Below, one piece after another: positions 1-64,000 of a stretch of DNA of 64,000 nt. This DNA is from Mobula hypostoma (taxonomy: Eukaryota). The stretch spans positions 43,340,001-43,404,000 of the forward strand of contig NC_086097.1 in assembly GCF_963921235.1 (NCBI RefSeq). The letters run 5' to 3'. Positions within the stretch are counted from its first letter, which is position 1, and every line of letters starts with the position of its first letter. The notes beneath the pieces are model-generated. The model worked only from the letters and a program-made list of their open reading frames with translations. It made no database searches and had not been told where the DNA came from. A program made the translations under genes and the position numbers.

Positions 1-143
1 GTCTTATTGGAAAATGCTGATATGAACTGGTATAAATATGTACGTCTCTTTAATACTGTAAAAGATTCATCATATAGACCATAGCAATTTTAAAATACAG
101 TGAAAACAAAATTCATTACTTAATTATTACTTCTCTCCTGTAG

Positions 144-245
144 CCTACAGCCACTATTTCCTGGTTCTAATGAAGTTGATCAAATTGCAAAAATCCATGA
201 AGTTGTTGGTACTCCAAAATCTGAAACTCTGAGAAAGTTCAAACA
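144..245 (+). CDS. MOK: MOK kinase internal exon (kinase subdomains IX-X)
   Basis: ttctctcctgtag|C...CA|gtaag; 102 nt; translates (S)LQPLFPGSNEVDQIAKIHEVVGTPKSETLRKFK(Q), matching recalled human MOK LQPLFPGVNELDQISKIHDVIGTP..KFKQ. Confidence 0.93.
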
Positions 246-541
246 GTAAGTACATCCAAAATTACAATAAAATTAATATCTATGAAGTTTATATCAGGAC
301 TATTTTCTGCTAATGAGCTTTAATGTCTGCATGATGCACAAACCCGGAGAGACAATAAATGCATGGCCCATATTTTTAACTTTGGGCATCAAAATTTTTC
401 AACACTGCATAGTGTCTCCTCCTGATAACTTGTTTGAGAGCTAGAAATCATTTCATAACTATATCAACTGTGAACATGAAATTGTGTCATAATGGTACAG
501 TATTATGGGTCTTCTAACATCCTAATGGGAAATTGCAAGTA

Positions 542-1150
542 CAAGTTCAGTATCCCTTATCCAAAATGATTTTTCAGATTTTGGAATATATTATGAGCTT
601 GGGATCACCATCATTTCCTACTCAGAACTTCTGTGCTACCGGTAAGCAGTCTTTGTCTTACACTTGTTCATTACACATATTTATTAATGCAGCCAGTCAG
701 CGTGTTAGACTTTCATCAGCAATGATCATGGCAAATTTATCAATAAATTTCACTGCTGCTTCTTGATCAGCAGTCACATTATCATCATAAATATTTAAAA
801 ATATAATGCCATGCCTTTTCTTAAATTTCTGCAACTAACCTTATGAATTTTCTCAATTATCTTCAATTTTCAGTTTGGTGATAGTTTTTTGCTTGTTTCA
901 TGATCAGCATACCATTAAGCAGCACATGTTCACTCCAGTGCTGGTGGATCCACTCTTTCAATACGCTATCAAGATCTTCATTCATCATTTCATACAGTGT
1001 TTTTCTATTTTCCATTAAATTTTGTTCATTACATATGTGAGGTCACTTCCCTAAAACTTTATATCTACATCAACTTCACGTTCAAGCTTTATGCATTTAT
1101 CAAATAATAATTTAAATCCACCGTCGTGATTCACATAGACACAGTTAAAG
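542..1150 (-). mobile_element. decayed Tigger/pogo (Tc1-mariner) DNA transposon remnant
   Basis: TA followed by CAAGTTCAGTATCCCTTATCCAAAATG (Tigger4-like TIR); minus strand 805-840 reads G*LQKFKKRHGI, a CENP-B-type HTH motif. Confidence 0.65.
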
Positions 1151-1164
1151 AGATATGCAATAAG

Positions 1165-1314
1165 TCATAGAAAAATACAGCATAGAGAGAGAGGCCCTTC
1201 AACCCATCTAGTCCATGCTGAACCATTGAAACTGCCTACTCCCATCGATCTGCACTGGGACCATAGCCCTCAACATCTCTAATGTCCGTGTATCTATCTA
1301 AACTTCTCTTAAAT
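1165..1314 (-). mobile_element. CR1 LINE 3' end (outermost element of the nest; continues at 9869)
   Basis: Reverse complement of a CR1 3' UTR/tail (catagaaaaatacagc...ggcccttc); sequence resumes as aaatgttgaaatcgagc at ~9870. Confidence 0.75.
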
Positions 1315-2292
1315 CTCTTATCTCCTTTACCATAGCTTGGAGAGGGATAGGAACAGACAAGTTAGGAAAGCATTTAATTGGAATAAGGGGAAATATGAAG
1401 CTATCAGACAGGAACTTGGAAGCATAAATTGGGAACAGATGTTCTCAGGGAAATGTATGGCAGAAATGTGGCAAATGTTCAAGGGATGCTTGCGTGGTGT
1501 TCTGCAAAGGTATTTTCCAATGAGACAGGGAAAGGATGGTGGGGTACAGGAACCATGATGTACAAAGGCTGTTGTAAACCTAGTCAAGAAGAAAAGAAAA
1601 GCTTATGAAAGGTTCAAAAAACTAGATAATGATAGGGATCTACAAGATTATAAGGCTAGCAGGAAGGAGCTTAAGAATGAAATTAGAAGAGTCAGAAGGG
1701 CCATGAGAAGGCCTTGGCGAGCAGGATTAAAGAAAACTCCAAGGCATTCTACAAGTATGTGAAGAGCAAAAGGATAAGACATGAGAGAATAGGACCAATT
1801 AAGTGTGACAGTGGAAAAGTGTGTATGGAACCGGAGGAGATAGCTGAGGTACTTAATGAATACTTTGCTTCAGTATTCACTACGGAAAAGGATCTTGGCG
1901 ATTGTAGGGATGACTTACAGCAGATTGAAAAGCTTGAGCATATAGACATTAAGAAAGAGGATGTGCTGGAGCTTTTGAAAAGCATCAAGTTGGATAAGTC
2001 TCTGGGACTGGACAAGGGGTACCCCAGGCTACTGTGGGAGGTGAGGGATTGCTGAGCCTCTGGCAATGATCTTTGCATCATCACTGGGGATGGGGGAGGT
2101 TCCGGAGGATTGGAGGGCTGCAGATGTTGTTCTCTTATTCAAGAAAGGGAGTAGAGATAACCCAGGAAATTATAGACCAGTGAGTCTTACTTGAGTGGTT
2201 GGTAAGTTGATGAAAAAGATCCTGAGAGGCAGGATTTATGAACATTTGGAGAGGCATAATATGATTAGCAATAGTGAGCATGGCTTTGTCAA
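1315..2292 (+). mobile_element. CR1 LINE ORF2, 5' part (interrupted by L1)
   Basis: ORFs 1337-1558 and 1714-2055 align by eye to the CR1 ORF at 25746 (FNWNKGKYE, KAFYKYVKSKR, LNEYFASVFT, GNYRPVSL, HGFV). Confidence 0.9.
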
Positions 2293-4907
2293 TTTCCAGA
2301 TACACTTACATTTACATTTCTTCCCCTCACCGGTATCAGGTATCAGAACACTTCCATCAAAATATTGACATCACCACAACATCCTATACAAAAGCCCTTA
2401 TTAGTATAGCAGACAGGTTTATATCTATATACTGCGGAAAAGGTTGCCACGCTTTATGAAAACTATTTGTTTTTGAGTGTATCATACATGTCAAAAAGTC
2501 CAAAGGAATGTATTCCCTGATTAATTTACATCAACCAAAAAGTCCAGAGGCCTTATCGGATATCCAACAAAGTAAAATGTTCTTCCTCGCACAGAAAGTC
2601 AGGATGTTAAAAAGTTTTTTCTGATGTGCATTAATAATACGACTTCTGGGTAAGCCTAAGAGAAAAGACACTGGGTCCAGTTCAAGCTCCATCTTCAGAA
2701 TCTTTTCCATTTCACCCAAAATATCACTCCAGTATGCCTGAAGTTTGGGACAAGTCCAAAAACAGTGAGTGAAAGTTCCAGTATTTACTTTACATTTAGA
2801 ACACATTGGAGAAATCCGTCTTAAATTTCGAGAGACGATCTGGAGTCAAATGGGCTCTATGCAGAATTCGAGTTGCAATGCTTTAGTTCTATTACAAACT
2901 GAAATCTTCTTTGCATTATCACAGATGTCTTCCCATGTTTCAGCTGTAATTTCTACTCCCAGCTCTTCCTCCCAGACCCTTCCCAGCTGCTCAGCCTCTC
3001 CACAAGAACATTCCCTCAGGATGCTGAAAAAGTACTAATAGGGACTTCACCCTTAGAACGAAACACCCTCTTTTCCATGTCAAAACTATAGAAATCAGTT
3101 AACAATGATGGTTTTTTTTCTATATATAATCTCTTATCTGAAAGAAACAAAAAAGATCCTTGTTGGGTATGTTAAATTTTTGTACTATTTGACTAAAAGA
3201 CATCATCGTTCCTTCATCAAACAAATCTCCTAGATGGAAAATACCCCATGGAAATCCAAAGTTTAAATCCAGAATCCATTATGCCAGGCTGAAAATCTGG
3301 ACTGCCGGTTATTGGAGTGAAGGGTGATATTTTCGCTGCCTTGCCCTCAATTTGTCGCACTGCCCTCCAAGCCCCGATTGTGTTAATTGTTATTGGATTG
3401 CGACAATATTCTTTAACTAGTTTCATCTTATTGAGGAAAAGCAAATTAATAAGAGGGCATTTTGTTTTTGAAGCTTCAATGTCTAGCCAAATTGAGGAGG
3501 GGTCCCTGCAAACCCAGTCAACCACATAAGATAAAAAGGAACTTAATTGATATTTTCTAATGTCTGGAAAAATCCAGACTCCGTAGACTACTGGGAAGCT
3601 GTCACTTAGACATTTTAATACAGGGTCTTTTTTTGTTCCAGATGAAAGAAACAAACCAGCCATTTATTTATTTATTATTTGTTGGGTAAAAATGACTGGA
3701 ATCATTGGTATTGGGTAGAGCAGATGAGAAAGAATGTTCATTTTCAGCAAGGATATTCAGCCAAGCCAAGAAATGGGAAGAGTGCTCCATCGCTCAAGAT
3801 CCTGTTTGATTTTGTCAAATAACTGTGTAAAGTTAGCTTTGAACAATTGATCAAACGTAGGTGTGATAAATATACCTAAGTAAACAAAACCGGTCTGCGA
3901 CCATTTAAAGGGGAAAACACCCTGAGTGTCAGGTACCTGCTGCAGATTCCCCAGAGGCATAGCCTCTGATTTAGTAAAGTTGATATTATAACCTAGAAAA
4001 GGCACTAAATGAACTGATACGTTGTATAAGGTGGTGCACTGATATAGCAGGGTTTGATAAGAAAATTAGAACATCATCCATATACAATGTAATTTTATGT
4101 GACTTTAGTCCTATGTCTGGACCAGATATCTTGGGGTCTCACCGAAAAGCCTCAGCCAATGGCCCGATCACTAGTGTGAAAAGTAGTGGTGATAAAGGGC
4201 AGCCCTGCTGGCTGCCCCTCAGAATACTAAAATTATCCGACCTAATGCCATTAGTTAGAATCGCAGCTAAAGGGTCATTATAAAGAACCTTCACCCATTT
4301 AATAAAATTATTGCCCAAACCAAACCGTTATAAAGTGAAAAAAAAAGGTACGGCCATTCGACACGATCAAAGGCCTTTTCTGCATCTAAGGAAACCACCA
4401 AGCCGTCCATTGCCTGTTGCTGACATGCCTGAATCACACTAAGTAATCTTCTGATATTGTTAGGTGATCTACACTATGGCCTTTTACAAAACCCGTTTGA
4501 TCCTCTTTTATGATAAAAGATAACACAGTTTCTAATCGCAACGCTAAGGTTTTAGATAAGATTTTAAAGTCAACATTTAACAATGAAATAGGCCTGTAGG
4601 AGGCACAATCTTCAGGCTCTTTCCTTTCTTAAGAATTAGGCAGATATCAGCTTCTCTCAATAATGGTAGGAGGAGACCACAATTAAATGCATGATTGAAC
4701 ATGTTTAGCATAGGCTCTGATAATAACCCTGTGAACTCTTTATAGAATTCACTGGTGAGTCCATCAGGATCAGGATACTTCCCACTTTGGAGCTGTCTCA
4801 CAGCATCCTGTATCTCATGTATAGATAACAGAGTATTGAGGAGGGACTGTTGTTCAGAAGAAATGCCTAGGAGATCTAAATTCCTGAAAAAGGACTCCAT
4901 CCTAGAT

Positions 4908-5895
4908 AGAAAAAGGCCACCTCCAACAGGATCCCACCACTAAGCACATCTTTCCCTCCCCACCTCTTTCTGCTTTCCGCAGGGATTGCTCCCTACGCGA
5001 CTCCCTTGTCCATTCATCCTCCCCGTCCCTTCCCACCGATTTCCCTCCTGGCACTTATCCTTGTAAGCGGAACAAGTGTTACACATGCCCTTACACTTCC
5101 TCCTTCACCACCATTCAGGGCCCCAGACAGTTCTTCCAGGTGAGGCGACACTTCACCTGTGAGTCGGCTGGGGTGATATACTGCGTCCGGTGCTCCCGGT
5201 GCAGCCTTCTATATATTGGCGAGACCTGGCGCAGGCTGGGAGACCGTTTCGCTGAACACCTACGCTCTGTCCACTGGAGAAAGCAGGATCTCGCAGTGGC
5301 CACACATTTTAATTCCACATCCCATTCCCATTCTGATATGTCTATCCACAGCCTCCTCTACTGTCAAGATGAAGCCACACACAGGTTGGAGGAACAACAC
5401 CTTATATTCTGTCTGGGTAGCCTCCAACCTGATGGCATGAACAATGGCTTCTCTAACTTCCGCTAATGCCCCACCTCCCCTTCGTACCCCATCCCTTATT
5501 TATTTATTAATTATTCCCCCCCCCCTTCTCTTTTTTTTTCTCCCTCTGTCCCTCTCACTATAACTCCTTCCCTATCCTCTGGGCTCCCCTCTCCTTAGGC
5601 CTCCCGTCCCATGATCCTCTCCCTTCTCCAGCTTTGTATCCCTTTTGCCTATCACCTGTCCAGCTCTTGGCTCCATCCCTCCTCCTCCTGTCTTCTCCTA
5701 TCATTTTGGATCTCCCCCTCCCCCTCCCACTTTCAAATCTCGTACTATCTCTTCTTTCAGTTAGTCCTGACGAAGGGTCTCGGCCTGAAACGTCTACTCT
5801 CCCTCTTCCTATAGATGCTGCCTGGCCTGCTGCGTTCACCAGCATTTTTTGTGTGTTTTGCTTGAATTTCCAGCATCTGCAGATTTCCTCGTGTT
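4908..5895 (+). mobile_element. 5'-truncated Penelope-like element (GIY-YIG part plus pseudo-LTR) inserted in L1
   Basis: GVIYCVRCSRCSLLYIGET..RFAEH..LQPDGMN; 12-bp TSD TCCATCCTAGAT at 4896-4907 and 5896-5907. Confidence 0.93.
5763..5798 (+). ncRNA. minimal type I hammerhead ribozyme motif (stem I mismatch)
   Basis: AGTC-CTGACGA-AGGGTCTCGGCCT-GAAA-CGTC-TACT. Confidence 0.7.
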
Positions 5896-8640
5896 TCCAT
5901 CCTAGATTGTCCATCATTACATTGCTCAGATTTATACAGTTTAGAATAAAAACTCTTAAACACAACATTAATCATTTTAGAATTACTAGTGAGGGCTCCT
6001 GTCCCATCCCTAATTGAAGCAATAGTCTGAGGGGCATTTTTCTTTCTCGCTAAATAAGCCAAATACCTACCTGGTTTCTCATCATGTTCAAACAATCGTT
6101 GTTTAGCAAATGTCAATTTTCTTTTGGCTGCTTGGGTAAGTAAAGAAATTAGTGTACAGCATGGGGCTGTGATATTCTGTAACTTGGTTGCAGAAGGCTT
6201 ATTAATATCATCCTTTTCAGCTGCCGCAAGCCTTGCTTCCACTAGGCACTGCTGTTCCGCAGCTTGTCGCTTCTTACCACCAGAGTAGGAGGTAATTAAT
6301 CCCCTTGCATAGGCCTTAGCGGTTTTCCAGATCATCGATGGACTACTAGCTGATTTGGAGTTAATAGATAGGAAAGTTTTGAATTTGGAAGTAAAGTAGT
6401 CTATAAATTTATTAACTTTTAGAATAAAAGGACTCAGCCTCCAATGTCTAGATTGTGCTGAATTATCTTTGGGCTTAATATTTAAATATACTGCTGCATA
6501 GTCAGAAATAGCGATATTTCCAATTGTGCAGGATACAACTAAATCCAGGAGCGCTTTGGGGGTTAGAAAAAAGTCTATTCTGGTGTAACACTTGTGTGGA
6601 TTAGAAAAAAATGTGGTCTTTGTCTGAGGGATGTAACAACCTCCAGATATCCACAAGTCCTAGTTCTCCACATAAGCCCATGATTTGTTTGGACTGTGAG
6701 GAGAGCAATGGGGGAACACGAGGCACCCTGTCCATCAATGGGTCCATGAGACAATTAAAATCCCCACCTACAATAATGTTTTGTATTGAAAAGCTTGTAA
6801 GTCTGAAAAAAGCATCTGTTAGGAATTTGAGAAGATGAGCTGGAGGGCAGTAAACATTGAGAATACCATATTTCTCACCAGATATTGAAGCCTTAACAAT
6901 CACAAATCTCCCATACTTATCCTTAATGCAGTCTAATAACATAAAAGGTAAGTTCTTCCTAATTAAAATGGCCACCCCCCACTACTTCTGGGATTAAAAG
7001 ATGAAAAATAGACTTGATCAAATCCACTCTGTTGAGGTTTAAGATGTTCTCTATCATTTAAATGTGTCTCCTGCAATAAGGCTATATCCACCCTTTCCTT
7101 TTTCAGGTTTAGTTGGAATTTCTTTCTCTTGATTGGTGAATGACTCCCTGTAATGCACAATTTTAATATATTACTGGTCATAACCCTTTATAACAATCAT
7201 GTGACTCCGGAGGAGAAGAAACCAGACTTAAGATCAGCTGAGCAACAATAAGTAAATAAAGAAAATCCACGAAAAAAAAACAAAGCGCCAACAGCGCTGA
7301 ACAAGAGGGCTTATCCCACACTTAAAGGGAATATCTGAATTTCTAACACCCCATATTCTGCCCCACTGCCAATATGGCATTTAACATGGTCAAAAATGAA
7401 AACGACATAATTTATCAATCCACCGATTTGTTACCATCATGTTTAAACTCCTTCAGGCTGGAGCAGCACCGCTAATTTAAACAAATAATGAAACTGTATA
7501 AATCAAAACAAACACGTTACCCATCCTATAAGATACCTTTTCATTACTCGACAGCAAGATAAAATAAAGCGACCATTGTGCATGTTATTGTCCATAACCA
7601 GGGCTACACAATATACTGTATACATTCTTTAGCCCAACGTGTCCACAAAAGATTTAGCTTTGCCAAGAGAATCAAATATCTTGGTGGTCCTGTTGTAGGT
7701 GATTTTCAGCGCCGCTGGGTATAGCATAAAGTACTGGATTCTGGATTCCCTCAACCGCTTCTTTACCTGGTCGAATTCCTTGTGCTTCCGAATAATGGCT
7801 GCTGAAAAATCTTGAAAAAATATAAGCCTAGATCCCTCTTATATTAAGGCCTGGGCATCAGTTCCGCAGCACCTCGAAGCCTCCATCACTCTTTGATTAT
7901 CACCAACATTATCGAACTGCATGAGGAGGGGTCGAGGGCGTTGGCCTGGGCCCGGTTTTGGCGCCAGCATATGGTGAGCTCTTTCCACTTTAATGCGTCC
8001 AGCCTTGGTTTCCAAATCAAGGAAATTAGGCAGCCAGCCCTCAAAAAACGTCGCTGGTTGGCTGCCTTCTGTACCTTCAGGTAGACCGATGATTCGTATA
8101 TTCTTGCTCCTACCTCTGTTCTCAAGATCATCGATATAGTCAGACAGGCTTTGAACTTGCTTTTCTAGCGCCCGGATGCGGCTTTGGGCCTGATCAGTTA
8201 CAGTTCCTACCACGGAGGCTCAGCCCTCAGCTTCAGTCGTTCTTGTATCAATATTTTTAAGCTCCACTGTGTGGTTTTGGAGTGTTAGACAGAGTGGAGC
8301 CAACTTCTCATCCATCATTTTGGATATGTTCTCCGTAACTTCCTGAATTACTTGACGAAAAGCAGGGTCCAACGTGTTAGCATAGCTAGCAGTAGCTAGC
8401 TCCTCAGCCCCAGGCGAGCACTCTGTGCAGTCCATCCTGGACGCCTTTTTAGTACTTTTCAATGGCATGGTGTTGAAGCAGCTCAAAAAAACACTCACCA
8501 ATGATCATGTCATTAAATCCAACACTTGAGCATTGTAAAAAAAAAAAGTTGAAACGGATAGGTTTATATGCGAAATTATCAGTGTTGCGGTGCTGAGCTC
8601 AACAAAGCAGACTTTCCACTGCACTGCCATCTTGAAACTT

Positions 8641-9868
8641 CCTGATTGAACTTTTTGAGGATGTGATTAAATATGTTGATGAAGGTAGAGCAGAAGATGT
8701 AGTGTATATGGATTTCAGCAAGGCACTTGATAAGGTACCCCATGCGAGGCTTATTGAGAAAGTAAGGAGGCAAGGGATACGGGGGGGGGCTTGCCTTGTG
8801 GATCCAGAATTGGCTTGCCCACAGAAGGCAGAGTGGTTGTAGATGGGTCATATTCTGCATGGAGGTTGGTGACCAGTGGTGTGCCTCAGGGATCTGTTCT
8901 GGGACCCCTTCTCTTCATGATTTTTATAGATGACCTGGATGAGGAAGTGGAGGATGGGTTAGTAAATTTGCTGATGACACAAAGGTTGGAGGTATTGTGG
9001 ATAGTGTGGAGGGCTGTCAGAGGTTACAGCGGGACATTGATAGGATGCAAAACTGGGCTGAGAAATGGCAGCTGGAGTTCAACCCAGATAAGTGTGAGGT
9101 GGTTCATTTTGGTAGGTCAAATATGATGGCAGAATAAAGTATTAATGGTAAGTCTCTTGGCGGTATGGAGGATCAGAGGGATCTTGGGGTCCGAGTCCAT
9201 AGGACACTCAAAGCTGCTGTGCAGGTTGACTCTGTGGTTAAGAAGGCATACGGTGCATTGGCCTTCATCAACCATGGGATTGCACTTAAGAGCCAAGAGG
9301 TAATGTTACAGCTATATTGGACTCTGTTCAGACCTTGGAGTACCGTGCTCGGTTCTGGTCACCTCACTACAGGAAGGATGTGGAAACTATAGAAAGAGTG
9401 CAGAGGAAATTTACAAGGATGTTGCCTGGATTGGGGAGCATGCCTTATGAGAATAGGTTGAGTAAACTTGGCCTTTTTTCCTTGGCGTGACGGAGGATGA
9501 GAGGTGACCTGATAGAGGTGTGTAAGATGATGAGAGGCATTGGTTATGTGGATAGTCAGAGGCTGTTCTCCAGGGCTGAAATGGCTATCATGAGCGGGCA
9601 CAGTTTTAAGGTGCTTGAAAGTAGGTACAGAGGAGATGTCAGGGGTAAGTTTTTTACGCAGAGTGTGGTGAGTGCGTGGAATAGGCTGCTGGCGATGGTG
9701 GTGGAGGTGGATACGATATGGTCTTTTAAGAGACTCCTGGATAGGTACATGGAGCTTAGAAAAATAGAGGGCTATGGGTAACCCAAGGTAATTTCTAAAG
9801 TAAGTACATGTTCAGCACAGCATTATGGGCCAAAGGACCTGTATTGTGCTGTAGTTTTTCTATGTCTC
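8641..9868 (+). mobile_element. CR1 LINE ORF2, 3' part and tail
   Basis: LIELFED..VYMDFSKA.., [28 protein letters not shown]; tail gtagtttttctatgt. Confidence 0.9.
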
Positions 9869-11448
9869 TAAATGTTGAAATCGAGCTTACAGGCATCACT
9901 TGTGCTGGTAGCTCGTTCCACGCTCTTGTGACCCGCTGAGTGATGAAATTTCCCCTCATGTTCCCCTTAAACTTTTCACCTTTCACCCTCTACCCATTAC
10001 CTCGAGTTGTAGTCTCACCCAACCTCAGTGGAAAAGCCTGTTTACGTTTACCCTATCTATACCTCTCATAATTTTGTATACCTCTATCAAATGTCTTCTC
10101 ATTCTTCTAGGTTACAAGAAATAAAGTCCTAACCTACTCAATCTTTCCTTATAACTCAGGTCCTCCAGACCTGGCAATGTAGATTTTCTCTGTACTCTTT
10201 CAACCTTATTTACATCTTTCCAATAGACAAGTGATGAGAACTGCACACAATTCTCTCAATTATGCTTCACCAATGCCTTATACAACACCTGTACTCAGTA
10301 CTTTGATTTAGGAAGGCTAATGTGCCAAATGCTTTCTTTTATGACCATATCTACCTGTGATGCCACTTTAAATGAATTATGGACCTGTATTCCCAGATTT
10401 CTTTGTTCTACCACATTCCTCAGTGCTCTACCGTTCACTGTGTAAGACCTACCCTGATTGGTCCTACTGCAGTGCAATGCCTTGCACTTGTCTGCATTAA
10501 ATTCCATCTGCCATTTTTCAGCTCATTTTTCCAGCTGGACCAGATCTCACTGCAAGCCTACCTCACTGTCCACTACACCCCCAATCTTGGTATCATCTGC
10601 AAATTTCCTGATCCAGCTAACCACATTATCATCCAGATTGTTGATATAGATGACAAACAACAACAGGTCCAGCACCAGTTCCTGCGGCACTCCACTCATC
10701 ACAGGCCTCCAGTCAGAGAGGCAAACATCTACTACCACTCTGGCTTCTCCCACAAAGCCAATGTTTAATCCAGTTTACTATCTCATCTTGAATGCCAAGT
10801 GACTGAACCTCTTGACCAACTTCCCATGCACTATATTTTCAAAGGACTTGCTGAAATCCATATAGATAACATCCACTGCCTTCATCAACTTTCTTGGTAA
10901 CTTCCGCAAATATCTCTATAAGACTGGTTAGACATGACCTATCATGCACAAAGCCATGCTGACAATCCTTAATCGGACCATGTCTATCCAAATACTTATA
11001 CATATCTGGTCCCTTAGACTACTTTCCAATAATTTTCCCACTACTGATGTCAGACCAACTGGCCTATAACCTCCTGGTTTGTTTTTAGAGCCTTTCTTAA
11101 ACACTGGAACAATATTGGCTTTCCTCCAAACCTCTGGTAGCTCACCTGTTGCTAAGGATGATTTAAGTATTTCTGCTAGGCCCCCGACAATTTCTGCACT
11201 TGCCTCTTCTAGGATCCGAGGGAATGCTTTGTCAGGCCCTGGGGATTTATCCACCTTAATTTGCCTCAGGACAGCAAACACCTCCTCGTCTGTAATCTGA
11301 TAGACTCCATGAAGTCAATGTTGCTTTGTCTCACTGCTATAGACCCTGTGTTTGTCTACAGATAAAAAAAAATTATTACAAATGCAGAAAAATAATTTAA
11401 GATCTCCCCCATCTCTTTTGACTCCACACATGAATTACCATTCTGATC
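9869..11448 (-). mobile_element. older CR1 LINE body (outermost element of the nest)
   Basis: Minus-strand ORFs with DKSPGPD, GYRPVGLTSVVGK, SGVPQE, KFADDTKIGG, MEFNADKC. Confidence 0.9.
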
Positions 11449-11594
11449 CAAAATGATGTGAGAGCATCATTTTGCTGTTGCTTGTTAGTAGGTAGGTGGC
11501 TATCTGGTGCTTCAGTTTGTAAATGGAGCATTTTGATCTATTACACTAATTAATATATTTGTAAATGAATTTCACAAAATTTTTGTTACTCTAA

Positions 11595-11910
11595 AGTAGT
11601 CTTTCTCTGAGTCAGGAGGCTATTGTAGTTCTCAGTCAAAGTTCTGAGAATATAATCTAGAGTGGTTCAAGAGATTCCGCTCTTGAGCCAATGTTAAACA
11701 AAGGCCTAATCCAATTCTTCAATGGACATCTAAAATTTTATGGCATAATTTACGGAAAAACAGAGGTCTTCTAACATGATTATCAATATGTTTTACTGAT
11801 CAAATGCTATTTATTGTGTTTTCTTGTTCACAAAATAGTTGCCACATACACTTACTTAGTAGTCATCAAACTGTAGTAATGTATTATATTCAGATTGATA
11901 AAATTTTGTG
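11595..11910 (+). mobile_element. ancient Deu-domain-like SINE remnant
   Basis: tctgagtcaggagg head; atgttaaacaaaggcc..tggacatctaaaa..atggca resembles the recalled DeuSINE (SacSINE1/AmnSINE) central domain; heavily decayed. Confidence 0.4.
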
Positions 11911-12814
11911 AAGTATTTGAATTCTTTAAAAAAAAGTATTTTAATCTTGTTTTCATTTCAATTTTTTATTTGCTTTCTTCCCCCTGCTGGATCTCCACAG
12001 TCACTTCCCTAGGGATCTTATCGAACTAACAATATTGTTAGATAGAGTATATCTTACTTTTCAGAAGACAAATTAGATATTTCCTTTTTGATGGTTTAAA
12101 TATTTATCAATTGGTGAAATTAATCACTTTTTACTATACTCTCCACCAGTGGTTTAAAGTATTTTTTCACCGAATCCATGGTTAAATTGGCTACTGCAAA
12201 TTGTCCTTAATGTGAAAGTGAGTGGGAAAATTCTCAAAACAGTTGACAGGAATGTGCTAATAATAAAATGAGAGATTGGTGAAAATGGATGCTTGATAAT
12301 GTAGACTGTACAACTGAATGACTTTAACTAAATGGTTCTCTCATATGACCCAATAATAACAAGGTCTGTGGACTAGAGTTTGTTTAAAAGAGCTGAGAAA
12401 ATGGTTAATTTTCTGAAACTCTCACTACTTGAGGATTATGGCCCTTATTTTGAAAACCACTCCGCAACTCAATGAGGGCTGACTTTATTGTGTTACAGAA
12501 ATCTTAATTAATCCATTAGCAAATGGGATTCATAAGTAGTCTATTTTTGTAGGGTTCTTGTTGTCCTCAATTTTAATCTGAGTTGGTGTAGTTCTGCACT
12601 GCATTGTTTCTCTACTACTTAGTTTTTCTTTGATTTTTCCCAACAATCGTTCACATCATCAACCTTTGAGGACAGAAGTCCCAAACACTCAAAATATTTA
12701 ATCTTGTCTCTGCATTAAATGGATGACACCTTATTTTTAAACAATGAACCCTGGACGGGAAATAGTTTTACAAAAAGTATGGAAGGGAAGATCATTTGCT
12801 TGACAAATTAACAT

Positions 12815-13300
12815 TCATCATCGTTCAAGTGCCTTGCCGTTCAGTGTCGGCGATCATGTCTCTCCATCCACTATGATCCCTGACCCTCTGAATTGTAGTT
12901 GTTGCCTTCCCTGTTTCTAACCGTGATGTTATTCCATCTGTCATTTTCATTCTTTGTCTGCCTCTGCTTCTTTTTCCTTCCAGCTTTCCAGTTGTAACTA
13001 AATGTTCTAATGTCTCTCTTCGCATGACGTGTCCAAAAAATTTTGATTGCTGTTTACTGATTTTTTTTAAAGTAATGTACGTTTTGTTTTCGTTCTCTGT
13101 AGAACTTCTTCGTTGGTTATCCTGTCCGTATATGATATGCATAGCATTCTTCTGAGGAACCCCATCTCTGCTGCATTGATTCTTTTTTGTATTGCATTTG
13201 TGATGGTCCATGACACGCAGCCATACATCAATGTAGGAGGAATGTAGCAGCTGAGAGTTCTAAGGCGGATGTCAATTGCTATTCTCTTTAACATTACCAT
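12815..13300 (-). mobile_element. RTE-clade LINE 3' fragment
   Basis: LMYGCVSW..INAAEMGFLRRML..DRITNEEVL and FFGHVMRRETLEHLVTTGKLEGKRSRGRQR; short (GAT)n tail. Confidence 0.85.
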
Positions 13301-13423
13301 TCAAATTTTCTTTTTAAGAGATAAATCGCTTATGATTCTCCTTCTATATTCCTGTGATATTTGGAGTTCAGACATTTAGGATTAAACAATTTAGTGTGAT
13401 TTCTTAATTTTTTCCCAATATAG

Positions 13424-13597
13424 AACACGAGCTATGAGTTTTAACTTTCCAAAAAAGAAGGGAATAGGAATATCGTGTCTCATTCCTCACAGTTGTTCTG
13501 AGACTATTTCATTGATGCATGCAATGATGGAGTACGATCCTGAAGAACGAATCACTGCTAAGCATGCATTGCAGCATCCATATTTTCATGATCTGAG
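13424..13597 (+). CDS. MOK: MOK exon (kinase subdomain XI)
   Basis: tttcccaatatag|A...AG|gtaag; 174 nt, phase-compatible with the previous exon; TRAMSFNFPKKKGIGISCLIPHSCSETISLMHAMMEYDPEERITAKHALQHPYFHDL(R). Confidence 0.94.
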
Positions 13598-14336
13598 GTA
13601 AGACATAGTTTTCAATCAAGGTAATACATGGTAACCTGTTTCCGGTGGTGGTTAATCTGTTATTAGATATAGAAAAAATGCCTATTAAATTTTAATGCCT
13701 ATTTTCACTATTAAATCAATACGCATAATGATCAAATAAGATCTTGTCCTTTTTTGGATTAATTTTATTACTTCTGTGTATTTCTGAAATGCTTTCCTTT
13801 AATAATTTTATAAAATATTATTGTGCTTTTAGAAACTAGATTCATACTTGTAAGTGTAAAAGTTGAAAATTTTTTCAATCCATTTCTTTCCACAAAAACA
13901 ATGCTAAATGACATTTTAAGTTGTTCATCTTAAGGAATCGCTTTACATTTAAGTGGTTTTTGAAGAATTATTTTGTAAATATTATTGATATTCTGTTGGG
14001 TTTCTACTGTCATACTGTTCCCTGCTCCGTGCTGGGCTCTGCACCTACTGAATGTTTACGGCATTCTCTGCAAAACTGGCTTGACCCTGAGGTACTCAGT
14101 AAACCAGGTATGCATGCAGCCTTACATTTGGAGTAAGTTTTAATGTGCAATCAATTAATCATCCTTTCCTCCTGATAACATAAAACATGACAACTGAATT
14201 AAAATTCATAATGAGAAAATGCAATCCATTTAAGGTTTTTAATAAGTTATAAATTATTTAAATTTAGGAAGGAGGATACTAGTTAACATTAAGTATTACA
14301 GTAAAACTATTAAATTGTGATTTCTCCTTTTTGTAG

Positions 14337-14457
14337 ATTGGCAGAAAGACAAACCAATATTGTACATCGTTCAGTTAAATGCTTAGAGGGAAATGCAAAC
14401 AACTTAAGCCCAGGTGTAGTTCATAATCTATGGAGAATCCATAAGGGACGGAAACGG
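14337..14457 (+). CDS. MOK: MOK exon (start of C-terminal non-catalytic tail)
   Basis: tttctcctttttgtag|A...CGG|gtaag; 121 nt, phase 2 to phase 0; LAERQTNIVHRSVKCLEGNANNLSPGVVHNLWRIHKGRKR, ending like recalled human ..KEGRKQ. Confidence 0.85.
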
Positions 14458-14906
14458 GTAAGATGAGAGAAATTGGCATATTGCTTAACATTTTGCTGTC
14501 CCCCTAATGTATTTAATTGATAATTTGAAATTAATAATATGCTCAAAAGTAATTAAAACTGTAAATATTTTTGATGCAAGCCTAATATCATTACAGTACA
14601 ATACAAAATATAGCAGGTAACCAACAGCAAGATGGCGTTCATTGCCTTTCAAGTAACGTCATATAAAGGGTATACTGATTTTTGCCAGGTGGTGAAGGTG
14701 ACAATCTATTCTAAATATTTCTAAAAGGATTTTAGATATTACTTTAAGGCAGATTTCACAGACTGAATATGCAAATTATCAGGATTTCCTAGAAAGGTTC
14801 TTTTCAGTCATTTATTGGATGTGCATACCATAAACAAAACCGGTGTTCATTCTTCAAAGTTGCTGGTGAATGCAGCAGGCCAAGCAGCATCTATAGGAAG
14901 AGGCGC

Positions 14907-14942
14907 AGTCGACGTTTCAGGCCGAGACCCTTCGTCAGGACT
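14907..14942 (-). ncRNA. minimal type I hammerhead ribozyme motif (intact)
   Basis: Minus strand AGTC-CTGACGA-AGGGTCTCGGCCT-GAAA-CGTC^GACT; stem I AGTC/GACT, palindromic ACGT, GUC triplet. Confidence 0.8.
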
Positions 14943-15224
14943 AACTGAAGGAAGAGTGAGTAAGGGATTTGAAAGCTGGAGTGGGAGGGGGAGATGCAAA
15001 ATGATAGGAGAAGACAGGAGGGGGAGGGATAGAGCCGAGAGCTGGACAGGTGATAGGCAAAAGGGGATACGAGAGGATCATGGGACAGGAGGTCCGGGAA
15101 GAAAGATGGGGGGTGGTGACCCAGAGGATGGGCAAGAGGTATATTCAGAGGGACAGAGGGAGAAAAAGGAGAGTGAGAGAAAGAATGTGTGCATAAAAAT
15201 GAGTAACAGATGGGGTACGAGGGT

Positions 15225-16416
15225 CCAAACTAAAGGTGTAGCTATGGGCACCCGTATGGGTCCTAGCTATGCCTGCCTTTTTGTTGGGTTTGTGGAACAA
15301 TCTATGTTCCGTGCCTATTCTGGTATCTGTCCCCCACTTTTCCTTCGCTACATCGACGACTGCATTGGCGCTGCTTCCTGCACGCATGCAGAACTCGTTG
15401 ACTTTATTAACTTTGCCTCCAACTTTCACCCTGCCCTCAAGTTTACCTGGTCCATTTCCGACACCTCCCTCCCCTTTCTAGATCTTTCTGTCTCTGTCTC
15501 TGGAGACAGCTTATCCACTGATGTCTACTATAAGCCTACTGACTCTCACAGCTATCTGGACTATTCCTCTTCTCACCCTGTCTCTTGCAAAAACGCCATC
15601 CCCTTCTCGCAATTCCTCCGTCTCCGCCGCACCTGCTCTCAGGATGAGGCTTTTCATTCTAGGACGAGGGAGATGTCTTCATTTTTTAAAGAAAGGGGCT
15701 TCCCTTCCTCCACTATCAACTCTGCTCTTAAATGCATCTCCCCCATTTCACGTACATCTGCTCTCACTCCATCCTCCCACCACCCCACTAGGAATAGGGT
15801 TCCCCTGGTCCTCACCTACCACCCCACCAGCCTCCGGGTCCAACATATTATTCTCCGTAACTTCCGCCACCTCCAACGGGATCCCACCACTAAGCACATC
15901 TTTCCCTCCCCCCCTCTCTCTGCATTCCGCAGGGATCGCTCCCTACACAACTCCCTTGTCCATTCGTCCCCCCCATCCCTCCCCACTGATCTCCCTCCTG
16001 GTACTTATCCGTGTAAGCGGAACAAGTGCTACACATGCCCTTACACTTCCTCCCTTACCACCATTCAGGGCCCCAAACAGTCCTTCCAGGTGAGGCATCA
16101 CTTCACCTGTGAGTCGACTGGGGTGATATACTGCGTCCGGTGCTCCCGATGTGGCCTTTTATATATTGGTGAGACCCGACGCAGACTGGGAGACCGCTTT
16201 GCTGAACATCTATGCTCTGTCCGCCAGAGAAAGCAGGATCTCCCAGTGGCCACACATTTTAATTCCACATCCCATTCCCATTCTGACATGTCTATCCACG
16301 GCCTCCTCTACTGTAAAGATGAAGCCACACTCAGGTTGGAGGAACACCACCTTATATTCCGTCTGGGTAGCCTCCAACCTGATGGCATGAACATCGACTT
16401 CTCTAACTTCCGCTAA
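15225..16416 (+). CDS. Penelope RT (C-terminal half), Cys-rich linker and GIY-YIG endonuclease; 5'-truncated
   Basis: C-terminal ~396 codons of track ORF 14815-16416, with no stops; the N-terminal RT motifs are missing. Confidence 0.85.
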
Positions 16417-16719
16417 GGCCCCACCTCCCCCTCGTACCCCATCTGTTACTCATTTTTATGCACACATTCTTTCTCTCACTCTCCTTTTTCTCCCTCTGTC
16501 CCTCTGAATATACCTCTTGCCCATCCTCTGGGTCACCACCCCCCCCCCGTCTTTCTTCCCGGACCTCCTGTCCCATGATCCTCTCGTATCCCCTTTTACC
16601 AATCACCTGTCCAGCTCTCGGCTCTATCCCTCCCCCTCCTGTCTTCTCCTATCATTTTGCATCTCCCCCTCCCCCTCCCCCTCCAACTTTCAAATCCCTT
16701 ACTCACTCTTCCTTCAGTT

Positions 16720-16755
16720 AGTCCTGACGAAGGGTCTCGGCCTGAAACGTTGACT
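16720..16755 (+). ncRNA. minimal type I hammerhead ribozyme motif (GUU triplet)
   Basis: AGTC-CTGACGA-AGGGTCTCGGCCT-GAAA-CGTT^GACT. Confidence 0.78.
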
Positions 16756-18209
16756 GCGCCTCTTCCTACAGATGCTGCTTGGCCTGCTGCGTTCACCAGC
16801 AACTTTGATGTGTGTTGCTTGAATTTCCAGCATCTGCAGAATTCCTGTTGTCTGCTTTTAATTCTTCTTAAGCACATCATCCCTGTTGGGCAGAGGCTGC
16901 TGACAGCAGTTCATTAGAGTACTCTACCCTGGGCTAGTCTTGCATGTTTTCCATCACAGAAGATCCTTCTTCTCCTAGGGATTAGGTCTTTGGAGCTTCT
17001 GTTGGCATTTCTTTAGTTCTGGGTTTATATGGGAAGGGATTGCTAGCCTCATGCCCAATCCTTCTCCTTTTGTAGCCAAGCTTAGGACCATCCAATATTT
17101 GCTCTAGAGAAGGTGGTGGTGAGCTGATTTCTTGAACTGCTGAAGCTCTCCCATAGAAGTTATCCCCACGGTCTTTTTGAGTAGGGTGTTCAGGCAGTTT
17201 GATCCAGCAGCCGTGAATGAACAGTATTTCATTTCCAAATCAGACTTGTACCCATTGAATAGGAACTCACTTTGACAGGGTACAGGATTGTTTAAGTTCT
17301 CCTCCGCTGTATGGAGATGTTGTGCCTTCTGGACATAAAATCTGCAAACAGGAACTAAGACAAACAATTATGTGATGTTCTGGTGGGAGTCCAATTGAAT
17401 AAATCATGGTTGCTCAACAGTTGGGTTGTATCTGCTTTCAACTCAAGTAGCATGATGTTGCAGGCCTTTACAATGACATCTCAGTCCATAAATAAAGTGA
17501 TTGCTTTTTTTGGAAATTTAAAAATATAGTCACAGCAATATATGCAACTCTCCCTTGCTTGGCTTGCACCCAATGAATAGCACCTTTGAATAGAACTTAT
17601 GATACCCTAGCCTTGAACATTAAGCAATCACTTCCAAGAAAGTATTAAGCAACTATTTGGTGGAGGTCAGAAGAGAAATGGCAGTAAGGGCCAAGCAAAA
17701 CACCACCAGTTTTTACTTCACAACCTTCATCACTCTACCCTTCAAATACATAGGAATGCCATCACCCACAAGTTTTTCTTTGAGTCACCTATTATATCTG
17801 CTTGAATATACTTCACTATTTAATCTTTTGTTGCTGGATCACAACTCTAGAACAGTTTTGCCAATAGAATTCAGAGGTTTCTTCACAAGAGGGAGCACAG
17901 TGGTTGAAAAAGGCCACTTTCTCATGCAAATCTGCATTGTATATAACCGTGAGCCTTTTTAACAATGGCTTGATGCCAAGTAATTGACGTAAAAGTTAAA
18001 TTGTTTCAAGAGGCATTTGGGTAGATTTTGCATTCATATGGTTTCTCATATACTGTCCAGAGTTTAAAGAACTGGGTTTATTTTATTTGCTTCATATATT
18101 TAAGACTTTTAAAGATTGAATTAAATTTCTATTAGAATCTTGAAGCAAAATCAATAATTCTGTTTTTCATTGTTTATCAATGTTATTTAACTTAAAGGTT
18201 ACAATTGAT

Positions 18210-20172
18210 TGTCTGTCCCTGCTCCTGCTGCAATGAACTTGTGTCTGAAAACCTCGCCTCCACTGTATCCCCCTTGGTTTAGTCCCTTCTCACCTACATC
18301 CACGACATTTCATATGCTGTCAATCTCTTCAATAACATTAAATTCTGTGGCCCGAACTGCCTCATTTTCACCATGGATGTCCAATCCCTATACACTTCTA
18401 TCCCCCATCAAGAAGGCCTTAAAACTATCCACTTCTTTCTCAACAAAAAAATGGGTTTTAGAGTTTATTTTATATTCTTTGTCATGCTGCAAAATGTTGA
18501 GCTGCTAAACTGTGTTTCATTGCTCCACAACAATGACAATAAAGATCTTCTTCTTATTCTTCTTCAACCATTCCCCTCCACCACCACCCTTTTTCATTTA
18601 GCTGAACTGCTCCTCACCTTCAACAATTTGTCCTTCAGCTCTTCTCACTTTCTCCAAACTCATGAGGTAGACATGGACATCCACATTGGCCCCAGTTATA
18701 TTGGCTATGTGGAATAGTCCATGTCCTAAGCTTTCCTTGGTAATGCTCCCCAATTCTTTTTGTGCTACATTGATGATTGTATTGGTGCTTCATGCACCCA
18801 TGCTGAGCTCTTCAATTTCATCAACTTTGCATCCAACTTCCACACTGCCCTTAAATTCATTTGGTCCATTTCTGACACCTCGCTCCCCATTCTCGATTGA
18901 TTTTTTTTTTTCTGTCTCCATCTCAGCAGACAAACTGTCTACTGATATCTTTTATAAACCTACCAATTCCCACAGCTATCTTGGCTATACCACTTCCCAC
19001 CCTGTTCCCTGTGAAAATGCTATTCCCTTTTCACAGTTCCTTCGTCTCCACCACATCTTTTCCTAAGAAGAGGCTTTCCTTTCCAGGACATCAGAGGTGT
19101 TGTCCTTCTTCAAAGAACAGGATTTCCCTTCTTGATGCTGTCCTCACCTGCATCTCCTCTATTGCCCAGTCATCCATGCTCACCCCTTCTGCCTGCCATC
19201 TTAACAGGGATAGAGTTCCTCTTGTCCTTACCTACTGGCCCATGAGCCCCCACATCCAACACGTCATTTAACTTCCACCATTTTCAACAAGATCCTACCA
19301 CAAAAAACATCTTTCTATGGGAATCACTCTCTCCATGATTCCCTTGTCCGTTTGTCCTTCTCCACTTTTCCCCCTCCTGGCATGTATCCCTGCAAGCAAT
19401 AGGAATGCTACGCTTGCCCATTCACCTCCTCTTTCACTGCTGTTCAGGGCCCCCAACAGCCCTTCCAGGTGAGGCAACACTTCACCTTTGAATCTGTTCA
19501 GGTTGTCTGCTGTATCTAGTGCTTTTGATGTGGCCTCCTCTACATTGGTAAGACCCGATGCAAATTGGGGAACCACTTTGTCAAGCACCTTCACTCCACC
19601 TGTAAAAATCAGAATTGCCCAGCAGCCAACCATTTTCATTCCTATCCACTTTACCGTTCCGACATGTTAGTCCATGGCCTCCTCTTCTGCCACCATGATA
19701 TCACTCTCAGGGTGGAGGAGCAACACCTCATATTCTATCTAGGTAGCCTCTAATCTATTGCCATGGACATCAATTTCTCCTTCTGGGAATTGTTTTTCTC
19801 CACTTTTCCTCTTCTATTCCCCATTCTGGTCCTCATCTTCTCCTCACCAGCCTACCACTGTCCCCTATTGTCCCCTCTTCATTTCTTTTTTCCCATAGAC
19901 GATTATTCTTTCCTGTTATCAGATTCCTTCTTCTCTAGCCCTTTGCCTTTACCACCTATCACTTCCCAGCTTCATCCCTCCCTCCTCCACCCACCTAGCT
20001 TGACCTATCACCTTCTAGCTTGTCCTCCTTCCCCTCTATCCACCTTTAATTCTGGCATCTTCCCCCTTCCTATACAGTCCTGATGAAGGGTCTCAGCCCG
20101 AAATGTCAACTGTTTATTCACTTCCATAGATGCTGCCTGACTTGCTGAGTTCCTCCAGCATTTTGTGTGTGT
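18210..20172 (+). mobile_element. older, decayed Penelope-like element (RT, GIY-YIG and pseudo-LTR)
   Basis: MDVQSLYTSIPH, YIDD-like tacattgatgat, DIFYKPTNSH, NAIPFSQFLRL, LRVEEQHLIF; many stops; unrelated ~120-bp insert at ~18445-18565 ending aataaa..(ctt)n. Confidence 0.88.
20076..20111 (+). ncRNA. minimal type I hammerhead ribozyme motif (diverged)
   Basis: AGTC-CTGATGA-AGGGTCTCAGCCC-GAAA-TGTC-AACT. Confidence 0.65.
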
Positions 20173-20271
20173 TTTATTTTAGATACTGATTTTACATTGC
20201 TATGCTAAACCAAGTCTAAAACGTATTTTCGTTTAAAAGAGAGATTTATAATAAAACAGTTAAGCATACAG

Positions 20272-20475
20272 GATTTATTTCTTGCAAATGATCTGCAGGG
20301 TATCCCTATACGACGTCAGGTCCCTGTGGAACTGCCAAAGCTGAACGTGCCAGCCACAACAAAGCATGCTGGTTATCCCAATCGGATTCTAAAGCCAGTT
20401 TTTCCAAAAGTATCAATGCATAAAACTGGAACTCTACCTCAGGTCTCATCTGTACAGTATCTTGGAAAAAATAAG
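20272..20475 (+). CDS. MOK: MOK penultimate exon (acceptor uncertain: 20260, 20272 or 20299)
   Basis: Open frame containing VELPKLNV (recalled human MELPKLKL), ending LGKNK at AAG|gtatg; three in-frame CAG acceptors upstream. Confidence 0.75.
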
Positions 20476-20639
20476 GTATGAATGTTGACATTTTTGTTCA
20501 ATTTTATTTTGAGAACTACATTATTTTAAAAATTGTAGCTAAAAGTTCTAATCATTTTTTACATAATGCCTACACCAAGAATGTGCAAAAAAGGCTTTTT
20601 CAGATTAAAGGAATATCATAGAGTTTATTATCAGAATTG

Positions 20640-20868
20640 TTATATTTTGGTTGTAATGAATAATACAACTTTTTTTTCTTTTTCTTTTGTATTTGCAGTT
20701 TGTGGTCTTTTGCACATTGGTTGTTTGTCCGTCCTGTTGGGTGTGATCTTTCATTGATTTTATTGGGTTTTTTAGATTTTCTGTGTAATGTCCGCAAGAA
20801 AACAAATCTCGGGCTTGTATATGGTGACATATATGTACTTTGATAATAAATTTACTTTGTACTTTGTA
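20640..20868 (+). mobile_element. Rex/Babar-like LINE 3' UTR fragment
   Basis: Similar to the 3' end of the element at 28197-29228; tail aataaatttactttgtactttgta. Confidence 0.7.
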
Positions 20869-21049
20869 CAACATTTCTTAACGATAAACTACTTGTCTTC
20901 AAATATAACAATTAATTGCTTAAATGAAAACATGCTTATCAATGGCTACCAGCTAACTTAACCACGGTGAGAAAAACATCATCAGCAGCTTCACATTGTC
21001 GCAGTTAGAATCAAATGCTGTTCAGACCTTCAGTGTAGCTGACATATTC

Positions 21050-21885
21050 ATGAAGCAACTGTGTGGCTAGGCACAGTTCAAATACCATCTATAAATTTGC
21101 TGTTGACATAACTATTGTCAGCTGAATTTCAGACGATGATGAGGAGGCGTACAGGAGTGAGATAGATCAGCTGGTTGAGTGGCGAGAACAACAACAACCT
21201 TGCACTCAACGTCAATAAGACCAAGAAATTGATTGTGGACTTCAGGAAGGGGAAGTTAAGGGAACACACACCAATCCTTACTGAAGGATCAGCAGGAGAG
21301 GGTGGGCAGTTTCAAGTTCTTGGGTGTCAACACCTTTGAAGATCTATCCTGGGCCCAACATATTGATGCAATTACAAAGAAGGCATGACAGTGGCTATAT
21401 TTCGTTAAGAGTTTGATGAGACTTAGTATGTCACCAAAGACTATTTGCATTACTGGAGGGGTAACTGCACAGGATCGGGAAAAGTGTGGGAAGTTGTAAA
21501 CTCAGCCAGCTCCATCATGGGCACTAGCCTTCGAGGTCATTTTCAAAAAGGCAGCATCTATAATTAAGGACTCTCACCATTCTGAACATGCCCTCTTATT
21601 ACCATCATCAGAGAGAAGGTATAGGAGCCTGAAGACACACACATTTCCACATTTTTGGAAGATCTTCTCTTCTGCCATTAGATTTCTGAGTGGAAAACGA
21701 ACGCATGTGCACTACCTCATTATAATTTTTTTTCTTTTTTTGCTCTTTTTTGTACTACTTAATTTAATGTTTATGCATATTTATTGCAATTTATAGTTTT
21801 ATTATTATGTATTGCACTGTACTGCTGCTGCAAATTTTACGACATGTGCTAGTAATATTAAACCTGATTCTGATTCAGATTCTGA
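21050..21885 (+). mobile_element. Rex/Babar-like LINE 3' fragment
   Basis: Decayed KFADD (aaatttgctgttgac), NNNLALNVNKTKKLIVDFRK, FKFLGV; (GATTCT)n tail. Confidence 0.8.
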
Positions 21886-22388
21886 AGACATTCTGTCTTT
21901 TTCCAGTTGGTGTAGCCAGAAATCCACAGGGAAGTGGATAATTTCAACAACCACAAACATACAAACTAAATAATTTTGGTACAGTTTATTTGACCTTCTA
22001 AAGGTGGTGACAGTGAGGGGGTAAGTTGTCCAGTATTAGGTCTTTCTCCATGTGAGTTTTTTTTCATAACTATCCTTCTATCACGGTTTATTTGTAGCTT
22101 TCTTAAGTAATAACATTGGACCATTTTTTAAAAATCTCTTCCCTTATCCTCCCCTAACTCCCCTTTTCCATTTCATTCAACAGCTCAAACAGATTAGTTT
22201 TAAAGTCAGATAGAATTCCAATTTGTTTGATCCCTGAGGATGACTCTCATTCTCCAGAAAGCTAAAGCAAGTACTGTATAAGATTTAAATGGAACGTACT
22301 TGATCAAGCATCAAAACACATGTGAAATACTTCAGTCTGAGTTGATTGAGCATAACTTTCTTCTCTGGTTTTGATTCTGGGTTGCCGC

Positions 22389-22652
22389 AGGGTGGCATGG
22401 TAGCGTAGTGGGTAGCACACCACTTTACAGTACCGGCGAGCAGGGTTCAATCCCCACCACTGCCTGTACCTTCTCCCTGTGACTGCGTGGATTTCGTCCG
22501 GGTGCTCTGGTTTCCTCTCACATTCCAAAGATGTACTGATTTGATAGGTTAATTGGTCATTGTAGATTGTCCTGTGATTAGGCAAGGATTAAATCGGGGG
22601 ATTGCTGGGTGGCATGACTTGAAGGCCTGCTGCATCTAAATAAATAAATAAA
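22389..22652 (+). mobile_element. tRNA-derived V-SINE
   Basis: A box ggtagcgtagtgg, B box gggttcaatccc, V-domain gggtgctctggtttcctctcacattccaaagatgt, (TAAA)n tail. Confidence 0.8.
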
Positions 22653-22944
22653 GCCACTGTATCTTTCAGCAAGAAAGATTAAAGCACAGGGTTGGAACAA
22701 TGATGTAGCTTTATTTGACTCCCATCTTCACCAAGATTGATTTTGTTGTAGACTCCCTGTTTCCATTTGGAGAAAAATCTGAGAAAGATGGATAGTGGAG
22801 CCAAATATAATGGCTGATGTTTTTATCAGAATTAGAATTATGGGTTTATCATTAAAGCATATGATCAAGGCTAACATTTTAGGGCTGCACTGAGCAGGTG
22901 TTCTTTCTAGGGAATCTATTTAAATTGGTACACAAATTCTGATA

Positions 22945-23680
22945 GAACATAGAACTGTAGAGAACATGAACAGGCCCAATGGTACTTTATATCCATGCAG
23001 ACCAGGATGCCAAATAAAACTAGTTCACCTACACTCGATTCATATCTCGCTGTTCCCTTCATGTCCGTGTTGTCTAAATACCCTTTAAATACCAATATCA
23101 TATTGGCTTCCATCAACACATTTGGCAGCACATTCCTAATACTTGTTGTTTAGGAAAAAACCTTGCCCTCTCTCACTTCAAAGTTATGCCTTCTAGAATA
23201 TGACATATCAACCCTGGGAAAGGTATTCTAACTATCTAGCCTATCTATGCCCCTCATAATTTTATATACTTTTAAAGGTCACCCCTGAAAATTCAAAGTT
23301 CAAAGTAAATTTATTATCAAAGTACATATATATACCACTATATACTACCCTGAGATTCCTTTTCTTGTGGATATTCACGGTAAATACAAAGAAATGCAAT
23401 AGAGTAAATGAAAAACTGCACACATCAAAGACAGATGAACAACCAATGTGCAAAAGACAACAAATTGTACAAATACAAAAAAAAACTAAGTAAGTGAATC
23501 CATAGGTTGTGGAATTTTTCCTCAGACAGGAGTTGATACATGTCCTCACCAACCTTTCAAAGCACTTCATCACAGTGGATGTAAGTGCTACTGACTGATA
23601 ATCATTGAGGCAGGTTACCATGTTCTTCTCAGACTCCCACACTCCAGAGAAAACAACCCAAGATTGTCTAACCTCTCGTT
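22945..23680 (-). mobile_element. CR1 3' fragment interrupted by a Rex/Babar-like fragment (23290-23628)
   Basis: atagaacatagaa tail at the left; the inner piece has a ttcaaagttcaaagtaaatttatt tail and VALTSTVMKCFERLV; CR1 resumes actccagagaaaacaaccc. Confidence 0.7.
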
Positions 23681-24355
23681 GATGTAATTGAAAAAGCGTG
23701 GGTGTTTCTCTAGTATGTTGTCCTTTACTCCTTATGAATCAGTTATTAACCATATATAGTAAAAAAAAATAAAGCTTCACTCAGCTCATTTGTTTGTGAA
23801 GTTTTGCTGACTGCAGTTAGGATGGAATAAGATGTATCGATACAAGGTTATGGAAATTCAGTCACATAGCATTTGTATTTAACCTACTACAGGATTAATT
23901 AATTCTGTTAAATCAATGACAGAATGCAGTCAGTACATTGTAGTACATGTTCTGTACTGTGAAACTTTTCGTAGCCTGTTGCTATGCATGTTTCAGAGAT
24001 ACATCTGAACCACAGACATGCTTCTTAAGTAGGTCATCCATCTTTTGGAGCTGGCAACAGGAAACATACGGGCATCAATGAAATTTGGAATAACAGTGAC
24101 GCTGAAAACAAGAATTTTGTAAGAGAATGCTTTTCTTCCAATTTTCTGGTAGCGATAAAGGTACATTTGTGTGTCACTCTGTTCTCCCAGTGACAACCTA
24201 GAGTTTTTTGCCATCCAGGAAAGTATTACTCACTCAAAGTGAAAATAACAAAGTTGGTCTTCATTGTTAGAGATTTTGGGTACAGAAATAAGAATGCTTT
24301 GGAACAGGTATATGTAGAGGAGCAGGTATATATAGAGTTGTAGTAAGACTATGCC

Positions 24356-25390
24356 TCAGAATCAGAATCAAAATCAGGTTTAATATCACCTGCATATAAA
24401 ATTAAATCAGCAGTGCAAAAAGAGAGCAAATAAAAAAGAAAAGAAATGGGGGGTAGTGTGCATGGATTCATTGTTCACTCAGAAATCTGATGACTGTGGG
24501 GAAGAAGCTTCAGGCTCCTGTACCACCTCCTTGATGGTAACAATGAAAAGAAGGCATGTTCTGGGTGATGGGGGTCCTTAATGATAGATCACCTTTTGAA
24601 GCTGTCCTCTGCTCAAGTGCTCAGTGAGCACCCATGATGGAACTGGCTGAGTTTGCAACTTCCTGCAGCTTTTTCCAATCCTGTGCAGTTACCCCTCCAT
24701 AGCAGACGGTGATGCAACCAGTTAGAATGCCCTCTACAGTACATCTGTAAAAATGTGCGAGTCTCTGGTGATATATGCCAAGTCTCTTCAAACTGCTAAT
24801 GAAATATAGCTGCTGCTGTCCCTTCTTTGTAATTGCATCAATATGTCGGGCCCAGGATAGATCTTTAAAGATGTTGACACCCAGGAACTTCAAACTACTC
24901 ATCCTTTCCTGTGGAATTCTCTGCCCCAATTAAGCAGTGGAGGCTACCTCAGTAAACATGTTTAGGACAAGGTGGGATAGATTTTTGCATAGTAAAAGAA
25001 TTAAGGGTTATGGGGAAAAGGCAGGTAGGTGGAGATGAGTCCATGGCCAGATCAACCATGATCTTATTGAATGGGGGAGCAGGCTCAATGGGCCAGATGA
25101 AGATTGGTGTGTGTCCCTCAACTTCCCCTTCCTGAAGTTCACAATCAATTCCTTAGTCATGCTGACATTGAGTGTAAGGTTGTTATTTCGACACCACTCA
25201 GCCAACTGATCTATCTCAATCCTGTATGCCTCCATGTCACCAAGTGATATTCTGCCAACAATAATTGTGTCATTGGCAAAGTTATGAATGGTATTTGAGC
25301 TGTGCTTAGCCATAGAGTTGTGGGTGTAGGGAGAATAGAGCAATAGGCTAAGCATGCATCCTTGAGGTATGCCAGTGTTGATTTTTACCA
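24356..25390 (-). mobile_element. Rex/Babar-like LINE fragment with an internal + strand CR1 piece (24911-25099)
   Basis: NTGIPQGCMLSLLLYS, NFANDT, KFLGVNI; tcagaatcagaatc tail. Confidence 0.8.
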
Positions 25391-25767
25391 GAACTGTGCA
25401 TGCAGTTTTAGTCTCTTTACCCAATAAAGGATGTACTGTATGCAGAATACTGAAGGCTCACTGAACTGATACTTGGGGGGGAAAAAGGAACTGTTGTATG
25501 AGAAGCGACGGAGCAGTTTGACTGGTAGTCTAATCATTAGAGCTTAGATCAACAAGAGGGGATCTCAGTGGCAGAATGGATACAGAGAGAATGATTCTCC
25601 TCGCTGAAGGGTCTGAAATGAGGAGGCAGTGTCTTAAGTATATGGACCAAGGCATTTAGAACTGAGATAGAGGAAAAATTTCTTCAGAACTTGATTTTTC
25701 TACTACAAGAGCTAGTGAAGGCCGTCTGTTCACACTTCATACGGGTTGATACATTTTGTCTTCACAA

Positions 25768-28196
25768 ATCTCCAACCTGAGAGTGGCCTCAACATGGCAG
25801 TAGAGGAGGCCATGGATCGATATGTCAGAATGGGAATCAACTTGATCATGGACAAGGATAGATCTGGTCCTAGGCTTGAGGTCCTGAACTGGAAGAAGGC
25901 TAAATTTGAAGAAATGAGAAAGGATCTAAAAAGCGTGGATTGGGACAGGTTGTTCTCTGACAAAGATGTGATCGGTAGGTGGAAAGCCTTCAAAGGAGAA
26001 ATTTTGAGAGTGCAGAGTTTGTATGTTCCTGTCAGGATTAAAGGCAAAGTGAATAGGAATAAGGAACCTTGGTTCTCAAGGGATATTGCAACTCTGATAA
26101 AGAAGAAGAGGGAGTTGTATGACATGTATAGGAAACAGGGAGTAAATAAGGTGCTTGAGGAGTATAAGAAGTGCAAGAAAATACTTAAGGAAGAAATCAG
26201 GAGTGCTAAAAGAAGACATGAGGTTGCCTTGGCAGTCAAAGTGAAGGATAATCCAAAGAGTTTTTACAGGTATATTAAGAGCAAAAGGATTGTAAGGGAT
26301 AAAATTGGTCCTCTTGAAGATCAGAGTGGTTGGCTATGTGCGGAACCAAAGGAAATGGGGGAGATCCTAAATAGGTTTTTTGCGTCTGTATTTACTAAGG
26401 AAACTGGCATGAAGTCTATGGAATTAAGGGAAACAAGTAGTGAGATCATGGAAACTGTACAAATTGAAAAGGAAGAGGTGCTTGCTGTCTTGAGGAAAAT
26501 TAAAGTGGATAAATCCCCGGGACCTGACAGGGTGTTCCCTCGGACCTTGAAGGAGACTAGTGTTAAAATTGCAGGGGCCCTGGCAGAAATATTTAAAATG
26601 TCGCTGTCTACAGGTGAGGTGCCGGAGGATTGGAGAGTGGCTCATGTTGTTCTGTTGTTTAAAAAAGGATCGAAAAGTAATCTGGGAAATTATAGGCCAG
26701 TAAGTTTAACGTCGGTAGTAGGTGAGTTATTGGAGGGAGTACTAAGAGACAGCATCTACAAACATTTGGATAGACAGGGACTTATTAGGGAGAGTCAACA
26801 TGGCTTTGTGCGTGGTAGGTCATGTTTGACCAATCTATTGGAGTTTTTCAAGGAGGTTACCAGGAAAGTGGATGAAGGGAAGGCAGTGGATGTTGTCTAC
26901 ATGGACTTCAGTAAGGCCTTTGACAAGGTCCCGCATGGGAGGTTAGTTAGGAAAATTCAGTCGCTAGGTATACATGGAGAGGTGGTAAATTGGATTAGAC
27001 ATTGGCTCAATGGAAGAAGCCAAAGAGTGGTAGTAGAGAATTGCTTCTCTGAGTGGAGGCCTGTGACTAGTGGTGTGCCACAGGGATCAGTGCTGGGTCC
27101 ACTGTTATTTGTCATCTATATCATTGATCTAGATGATAATGTGGTAAATTGGATCAGCAAATTTGCTGATGATACAAAGATTGGAGGTGTAGTAGACAGT
27201 GAGGAAGGTTTTCAGAGCCTGCAGAGGAACTTGGACCAGCTGGAAAAATGGGCTGAAAAATGGCAGATGGAGTTTAATACAGACAAGAGTGAGGTATTGC
27301 ACGTTGGAAGGACAAACCAAGGTAGAACATACAGGGTTAATGGTAAGGCACTGAGGAGTGCAGTAGAACAGAAGGATCTGGGAATACAGATACAAAATTC
27401 CTTAAAAGTGGCGTCACAGGTAGATAGGGTCGTAAAGAGAGCTTTTGGTACATTGGCCTTTATTAATCAAAGTATTGAGTATAAGAGCTGGAATGTTATG
27501 ATGAGGTTGTATAAGGCATTGGTGAGGCCGAATCTGGAGTACTGTGTTCAGTTTTGGTCACCAAATTACAGGAAGGATATAAATAAGGTTGAAAGAGTGC
27601 AGAGAAGGTTTACAAGGATGTTGCCGGGACTTGAGAAACTCAGTTACAGAGAAAGGTTGAATAGGTTAGGACTTTATTCCCTGGAGCGTAGAAGAATGAG
27701 TGGAGATTTGATAGAGGTATATAAAATTATGATGGGTATAGATAGAGTGAATGCAAGCAGGCTTTTTCCACTGAGGCAAGGAGAGAAAAAAAACAGAGTA
27801 CATGGGTTAAGGGTGAGGGGGGAAAGTTTAAAGGGAACATTAGTGGGGGCTTCTTCACACAGAGAGTGGTGGGAGTATGGAACGAGCTGCCAGATGAGGT
27901 GGTAAATGCGCGTTCTTTTTTAACATTTGAGAATAAATTGGACAGATACATGGATGGGAGGTGTATGGAGGGATATGGTCCGTGTGCAGGTCAGTGGGAC
28001 TAGGCAGAAAATGGTTCGGTACAGCCAAGAAGGGCCAAAAGGCCTGTTTCTGTGCTGTAGTTTTTCTATGATTTCTATGGTTTTCTATGGGAATGGGGAG
28101 TGGAATTAAAATGGTTGGCCACTGGGAAATCTTTCTGTTGCGGACGGAGCAAAGGTGCTCGACAAAGTAGTCCCCTAATCTATGTCAGGTCTCACT
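25768..28196 (-). mobile_element. Penelope GIY-YIG fragment (25768-25837 and 28087-28196) split by a CR1 insertion
   Basis: Both pieces are reverse-complement homologues of consecutive parts of 16170-16345. Confidence 0.75.
25838..28086 (+). mobile_element. young 5'-truncated CR1 LINE with a nearly intact RT frame
   Basis: Track ORF 25746-27905: [39 protein letters not shown]; single frameshift near 27820; (TTTCTATGR)n tail; 8-bp TSD ATGGGAAT at 25830-25837 and 28087-28094. Confidence 0.95.
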
Positions 28197-29228
28197 GGTC
28201 TCAACGCGGGTGCTCCACAAGATTGTGTGCTTAGCCTCCTGCTCCACTCGCTTTACACTTGACTGTGTGGCTAATCACTGTTCCAATACCCTATTTAAGT
28301 TTGTTGATGACTCCACTGTAGCTGGCTGAATCTAAGGTGGTGAAGAATCAGTATATAGGAGGGAGATTGAAAATCTGGCTGAGTGGTGCCATAACAGCAA
28401 CCTCTCACTCAATGAAAGCAAGACCAAGGAGCCGATTATTGACAAAGAGGAGGTATCCAGAAGTTCACGAGCCACTCCTCATGCGGGGATCAGAGTTGGA
28501 GAGGGTCAGTCACTTTAAATTCCTCGGTGTTAATCATTTCAGAGAACCTGTCCTGGGCCCAGCACAGACGTGCAATTAGTGCAACGCATGGCAGCACCTC
28601 TGCTTAGAAGCTTACACAGATTTGGCATGACATCTAAAACTGACAAATTCTATAGGTGTGTGGTGGGGAATGTATTGTCTGGTTGCATCACAGCCTGTTA
28701 TGGAAACACCAATGCCCTTGAATGGAAAATCTTACAAAATGTATACAGCCCAGTTCATGACAGATAAATCCCTCCCCACCACTGAGCACATCTACATGGA
28801 GTGTTGTCGCAGGAAAGCAGCATCCATCTCTTAGATCATGCTCTCTTTTCATTGCTGCAGTCGTGAAGAAGGTACGGGTGCCTCAGGACTCACACCACCA
28901 GGTTCAGGAACAGTTATTCCCCCTCTACATAGTCTCTCAAACCAGAAGAGATAGCCTCATTCAACTTCACTTGCCCGATCACTGAACCTATGGACTCACT
29001 TTCAAGGACTATCTCATGTTCTTGATACTTCTTGCTTATTTGTTTTTTTTTCTCTTGTATTTGCAGAGTTTATTGACTTTTGCATACTGGTTGTCCACCC
29101 TTTTGGGTGTGGTTTTCCATTGATTCTATTATAATTATTTCATTTATTGAGTATGCCTGTAAGAAAACATATCTCAGGGTTGTATGTGGTGACATATATG
29201 TACTTTGATAATAAATTTATTTTGAACC
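28197..29228 (+). mobile_element. Rex/Babar-like LINE 3' fragment
   Basis: GAPQDCVLSLLL, KFVDD, FKFLGV, FYRCVVGNVLSGCITACYG; tail aataaatttattttgaac. Confidence 0.8.
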
Positions 29229-30651
29229 TGGTTGCAAAGATTCCAAATTCTCAAAGAATTATTTTCATGGAACGAGGCTGACAATATCAAACTGATAATG
29301 ACATAATTTTTGTCTTGTTTGTTCAAGGTAGTGCTTTTGTAGAGAGTGAGAGAGAGGCATAGCAATACAAGGCTGGAAAGAGGTTATTTATCAAGTAAAA
29401 CTTTTATGGCATGAATTGAAAGAGGCGAGAGATAATAAAACTAAAGGAAAGCTTTAGCGAAATTATCCAGATTATTGGGAAAGATCCTCATTTTCAAGTA
29501 CCTTCTCATGTTCTTTGGCTTACAATTCTTTGAGATATCTGCTTTCCTCTAACTTTGTGAACTTTAATCAGAGCACCATTGATGACACTGCTTCTCAAGA
29601 CTATTTAACCCTCATATGCTTTCTGCCTCTCATTCGGTCTTTCCTTTGAGACGCTCCTTTAACACTGCTTTAGGATGTCACTTGGTTGTAATTTTTTTTG
29701 GTAATACTTTGTATGTTTTACAACATTTTAGTTCCCTTATAAATATACTGTTACTGTAGAGAAAGAAAAGAAAGTAAGCACAAATATTAAGGGATAGCAG
29801 TTGAGAGTAATGACAATATTTTAAAAACTGGTGGTTATATTGTAAATGAAAATGAGGAAATAACTAAATAATTACTGTCAGTTTTCCTAATGGAAGAAAA
29901 TCATATTCTGTGAAAATTAAAGAAAATCAAAGACTCAGAGCTGTTTACGCTAACTTGAATAAGCACACTGTACAGACTAAAATACTAATAACCACTAACA
30001 AATCCTCAGGAACTGATGGTTTCCATCCTAGGGTTTGAAAGGAAGTAAGCAAGGAAACTAAATGATTTAGCTGTATTCTCCTATTCAGCAATTGTCCCTT
30101 TGGACTGGAAAATTATAAGCATAACTCTTATTTAAGGACAATGAAAGAGAAACCAGAGGAATAGTCACTTGTTAATCTAGCATCTGTTATAAAGTTATTG
30201 TCCAGAGGTATTCGAGATACTTTGAATGAGCCAACTTGGATCTGATATGGGTAGATCATGTCTTAAAATCCTAACTGAAGTTATCAATAAGCAGCCAAGC
30301 AGTAGACAGATGAATGTCCATACATATAACTTTTGGAAGATCTTGAAGGAATTCAGTAAGATTTCACATTAGAGCTTATAAAGTGAAATCAAATTTTATG
30401 TTACTGAAGTGATTAAAATATTGGAAAAATAATAGAAGAAAGGACTATATAGAATGGATAATATCAGATAGAGGTTACTAGCTCACGTTGTCGTTTCTGC
30501 TCACTTTATTCTCAATCATCTGTTTTAGTATAAATGTTTAGTCCCTACTTCCTTTTATGCTTGTTTTCAGTTTGACTCATATTTAATATTAATAAATTCT
30601 GCATACCTACCACTAAAAGTTGTCAAATTGCATGTTTGATTGAAACCACTA

Positions 30652-30858
30652 GGGCGGCATGGTAACGTAGCAGTTTGTGTAATGCAGTTACAGCTTGAGT
30701 GACGCAGGTTCAATTCCTGCTGCTGTCCGTATGTTCTCCCCATGTCCTCCCACAGTACAAAGATCTACAGTTCAGTAGGTTAATTGATCACATGGTTATA
30801 ATTAGGGAGTGCAGACTTGTTGGGCCAGAATGGCCTGTTACCGTGCTGTATCTCTAAG
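30652..30858 (+). mobile_element. tRNA-derived V-SINE (internally deleted)
   Basis: gggcggcatggtaacgtagc A box, ggttcaattcc B box, cctcccacagtacaaaga; homologous to 39657. Confidence 0.7.
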
Positions 30859-31427
30859 TTTAAAATCAAGTTAGTGACTATCTTATATTGATGACCTTTA
30901 ATTTTGCTGTTGTTCACAAGTGGAATCAAATTATTCATGATTTTAAATACCCAAAGAGTAGAGTTAATGGTACATAAATCTAATTGGCAGGAAACTATTG
31001 GTTGTGACTGATAGGATTTATGCTGAGCAAGCATTCAGCTATATATTTGTTCTTGATCCTGGTAACATAAAAGTAATGCATTGAAACTTGCTGATTTTGC
31101 AGACTTGTACTGGTAATGGAAACATAGAGTATAAAATATTTCAAAAGGAGATCTTGATAGATTTAAGAGAATGGACAAAAAGTGACAGATACATTTCAAT
31201 ACAGATTAACTGCTAGTACAACAATCTTAGACCCAAAATGGAATAGAACCTAGGAACAGTGGAGTTCTAAAGATGTTTAGATTACAAAAAATGTTGCATT
31301 TTAGTGCAGAAGTTCTTAAAAGGTTAATTGAACAAGAACATAAAAGGGTGGAAGTTTTGTGATATCTGGATAATGCTTTAGTTGCAAAACATCCGAAATA
31401 CAAAATACAGTAGTCAAATCACAACAC

Positions 31428-32116
31428 TTTGGATTCCAGTTAATTGGGATACATTGGGACCAGTACATTTTGACCTAATTAAGTGGTTGCCCCAATTAGC
31501 CTAAGTTTCATGGAAATAGTTAAAAACATATAAGAAGACAAATTACCATTTAACTGAGTAACAAATTATGAACTTAAATGAAATACAGAACAAATTAGAA
31601 CTCTATCAATACTACTACGGTAGTATAAAACTGTGCATTAGTTTCTAATAGTTATCGACAGAGGAGGTCATCCAGTGTATGCTGCTGTGTTCTTTTGATT
31701 AACTGTAGAAGAACAAAATCAGTGCAGACACCAAGGGTAAATTTTTCAGCTAGTGTCAAATCTTTTCATGCCACCTTGGCAAAGGTCTGTAATTTTTAAA
31801 GTCAAAAAATAAAATGATTAAAAATCACTGCTATTTGAATCAGCACCATCAGCCCAAATGGACAACATAACACAAGCATACACAACTAATGCTATTGAAG
31901 AATTGCTCACTCTAAGCATGGTGTAGTGTCTAATGGCCACACAAGTGCATGCGACTGATGCTAGTTAAAAACTGTTCGGCAGCAACCTCCTGTCCCAGTT
32001 AAGTGGCATAGAGTCCCAGATAAATGTAGGGAATTCTGGTTATTTTCTCAATTCATTTTTGTTCCTTAAGAATTGTCCCAAAATAAGTGGCTGTCTTAAT
32101 TAACCAGAATCCACTA
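31428..32116. mobile_element. non-autonomous Tc1/mariner (Tigger-like) element
   Basis: TIRs ggattccagttaatt ... aattaaccagaatccacta followed by TA; collinear with 38792-39534. Confidence 0.75.
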
Positions 32117-32296
32117 TATTTAGAAAACAGCTATTATCTTTAACTAAACAATTACTGTGCCAGTCCATTTTTATAACAGTTCATAAATCATTACTTCACT
32201 TAAAATCTTCTAACAATGTATCTAAATATATAAGGAAGAATTGACAAAGTACAGGAAAGAAAACAGCGGGTCAGATAGTATCTGTGGATAGAGAAA

Positions 32297-32336
32297 CAGT
32301 TAAATGTTTCGGGTTTGAGACCCTTCATCAGAACTG
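32297..32336 (-). ncRNA. degenerate hammerhead motif in an old solo pseudo-LTR
   Basis: Minus strand CAGTT-CTGATGA-AGGGTCTCAAACCC-GAAA-CATT-TAACTG. Confidence 0.55.
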
Positions 32337-34004
32337 GGAAAGGGAGAAAACAAGTTAGTTTTCTGAAATGATGAGGCTCAGACCATTAATTATTTCACTT
32401 TGTTTTTATTTCATGGTCTTAGCATTTGCAGTTTTTTTAAATCTCTATTTAATCAGGTGCTGATTAATCATGTATGATTTAACAGGGCAATTTTCTCCAC
32501 TGGTGAAAAGTCAAGTCTAAATTTCAACTAAGTTTCAATTTTTATATCTGTGCAGTTACAATGTATATATTTTATATAAGCTTGACTGATAATGAGAAAT
32601 TAATATTTATAATATTCCTTGTTGGCTTTATGAGATCAGCTGAAATCTTAACTTTCCCAGAAACGGATTTCTCAACTTTTTTACTTTTCTGTTATTAGAG
32701 GGATGGGTTAAGATGAAATGCCCAAAGATCCAGGTATATTTTAGGTAAAGCCATCAAAAAACATTGTGTATACAAACATGGAAGGAGTATTACGTTTGTT
32801 AATTAATTGCTTTTCTTTCATCTCTCCACCACCTCAAAAAAAGGAGGGCCCGTTCAATCTTTCTACTCTTCAACAAGAGATTTTGTCAGTCCGGAAGAGC
32901 ACTGATGATCAGAGATAATTGGTTTGGGTAAGCATTTCTTTTGCACATCTCTGGCAGTCTCTGCATTTGAAGAGTGTGTTACCTCTTGTACAAATATTTT
33001 TAAAATTTAAGATTTAAGAAGCCAAAACAATAAACACAAATGTCACAAAAAAATGCATCCTGAAATGCAGGAATAATACGTGGATTCTTGAAAATGCATT
33101 ATTCACTGCCAGTAGTATTTTATTTCAACACATCTACTTTAGAGAGCAAGGAAAGGAGCTGTCTTTGCATGGCATCATTAACCACAAGTGTGCAGCTGCT
33201 TCAATGTACTAGGAACACCCATGACAATATAACACCTTTAATAGCTTCCACGTTTTGCTACAGATGCTCGGATGCAAATAAAACTTCATCTCTAGGATGT
33301 TATGTCACAAGGACTTTTGGAACATTTAATTCCTGTACTTTGACCAAAGTGATGAGAAATGCTGAGACATGATTTCAGCTTGGATACTGACTAATGAAAG
33401 GCCCATTATCCAATGTCAAGATAGCAACACACCCATTTTTCTGCAATCTGCTCTGCCATTATCCCGTTGGTCCAGGCAAGAAGACGAAGTTTTGTTCTTA
33501 CTCTTTTTTTTGCACTACTTTTTACTTTAATTTTAAAAATATATCTGATTGTAATTTATAATTTTTATTACTATGTACTGCCACTGCAAAACAACAAATT
33601 TCATGATGTCTGCCAGTGGTATTAAACCTGATATTGATTCTACAACTGAACCCTTCAGGGCCATTGCTGCTCTGGAATGTCAAACCCTGACACCTGAAGT
33701 GTTCTCGATGGAGTTAATCTACCTCCCACCTTTCAAACGATAGCCCAGGGAAAATGAGACTTAAACTATTAGCAAGATAAACATCAAAGCTTGTATAATG
33801 TGATTCTGAATTACTTCTGTTAAATATGAGATACAGATTAAATTGAGTTGTTGGATTTGTTTTGTGAATTTGTAGTTGGTGATATTTGAGGATTAGGATA
33901 CCTAAGGTGGTACTAAAGGATCAAATTGGAAAGTAGATGTAAGAAATAAATGGTAAGAATAGTTGCCACATTGTGAATGGTGGAGATATTTCATGTGTAT
34001 CACC

Positions 34005-34492
34005 TGCCAGGAAAGGGTACCATTAAGTTGGAAAGAGTGTAAAGATTTATAAATGTGTTGCAGGACTCAAAAGCCTCTAGGGAGAGGTTGTACAAGCTAG
34101 AACTTTATTTCTCGAAGCATTGGAGACTGAAGAGTGACCTTATAGAAGTGTATAAAATCATAAACAGTGTGGATGCACGCAACCTTTTTCTCATGAAAGG
34201 GAATCAAAAACTAGAGAGGACACGTTTAATGAGAGAGGAGAAAGATTTAAAAGGAACCCAAAGATCAATCACACAGAGGGTGGCGCCTATATGGAACAAG
34301 CTACCAGAGAAGATAGTTCATGCAAGTACACCACCACCATTAAGGAGACAGTTGAATAGGTATATAAATAGGAAAAGGTTAGAGGGATAAAGACAAAATC
34401 ATCGCAGATAGAACTAGGTTAGACACCTTGATCAACATGGATGATTTGGACTGAAGGGCCTTTTTCTCTGCTGCTTTATTCTATGACTATGA
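34005..34492 (+). mobile_element. CR1 3' fragment
   Basis: RLKSDLIEVYKI, TQRVAPIWNKLP; tail attctatgactatga. Confidence 0.8.
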
Positions 34493-36159
34493 TCTTATGC
34501 AACCCACTTTTGTGATTCTAGGCTAGCAAAACCTTACGCAAGATCAGAATCTCCATTCCTTTGAATGGAGAATTTCCTAACATGGCAATTAGGAAGACAA
34601 AGATAATTATTTATTTTTTGTTCCGTTATTAAAACTAAATTAAAGCATTACAAGGTGCGTTCATGTATTAAAAGCTACAGAGCAGGTCAACCGGAAACAT
34701 TCGAAGAGCATAGCCTCAGTAATTTGTTCTGTCACTAAGGGTTCACTTACCTCGTTGCCCAACTCTGGTTCAGCAGGCCTAGAATGATTGCATTTGTGTT
34801 ATTGTTCACAGGATAGCATAGGGACCTGGTGAGAAACTGGTAGAGGGATGTGGTTCACAAGTATAGTCAGTAACAGTAGATTGACAGGGGATATGAGCAT
34901 TGATTTTGCTCAGGTATTTTCAGTTTACTTTTGAATAATTTTTCCTGACAGAGAAAGTGCTGATAGTGAAAGGACAGTGGAAGTTTCATCAGTGGTAGAA
35001 TTCAATTTCAGCGGCAGAATTCAATTGAGTAGAACCCTTACAGAATTTCATGGTTCAGTTGTTAGGATTAATTATTGTTTTTCTGAAAAGCATCTTTGCT
35101 TTGCATATTTTAATAAGCCTGATTTTAAAGTTTTCTTTTTCTAACTGAGATTTGGGTTGGTTAGCAAATTTCTTTTAATTTATCCCTCCGTCCCTTGAAA
35201 TTAATTCTGCTCAAATCATATCTATTCTGATGATCCCTGTTTGCCATTGTCAAATTATTTTAAATTTGATAGTTTCATGGACACTGTTCACCAACAGACT
35301 GCAGTGCTTTTTTTTTAAAGAGGCAATCTCATTAATCATGGAAAATTTCTTCCTCTTTACAAATGCTGTAGGACCATTAAACCATATTTGAGCCCTTGAG
35401 CATTCTGTTGAATTTAAATTCACTGCACAAATTCCTTAAAGCCTGTATGTCTCTGCATCTTAATACAAATAAGTTCTTGGATTTAATTATTCTTGCCTTT
35501 TTGATGCAGCAGTAAAAACAAATACAGTATTTCAATTGAGAACTAACAGCATGCCATTAGTGAAACGGTTTATTTTTGAGAAGCTGGTCACCAAAATTGG
35601 ATAAGACCCATTCTACTTTTCATTTATATTCAACAGAAATAAAAGCCAATGACAGAAAAAAAATTTTTGGCCCCTTGGCTTTAAAAGGCAGCAAATAAGG
35701 TATCACAAGATACAAAATAAAAATTTGGGAAATACTACAACAAAATCAAACTGTGATGATAGTACAGAGCAAAGGCTTAAACTGTTAATTACAGATTTAG
35801 CATTAAGTATTAGATTGAACTTGGAATGGACAGTCAGGCTGCTGAGGAATAAAACAGCTACATGTTTTCTTGGGCTGACAAATCATTTTCTATTTGGAGG
35901 AGCTAGAATGAATTCCTTGGGAAAGAGTATGGAATAGGACTCCGCTCAGGATAAAATAAGAGACCTATGGTTGTAAGTTATTTGAAGAAGCTTCAGATAA
36001 GACCACAAGGTGACATTTAGTAGCTGGGCCCAAAGAGAATGGTGTCACTCTTAGTAATAATTAATTTGCAACCAAAACATTTTATTAAAACAAAAATACT
36101 ACCTAATATGACTGTAGCAAACTAACCTACCAGCCCCTCCCCTCTCAATGGCCTTTAAC

Positions 36160-37145
36160 AATGCTTCTATTCAGTCATCCACTTTTCTTGACTGTGCTGG
36201 CCTGATTTATTACTTATTTCGTTTTGCATGCAGAGAATCGTCTGCATTGCCTTTATCTCCCACTCACACAGCATTGATTTTGGGGTTCATCTAGGATCCA
36301 TCCTTGCCTTTCTTTTACTAATTAATGCAGTGACTGGAGTTCTACTATACAGTGCTCTAATCCCTTTAGCTGCTTCTTGTCTGTTATGAACTTTGTTCAA
36401 TATCCTATAATAAATAATTAGATATATTAAAATATGCTTCATTGTTTAATATTATTAAGACAAAAGCCATCCTCTTCTGGGCCCAGCTACTAAATGTTAT
36501 TTTCTGTGGCCTTATCCATGGGATTCAGAACCATGGGTCCTTGACTATTCTGTGATGTGTTCCTGGCCCCATATTCTTTCCTAACAAAGACCATCCGCTT
36601 TTACTTCCATAATTTGATTCTGTCTGTCTTGCCTCACTAACCTTTACACTTAGTATCTTTGTAACCTTAAATTGACTATTTCATTGTTGTCCTAGCAGCT
36701 ACTCACCTTCTCCATACACTTTTGTTCCAAAGACTATTATCCATATGCTAAATTGGCATGATCCTTGCACTCCTGCTGTATCAATTCATCCTGATACAGG
36801 AATTTATTTTAACATTTATTTCAAATTACTGAGTGTCCTCATCACTCATCTCTGTGAAACCACCACTAAGCACTCCATCACCCCACAGCCTTATAATCTC
36901 TGGGCCCCTTTTTGCTCTGCTGTACTTCTCTGATTCCACTGTCCACCCCCTCCCCATTGGATGTCACGCCTTGTTATCTAGGCCTGAGGATACTTTCCTC
37001 AAAACCACTATCGAAGGCAAACCTGCAAATTAATCTCCTTCACCAAGTTTTGATTTCCATTCCTTACGTAGCTTTTTATGCAAAATTTATCTAATTGGGC
37101 CGCAAATGCCCAGGGATAGTCTAAGAGTACTTATAAATGCAAATT
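36160..37145 (+). mobile_element. ancient L2-like LINE remnant
   Basis: ggggttcatctaggatccatcctt (GVxxGSIL-like), aaattgactatttc, C/T-rich L2-type 3' region; very decayed. Confidence 0.45.
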
Positions 37146-37271
37146 ATATTTTTCTGTAATGTAATTTTCATTGAAAAAAAATCTGAAAATGAACACCAAG
37201 TGAAGAACTTCCAACCTCAATAAAGTGCATCAGACTTACGTAATATTCTTTACCCAGTAATTTCAAGGCAG

Positions 37272-37415
37272 TTAAAACTACTGCTTCACAACTCCAGGCA
37301 TCAAGTAATGATCCTGACCCATTGTAAGTTACCCCTAAATGCAAGAAAGGAGGGGAGCCGAAGTATAAGAGAGAAGAGTTTGCTGGGCTACAGGAAAATG
37401 AGACTGATAGCATAA
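37272..37415 (+). CDS. MOK: candidate MOK terminal coding exon
   Basis: ggcag|TTA, phase 0; LKLLLHNSRHQVMILTHCKLPLNARKEGSRSIREKSLLGYRKMRLIA*; HCKLPLNARKEG weakly resembles recalled human QCRLPTIVRKGGR; AATAAA at 37632-37637; acceptor is weak. Confidence 0.4.
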   Translation, partial: LKLLLHNSRHQVMILTHCKLPLNARKEGSRSIREKSLLGYRKMRLIA

Positions 37416-38791
37416 CCCTGCTGGGAGGCTAAACAAACCATTTGTGTCATAATCAGGATTTAACGATCCATGGTATATATTGATACAATAGCAAAAATAT
37501 TTTCCTTATGAAAATTATCTAGCTTTGTTTGTAGTAATGAACATGGGCCTGGAATGGTTTTATTTTAATTTTCATTTAAATCATACAAGTTTTTGAATAG
37601 CAACATTAATGTATTTAAAAATTAATAATTAAATAAAATTATGAATCATTTTGATATCCCAGAATAATAGCTCCTAAACATTTTAAAAACAAGCATTAGG
37701 TATATTATGTCTTTTTTATTTTCTAGATTAGATGTTAGAGAAAAAAGTAGAGTTCATGGTTTTGCTGTTGTATTCATTCTCAAGTTTTCATTTATTTGTA
37801 GTGTCCAGAACAATGGAAATCTACGGCAAAATGTTACAATTTACCCTCTACATAAAGAAAAAGAGATGGCTCCTGAGAACAATTACGATTCAAGAGTATT
37901 CAATAACCATTCCTTTTCACAGAATTCTTGTAATGTTTTTTAAAAATGTTTCAGAAGACCATATTTGTCTTCTACTAGATTACAGGTCAACCATTGGGTT
38001 TGTACCATTTTCTAACTTCAGTTTTTAATCAAGTGATACACTAGCTCAAAGTTTGTTCACTTGATGGTAAAAAATAACAATTTTTTAAAAATAGAAAAGC
38101 CATAAACAAAATGGCATAATATTTTAATCTAAAAATTTAGCACTTTATTTTCAAACTACTTACATTTTTAGAAAACAGATTAATCTAAAGGTAGACTTCC
38201 TTATTTACTGATCAAAAGCTGAAGATGTGAATTAATATTTACAGTCATAAACATTCTTCTGAGAATCCAACATGGAGCAAGAATTTGCATGATCACCAGT
38301 CATAAATGATCAATCTGACAGAAAAATTTCATATTCCATTTAAAGTAGTAACATTAACATTCTCATTTCCATAGAATTAATTTTTGACTGTTGCAAAGAA
38401 ATTTTTATCTTGGGCCAAATTCCAACATTCAGTATGTTAGTTTATTGTTGCCTCAATATTTTTTCTCTACAAAGTTGCAATCATACCAATGAACAAAGCA
38501 GATCATATGTGCACTACAGCATAATTTTTTTTAAACATACACATTTACAAGTTTTAATCCAATTTAATGTTTTTGGAATATGATCTTTAATAAATTTATT
38601 TATCATATAGCATATACATTTTCTTTTGTCTTTTTTGGAGGGGTAAGCACTGACAGTTTCACCATTTCTGAAATTTATCTCAAACTAATTGTTTAAATAT
38701 CAGAGAATTGTGGAATGAGATGTGTGGCAGCAGACTTCCTTTGGAAGGTGTGTTGTTCTCTAGTGGTGACAATTTCAAAATTAATTCAATA

Positions 38792-39534
38792 CAGTGGATT
38801 CCAGTTAATTAGGGCATATCAGATCTAGTACATTTTGGTCCAATTAAGCAGCTGCCCCAATTAGCCAAAGTTTCAAAGTTAAAAAGGTATAAAAAAGACA
38901 AACTGAGAAACAAAACAAATTAAAACACCACCGATACTACTACAGCACTATAAAACTGTATTAGTTCCTAATACTTATTCACAGGGGAATTTATCTGCGT
39001 CACATTCTTTTGCTGTAAATGAACAAAATCAGTGCAGTCATCTGGTGCAGATAATGGACTGGCTTCATAGAATGTTGTCGACCATTGCATCCTCCAAATT
39101 TTCATTTTCATTGTAACATTCAAGATGATTGTCCATACCTTCAATTCTTTGTAGTTCCTAACTTGAAGTAGTGAAATTTTCATTTTCACTTCCAACCAGT
39201 TGCTTGAAACTGTAATGAGCAAAACGGTTCTGAATTGTCTTACAGCTTATTTCTCACCAACTATCAGTGACAAACATCGCTGCTTTTTGAACACAAACAC
39301 ATACAACTGACGCTATTTAAAAACTGTTCTCTTGAAGCACAGTGTAGTCCATAACGACAATGCAAGTACATGCGACTGATGTTAGTTAAAAGCTATTCAG
39401 CAAGTCTGCTGCCCCAGTTAAGCTGCATAGTGTCCCTAAATAAACTAAGGGAATCCTGGCTATTTTCTCAATTAGTTTTTGTTCTTTAAAAGTTGCCCCA
39501 AATAACCGATGGCCTAATTAAATGGATACCACTA
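38792..39534. mobile_element. non-autonomous Tc1/mariner (Tigger-like) element
   Basis: TA|CAGTGGATTCCAGTTAATTAGG ... cctaattaaatggataccacta; same family as 31428-32116. Confidence 0.8.
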
Positions 39535-39656
39535 TGTTCAGTTTTCATTTGAGTATTAAATCCAATAACTTCCATAATTGGAATAATAATTGTATTATCC
39601 AATTAGTATTCAGCTACGCATTTTAAAATATAAAGATGCTGCTTTTATTTCCTTTT

Positions 39657-39895
39657 GAGCAGCACAGCAGTTAGCATAATGCTGTCATAGCATCAGAAAC
39701 TCTGGTTCAGTTCTAGCAGTCTGTAAGGAGTTGGTACGTTCCCATGACCACATGATTTCCTCTGGATACTCTGGTTTCTTCCCACATTCCAAAAACATAG
39801 GGGTTTGTAGGTTATTTACTCACATGGGCATAACTGGGCAGTGGAGGTTTGTAGGGCCAGAAGAGCCTGTTACCATGCTGTATCATTAAATAAAA
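39657..39895 (+). mobile_element. tRNA-derived V-SINE
   Basis: Degenerate A/B boxes; V-domain ggatactctggtttcttcccacattccaaa; taaataaa tail. Confidence 0.7.
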
Positions 39896-41389
39896 GAAAA
39901 TAATCAATGTTATATGTTGTTTTGATGATTTGTGTAATGTTAAAATGTAGTTTGTTATCCAAGTACTCACAATAACTTTTGATGTACACATTTAACATGG
40001 GATCAGAAAAGAAAAATGTGTAGAAGATGTTTTATACCAACTGGAACATCAAAGCTCAAAATCTATTTTCAGAGATACATCCTCACTAGCAGCTATTTGA
40101 GTACCACTGCTGGATATATTGCAAAAACAAAGTCATGTAATCTTCTGGGAATAAAAAAAGTTTTTAATTAACATTTTATGAAACTTTCTTTACAAAATGC
40201 AAATTACTTTACATAGTGAGGATTACAGTCAAATTTAATACAAGAGAATATGTTTAAGTCCCAGTGAACAAACATTTAAGAAAAATTAGGCAAGCAAAAT
40301 AGGAACAAATAGTGCAGATGGAGCTTGGTAAATGATAAAGTAATTTATCGTAATTTGCTAAAGCTCAAACAATAAGAAACAGTGAGATAAGCAATCCAAG
40401 TGTGACATTTCAAAGATTGCTAGTTGGAGATGAAATCTATGAAAAGGTACATGTAAAAAGATTGCAAAATACAAACAAGCATGTAAAGATGTAACGAATA
40501 GAATATTGTGTGTAAAAGAACAAACATCCATTTTGTAAGAGATGATAGCCAAACATTGGTACTCAAAGAAACCTGGTGTCCTTCTAAATAACTCAGTTTT
40601 CTGGCAGGTGCAGCAAATGCCATGTTACCATTTAATGGAAAAGGGTTAAATCTGAAGATATTTATCAATTATAAGATTCCACACAGGAAATTGTATATAG
40701 TTTTAAATTCCCTGCTGAGGGGTTAGTGAGTGATAAGTAGTTGAGTAAATGCAAAGAATGAGGTCAATAGACATTTGAAGTTGAAAGATATAGGGAGTGT
40801 TGTGGAATATGGAATCTAAATAAAGAATCTACTACAACCTTTATTCATGCATGTTTAGCACGATGATAGTAATTCCGCACCTTCAAACTTTATATTTTGC
40901 CAGTTTTTCGAGAAAGTAACATTATAGCTTTCAGAAACAGCAGATAGTTATTATCCAGATAAAAACACAGAAAATTCTGGATGATAACTGCAGTTGTCAG
41001 AGAAAATTGTATATTCCACAAGCTGTCAAATAATTAAACTGAAATCAACTTGTGCATATCTTGGAGTTAAGTGCCACGCTCAAAATATTTCACTTAAATC
41101 ACCAACTTTAATGGATGAACTACCAGATCTTCTAAATCACAAGAACTTAAAAGATCCAGAGACTGATCTATTTTCTACCATTTTGTTTAGTGAAATGGGT
41201 CATTAAACTGAATGATCTGTTTCTCTTTCAACAAATGCTGCCTGGCCTACTGAGTACTTTTTTTAAATTTCAGATTTCCAGTATGAAATACTGGAAATAT
41301 TTCAAATTTGCCTTCATGTTAAAACAATAATGTGAGCACAAGCTCTTAAAGGTCTATTTTATCTAAACCTCAAAGATGAAGGCACGTCT

Positions 41390-41870
41390 AGAGATGTGGA
41401 TACTACAGAGAGAGTGCAGAGGAGATTTACAAGGATGTTGCCTGGATGGAGAGCGTGGCTTATGATAATAGGTTAAGTGAACTTGGCCTTTTCTCCTTGG
41501 AACAATGGAGGATGAGAAATGACCTGTTAGATGTGTTTAAGCTGATGAGAGGTATTGATTGTGTGGATAGCCAGAGGCTTTTTCCCAGGGCTGAAATGAC
41601 TAACACAAGGGGGTATAATTTTAAGGTGCTTGTAGGTACAGAGGGGATGTCAGAGGCAAGTTTTTCCCACACAGAGTGGTGGGTGTGTGGAATGTACGGC
41701 TAGTGACAGTGGGAGAGGTGGATAGAATGAGGTCTTTTAAGAGACTCTTAGATAGGTACTTGGTGCTTAGAAAAATAGAGGGATATGTAGAAGGGTAACT
41801 CTAGGCATTTTCCAGAGTAGGTCACATGGTCGGCACACCACTGTGGGCCAAAGGGCCAATGTTCTATGTT
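41390..41870 (+). mobile_element. CR1 3' fragment
   Basis: Collinear with 9375-9860; RLSELGLFSLE..RNDLLDVFK. Confidence 0.85.
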
Positions 41871-42519
41871 TTAAATTATACTGTTTTCCCTTTAAATGTA
41901 AATTGTGAAGTCTCTGATTCTGCCAAGTTGAGAAACAATATCAAGCCAGAAATGGGAATTTGAGAATTTAGAATTAAATATTGGGAGTACCATGGTGAAT
42001 AAGACTGTAGAAACAAAAAGTTACAAATACAATGCACTAGATTTATAGAATTAACAAAATCCATTTTCACTTTGCCAAGTCTGCATTTTTAATTTATTGA
42101 AACAGTTAAAAGAGAAAGCTTCCATAAGAATCAAGATGTTCAAATTGCAATAGTAATAAATTTGTTAAAATCTTAAGTATTATTACATTGGTGGTGATGG
42201 TGAACTGGAGAAAGAGGCAGTGGAGAAGCTGGATGTTTTTATTAACCAGGGGTACTTCTATTTTAAATTGTTTAACTCATTTTTAAAATACAGCAAAGAA
42301 GGTAATACATTTGTAACTGATTGTCAAATGTATGCTTGGGATTTACATGAAATTAAATCTCTCTAGTTCTTTGCTTGTAAATTTTGTCTGGGTAATATCA
42401 AACACTCAGTGTATTACATGTAGTGTTGGACGTGTTACAATCTCCTTAAAAAATAGAAATAGAAGTTTCTTTTCAACAATTCTGAGATCTAGTGTAAGAA
42501 CGAATATTCAACATTTTAA

Positions 42520-42638
42520 GCAACACACACAAAAAAATGCTGGTGAATGCAGCAGGCCAGGCAGCATCTATAGGAAGAGCTACAGTGAACGTTTCAGGCC
42601 GAGACCCTTCGTCATCTGCAGATTTCCTCGAGTTCGTG
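42520..42638. mobile_element. 119-bp Penelope pseudo-LTR micro-insertion with an internal inversion
   Basis: 42520-42614 inverted pseudo-LTR piece joined to forward catctgcagatttcctcg; 13-bp TSD TTCAACATTTTAA at 42507-42519 and 42639-42651. Confidence 0.85.
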
Positions 42639-43789
42639 TTCAACATTTTAAAATCCTTTTATATGAATTATATGTTGAATCAAATGATTTAGCATGCCAC
42701 AAACAGTTAAAAGCTGGTACAACTTTCTATTCTCACACTAAATAGACTAAATATGAGGATTTTAACTTTCTACCTTAAGCCTTAAGATATAGAAACATAG
42801 AAAATCTACAGCACAATACAGGCCCTTCGGCATATAAATGGGCTGTTAATCTATTTCATTAAGCACAGATAGGTTTTACTAACTAATTTATGTTCATGTA
42901 CACCACGTCAAAAAGACTGGTAGTATTTCGTCTCAACATACAGGCACCCAAATTCTACAATAATTACTAATTTCCAAGTTACATGCAGTACCTACTAGGG
43001 AAACCTACCAAAGTAGTTCTGCATTTTGGTCATAGGAAACAAGATTCAGTAATTTCTCTCTGTGGTTATCCATTAAATCCAAGAAAAATTTGTGATAAAA
43101 GCTAAGTTATTATACAGATTGAAAAGTTTGCATATATTTATTTTTAAATACAATATTAAATTACATAGATATTTAATATATTGACAAACATAATTCCTAA
43201 TTTAGAGCAATTAGATCATGTAAGGTGAAAAAATACTGTAGATCTGGATGAATTCCACAAGATATACATTAGCTCAATATGCATCAAGTACTGTTAATTT
43301 GTCCAAAATCAGCTTTTACTTTTAAAAACAAATCAAAAATGATTAGTCATTTTGATAAACTTTAAAGGAAAATGGAGTCAATAGACTGGTAAAAATAGCT
43401 ACAGTATTTATGGAAAGGAAAATGGCTTAAATTCATATTTGTGAACACATTAACAATTTGTAGGTAAAGCTCTTGTATATTCAGAATATCAAGGCTAATT
43501 ATTCTTGCTCCCCTCTGATGGAAGGTTCCTATTGCAGTTGTACAGAATTTTTCCAGATAGTTGATGCAGACTGCCCCTTTTAAGAGTAGCCGAAATAGAT
43601 TAATATCCAACTTTGATATTCAAATACATCTTAATACATCAACATCTCGATACTACAGACATCTTACTTAAACCTCAAAGCAATTGACATGCTTACCTAA
43701 TGGCTTTTGATATATTTACCAGCATCTCAATAGCTGCTTAATCTATTTTGATAGGTTGCTATGAGAAAATAACCCTCATCAACAGAATA

Positions 43790-44865
43790 AATTCAAGATA
43801 GTTTAATGTCATTTCCTGTACACTATAAAGGAGAACAAAACAACTGTTACTCTTGATCCAAAACAAAAAAAACACATAAAGAACACAATCACAATTAAAA
43901 AACAATACGTAAATCTAAGTGTATAAGAGAAAAAAAAAATATATATAGTATGTCCATGAAGTGATGCTAGCTGCAGGAGTCGCTGTACATGAGGTGACTG
44001 GCAGGAATCGATCAGTAGTTGGGGGCATGGAAGGGTGGATTACTGGGTGGAGGTATTCATCAGCCTTACTACTTTTCCTGCACCTTTGAATATACATGTC
44101 GTTGATGGCAGGTAGACTTGTGCCAGTGATGCGCTGGGCAGTTTTGACTGTCCGTTTTTACTTGTCTAGCCCCATGCCTCGAGCTTTTCGACCTCCTCTC
44201 TGCAGGCTGTCTCATCCTTGTTGATGAGCTCTGACACTGTTGCATCATTGGTGAGCTTGACAATGGGATTACTCAGGTGCTTGGCCTTGCAGTCACTTGA
44301 GCAAAGTGTACAGCAGTGGGCTCCGCACACAGCCCGCGGGTCATCAGTGTTGATGATTAGGAGGAGGGAGGAACAGTTGTGCATCCCGATTATCTGACCA
44401 CAGTTGGTTAAGTCTAACACCCAGTTGCACACTGGTATATTTAGACTGAGGGGTAGGAGACTGTTCACAAAGGACTGTGGGACGATAGTGTTGAATGCTG
44501 AACTGAAATCCACGAACAGCATTCTGACAAAAGTGTCCTTGTTTTCTAGGTGTCAGGGCCAGGTGCATGACAGATGCTATGGCAGTTGTCATAGAGCAGC
44601 TCTGTCAATAAGCACATTAGTGCGTGTCCAATGCAGCAAGAATGAAGTTTCTGATTTGTGCCACTATCAGCCATTCAAAGCACTTCATGACGATTGGCAA
44701 CAGTGCCACTGGGCAGTCATCATTTAGTTCTGAAGGTGTGGAATTCTTTGGTACAGGGATGATGGTGGCTGATTTGAAGCAAGTGGGGATGGCAGCCTAG
44801 ATGAGCGAAGTGTTGAAGATGTCCATGAAGATGCCAGTGAACTGGCGTGCATACTCTTGAGTTTT
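43790..44865 (-). mobile_element. Rex/Babar-like LINE fragment
   Basis: [31 protein letters not shown]. Confidence 0.8.
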
Positions 44866-47800
44866 ATTTGGGCATTCTCCCCTCCATTTCCCATAAACCA
44901 GTTCTAAATGATAAACTCCTCATTGACCCATATTGCCAAAAGTACAAATGAAAGCACAATGCAAAAGTACCCTCCTCTATGAAATAGCCAAGAGCAAAGG
45001 AGTTTTTAAAAAGCTTATAAGAGGAAGAGACCAGAGATTGCGGATGCTACAATCTGAGCAAGAAAAAAAAGGAACTCAGTGGGTCAGGTAACATCTATGG
45101 GACATCTCAGTTTCTGTACAGATTCAGAGCAATTTGTACAGTTACAGGACATTAAAATAAATGTATTTATAATGCAATGCTTGTCATACATCAAAACCCT
45201 TCTAATATAGAGCAAGGTCATTTTTTTTCCCCAAGAGATATTTATGTTGATATCTCATGGGTTTCCCCATTATGCATGCCTATTTTTTTTTGACGAGAGC
45301 GTTAACTTGCCAGAATTTTGATCTCTGGTATTTATGAAAGGTTTTAGGTTTGTGCAACAGGAGGACATAGGAAAAGCCACACAGGATGGAAGACATCCTG
45401 GAATAGAAGAAAGCACACGAGGAGGAAGGTATTATATATCAAACTCATGAACTGAGATGACATAGAAAATTAAGAAAATGAACAATTCATTATTTTTAAT
45501 CTGGAAAAGCTTGAAGCCTGTAGAATTCAGATAGGGACCCAACATACTATCATGCAGAACAGCCCTCAGTGTTGAGCATTCCTGCTGTCAGCAAAATATT
45601 GCATAGTCAAAAGAATTAGCATAAAGTGTTTTGCACTCTGCACGCTAGAATGTTAATTTTGTGAACATTCTTTGCTAGTAATATTTTATGCCCACAATTA
45701 TATTGATCTCTTTTAATAAATATTGTTAGACAAAGGCCTTCTTACTGCACTTATGTTGGTAAAAAGAAATTCAAACACTGTTGGATAGAGATTGTCTTAA
45801 ATATTAAATAAGTTTTCTCCCCCCACTGTTAGGTCCCGAGCTCTGATTTTGAAGAACTTTCAAGGAAAAAGAAAAAACACAGTAAGTAACTAAAATACAG
45901 ATATTAGTGGTTCTTAACTCATTAACCATTTTGAAATTGGCACTTCATGCAAGCTATTTAAAAAATTAAACAAAGGCAAACTTGTATTGAATTTTACTCC
46001 CAGAGCCAAATAGTTAAGATTATCTTTGCAAAGAACAATAACCAAAAATATCTGATGCAAAAATCAAACATAGCATATTAATTTTTTTTAAGAAACACAA
46101 GTATATCATTGAGAACTGTAAAGAATTAATTTTCCAGGATAATTCAAAAGAAATTCATTCATCCCATTAGGTCCGAGCAATGTCTGAGGCATTATCATTT
46201 TACAGCCCAGAACTTGTTAGTGATGGATATTAACAAGAAATGCTGTAACAATTGCTTACATTAAATGAGAAAATCAATTTTTTAAAAATTATGCAGTATT
46301 CCTTTCAAAATGCCTTGTTTTAAATATTTTAAGCAAACAAAATTTAATTTTTGAAACATTTCTGAACCTAAATTTAAACGGTTTAACAGCAAAACAGTGG
46401 AAATATTTTCATTATTTGAATAATTTTGTTTTACAAACCTAGTTTTAAAAGATGAGGTATTTGGAAGATGTTAACTCTGCTGCTCAGGCACACATTAATT
46501 TACAATCACCAGTTCACACATTACATCTGATTATTATTGGACACTGGACTATGCATCTGGCTCCAACTTTCCATTTGATATAGCAGTAGATTAGTGCAGA
46601 TGTTTGTCAGTTTTCATTGAAGTGAAATTATAAATGGACCTGCCAGAAGCATCAATACTAGAAAATCATAATTAGTGAATTCATTTTTTGTACTTAGCAA
46701 AAAGTGCACAAAAATTTCATCCCAAAAAGGTTAAAATACACGTTAAAAAGACCCAAGTAAAATAAAAATGAATCAAGAAGTACGCAAGGTATTTATTCAA
46801 GCTTTGCCTGTACTTTTACATTCTTCCAAGAAATAAGCATCAATATGTACAGCAAATTTATAATGATGCAACATAACCCAACCTAGAGCAATTCCTAATT
46901 AGACTATGACAAATGTAAAACATTTGGCACATCCTAAATTTCTTACAATGATGAAGGTCTGTCATGATCCAGCAATTCTAACCCACAAAAGGAAATACAT
47001 CAACCAATTCCTCAATATAGCTGTCACGAATTGGAATTTAGTAGGTCCCTCTGCTAACTTTTGGGCCTTGGCGATGCATCAACCACAGAAATACAAAGCT
47101 CAGAGATTTAAAATACTCACTGATAGAGGACCCTACAGCTGATATAACCTTTATTGTTTTTTTAAATACAAAGATTTCCTGTTGTACCAAACAATTAATT
47201 CAACAAAATTAAATTACAGCCAAATGTACTCTTTTTACAACCAAAATGAACAGAAAAACTATATCCAGATTATGTATATAATTTTCTGAATTAGAAACTA
47301 CTTTCATTAAAACAAAACTTCAACTAGAGTAAATAATCATTGCTCCAGGACATGAACAATATTTATACATATAGTACATTGTTGGTTCAATTTGAAACAA
47401 TATTAAAATAAAGTTTAATAGATACAGGAAAAAAAAATTGTCCACAACACACCTGTTCCAGGAGTTTTTGCACATCCCATGAGTATCTCTCTACTTGCAT
47501 TTAACTATTAAGTGCAACTTTATTTTAATATAAATCTATGATTGCAATATCCATCTCCCGAATCTCAAATTCAAGCCTGTAAGCAATGACTCAATTCTAC
47601 CGAGAGCTTTCCAAGCTGCCTTCCAACCAATTTCAATTTAAAAATGAAAAGCAAAAAACTCAGTGCAAAGGATTTAAGTGAGATAAAAATTCAGAATTGA
47701 TGTACTGTGAATAGAACAGTTTTGTTTTAATATATTTTCACTATACATTTGATTAAACTACATCAACTCTGAAAAGACCAAAGAAAGATATAAAGTTAAG

Positions 47801-48079
47801 ATTTGTAAAACAGTTTTTGGTTTATTTTTAAAACTGCTAACACCAAGGGAACAGGTCCTTGGAGCTAGCAGTTGTCCGTGTTAGTGGAATAGATATACCC
47901 ATGTCAACAGTTTTCAGTCATTGTTCCCCAGTGTTAGCTCTACACAATTCACAGCAGAATCCCGAACAAAATCACCACTATAATAAAATTTGAAAAGCGC
48001 TGTGGCTGAAGACCAGCTCCTGGCTCCAATGTCATTACTTCTTATCCTGTAGCGAAGGTTTGCAAGCAGTATGCGACAG

Positions 48080-48130
48080 CTATACTACAGTCCCACTCGG
48101 CGAATTGGCTTGGTTTTGGGATGACAAGCC
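48080..48130 (-). CDS. WDR20: WDR20 distal alternative terminal coding exon
   Basis: gtttacag|GGC; 51 nt, phase 0; GLSSQNQANSPSGTVV*, the SPxGTVV C-terminus of the WDR20/DMWD family. Confidence 0.92.
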   Translation of the reverse strand, partial: GLSSQNQANSPSGTVV

Positions 48131-49264
48131 CTGTAAACATAGCATTTCATATTGTTATATCTCTGACACTCGAACTGAACATTACTTCATTTCTCTATGA
48201 CCTAATTAATTGTTTCATGTTTTCTGATGAGGCATAACGGCATAAGTAAATTAGGATTTTTTTTATCTTGATAATTGGGAACTTTATCCTGATAAAGTTT
48301 TGCTTCAATATCGACTTGAAATTTCAAATAAAAATAATGTAACTCATAAAGTTCCATATTAACACCAAGTTATTCATTTTCTATATTCTGGTTCTAGATA
48401 AAATTTGATTATCTAAATAAAACTTTTATTGTACACTTAAGAACAGACCATTGGAAAATATTTTGTAGCAGGTTGACCAACTCTAACATTAGAACACGGG
48501 GTATAATTTGGATTGCCCATCCCAGGCATACAAAAGCAGTTTTGTATTTCATCTTTTCCATGATGCTTACAAATAGGAACAACAAATTGTATTGGAAAGT
48601 GTCATCAAATCAAATTAATGGTGTTAAATGACAAACTCAGTCCATTTCTTTACAAAATTAGTACAGTTCTGCTGAAATTTACTTACACATAATAGAATCA
48701 AGTTGATAAAGTCAGCAAACAATGCCTGACCATGAAAATATACTTGTGTGCTACTCCGAGCCATCATTTCCATGCTCCTCCTCCCTCCCCCCGCCCCCAA
48801 GTTACTTGGATTACATATAAAATTACACATAAGCTACAAGGTCTCATACATACTAATCTAGATCAGAAATCAGCTTTAATATTTTAGTCTTAAGGGCACT
48901 TGCTTCAGTAAGTGTTTGTTTAAACTAAGATTTACAATTGTTCTAAATTTATACCATTACTAAACCAATATGCATTCCACAATTTTATCTTTTGGAATTA
49001 GAAACTCATCAGATGCACATAAGTGGGAGTGTCTCCAATCAGATTCACTTTAGGGTTCCCATACAGAGCTGGAGTGAGAGATAAATTACAACTATTAAAA
49101 TAAATTAGAACTAAATATAATCATGGTTAAAGAATCTACAGCACTAAGTCATGCGCCAGAAATGCAAAAGTAGCACTGAATTGGTAGGTCAGTGAGATTT
49201 GAGTTATTTAGATATGCTGATAATCTGCATTGATTAAGATGATTATCTGGAGCTTCAGAGGTTA

Positions 49265-50025
49265 GTGATTGTTACCTATGATTATGATAAATGAGTAGAC
49301 AGACAGGAGAGAGATAGACCAGCTGATTGAGTGGTGTTGCAACAACAACCTTACACTCCAGGTCAGAAAGACCAAGGAATTAATTGCAGATTTCAGGAAG
49401 GAAAAGTCATGGGAACATACACCAGTAGTCATCAACCAGCCCTGGAAAGGCTGAGCAGTTTCAAGTTCCTGGGCATCAACATCTTTGAAGATCTTTTCTG
49501 GGCGCAACATATTGGTAGAATTACAAAGAAGGCATGACAGTGGCTAAATTTCTTTAAAAGCCTGGTACATCATCATAATCTAGAAAATTTCTGCACATAT
49601 ACTGTGGAGAGTTTTCTAACTGGCTACATGACAATCTGGTATGGAGGTCTCTGCAAAGGATCGAAAAAGGCTATATCATGGGCACTAGACTCCCCATCAT
49701 CGAGGACATCTTAAATACATGATGCCTCAAAAAGACTATATCCATCATTAAGGACCCCCATCATCCAGGCCATGCCCTCTTATTGCTACCATCAATATGG
49801 TGGTACAGGAGCCTGTAGATACACACATTTTAGAAACAGCTTCTACCTCTCTGCCGTCAGATTTCTGAATGGTCAATGAACCCATGTACACTACCTCACT
49901 TTCTTTTGCTCTGCTTTTGCTCTACTTTTTATTTTAATTATTGGAAGATGTAGCTTTTATTATGTATTACACAGTACAGCTGCTGCAAAACAACATATGC
50001 CAATGATATTAAACCTGAATCCAAA
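49265..50025 (+). mobile_element. Rex/Babar-like LINE 3' fragment
   Basis: Collinear with 21140-21870; SSFKFLGINI; gatattaaacctga end. Confidence 0.8.
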
Positions 50026-51535
50026 CTTTAAATTGTAATTACAATTGAGTTGCAGACTGCTAAGTGTTGATCTTAACTTTTATTAGAATTTCCATATTAA
50101 AAAAAAACGATCATTCGAGAGTACCATGTTGAATCAGGGCCAGATCATGATGCAGGAGCTTCCACTGATTTTGACATATCTACCCAATTGTAAAGGACTG
50201 TTGCAACTACCTCAAGTTGGCTCAATGCAAAATTTGGAAATATCTTTCTAAGCAGAATTATTTGTTCTTGCATAATAAATTCAATTGAGTTAAAATGCCA
50301 TTTCCTATACACCCTGGTGCAAAAAGTGAACAATAAACATGATACATCAAGTCATGTAAAACTTGCGGATAATTCTCAGTTTGGCTTAATTTCCCTAATC
50401 TTGGAATTCTCAAAGACCAATTGCCAAGATATGCCATGTAGAGGAAGGATGAATTCAGGGGTACAGGCAAAATAGATGTAAAGTATTGAATGAATACTTT
50501 GCGTGTATTCAAAGTGGGGAAATGATAAAAGCACTGGCACTGAAGAATGAACAAATAAGCAAAAGAAGGGGTAAACCAAATAACATTAGCAGGAAGCAAC
50601 AACCATTAGTAGGAAAACCCTTATAAAATTTCTGAATGACAGCACAAGGTCAAGTCTTACGGACACAAGTAAGCATGACACAGTGTCAATAAAGGCAGAA
50701 CATTTGACAATTTATATTTTAGTGAGGTACTTCATAAGGTTCCATATGCCAGATCAATTAAGTAAAAGCTGAAGGACAATGGAAAAGCCAGTCATAAGCA
50801 CAAGAAGGTCTGCAAATGCTGGAAATCTGGAAAGATGTGATTAAGGGGCAGGTAACAACGGTTAATGCCAGATGGGAATTTTAGCAATCGAAAGGATGCA
50901 CAGAGAGCTGCAGGGCTCACAATAGGCAGCTTGCTTCTGATATACAAATGATTAGACCCAATTAGACAGATCATTAAGTTTGCCACTACCAGAAAATGTA
51001 ATAGGCCTGGGCTACAAGAAATTGCTAGTTAGAAAGGCACAAGACTGTCAAATGAAATGCAATCCAGAAATGTCTGTGGTGATGTATTTGGAAGGGCTAA
51101 ATGTGGAAAGAAACATACAGTAACCATATAGTAAGGGAAGAAAGGAACAAGTTAAGATGGCATGTATATCCACAAGTTTCTAAAAATAGGATAAGAGATA
51201 AAGGTGTTAAAGAGTACCAGCTGTCACTGGCCAAGGCACAGAGGAAAAGTTGGAATCAGCCTACAATTTTATGAAATGTGTTATGGATGGAGTTTTGATT
51301 ACCACAGTACGGGAAGGAAGAAGTATTGAGGTTTACAAGGACATGGTCATTGTTGTATATTTAGAAAATCAAGATGGGCACTGTTTTCTTTGAAACAAAG
51401 GAAAATTAAATAAAGTTCAATATGATTTTTTTTGAGAAAAGGGTAAACTACAAAGACTTTCTTCTTTTAACTAGGGCATTAAAGTTTGAATTAATTGGCA
51501 GCATTTGAGAAAGGTAACCTTTCAGGTCAATAGCT

Positions 51536-52309
51536 GCAACACATACAAAATGCTGGTGAACACAGCAAGCCAGGCAGCATCTATAAGAAGAGATACAGTC
51601 GACGTTTCGGGCCGAGACCCTTCGTCAGGACTAACTGAAAGAAGAGATAGTAAGAGATTTGAAAGTGGGAGGGGGAGGGGGAGATCCGAAACGATAGGAG
51701 AAGACGGGGGGGGGGGGGGAGGAGGCTGGAGTGGAGCTGAGAGCTGGAAAGTTGATTGGCAAAAGGGATACGAAGCTGGAGAAGGGAGAGGATCATGGGA
51801 TGGGAGGCCTAGGGAGAAAAAAAGGGGGAGGGGAGCAGAGGAAGATATAGTGAGAGGAACAGAGGGAGGAGAGAGAGAAAGAAAGGGGAAAAAATAAAAA
51901 ATAATAAATAAGGGATGGGGTAAGAAGGGGAGGAGGGGCATTAACGGAAGTTAGAGAAGTCAATGTTCGTGCCAACAGGTTGGAGGCTACCCCAACAGAA
52001 TACAAGGTGTTGTTCCTCCAACCTGAGTGTGGCTTCATCTTGACAGTAGAGGTGGCCATGGATGGACATATTAGAATGGGAATGGGACGTGGAATTATAT
52101 GGCCACTGGGAGATCCTGCTTTCTCAGGCGGACAAAGCATAGGTGTTCAGCGAAATGGCCTCCCAGTCTGCGTCGAGTCTCGCCAATATATAGAAGGCCG
52201 CACTGGGAGCACCAGATGCTATATCACCCCAGCTGACTCACAGGTGAAGTGTCGCCTCACCTGGAGGGACTGTCTGGGGCCCTGAATGGTGGTGAGGGAG
52301 GAAGTGTAA
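51536..52309 (-). mobile_element. 5'-truncated Penelope-like element in the WDR20 last intron
   Basis: Reverse-complement homologue of ~5090-5862 (GIY-YIG part plus pseudo-LTR). Confidence 0.92.
51597..51632 (-). ncRNA. minimal type I hammerhead ribozyme motif (intact, best consensus)
   Basis: Minus strand AGTC-CTGACGA-A-GGGT(CTCG)GCCC-GAAA-CGTC^GACT. Confidence 0.82.
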
Positions 52310-53233
52310 TTTTGCTTTTAATTACAAAATTTTAGCTTTTCAACTATACTAATGTTAATGGGATCAGAGGGGCAAATTGCAGTGAGATGAGGAACTCACC
52401 AGCTTGAAAGGGTGTTTAAAGGAGAACCCTCATCGCATTCAAAATGTCTGCTATTAAATTTACTGGGCTACGGACCAAGAGTGTTATTAACTCAAAGCCC
52501 ATTTTTGGTATCTTGTGCTGCAAATTTCCAGGATTCTACAAGATTGAAAATATAAAATATCTTCTAGCAGTTGCACCATGACTAATGACAATGAACATTA
52601 AAATAAGACCAATCTTCATAGTTCCAAACTCTTGGAAGATTAGAATACTCTTTAGAAACTTAAATATGTGAATGCAAATAGATTACTGTTAATGTTTTAC
52701 AGCATTAAAATTGATGATCTATTCACAAGTCATTAAACAAGCCAAGGGTCACAAAATAATTAAAAAGAAAAAGTAGTATTTCTTTTAGTTTACTCACCAT
52801 TTATAGTGCATTAACCACACTTTGTTCTGCACAATGATTGACTTTCATCAAATCAGAACATTTTTCTTAATCTGGGTGAAATGTGATAATTTGGTCGAGT
52901 TTGAATTGATGAAAATTCAGCAAACCAATACCCTGTAGTGAACTTTACATTGCATAAAGTTCAATTTACAAGTATAATTGTAATAACAAAGCAACATCTG
53001 AAAACAGAATCGCAGGCTGCTCCAGTAAACTTTAAATTTACATGCTTTTTAAAATAATCAGTATAATGAAGTTCTTAAGATCCTCAGTTATCTGAATGCA
53101 GTTTGACAAGGAGCTCCATTTGTCAGTGTATATACTAAATAGCATTTTTTCCCTCAACCATTAAATAGTGCAATGCCCAAGGGGAAAAAGAATACCAAAT
53201 CTTATTAAAACAAAACTTCCTGCCAGTGCAAAT

Positions 53234-53528
53234 TTATTTTATTATTTATTTGGCGATGCGGCATGGAGTAGGCATGCCACCCAGCAACCCTCACCACCTG
53301 ACAAATTTGATTAACCCTAACCTAATTACAGGACAATTTACTATGAGTAATTAACCTACCCAGTACGTCTTTGGACTGTGGGACGAAACCTGAAGACCCA
53401 GAGAAAACCCAGGCATTTCACAGGGAGGACATACAGAGACTCCTTACAGAATGGTGTCGGAATTGAGCTCCCAACTTGGGAACGGCCGAGCTGTAATAGC
53501 ATCATCTACCTGCCACGCTATCGTGGCA
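53234..53528 (-). mobile_element. tRNA-derived V-SINE
   Basis: Reverse complement of the V-domain (acgtctttggactgtggga..aaacc), (AAT/AAAT)n tail; a partial relative lies at ~54570-54680. Confidence 0.75.
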
Positions 53529-55369
53529 TTCATATATTCCAAGAGATGGACTGTGAAGCCAACTCAGCTACACTAAACTCCACGCTAAATTAATGGCAGT
53601 GGTCGGCTACTCTAAGAACAGAAAACTTTAATGAAACATCTACTGCATTAAGTTAATTTGCAAAAGAAAAAAAATGATCCCCAGGCAATTTCCCATTTTA
53701 AAAAAAAATCAAAATTTTTTTACAGCCTTAAAGTGCTTTTATGTTTGCATTTTAATGACAGTGTGCATGAAGCATTAACAAAGTTGCAAAAACTTTGATT
53801 GTGTAAGATGTTTTATATAGCAAGTAATAATTTAGGTGAAAGAGTAGTAGGGACATTTATCTCAATTACAATGATTTCTTTAAAGAGAATAGTTCCAGTG
53901 TTTCAAAGGAGAGCAGAACCTACTGTAAACCTAGTGATACTAATTTTAATGTACAACTGTACTCTTTCCAAATTGCAGTTTTACCATAAACCATCACTGT
54001 CCCCAAAGCTTCCATTATATTTTGCATATACAGCATTTACTTCTTTAACAGTGATAGTCAAAGCAATACACTCCCTGGGATGTCTACTATATTGACCATT
54101 ACTGTATCCAAAAATGACCTTGAACAATGAATTTGCAGTTAGTTAACTAAATCACAACTTCCCCATTTCAAAACAGTCTCCAGTGGAACTGTAGTTTCAT
54201 CTGCAATCACCTGTACTCCATAACTGTTTGTTTAAAGTTCGCTGTAAAAGTGTATGGACAATAATACTGTGCTGAAACTGAAAATAGCTGTGACCTCAGT
54301 GGATGAAATCAGACAGAAGCAGAGGACATCTCAGATGTTTATGGATCATCAGTCATAATGTTTTCATTTTCAGACAAGAGCAAATGTGTGGAAAAATCCA
54401 AACCTTTCTATGGATGCTCTGTTAGCTTTGTTAAAATGACATCTCAGAGCATGTCTCCTCATTGAATGTACTGAATTTACTAAGTTGCTGTCCACGTGCA
54501 GCAGACAAAAACCAGGCTCAAAGTCTTGTTATTAAATGTACTTGAACTTTGAAATTTTTTTTGGAAAAGAGATACGGCATGAAGTAGGCCCTGTGCCACC
54601 AGCAATCCCCCAATATAACCCTCGCCTGATCATGGGACACTTTACAATGACTGATTAACCTACTAACGGGTACATCTTTTTCTATATTGTGTTTAATTTA
54701 TTCTGAAGAGCACCCAGTCTACAAGTCCTCTCAGTCCTTGGGCTATTTCACAACCCTTTAATCTGACATGTTAAAGAGATACAATGCTATTTCCCTCATT
54801 TACTAAGGTTCCAATTGTCTTTCAGCTACTTCTGGTGTAATTTTTCCCATAAATAATTAGGCTACAAGGTCAGACTTATGCACTGAGACCAGTGGTCCCC
54901 TTCCTGACAGCCTAATCATCCAGAACAAAGTAACCTGCCTGGTGGCATCAAATCCACCAACTGAAAACTTCAATTATCCATTCCGGTTATAGCTCAACAG
55001 CATCCCACAAAACCACATTACACCTACAAACGGTGGAGGGCAACGGGCATAGACCCACCACTACTTCCAAATCCCACATACTGGGGATGCATTGACATTC
55101 CTTCATCAGCATCTTAAAACCATACTATTTCCTTACTTGTTAGCACCATACCAGTACTTCAACCACCCAAACTGCAGCATTTCATGACAGTAGCTCACCA
55201 CCACGGGAAATCGAAGTATACAGTAAACATCAGCACATTCGCAGCCCCTTTTTTGAAAAGAAAAGCTATTCAGGTAAAAAGAAACTAGAATGGAATGACC
55301 AATATTTATTTGCTAGTTTTACTGGAAATAGTTTAACATAAAAATGAGGTCATAAAATATTGAGAGCAC

Positions 55370-55690
55370 AGAATCAGATATTTATACAGCACTTTTCAGG
55401 ATCTTGCAGTGTTCAAAACACTTAGTGGTACTTAAGAGTATTTAGTTGGCCTGGTAAGCACAGTCAGTAATGGCCAACCAGTAATGTGATGACCACAGAA
55501 TGCATATGACATTCTCCGGGATACAAATATTAGCCAGGAGAAAAGGGATAACTCAAGTTGGTCTTCTTTAAAACAGTACAAATTGGAGAATGTAATGGAC
55601 ATTGGTATAATACTTGATCCACAAAATGGCAATGGAGAATATTTTCATTCCTTAGATTTTCATGAGACTTAAACCCATTACCTTAAAATT
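55370..55690 (-). mobile_element. ancient Deu-domain-like SINE remnant
   Basis: atttatacagcacttt tail and ggatacaaatattagccagga..ataactc resemble the reverse complement of the recalled DeuSINE 3' region. Confidence 0.4.
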
Positions 55691-57508
55691 TACATCAAAT
55701 TGCTTTCTACCAAATCAGTGCTAACACAGCTTCTCCTAAAAACTACCTTCCCATTAATTAATCTTGGAAACTACAATGGGTTCATAAATTACAAGTTACG
55801 TATTAATTTTGAAATTAAGATATACACTTCGGAAGACAACTTGCATTTTGGATAATGCATCATCTATAGAAGTTTATTCAATCCTGTTCTCTTTGAAGCC
55901 AGAAATTTCATAAATAAATGTTAATCTAGATCAGCTGTTACAACAGATTGCTCCTGCTAGACAATGAAAATGACTGAAACATTTGCAGTATTTTCAGAAA
56001 TCAGTTATAGATTTAGAAGCTATAATTTCATTCAGTAGAGAAGCTGGTTGCCTGCACATTCTACTATTAATTCAAACATTATGGAAATGAAATTCATTAA
56101 TAAGAGACAAATGGTTAAATGAAAACTACTGGTGGAATTGTGTAAAAACCGAACTGGAAATGTTTTTTTTAAATAACAATGAGCGACAGAGTAATTAACA
56201 TATTTCACACTTATTCACACTTGAAACTTACGGGATTGGAAGATGCTTACATGAAATTTACAGATCAGAAACTGCATAGCAGAATTCATTTGACAGTACA
56301 GTGGATAAGTGTACAAGTAATCCTTTCCAAAGATCAAACAAATTCAATGAGCTATCAGTTTTAAAAAGTGCAGATTCAGGTTTTTAAAAAATCTTAAATT
56401 GTATAAGGTTTCAGAAATTTCCCCAAATTAATCTTTTCATTTCACACAATTAGTGAATTTAATCAAATTTGATTGTCAGCATGCTTCCAACATAATTAAA
56501 ACTGAAATAGTGCAGTCAGTATTTTATTAGTTGGCAGAAGAAATGCAATTTTTTAAAGTGTTAACTGCGCAGATTTTTTTATATTTATACAAGATTTCAA
56601 ACAACAAATTTTTAAAAAAGCTTACACAAAGACCACAAAGCTAATGGCTGTATCAAGCTTGTAATTCTTGATCCAACAAGTTTTTACTGACAATGTTATA
56701 ACAGTTATTCTAAACCTTGTTAGCACAGTCAGAAGAACTGAAACAACAACAATTATGTACAAGATATATCTATTTAATACACACCAGCAGTATTCACTGG
56801 TTGTTGTCCAAACTGAATTAAAAGATATTTACACCTCACCAAATTCCACTGTAAAAATTGTGGACTGTTCTGGTACACACCAGATCATTTAAACATGCAC
56901 AACTTTTTACAGAGATGTACAATTAGTTCATACAGAACATTATAAATATGCCCAATGTTTAACAACAAAAATATTATACACATTATTCCATTTAAAAGCA
57001 CTTAACCTTCATTTGGAAAAAAAAGTGATGCTTTTCACAAAATCAATGTGTGATTGCAAGGTGAACTATCCTCATATGACTATCACATGAGGGAGGTGTG
57101 GAGGGAGATTGGAAGGAAATCAATGGTAAATAATAAATATGACAAACCATACCAAATGTTAATCACAAAAAAAGATGGCCCAATGTTTTTGAGTATTATA
57201 TTTTCATTAGCCCTGCACAATCTGGAAATGAAATGCTAGGCCTCAATGACAAAAAACCCCACAACTTTTCCCATTTAATATACTAATTTATCGCATTCAT
57301 CAGTTTTTAGCTAGTGAAACAGAAGTGCTTGTTGACTGGAAGTATCAAGCATTGCTTTAAAAACAAATTACTACAGAACAATTTAATTTTGGACTTGAGT
57401 GCCTGTGAAAAGGAAATCAATTATGGTCAAAAAGTTATTTTTGAAAATAATATAATTGCTCTGAAGAGGAAGAGTTTTTGTTTTATTTATATATTATAAA
57501 ACTTAGGT

Positions 57509-58813
57509 CTAAGAGCTCAGACTTACCACTTTACCAGGCCTTGCCCATGTGCAAATAAATCCCTCCTGACAGGCAGTGACTATACAGTCTTCAAGAAATA
57601 TTAAAACAGTCAGTCTTTCATGTGCTATCTTTTTACAGATAAGAGGCTCTAACAAGGGTACATCATCCATTCTAGGGCAGAGAGAAGTTCCCAGAGTCTT
57701 GGCAGAGTCCATTTTAGTTTTGGTGACTAGATTTAGTTTGTCACTGCTTTTGCTGGAAATGTGACCCATGCTGTGATTTCGTTTGTGATCCTTCTCATGA
57801 TGTCTTTCCTTGCGGTCGTGTAGTGATAGAGTCGCAAATTTACTGACTCCTGAAGCAATTGCACCATCCATGACACTGCTTTTGTTACTGGCATTCGAAA
57901 CGGCAGAGTGCGGTAGACTATTTGATCGAGGAAGAGGAGGAGGTAAGGAGTTGCTGGGTGTTGTTGTGATGCTACTGTTACCATTGCTTCCAGTACTGGT
58001 TGTAACATTTCCACCTGATGGACTTGTGGCATTCATCACATTTGTGTGTGTCCGAGCACGTGAAAGAGGTTGATGAGGGAACAGGATGTCTTCTGTTAGA
58101 TCCCATAAACATAGCTGGGTGTCTTGGCCCACAGAGCCAAACCTATAAGTGACACTCACAGGACGACTGTCTGTAGAATTCCTTTTGGACAACCTAGACT
58201 GTGTACTATTTGCTCGATCTCTGCCAAAGTGTATTTGGTCTTGGAAATCCTCATCGCTCCCACTGAACTCCATGGGATCATTTTCTTCTACGCTAGTGGT
58301 ATAAGGGTCAAATGCAACAACGCTGACCCATGACTTATGTCCATGTCCCCTGGCTATTACACGACAATCAGTAAAAGACCACACGGTCACCAGATCATCT
58401 TCTCCACCTGTTACAATATATTTTCCATCCGGACTCCAGCATACACACAGCAGTCCTCCAAAGTAACTTTTCATTGTGCCATGTAGTTCAACAGAATCAA
58501 AGTTAAACACACGAAGAAATCCATCCTGACTAACACAAGCAAGGTACTTCCCATCTGGAGAGAATGCAAATTCATTCAGTGCCCCCTCACCAACTGTCCA
58601 TTTGAGTAAAGGGTTTCGTGTAGATTTGCTTTTGCAAGTGTGAACTGCATAACTGTCTCCTTGTTTCAGTGGCTGATAATGTGGTGCAGTGGTCCCACAA
58701 GAGTGTTCCACATTATACAAGTACATACTGCCACTGGAATGAGATACTAAGAAGAGGCTTTCCGAGCCAGGCACCCATTTTACACAAGTTACTCGTGACT
58801 TGTCTATTAACCT
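57509..58813 (-). CDS. WDR20: WDR20 large exon (WD40 repeats), including the read-through C-terminus
   Basis: Acceptor ttttcctcag|AGG (RLIDKSRVTCVKWVPGSE...); WD40 motifs FAFSPDGKYLACVSQDG, CWSPDGKYIVTGGEDD, GHKSWV, GSVGQDTQLCLWD; ends TWARPGKV|VSLSS*; internal donor GTG|gtaagt after 57527. The track ORF start at 58774 is not the real start. Confidence 0.97.
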   Translation of the reverse strand, partial: RLIDKSRVTCVKWVPGSESLFLVSHSSGSMYLYNVEHSCGTTAPHYQPLKQGDSYAVHTCKSKSTRNPLLKWTVGEGALNEFAFSPDGKYLACVSQDGFLRVFNFDSVELHGTMKSYFGGLLCVCWSPDGKYIVTGGEDDLVTVWSFTDCRVIARGHGHKSWVSVVAFDPYTTSVEENDPMEFSGSDEDFQDQIHFGRDRANSTQSRLSKRNSTDSRPVSVTYRFGSVGQDTQLCLWDLTEDILFPHQPLSRARTHTNVMNATSPSGGNVTTSTGSNGNSSITTTPSNSLPPPLPRSNSLPHSAVSNASNKSSVMDGAIASGVSKFATLSLHDRKERHHEKDHKRNHSMGHISSKSSDKLNLVTKTKMDSAKTLGTSLCPRMDDVPLLEPLICKKIAHERLTVLIFLEDCIVTACQEGFICTWARPGKVVSLSS

Positions 58814-61800
58814 CTGAGGAAAAAAAAAGAGAAAACAATTAATTGTTCTGCTGCACTCTATCTTCCAAACTATATAGAAGCAAAAGTGTAATAAAATTGA
58901 ATTTAGTCAATTCCCTTTACATAAGCCTTTTAAAGTAATAACAAGACATACAATTTCTTATATAGCAAGTTAACTGGTATATTTTATAGTTAGAACCACT
59001 TATTATTGAATGTTAAGTGGAAAGACATTGGTAGTCAATTTTATCTTCAATAAATCAAATCTATGGATTACAGCATGTATCATAACTTATGATCTCAAAC
59101 GCTCCTAGGTTTGGTAAATTTAACAAATCACCTTGAGAATAAGAATAACAAAAGTGTATCTGGACTTGATACATAATTAGTGGCCTTTTATCTCCTAAAT
59201 GAAACTGCTCACAAGTAGTATCGTCTTCAGGATCCTGTTGCTCATAATTATTTTGTCACAGATCTTCCTGATTCCAATTAAAATTTTTGCTTGTTTGGAA
59301 TATTTAATATCTTCCCTTCAAAATAAACAGTTCCAAATCTTTCAGCATCTGAGTTTTTTTATTTAAGTATCAATCTGGTTGTCCTTTTTTGTGTGCCTTT
59401 CAATATTGCAAAATTTCAAAATATTCCTGCATGTCAACACAATGTCCTTGCTCACACTCATCCCGAGACTTGTGTTCCATCCTTTGCACAATACACAGCA
59501 AAATTCAAATTTCTTTCCATTCTTATCGTCCAAAAGGCAGCTATTTTCCCACTCAAATTCCCTCTTCTAGTGTCACTGAATTTGTCCACATTAAATCTCA
59601 TTTCCTGTTCATTAACTCATTTTAAAAATAAAGATCTGGGTCAGTTTGAACTCTGCCTCTTGCTTATTGTTTACATACGCTCTCTCCAATAGGCAGGCAC
59701 CTGCAAACCATTAGCTTTTGTTAGCAATTATTTGTATACACAACAAAGGCCTTTCTGGAACTCTGCAGGTGTCATTTTACCACTATTGTGTCTCCATCTT
59801 CAGCAGCTTTTGGATTTCTACAATTAACAAGGATTTTTATCCACCATGCTTCCTTACCTTGTAGATACTTTTTTTTTTCCAAAAGCTCACTTTGAGAAGA
59901 ATTCCTGTCAGAAATGCCCATTATTCTCTCAAAGAACAATCACATTTGATAAAAATATTTCACCAATCTATTGGAACGGTCTAGCAACGCTTACAATTAT
60001 GCTATTTTTTTTAAGTACATTATCCTAAGGTACTACTCCTGTTTCTATTAACTCCTACAGTATGTCATCATTACTGGCCACCAGGTTCACTTTTCATGAG
60101 GCTACCCTCTCATCTTTTAACTTCCAAATTATTATTTTTGGCTTCTCTCCCCCCGCCCCCAATTTGATTTGATGATAGGATTGCCAAGCTCTTGCAAACA
60201 CAGGAATTAATTGAGAGACAAGTTGCAAAATGGATAGCAAGCTGATTGAAAAACAGCAAAATTGGGATTAAAGGTAGATAATTCAATAACAAAAAGTTGG
60301 AATTAATGCTTCACATGATCCAGAATCAAAAGCAAAATCTGAGCCTGACAAATTTAGAATTGGGGTGGAGTGTAGGGAGGGTATTCCTTCAGTAAAGGTA
60401 GATGGGGGCAAAAATGAGGAAGATGTTATTAAAACTGTAGAACATTTGTAATTGACAAACTTCAACGTGGATAAGTGCAAGCCAGACCGTTTTCTAAGAA
60501 ACAGAGTAGATACTCAAAGTGTGTCTATTGGGCTGCAATTGCAAATCTCCTTAAAAGTAATCACAGAAGTTAGTAAAAACAAATAATGCACATCTACAGA
60601 GATCTAAAAATCTGAGTTGTTAAGCTTGTATACCATTTTGGTTATACTATATCCCAAGTACTGTAGCCTACAGTATGGACAGAAATAAGCCTGGCATTCA
60701 GATATCCCTCCCAATACCTACGGATCCAATAGTTCTCAGACTTCCAATCAGAGAGTCAGGTGACAAGACTTGAAGTGGCTTCAGCCAGCATGTTATCAAT
60801 GCCCTGCCCATGAAACACACTCAATTAGTGGCAGAACTTCATCTTCTTGAAAGCCTAAACTATTAAAAACATGAACAAAGAACAATCTTTCATATCTGAA
60901 CTGCCAGGCCAAGAATTTTCGTTCAAATGACTGGGAATTCTAATCCTATCCCAGATCAGGCTGATGATGAATCAACCAGGCAGATTACCTAGCAATGCTG
61001 TGAAATCCTAACAAGATTGGATTCTGCTGCTGAACTCTGATCTCTGCCACTCATTTCTTCCTGGGCTGCACAAGTCCAGAAAATATTTCATTTTCTACAG
61101 CTGATTTCACTTCCAAATCACCAGCCACAGTCTGCTTGACTTTACAATATACAGAGGGTGGGGAAAGTGCAGAAATGATTTATTAGAATAAAACTAGAAA
61201 TGAGAAAAATGATTGAAAATGCTGGCTTTTCTCTCAAAAAGACTGAGAAATGATCCAACAGAGGCTTTTAAGATTATGAAAGAATTTTCAGGTAATATGC
61301 AGAAGCTTCTAAATGGGAGCCACAACTAAGGATCACATGCAAATAAAGATATTAAAAGCCCATTAGAGAGTTTGGTGCAACAGGTTTTACAAAGTGGTTA
61401 GGGTGATGAATCTGCTACCAGAAGAAATAGTTTGGGAAACAACACAACAGAGATCTACCCAGTATAGTAGCCAAATACTAGTAGGCAGGATACAAGCCAT
61501 CTCTAGCAATATACTCAGGAGAAACTATCAAATGGTGGATTTAATTAGTGCAAACCTGAACAATTATCAGCAAGCTAGCCAACTAGCCATCAACTATGGC
61601 AGCCATAGCTTCTTATAACCACAAATAGAGGTCAATTTCAGGCTCTCAGAATTTTTGTAGTTCACATGCTTCTGCTGAACTGATAGGATACCTATGGTAT
61701 ATTCTGCCTTCCATTTTTTTCTTTTGATGCTAGTGCTCATCTCCCCCTTGTATAAATCAGGTACATTAATGGGTTTAGATAAAAAGGTTAAGAGGTGATC

Positions 61801-64000
61801 TGGGAGCGTACAATAGCCACACCCGCTCAGACCACCCCGCCTCACCACCCCAAAAGTAAATGCTTAATGTATTGCTGTCATCAGTTGCTCCTGTAATTTT
61901 GTTTAACCCTTTGGAATGATTACCTGATGTCACTACTTACTTTATAACTTGGCTCCAATTATGTGATCGTGCTATTTGCATGAATCATTTCTGGATTTCC
62001 AAAGGCATAGTATGGAAATTCTGAAGTTGAAGTCTGTGATTCATCATGACATAGGCTACAGTTTTGCAATTAAATATCCTGAAAATATTACATGGTGTTG
62101 CCTAGATTTGACTATTGCTTTGTAAATTCAATGACACAATACTCTATAGTATCATTAAGTTTAGAGATTGTGAGGTTAAAAATAACAATTCACTTTCTAA
62201 CTTAATCTTTACCTACTGTTATATTCAAAAAAGTTAAAAATTAGCTAAGCTGCTCTGAAAGTTACACTGGTATCTCAGCATAAGTCTGGAGAGTGCAGAT
62301 TCAAGGTTGAACATTCACAGTATATATATCTTCATCTGCAGTGACATCCACTGAACTGGGGTTCAAATCCCTAATCTCCCATTGCTACATGCTGTTGTAT
62401 TGGAAGGCTAGGGCAAATCCCTCTTCTCAGCAAAGAAATTGAGCTCAGGGGTTTTTTGTGAAAACTTGTCAAATAGTTGCCACTGGCCCTTGCATTTGTT
62501 ACCATAGGAAAATATCTGGGGAACTAACAAGGGGATACAGCAGCTTCCATCTCCTTCAACAAATTGCTCCCCGGTCTTCTGAAATGAGCAGCCATCCAGC
62601 TTGCCGTGATTAGCCATCACCGACTTCAGGCAGCTTCCCTTATCAAACCATTGGGCAATCCATTGCTGGGGGAAGTGCAGGACTTTTGCACCAGTTTAAC
62701 CAGCACAGCAACACTTAATAACACATACATGCAGACATGATGCTATAATTACCACTCAGCTCCGACAAAAATGCTCTCAGTCAGCATTTTTTAAATCATT
62801 AATTTAGCTTTCCCACTGAGCATAAATTGAGAAACTATATCCCCTGTAGCTTTCACCTGCTTGCCATATTTATTTCCAGTTATTTTTCCATATCTATTCA
62901 TCTCACTTCAATGTACTTCTCATTACTTTAAAAACTAATCCTTATTCTTAACAGTTAAGCCAACGCCCAGCATTTTAACCCTTTTTCCTTCTGCCAAGTC
63001 TTATTTTTCCTGTACCCAGTACATTGTATTACTAAACCCAATCTACTTTATATTTAGTGTTGTTTTCACTACCGACTTTGTCAAAATAAACTTTTCTGAA
63101 GTTTCTGCATCCTTTTCAACCAAATTCCTAAAATTTTCACTTCTCTGCTACCAAGATTATTAAACTCTTGTTTTATTTGACCTGATGGTCTCTGGCACAT
63201 ACCCATGAAAACTTTCCTGTCACATGAATCTTATCTCTAACCCTCCCAAAGTAAATAGGTCCATCTTTGGTTTGTTAATTCTCTATCAAATAACAGGTCC
63301 ACAACAGAAACCTCCAATTCTCTTATTTGTTTTACCATTTGCATTTAAGGTTTAAGCAGCCCATTAGTCAGTGACCAATGAGTTGCCCTTTCTCTACTTT
63401 TATTAATATTTACTAAAGGCCATGAAGTACTGCACTCATTTCCTACCCATACCCAAATGCACATCCACCCCAACCTCTAAATTTACTATACGAATATTTT
63501 ATCCAAGCCACTGAACTATGTTTTCTTACAAAAAGATCAGGGAGATGCGTCATGACTGAACTTCCTCACTAAAATGTTACATGATGACTAGGACATATTA
63601 GGAATGTCTTCGCATCAATTTTAAAATCTCAAGTAAAGCAAAGTTAGTTTGTCAACAACCAGCAAAAAAATTCAAGACTTTTGATGATACCTCAAATAAG
63701 AAAATCACTGGAAGTACACACTTAAGCCAAAAGAACATTCTGATACAGGAAACATTTAAAATAAGTTGATAAGTGCATGATTTGTTTTTGTTTTAAAGTT
63801 TATCTCAGGGTAGGTAGAACTCAAAATTAGTACTTCAGTTGTAAAATAAAATATCAAATTTCATCTAGAGGAAAATGTTCACTTCCTTGATATCTGCACT
63901 CAAGAAAGATAGTTGGTCTTACATTGTTGGTTTTCCAGATTATAACATTATAACTAGGCACACCAGTCAATTCCTTACAGCAAGAAATAATTTAAATATT

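What the first reader, a model, noticed from the sequence alone, without database searches (positions are those of the whole stretch)
5763..51632. Family of seven minimal type I hammerhead ribozyme motifs in Penelope pseudo-LTRs
Seen: a ~36-nt motif, AGTC-CTGAnGA-A-GGGT(loop)RCCY-GAAA-YRTH-GACT, recurs at 5763(+), 14907(-), 16720(+), 20076(+), 32297(-), 42584(-, broken) and 51597(-). The CUGAnGA and GAAA boxes persist even in old copies with diverged flanks. Stem II variants keep pairing (G-C to G.U, U.G to U-A), and the oldest copy keeps stem I as CAGTT/AACTG. Established: Penelope-like elements carry minimal type I hammerheads with a tiny palindromic stem III (here ACGT), thought to cleave as dimers. 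Inference: these are self-cleaving RNA motifs that the ORF track does not show. The class is known; I cannot tell whether this lineage's variant, with an extra A before stem II, has been described.
Basis: partly seen in the sequence, partly recalled or inferred. Interest (0 to 1): 0.75.

Follow-up and report, generated by a model that had tools for sequence, protein, structure and literature searches.

The report
Penelope retrotransposon ends with minimal hammerheads
The seven motifs are copies, mostly decayed, of a tiny predicted self-cutting RNA already known from Penelope-type jumping genes; across this genome the short copies begin at the motif's front edge rather than at its cutting site, which likely means they were copied from uncut RNA that starts there.

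Summary
All seven motifs are real (6 descriptor hits vs 0 in 20 shuffles). They lie in the pseudo-LTR of a Penelope-like element with Neptune-type zinc motifs, about 0.6 million 3' ends per genome. Full-length copies have a 1016-aa RT/GIY-YIG ORF between two same-strand hammerheads 3.5 kb apart. The class is published, and so is the extra base before stem II (Cervera 2014). Only three window copies are intact. Most differences between copies are CpG decay, and the core is not protected after insertion. Constraint shows only between subfamilies (85% vs 60-66% flank identity). Less ordinary: about 14% of copies start 3 nt before the core, against 0.9% at -12 and 1.7% at the cut site. All 20 cut-site starts fetched are head-to-head joints, 19 explained by microhomology. 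The RNA therefore likely starts at the ribozyme and is copied uncut; I found no genomic trace of cleavage. The scan noted this run-off pattern before, in this genome and others. Verdict: new member of a known kind.

The parts
5762..5799 (+). Hammerhead copy, young subfamily; closing pair of stem I broken (G1.1 to T)
4908..5895 (+). 5'-truncated PLE copy (end of ORF with GIY-YIG, pLTR, long tail), between a 12-bp target-site duplication at 4896-4907 and 5896-5907
14906..14943 (-). Intact hammerhead in the inverted arm; predicted cut between 14911 and 14910
14856..15223 (-). Inverted 5' arm (pLTR copy with short tail), head to head with the forward copy
15224..16860 (+). 5'-truncated PLE body: C-terminal RT, CX4CxxC linker, GIY-YIG/CCHH endonuclease (stop 16414-16416), pLTR, long tail; 98% identical to full-length copy L202; candidate 7-bp duplication at 14849-14855 and 16861-16867
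16719..16756 (+). Hammerhead with all pairs kept and a GUU triplet; predicted cut between 16751 and 16752
16766..16841 (+). Predicted stem-loop downstream of the ribozyme, as conserved between subfamilies as the ribozyme; candidate RT binding/initiation region with the two tail ends (inferred)
18208..20194 (+). Older, broken PLE copy of another subfamily (68-77% identity)
20075..20112 (+). Decayed hammerhead with four CpG-type changes
32297..32336 (-). Old divergent hammerhead: U-A closing pair in stem I, 5-nt loop II, extra U at the cut site
42511..42614 (-). Short copy 5'-truncated at U4 of the core (no C3, no 5' strand of stem I)
51596..51633 (-). Intact hammerhead with canonical G10.1-C11.1; predicted cut between 51601 and 51600
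51536..52309 (-). 5'-truncated PLE copy carrying that hammerhead

Best explanation
These are inherited, mostly decayed genomic copies of the minimal type I hammerhead motif in the pseudo-LTR of a very abundant Penelope-like retrotransposon, whose RNA likely starts at the first bases of the motif and is likely copied into DNA uncut. Shown: motif, element anatomy, full-length tandem arrangement, copy number, and the pile-up of 5' ends at -9..-1. Inferred steps: (1) An internal promoter in the upstream pLTR starts the transcript at about -3/-4 (YYAG context), with a minor start at -7/-8 in the young subfamily. (2) Alone, the ribozyme folds into an inactive rod in which G5-G8 pair with the cleavage triplet, so cutting would need the second hammerhead 3.5 kb downstream or the element's protein. 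(3) The RT starts at either of two sites about 100 and 137 nt downstream of C3; when it starts in the upstream pLTR it runs off the RNA 5' end after 100-140 nt. (4) Such cDNAs insert alone, or as head-to-head pairs joined through 3-4-nt microhomologies that the ribozyme's own helices supply. Cleavage, if it occurs, likely acts as an occasional brake or processing step on the master RNA (it would remove a leader of about 31 nt) and is not required for insertion.
For: Motif and non-randomness.
Element: RVT_1 and GIY-YIG hits, both below curated cut-offs. CX4CxxC linker and CCHH pattern (clade traits from PMC8557442). Four loci (L201, L202, L212, L217) of 20 fetched have an unbroken 1043-codon frame between two same-strand hammerheads, 3511-3519 nt apart in the six measured.
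5' ends in an unselected 1.2-Mb sample: 43 of 198 at -9..-1 (4.8 per base), against 0.15 per base at -85..-26 and 1.0 at +27..+29. Simulated uniform truncations gave no such peak.
Whole-genome counts, normalised: -12 0.85%, -7 4.0%, -3 13.8%, +24 0.96%, +28 1.7%, +31 0.34% (normalised).
Cut-site starts: 20 of 20 fetched are head-to-head joints, 19 using GACT or GAC microhomology. The remainder is about 0.45%, not different from the +31 control (p = 0.18).
Several -3 starts abut their target-site duplication directly (L254, L278, L284, L286, L290), so they are not spliced to a host exon.
Rod fold is 4 kcal/mol below the open-core fold.
One long and one short tail in 20 of 22 close pairs (p = 1.5e-5).
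An old subgroup carries C at core position 6 (6 of 11 copies); A6C strongly lowers Mg2+ cleavage in other hammerheads (PMC7151607 passages).
In the anole PLE the hammerhead is protein-assisted and not needed for insertion in vitro, and RT starts internally at two sites (PMC11167929). In D. virilis Penelope the promoter and start site lie in the pLTR (PMC2377424 passages).
Against: No transcript start was observed; the start site is inferred from DNA ends alone. The G excess before -3 (1.9-fold) does not prove a cap, because many such G come from inverted-arm ends or from re-priming at an internal repeat of the same three letters. The peak is broad, with a shoulder through the ribozyme (1.6 per base at 0..+26). 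The percentages rest on only 21-32 pattern matches in the sample (about 20% error), and the -3 pattern covers more subfamilies than the -12 pattern. The core is unchanged in three of four subfamily consensuses, so something selects for it in master elements, which fits a real cleavage role. Joints of the CAG-GACT class (58 of 100 listed) are also what cleaved RNA would give.
Confidence: 0.68

Rival explanations
1. The hammerheads cleave as dimers in tandem transcripts and this is an obligatory step (unit-length or circular RNA as RT template), as proposed by Cervera and de la Pena; cleaved RNA gives the joints at +28.
For: Same-strand hammerhead pairs flank intact ORFs. The core and the ACGU palindrome are kept in subfamily consensuses. 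Starts at +28 are 5-fold above +31 before microhomology is considered. Dimers cleave weakly in vitro (PMC4209133).
Against: 20 of 20 fetched +28 starts are inverted joints. A similar 4-nt microhomology class at +24..+27, which needs RNA intact across the cut site, looks as frequent (46 of 100 listed of 300, vs 58 of 100 listed of 222; the class was read from flank letters and not fetched). About 14% of copies start upstream of the core. An A6C subgroup spread. Core mutants did not impair insertion in the anole element.
Confidence: 0.17
2. The 5'-end pile-up is not a transcript start but a barrier or processing point: RT drop-off at the pyrimidine tract, a 3' splice site just before stem I (as in D. 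virilis Penelope), or trimming during joining.
For: A pyrimidine tract ending in CAG precedes stem I in all four consensuses. In D. virilis the intron end maps to helix I. The peak is broad.
Against: Copies starting at -3 have unrelated flanks, and several abut their TSD with no exon sequence. Splicing would give starts at -2 or -6 with a constant or exon-like flank.
Confidence: 0.12
3. The motif is no longer a working ribozyme in this lineage; it is kept as promoter or protein-binding sequence.
For: G.U at 10.1-11.1 in the youngest subfamily; A6C in an old subgroup; the downstream block is equally conserved, 85%; rod fold.
Against: All core letters, the palindrome and both stems are kept in three of four subfamily consensuses while N7 and loop II vary. 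That is the pattern of a hammerhead, not of a generic promoter.
Confidence: 0.12

Closest known systems
Minimal hammerheads (min-HHR) in pLTRs of metazoan PLEs, including fish Xena, Poseidon and Neptune (Cervera and de la Pena 2014, PMC4209133; read parts 1-2 of 4: results, discussion, bioinformatic methods; 2 of 3 supplements searched by term)
   Same: Type I topology, CUGANGA/GAAA core, 5-bp helix I, unpaired base between 9 and 10.1, palindromic 15.2-16.2 with no loop III, position in pLTRs, mostly solo copies, opposite-strand pairs close together.
   Different: Helix II is 4 bp here (7-8 bp in Schistosoma). The young subfamily has G10.1.U11.1. About 0.6 million element ends and roughly 12% intact motifs (23 of 198), against 4,000-9,000 motifs reported for coelacanth and Xenopus. 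No shark or ray terms were found in the searched supplements (file 1 not searched).
PAc, Poseidon element of Anolis carolinensis (Frangieh et al. 2024, PMC11167929; read parts 1-2 of 4)
   Same: Partial tandem, hammerhead near the pLTR-ORF junction, two 3' ends defining a tail, both target strands primed (fits the head-to-head pairs here).
   Different: Poseidon clade. In PAc the ORF starts inside stem II; here the likely start codon lies about 166 nt downstream of C3 (L202: C3 at 2837, ATG at 3003).
Neptune-clade EN+ PLEs (Craig et al. 2021, PMC8557442, introduction and passages; Arkhipova et al. 2013, PMC3846280, passages)
   Same: RT plus C-terminal GIY-YIG with CCHH, CX2-5CxxC linker, partial tandems, inverted 5' pLTR, one-sided 30-40-bp tail, TSDs.
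   Different: Neptune versus Nematis was not resolved by a tree. A pile-up of 5' ends at the ribozyme's front edge was not seen in the passages read.
Non-LTR retrozymes (Li, Clavereau and Pollet 2026, bioRxiv 10.64898/2026.07.22.740005; part 1 of 5 and passages)
   Same: Type I hammerheads related to PLE pLTRs in vertebrates, including one chondrichthyan.
   Different: Retrozymes are tandem non-coding units; the window copies are dispersed ends of a coding element.

Membership tests
Minimal type I hammerhead of PLEs | Core C3UGANGA9 and G12AAA, NUH triplet | tested here: met
   six window copies; consensuses Y, M, O2 (O1 has C at position 6)
Minimal type I hammerhead of PLEs | Helix I open-ended (type I), helix II hairpin | tested here: met
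   5-bp and 4-bp stems in 14938, 16724, 51628
Minimal type I hammerhead of PLEs | Palindromic 15.2-16.2, helix III absent | tested here: met
   ACGU; predicted duplex only -3.1 kcal/mol
Minimal type I hammerhead of PLEs | Unpaired base between 9 and 10.1 | tested here: met
   A in 27 of 27 young copies; trait published
Minimal type I hammerhead of PLEs | G10.1-C11.1 pair | tested here: inconclusive
   G-C in 55 and G.U in 47 of 119 copies; G.U is the majority in the youngest subfamily
Minimal type I hammerhead of PLEs | Compensatory covariation in stems | tested here: inconclusive
   one-sided changes between subfamilies (C-G/U.G, U.G/U-A); two-sided U-A in 4 of 117 at the stem I closing pair, Fisher p = 0.44
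Minimal type I hammerhead of PLEs | Located in both pLTRs of a PLE | tested here: met
Minimal type I hammerhead of PLEs | Self-cleavage (dimer or protein-assisted) | not testable with these tools
   no biochemical test; no genomic excess of non-microhomology starts at the cut site
EN+ Penelope-like element, Neptune/Nematis type | Single ORF with RT and C-terminal GIY-YIG | tested here: met
   P0001, 1016 aa; RVT_1 E 5e-5, GIY-YIG E 0.002, both below curated cut-offs
EN+ Penelope-like element, Neptune/Nematis type | CX2-5CxxC linker and CCHH motif | tested here: met
   linker motif at residue 883; cysteines before YIG and downstream histidines at 913-965
EN+ Penelope-like element, Neptune/Nematis type | Partial tandem or inverted pLTR, tail, TSD | tested here: met
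Neptune clade specifically | RT phylogeny with named Neptune elements | not tested
   no named reference sequences among the 120 listed homologues
Non-LTR retrozyme | Tandem non-coding units each with a hammerhead | tested here: not met
   window copies are dispersed and attached to ORF remnants or inverted arms

The most novel reading that the evidence does not exclude
In this Neptune-type family the hammerhead is the first 36 nt of the element's RNA. The RT starts just downstream and runs off the uncut 5' end, making strong-stop-like cDNAs of 100-140 nt. These insert alone or as head-to-head pairs stitched by the ribozyme's own helix complementarity, which would explain why solo minimal hammerheads are so numerous in animal genomes. 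The ribozyme would act as a decapping brake on the master RNA, not as a step of transposition.
Probability: 0.5. Interest if true: 0.55.

Novelty: new member of a known kind. Interest (0 to 1): 0.3.

Why it matters
The motif class and the 'extra A' are published, so the finding as posed is ordinary. Its value is as a large natural data set (about 0.6 million ends) on an open question: what PLE hammerheads do. The junction statistics favour copying from uncut RNA that starts at the ribozyme, in line with the 2024 in vitro result that cleavage is dispensable for insertion. They give exact, cheap predictions for 5' RACE and for a core-mutant assay. They also warn that apparent cleavage footprints at the cut site can come from stem I microhomology.

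Tried and rejected
- Rfam scan: no hammerhead model matched at E <= 1; only a chance Ocean-VII hit. NCBIfam: none.
- Two DNA searches of the own genome came back empty because very common words are skipped; no information.
- A 3' splice site just downstream of the ribozyme (pyrimidine tract, YAG, ATG): rejected, because the M subfamily has no AG there and the ATG opens only a short frame.
- Excess conservation of the core among inserted copies: not seen. In old groups the non-CpG change rate is 9.5% in the core, 10.0% in stems, 10.7% downstream and 13.7% upstream (flank values inflated by mixed subfamilies).
- Folding z-scores of single motifs are unremarkable (-1.8 to +0.2).
- Cap-templated G: 1.9-fold G excess before -3, but confounded; not claimed.
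- Cleavage footprint at +28: not supported once microhomology joints are removed.
- Expression: no RNA holder listed. Contigs of four runs guessed to be RNA were laid on L202:2480-3400; they cannot show starts, strand or level, and no splice-type joint was among the joints shown (15 more not shown).
- Lunse et al. 2016 (PMC5785218) is not held; I saw only its title in the reference list of PMC6765202 and that review's summary.
- Literature searches for the 5'-end pile-up or a chondrichthyan description found no such report in the passages read; subscription papers and unseen supplements may contain it.
Full report
Observation. A pattern scan finds the CUGANGA...GAAA motif with C3 at 5767(+), 14938(-), 16724(+), 20080(+), 32331(-) and 51628(-), and a seventh copy that starts at U4 at 42614(-). 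A descriptor needing the core, a stem II of at least 3 bp and NUH gives 6 hits in the window and 0 in each of 20 shuffles; it gives 16 in 600 kb of unselected genome against 0, 0 and 1 in three shuffles. Rfam does not see the motif. Only 14938, 16724 and 51628 keep all helices. Against the 51628 copy, 8 of the 11 differences in four other copies are CpG-type.

Context. Each motif lies in the 3' end of a repeat that follows an RT/GIY-YIG frame on the same strand. The 14.9-16.9 kb insertion is a 5'-truncated body with an inverted pLTR arm in front, so its two hammerheads are on opposite strands. A search with the 5' part of the ORF gave 30 loci; 20 longer stretches were fetched. In four of these (L201, L202, L212, L217) an unbroken 1043-codon frame lies between two same-strand hammerheads; spacing is 3511-3519 nt in six loci measured. 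The protein from the likely ATG is 1016 aa, with weak RVT_1 and GIY-YIG hits, a CX4CxxC linker and the CCHH pattern. PMC8557442 gives the linker as the mark of the Neptune and Nematis clades; I built no tree. The best-scoring homologue is from a bamboo shark at 72% identity, so the host is likely a cartilaginous fish (inference).

Abundance. A profile of the downstream flank alone finds 208 copies in 120 unselected 10-kb stretches and 0 in reversed controls, or about 0.60 million per genome, plus or minus 14%. One exact 33-mer occurs 12,577 times. Of the 208, 198 had enough flank for further work (10 dropped); 23 of 198 keep an intact motif.

What is known. Cervera and de la Pena 2014 (PMC4209133, parts 1-2 of 4 read) describe minimal hammerheads in PLE pLTRs, including fish Neptune elements. 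They list the base between 9 and 10.1 as a conserved trait and report low cleavage as dimers, none as monomers. Frangieh et al. 2024 (PMC11167929, parts 1-2 of 4) show for an anole PLE that the hammerhead needs the protein, that core mutants still insert in vitro, that RT starts internally at two sites, and that no RNA-seq reads ended at the cut site. Inverted pLTRs and one-sided tails are described in PMC8557442 and PMC3846280 (passages). Searches found no description of this family or of the 5'-end pattern below. One supplement of PMC4209133, bioRxiv supplements and Lunse 2016 could not be seen.

Conservation. Among copies found through the flank, the core changes at the same non-CpG rate as the stems and downstream block (9.5, 10.0 and 10.7% in old groups). 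Only 10 of 73 copies in the two old groups keep all 11 core letters, against 30 of 38 young ones. Between four subfamily consensuses, the ribozyme is 85% identical, the downstream block 85%, the upstream 60 nt 66% and the linker 60%. N7 and loop II vary and the stems are kept, so selection acted on master elements. Two departures matter: the youngest subfamily mostly has G.U at 10.1-11.1, and 6 of 11 copies of an old subgroup have C at core position 6, a change that sharply lowers Mg2+ cleavage in other hammerheads (PMC7151607 passages). Two-sided covariation is not significant (4 of 117, p = 0.44). The monomer is predicted to fold as a rod in which G5-G8 pair with 15.2-17, 4 kcal/mol below the open-core fold.

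Where copies begin (C3 = 0, cut between +27 and +28). Of 198 copies, 66 extend past -86, 9 begin at -85..-26, 13 at -25..-10, 43 at -9..-1, 42 at 0..+26, 3 at +27..+29 and 15 at +30..+45; the other 7 begin further downstream. Simulated uniform truncations were placed within 3 nt in 71-85% of cases and gave no peak. Whole-genome counts of patterns whose three upstream letters exclude the element's own were 84 at -12, 453 at -7, 2351 at -3, 300 at +24, 222 at +28 and 77 at +31 (plus 46, 52, 47, 49). After dividing by flank probability and estimated copy number these are 0.85, 4.0, 13.8, 0.96, 1.7 and 0.34% (denominators from 21-32 sample matches).

The cut-site class. All 20 loci fetched from the head of the +28 list are head-to-head joints: 12 use the GACT shared by the two strands of stem I, 7 a GAC match in stem II, and 1 is rearranged. 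About 26 of the 100 listed +28 matches have other flanks; scaled up, this is 0.45%, not different from +31 (p = 0.18). At +24, 46 of 100 listed flanks read as an inverted arm joined through another 4-nt match that spans bases upstream of the cut (not fetched). I therefore find no trace of cleavage that microhomology does not explain, although the GACT class is also compatible with cut RNA.

The -3 class. Five of 45 fetched -3 starts abut their target-site duplication directly. G before -3 is 1.9-fold enriched, but often comes from arm ends or internal re-priming, so a cap is not shown. In 20 of 22 close head-to-head pairs one arm has the long tail and the other the short one.

Reading. The simplest account is that the transcript starts at the front edge of the ribozyme. 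The RT then starts at one of two sites 100-137 nt downstream, and run-off cDNAs from uncut RNA make most short copies. This is inferred from DNA ends; no RNA end was observed. Cleavage probably exists as a slow, dimer- or protein-assisted reaction (from the literature) but is not needed for insertion. Rivals are obligatory dimer cleavage, a barrier or splice site at the same place, and loss of ribozyme function.

Earlier notes of the scan. Several reach the same run-off reading in this and other genomes; I had stated it before the first look-up. Three notes on other genomes report cut-site footprints, which my test does not reproduce here.

Verdict. Observation confirmed, interpretation supported, novelty low: a new member of a known kind. 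Interest 0.3.

Noticed in passing
window 57509-58906 (-): 465-codon frame of a host WD40-repeat gene (Pfam WD40 E 1e-14); it resembles WDR20/DMWD by recall only. Upstream repeats may lie in or near this gene.
   Followed up: partly
window 25719-27905 (-), 1687-2055, 8758-9126, 10928-11314: RT frames of another, LINE-type retrotransposon (CR1-like by recall); long frame of 728 codons. Not scanned against families.
   Followed up: no
window 3217-8219 (-): Broken L1/Tx1-like element (ORF1- and endonuclease-like pieces, by recall) into which the PLE copy at 4908-5895 is inserted with a 12-bp duplication.
   Followed up: partly
L043, L048, L073, L076, L138 (random genome sample): Old subgroup with C at core position 6 (six copies among 198): a PLE lineage that seems to have spread with a damaged catalytic core.
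   Followed up: partly
L266 and L274, at the 5' junction: Letters between flank and element read as one vertebrate telomere repeat unit overlapping the first element base; 2 of 30 loci, may be chance.
   Followed up: no
L258, L263, L269, L271, 5' junctions: Short duplications of the element's own +1..+9 in front of the -3 start, suggesting that the cDNA end re-primes on an internal three-base match.
   Followed up: partly
window 16766-16841 (+): Predicted multi-branch hairpin downstream of the ribozyme, as conserved between subfamilies as the ribozyme; candidate RT-binding element.
   Followed up: partly
L104:7503-7654, L137:9271-9428: Short tandem re-starts at 5' junctions (repeated 30-70-nt pieces), suggesting repeated template switching.
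   Followed up: no
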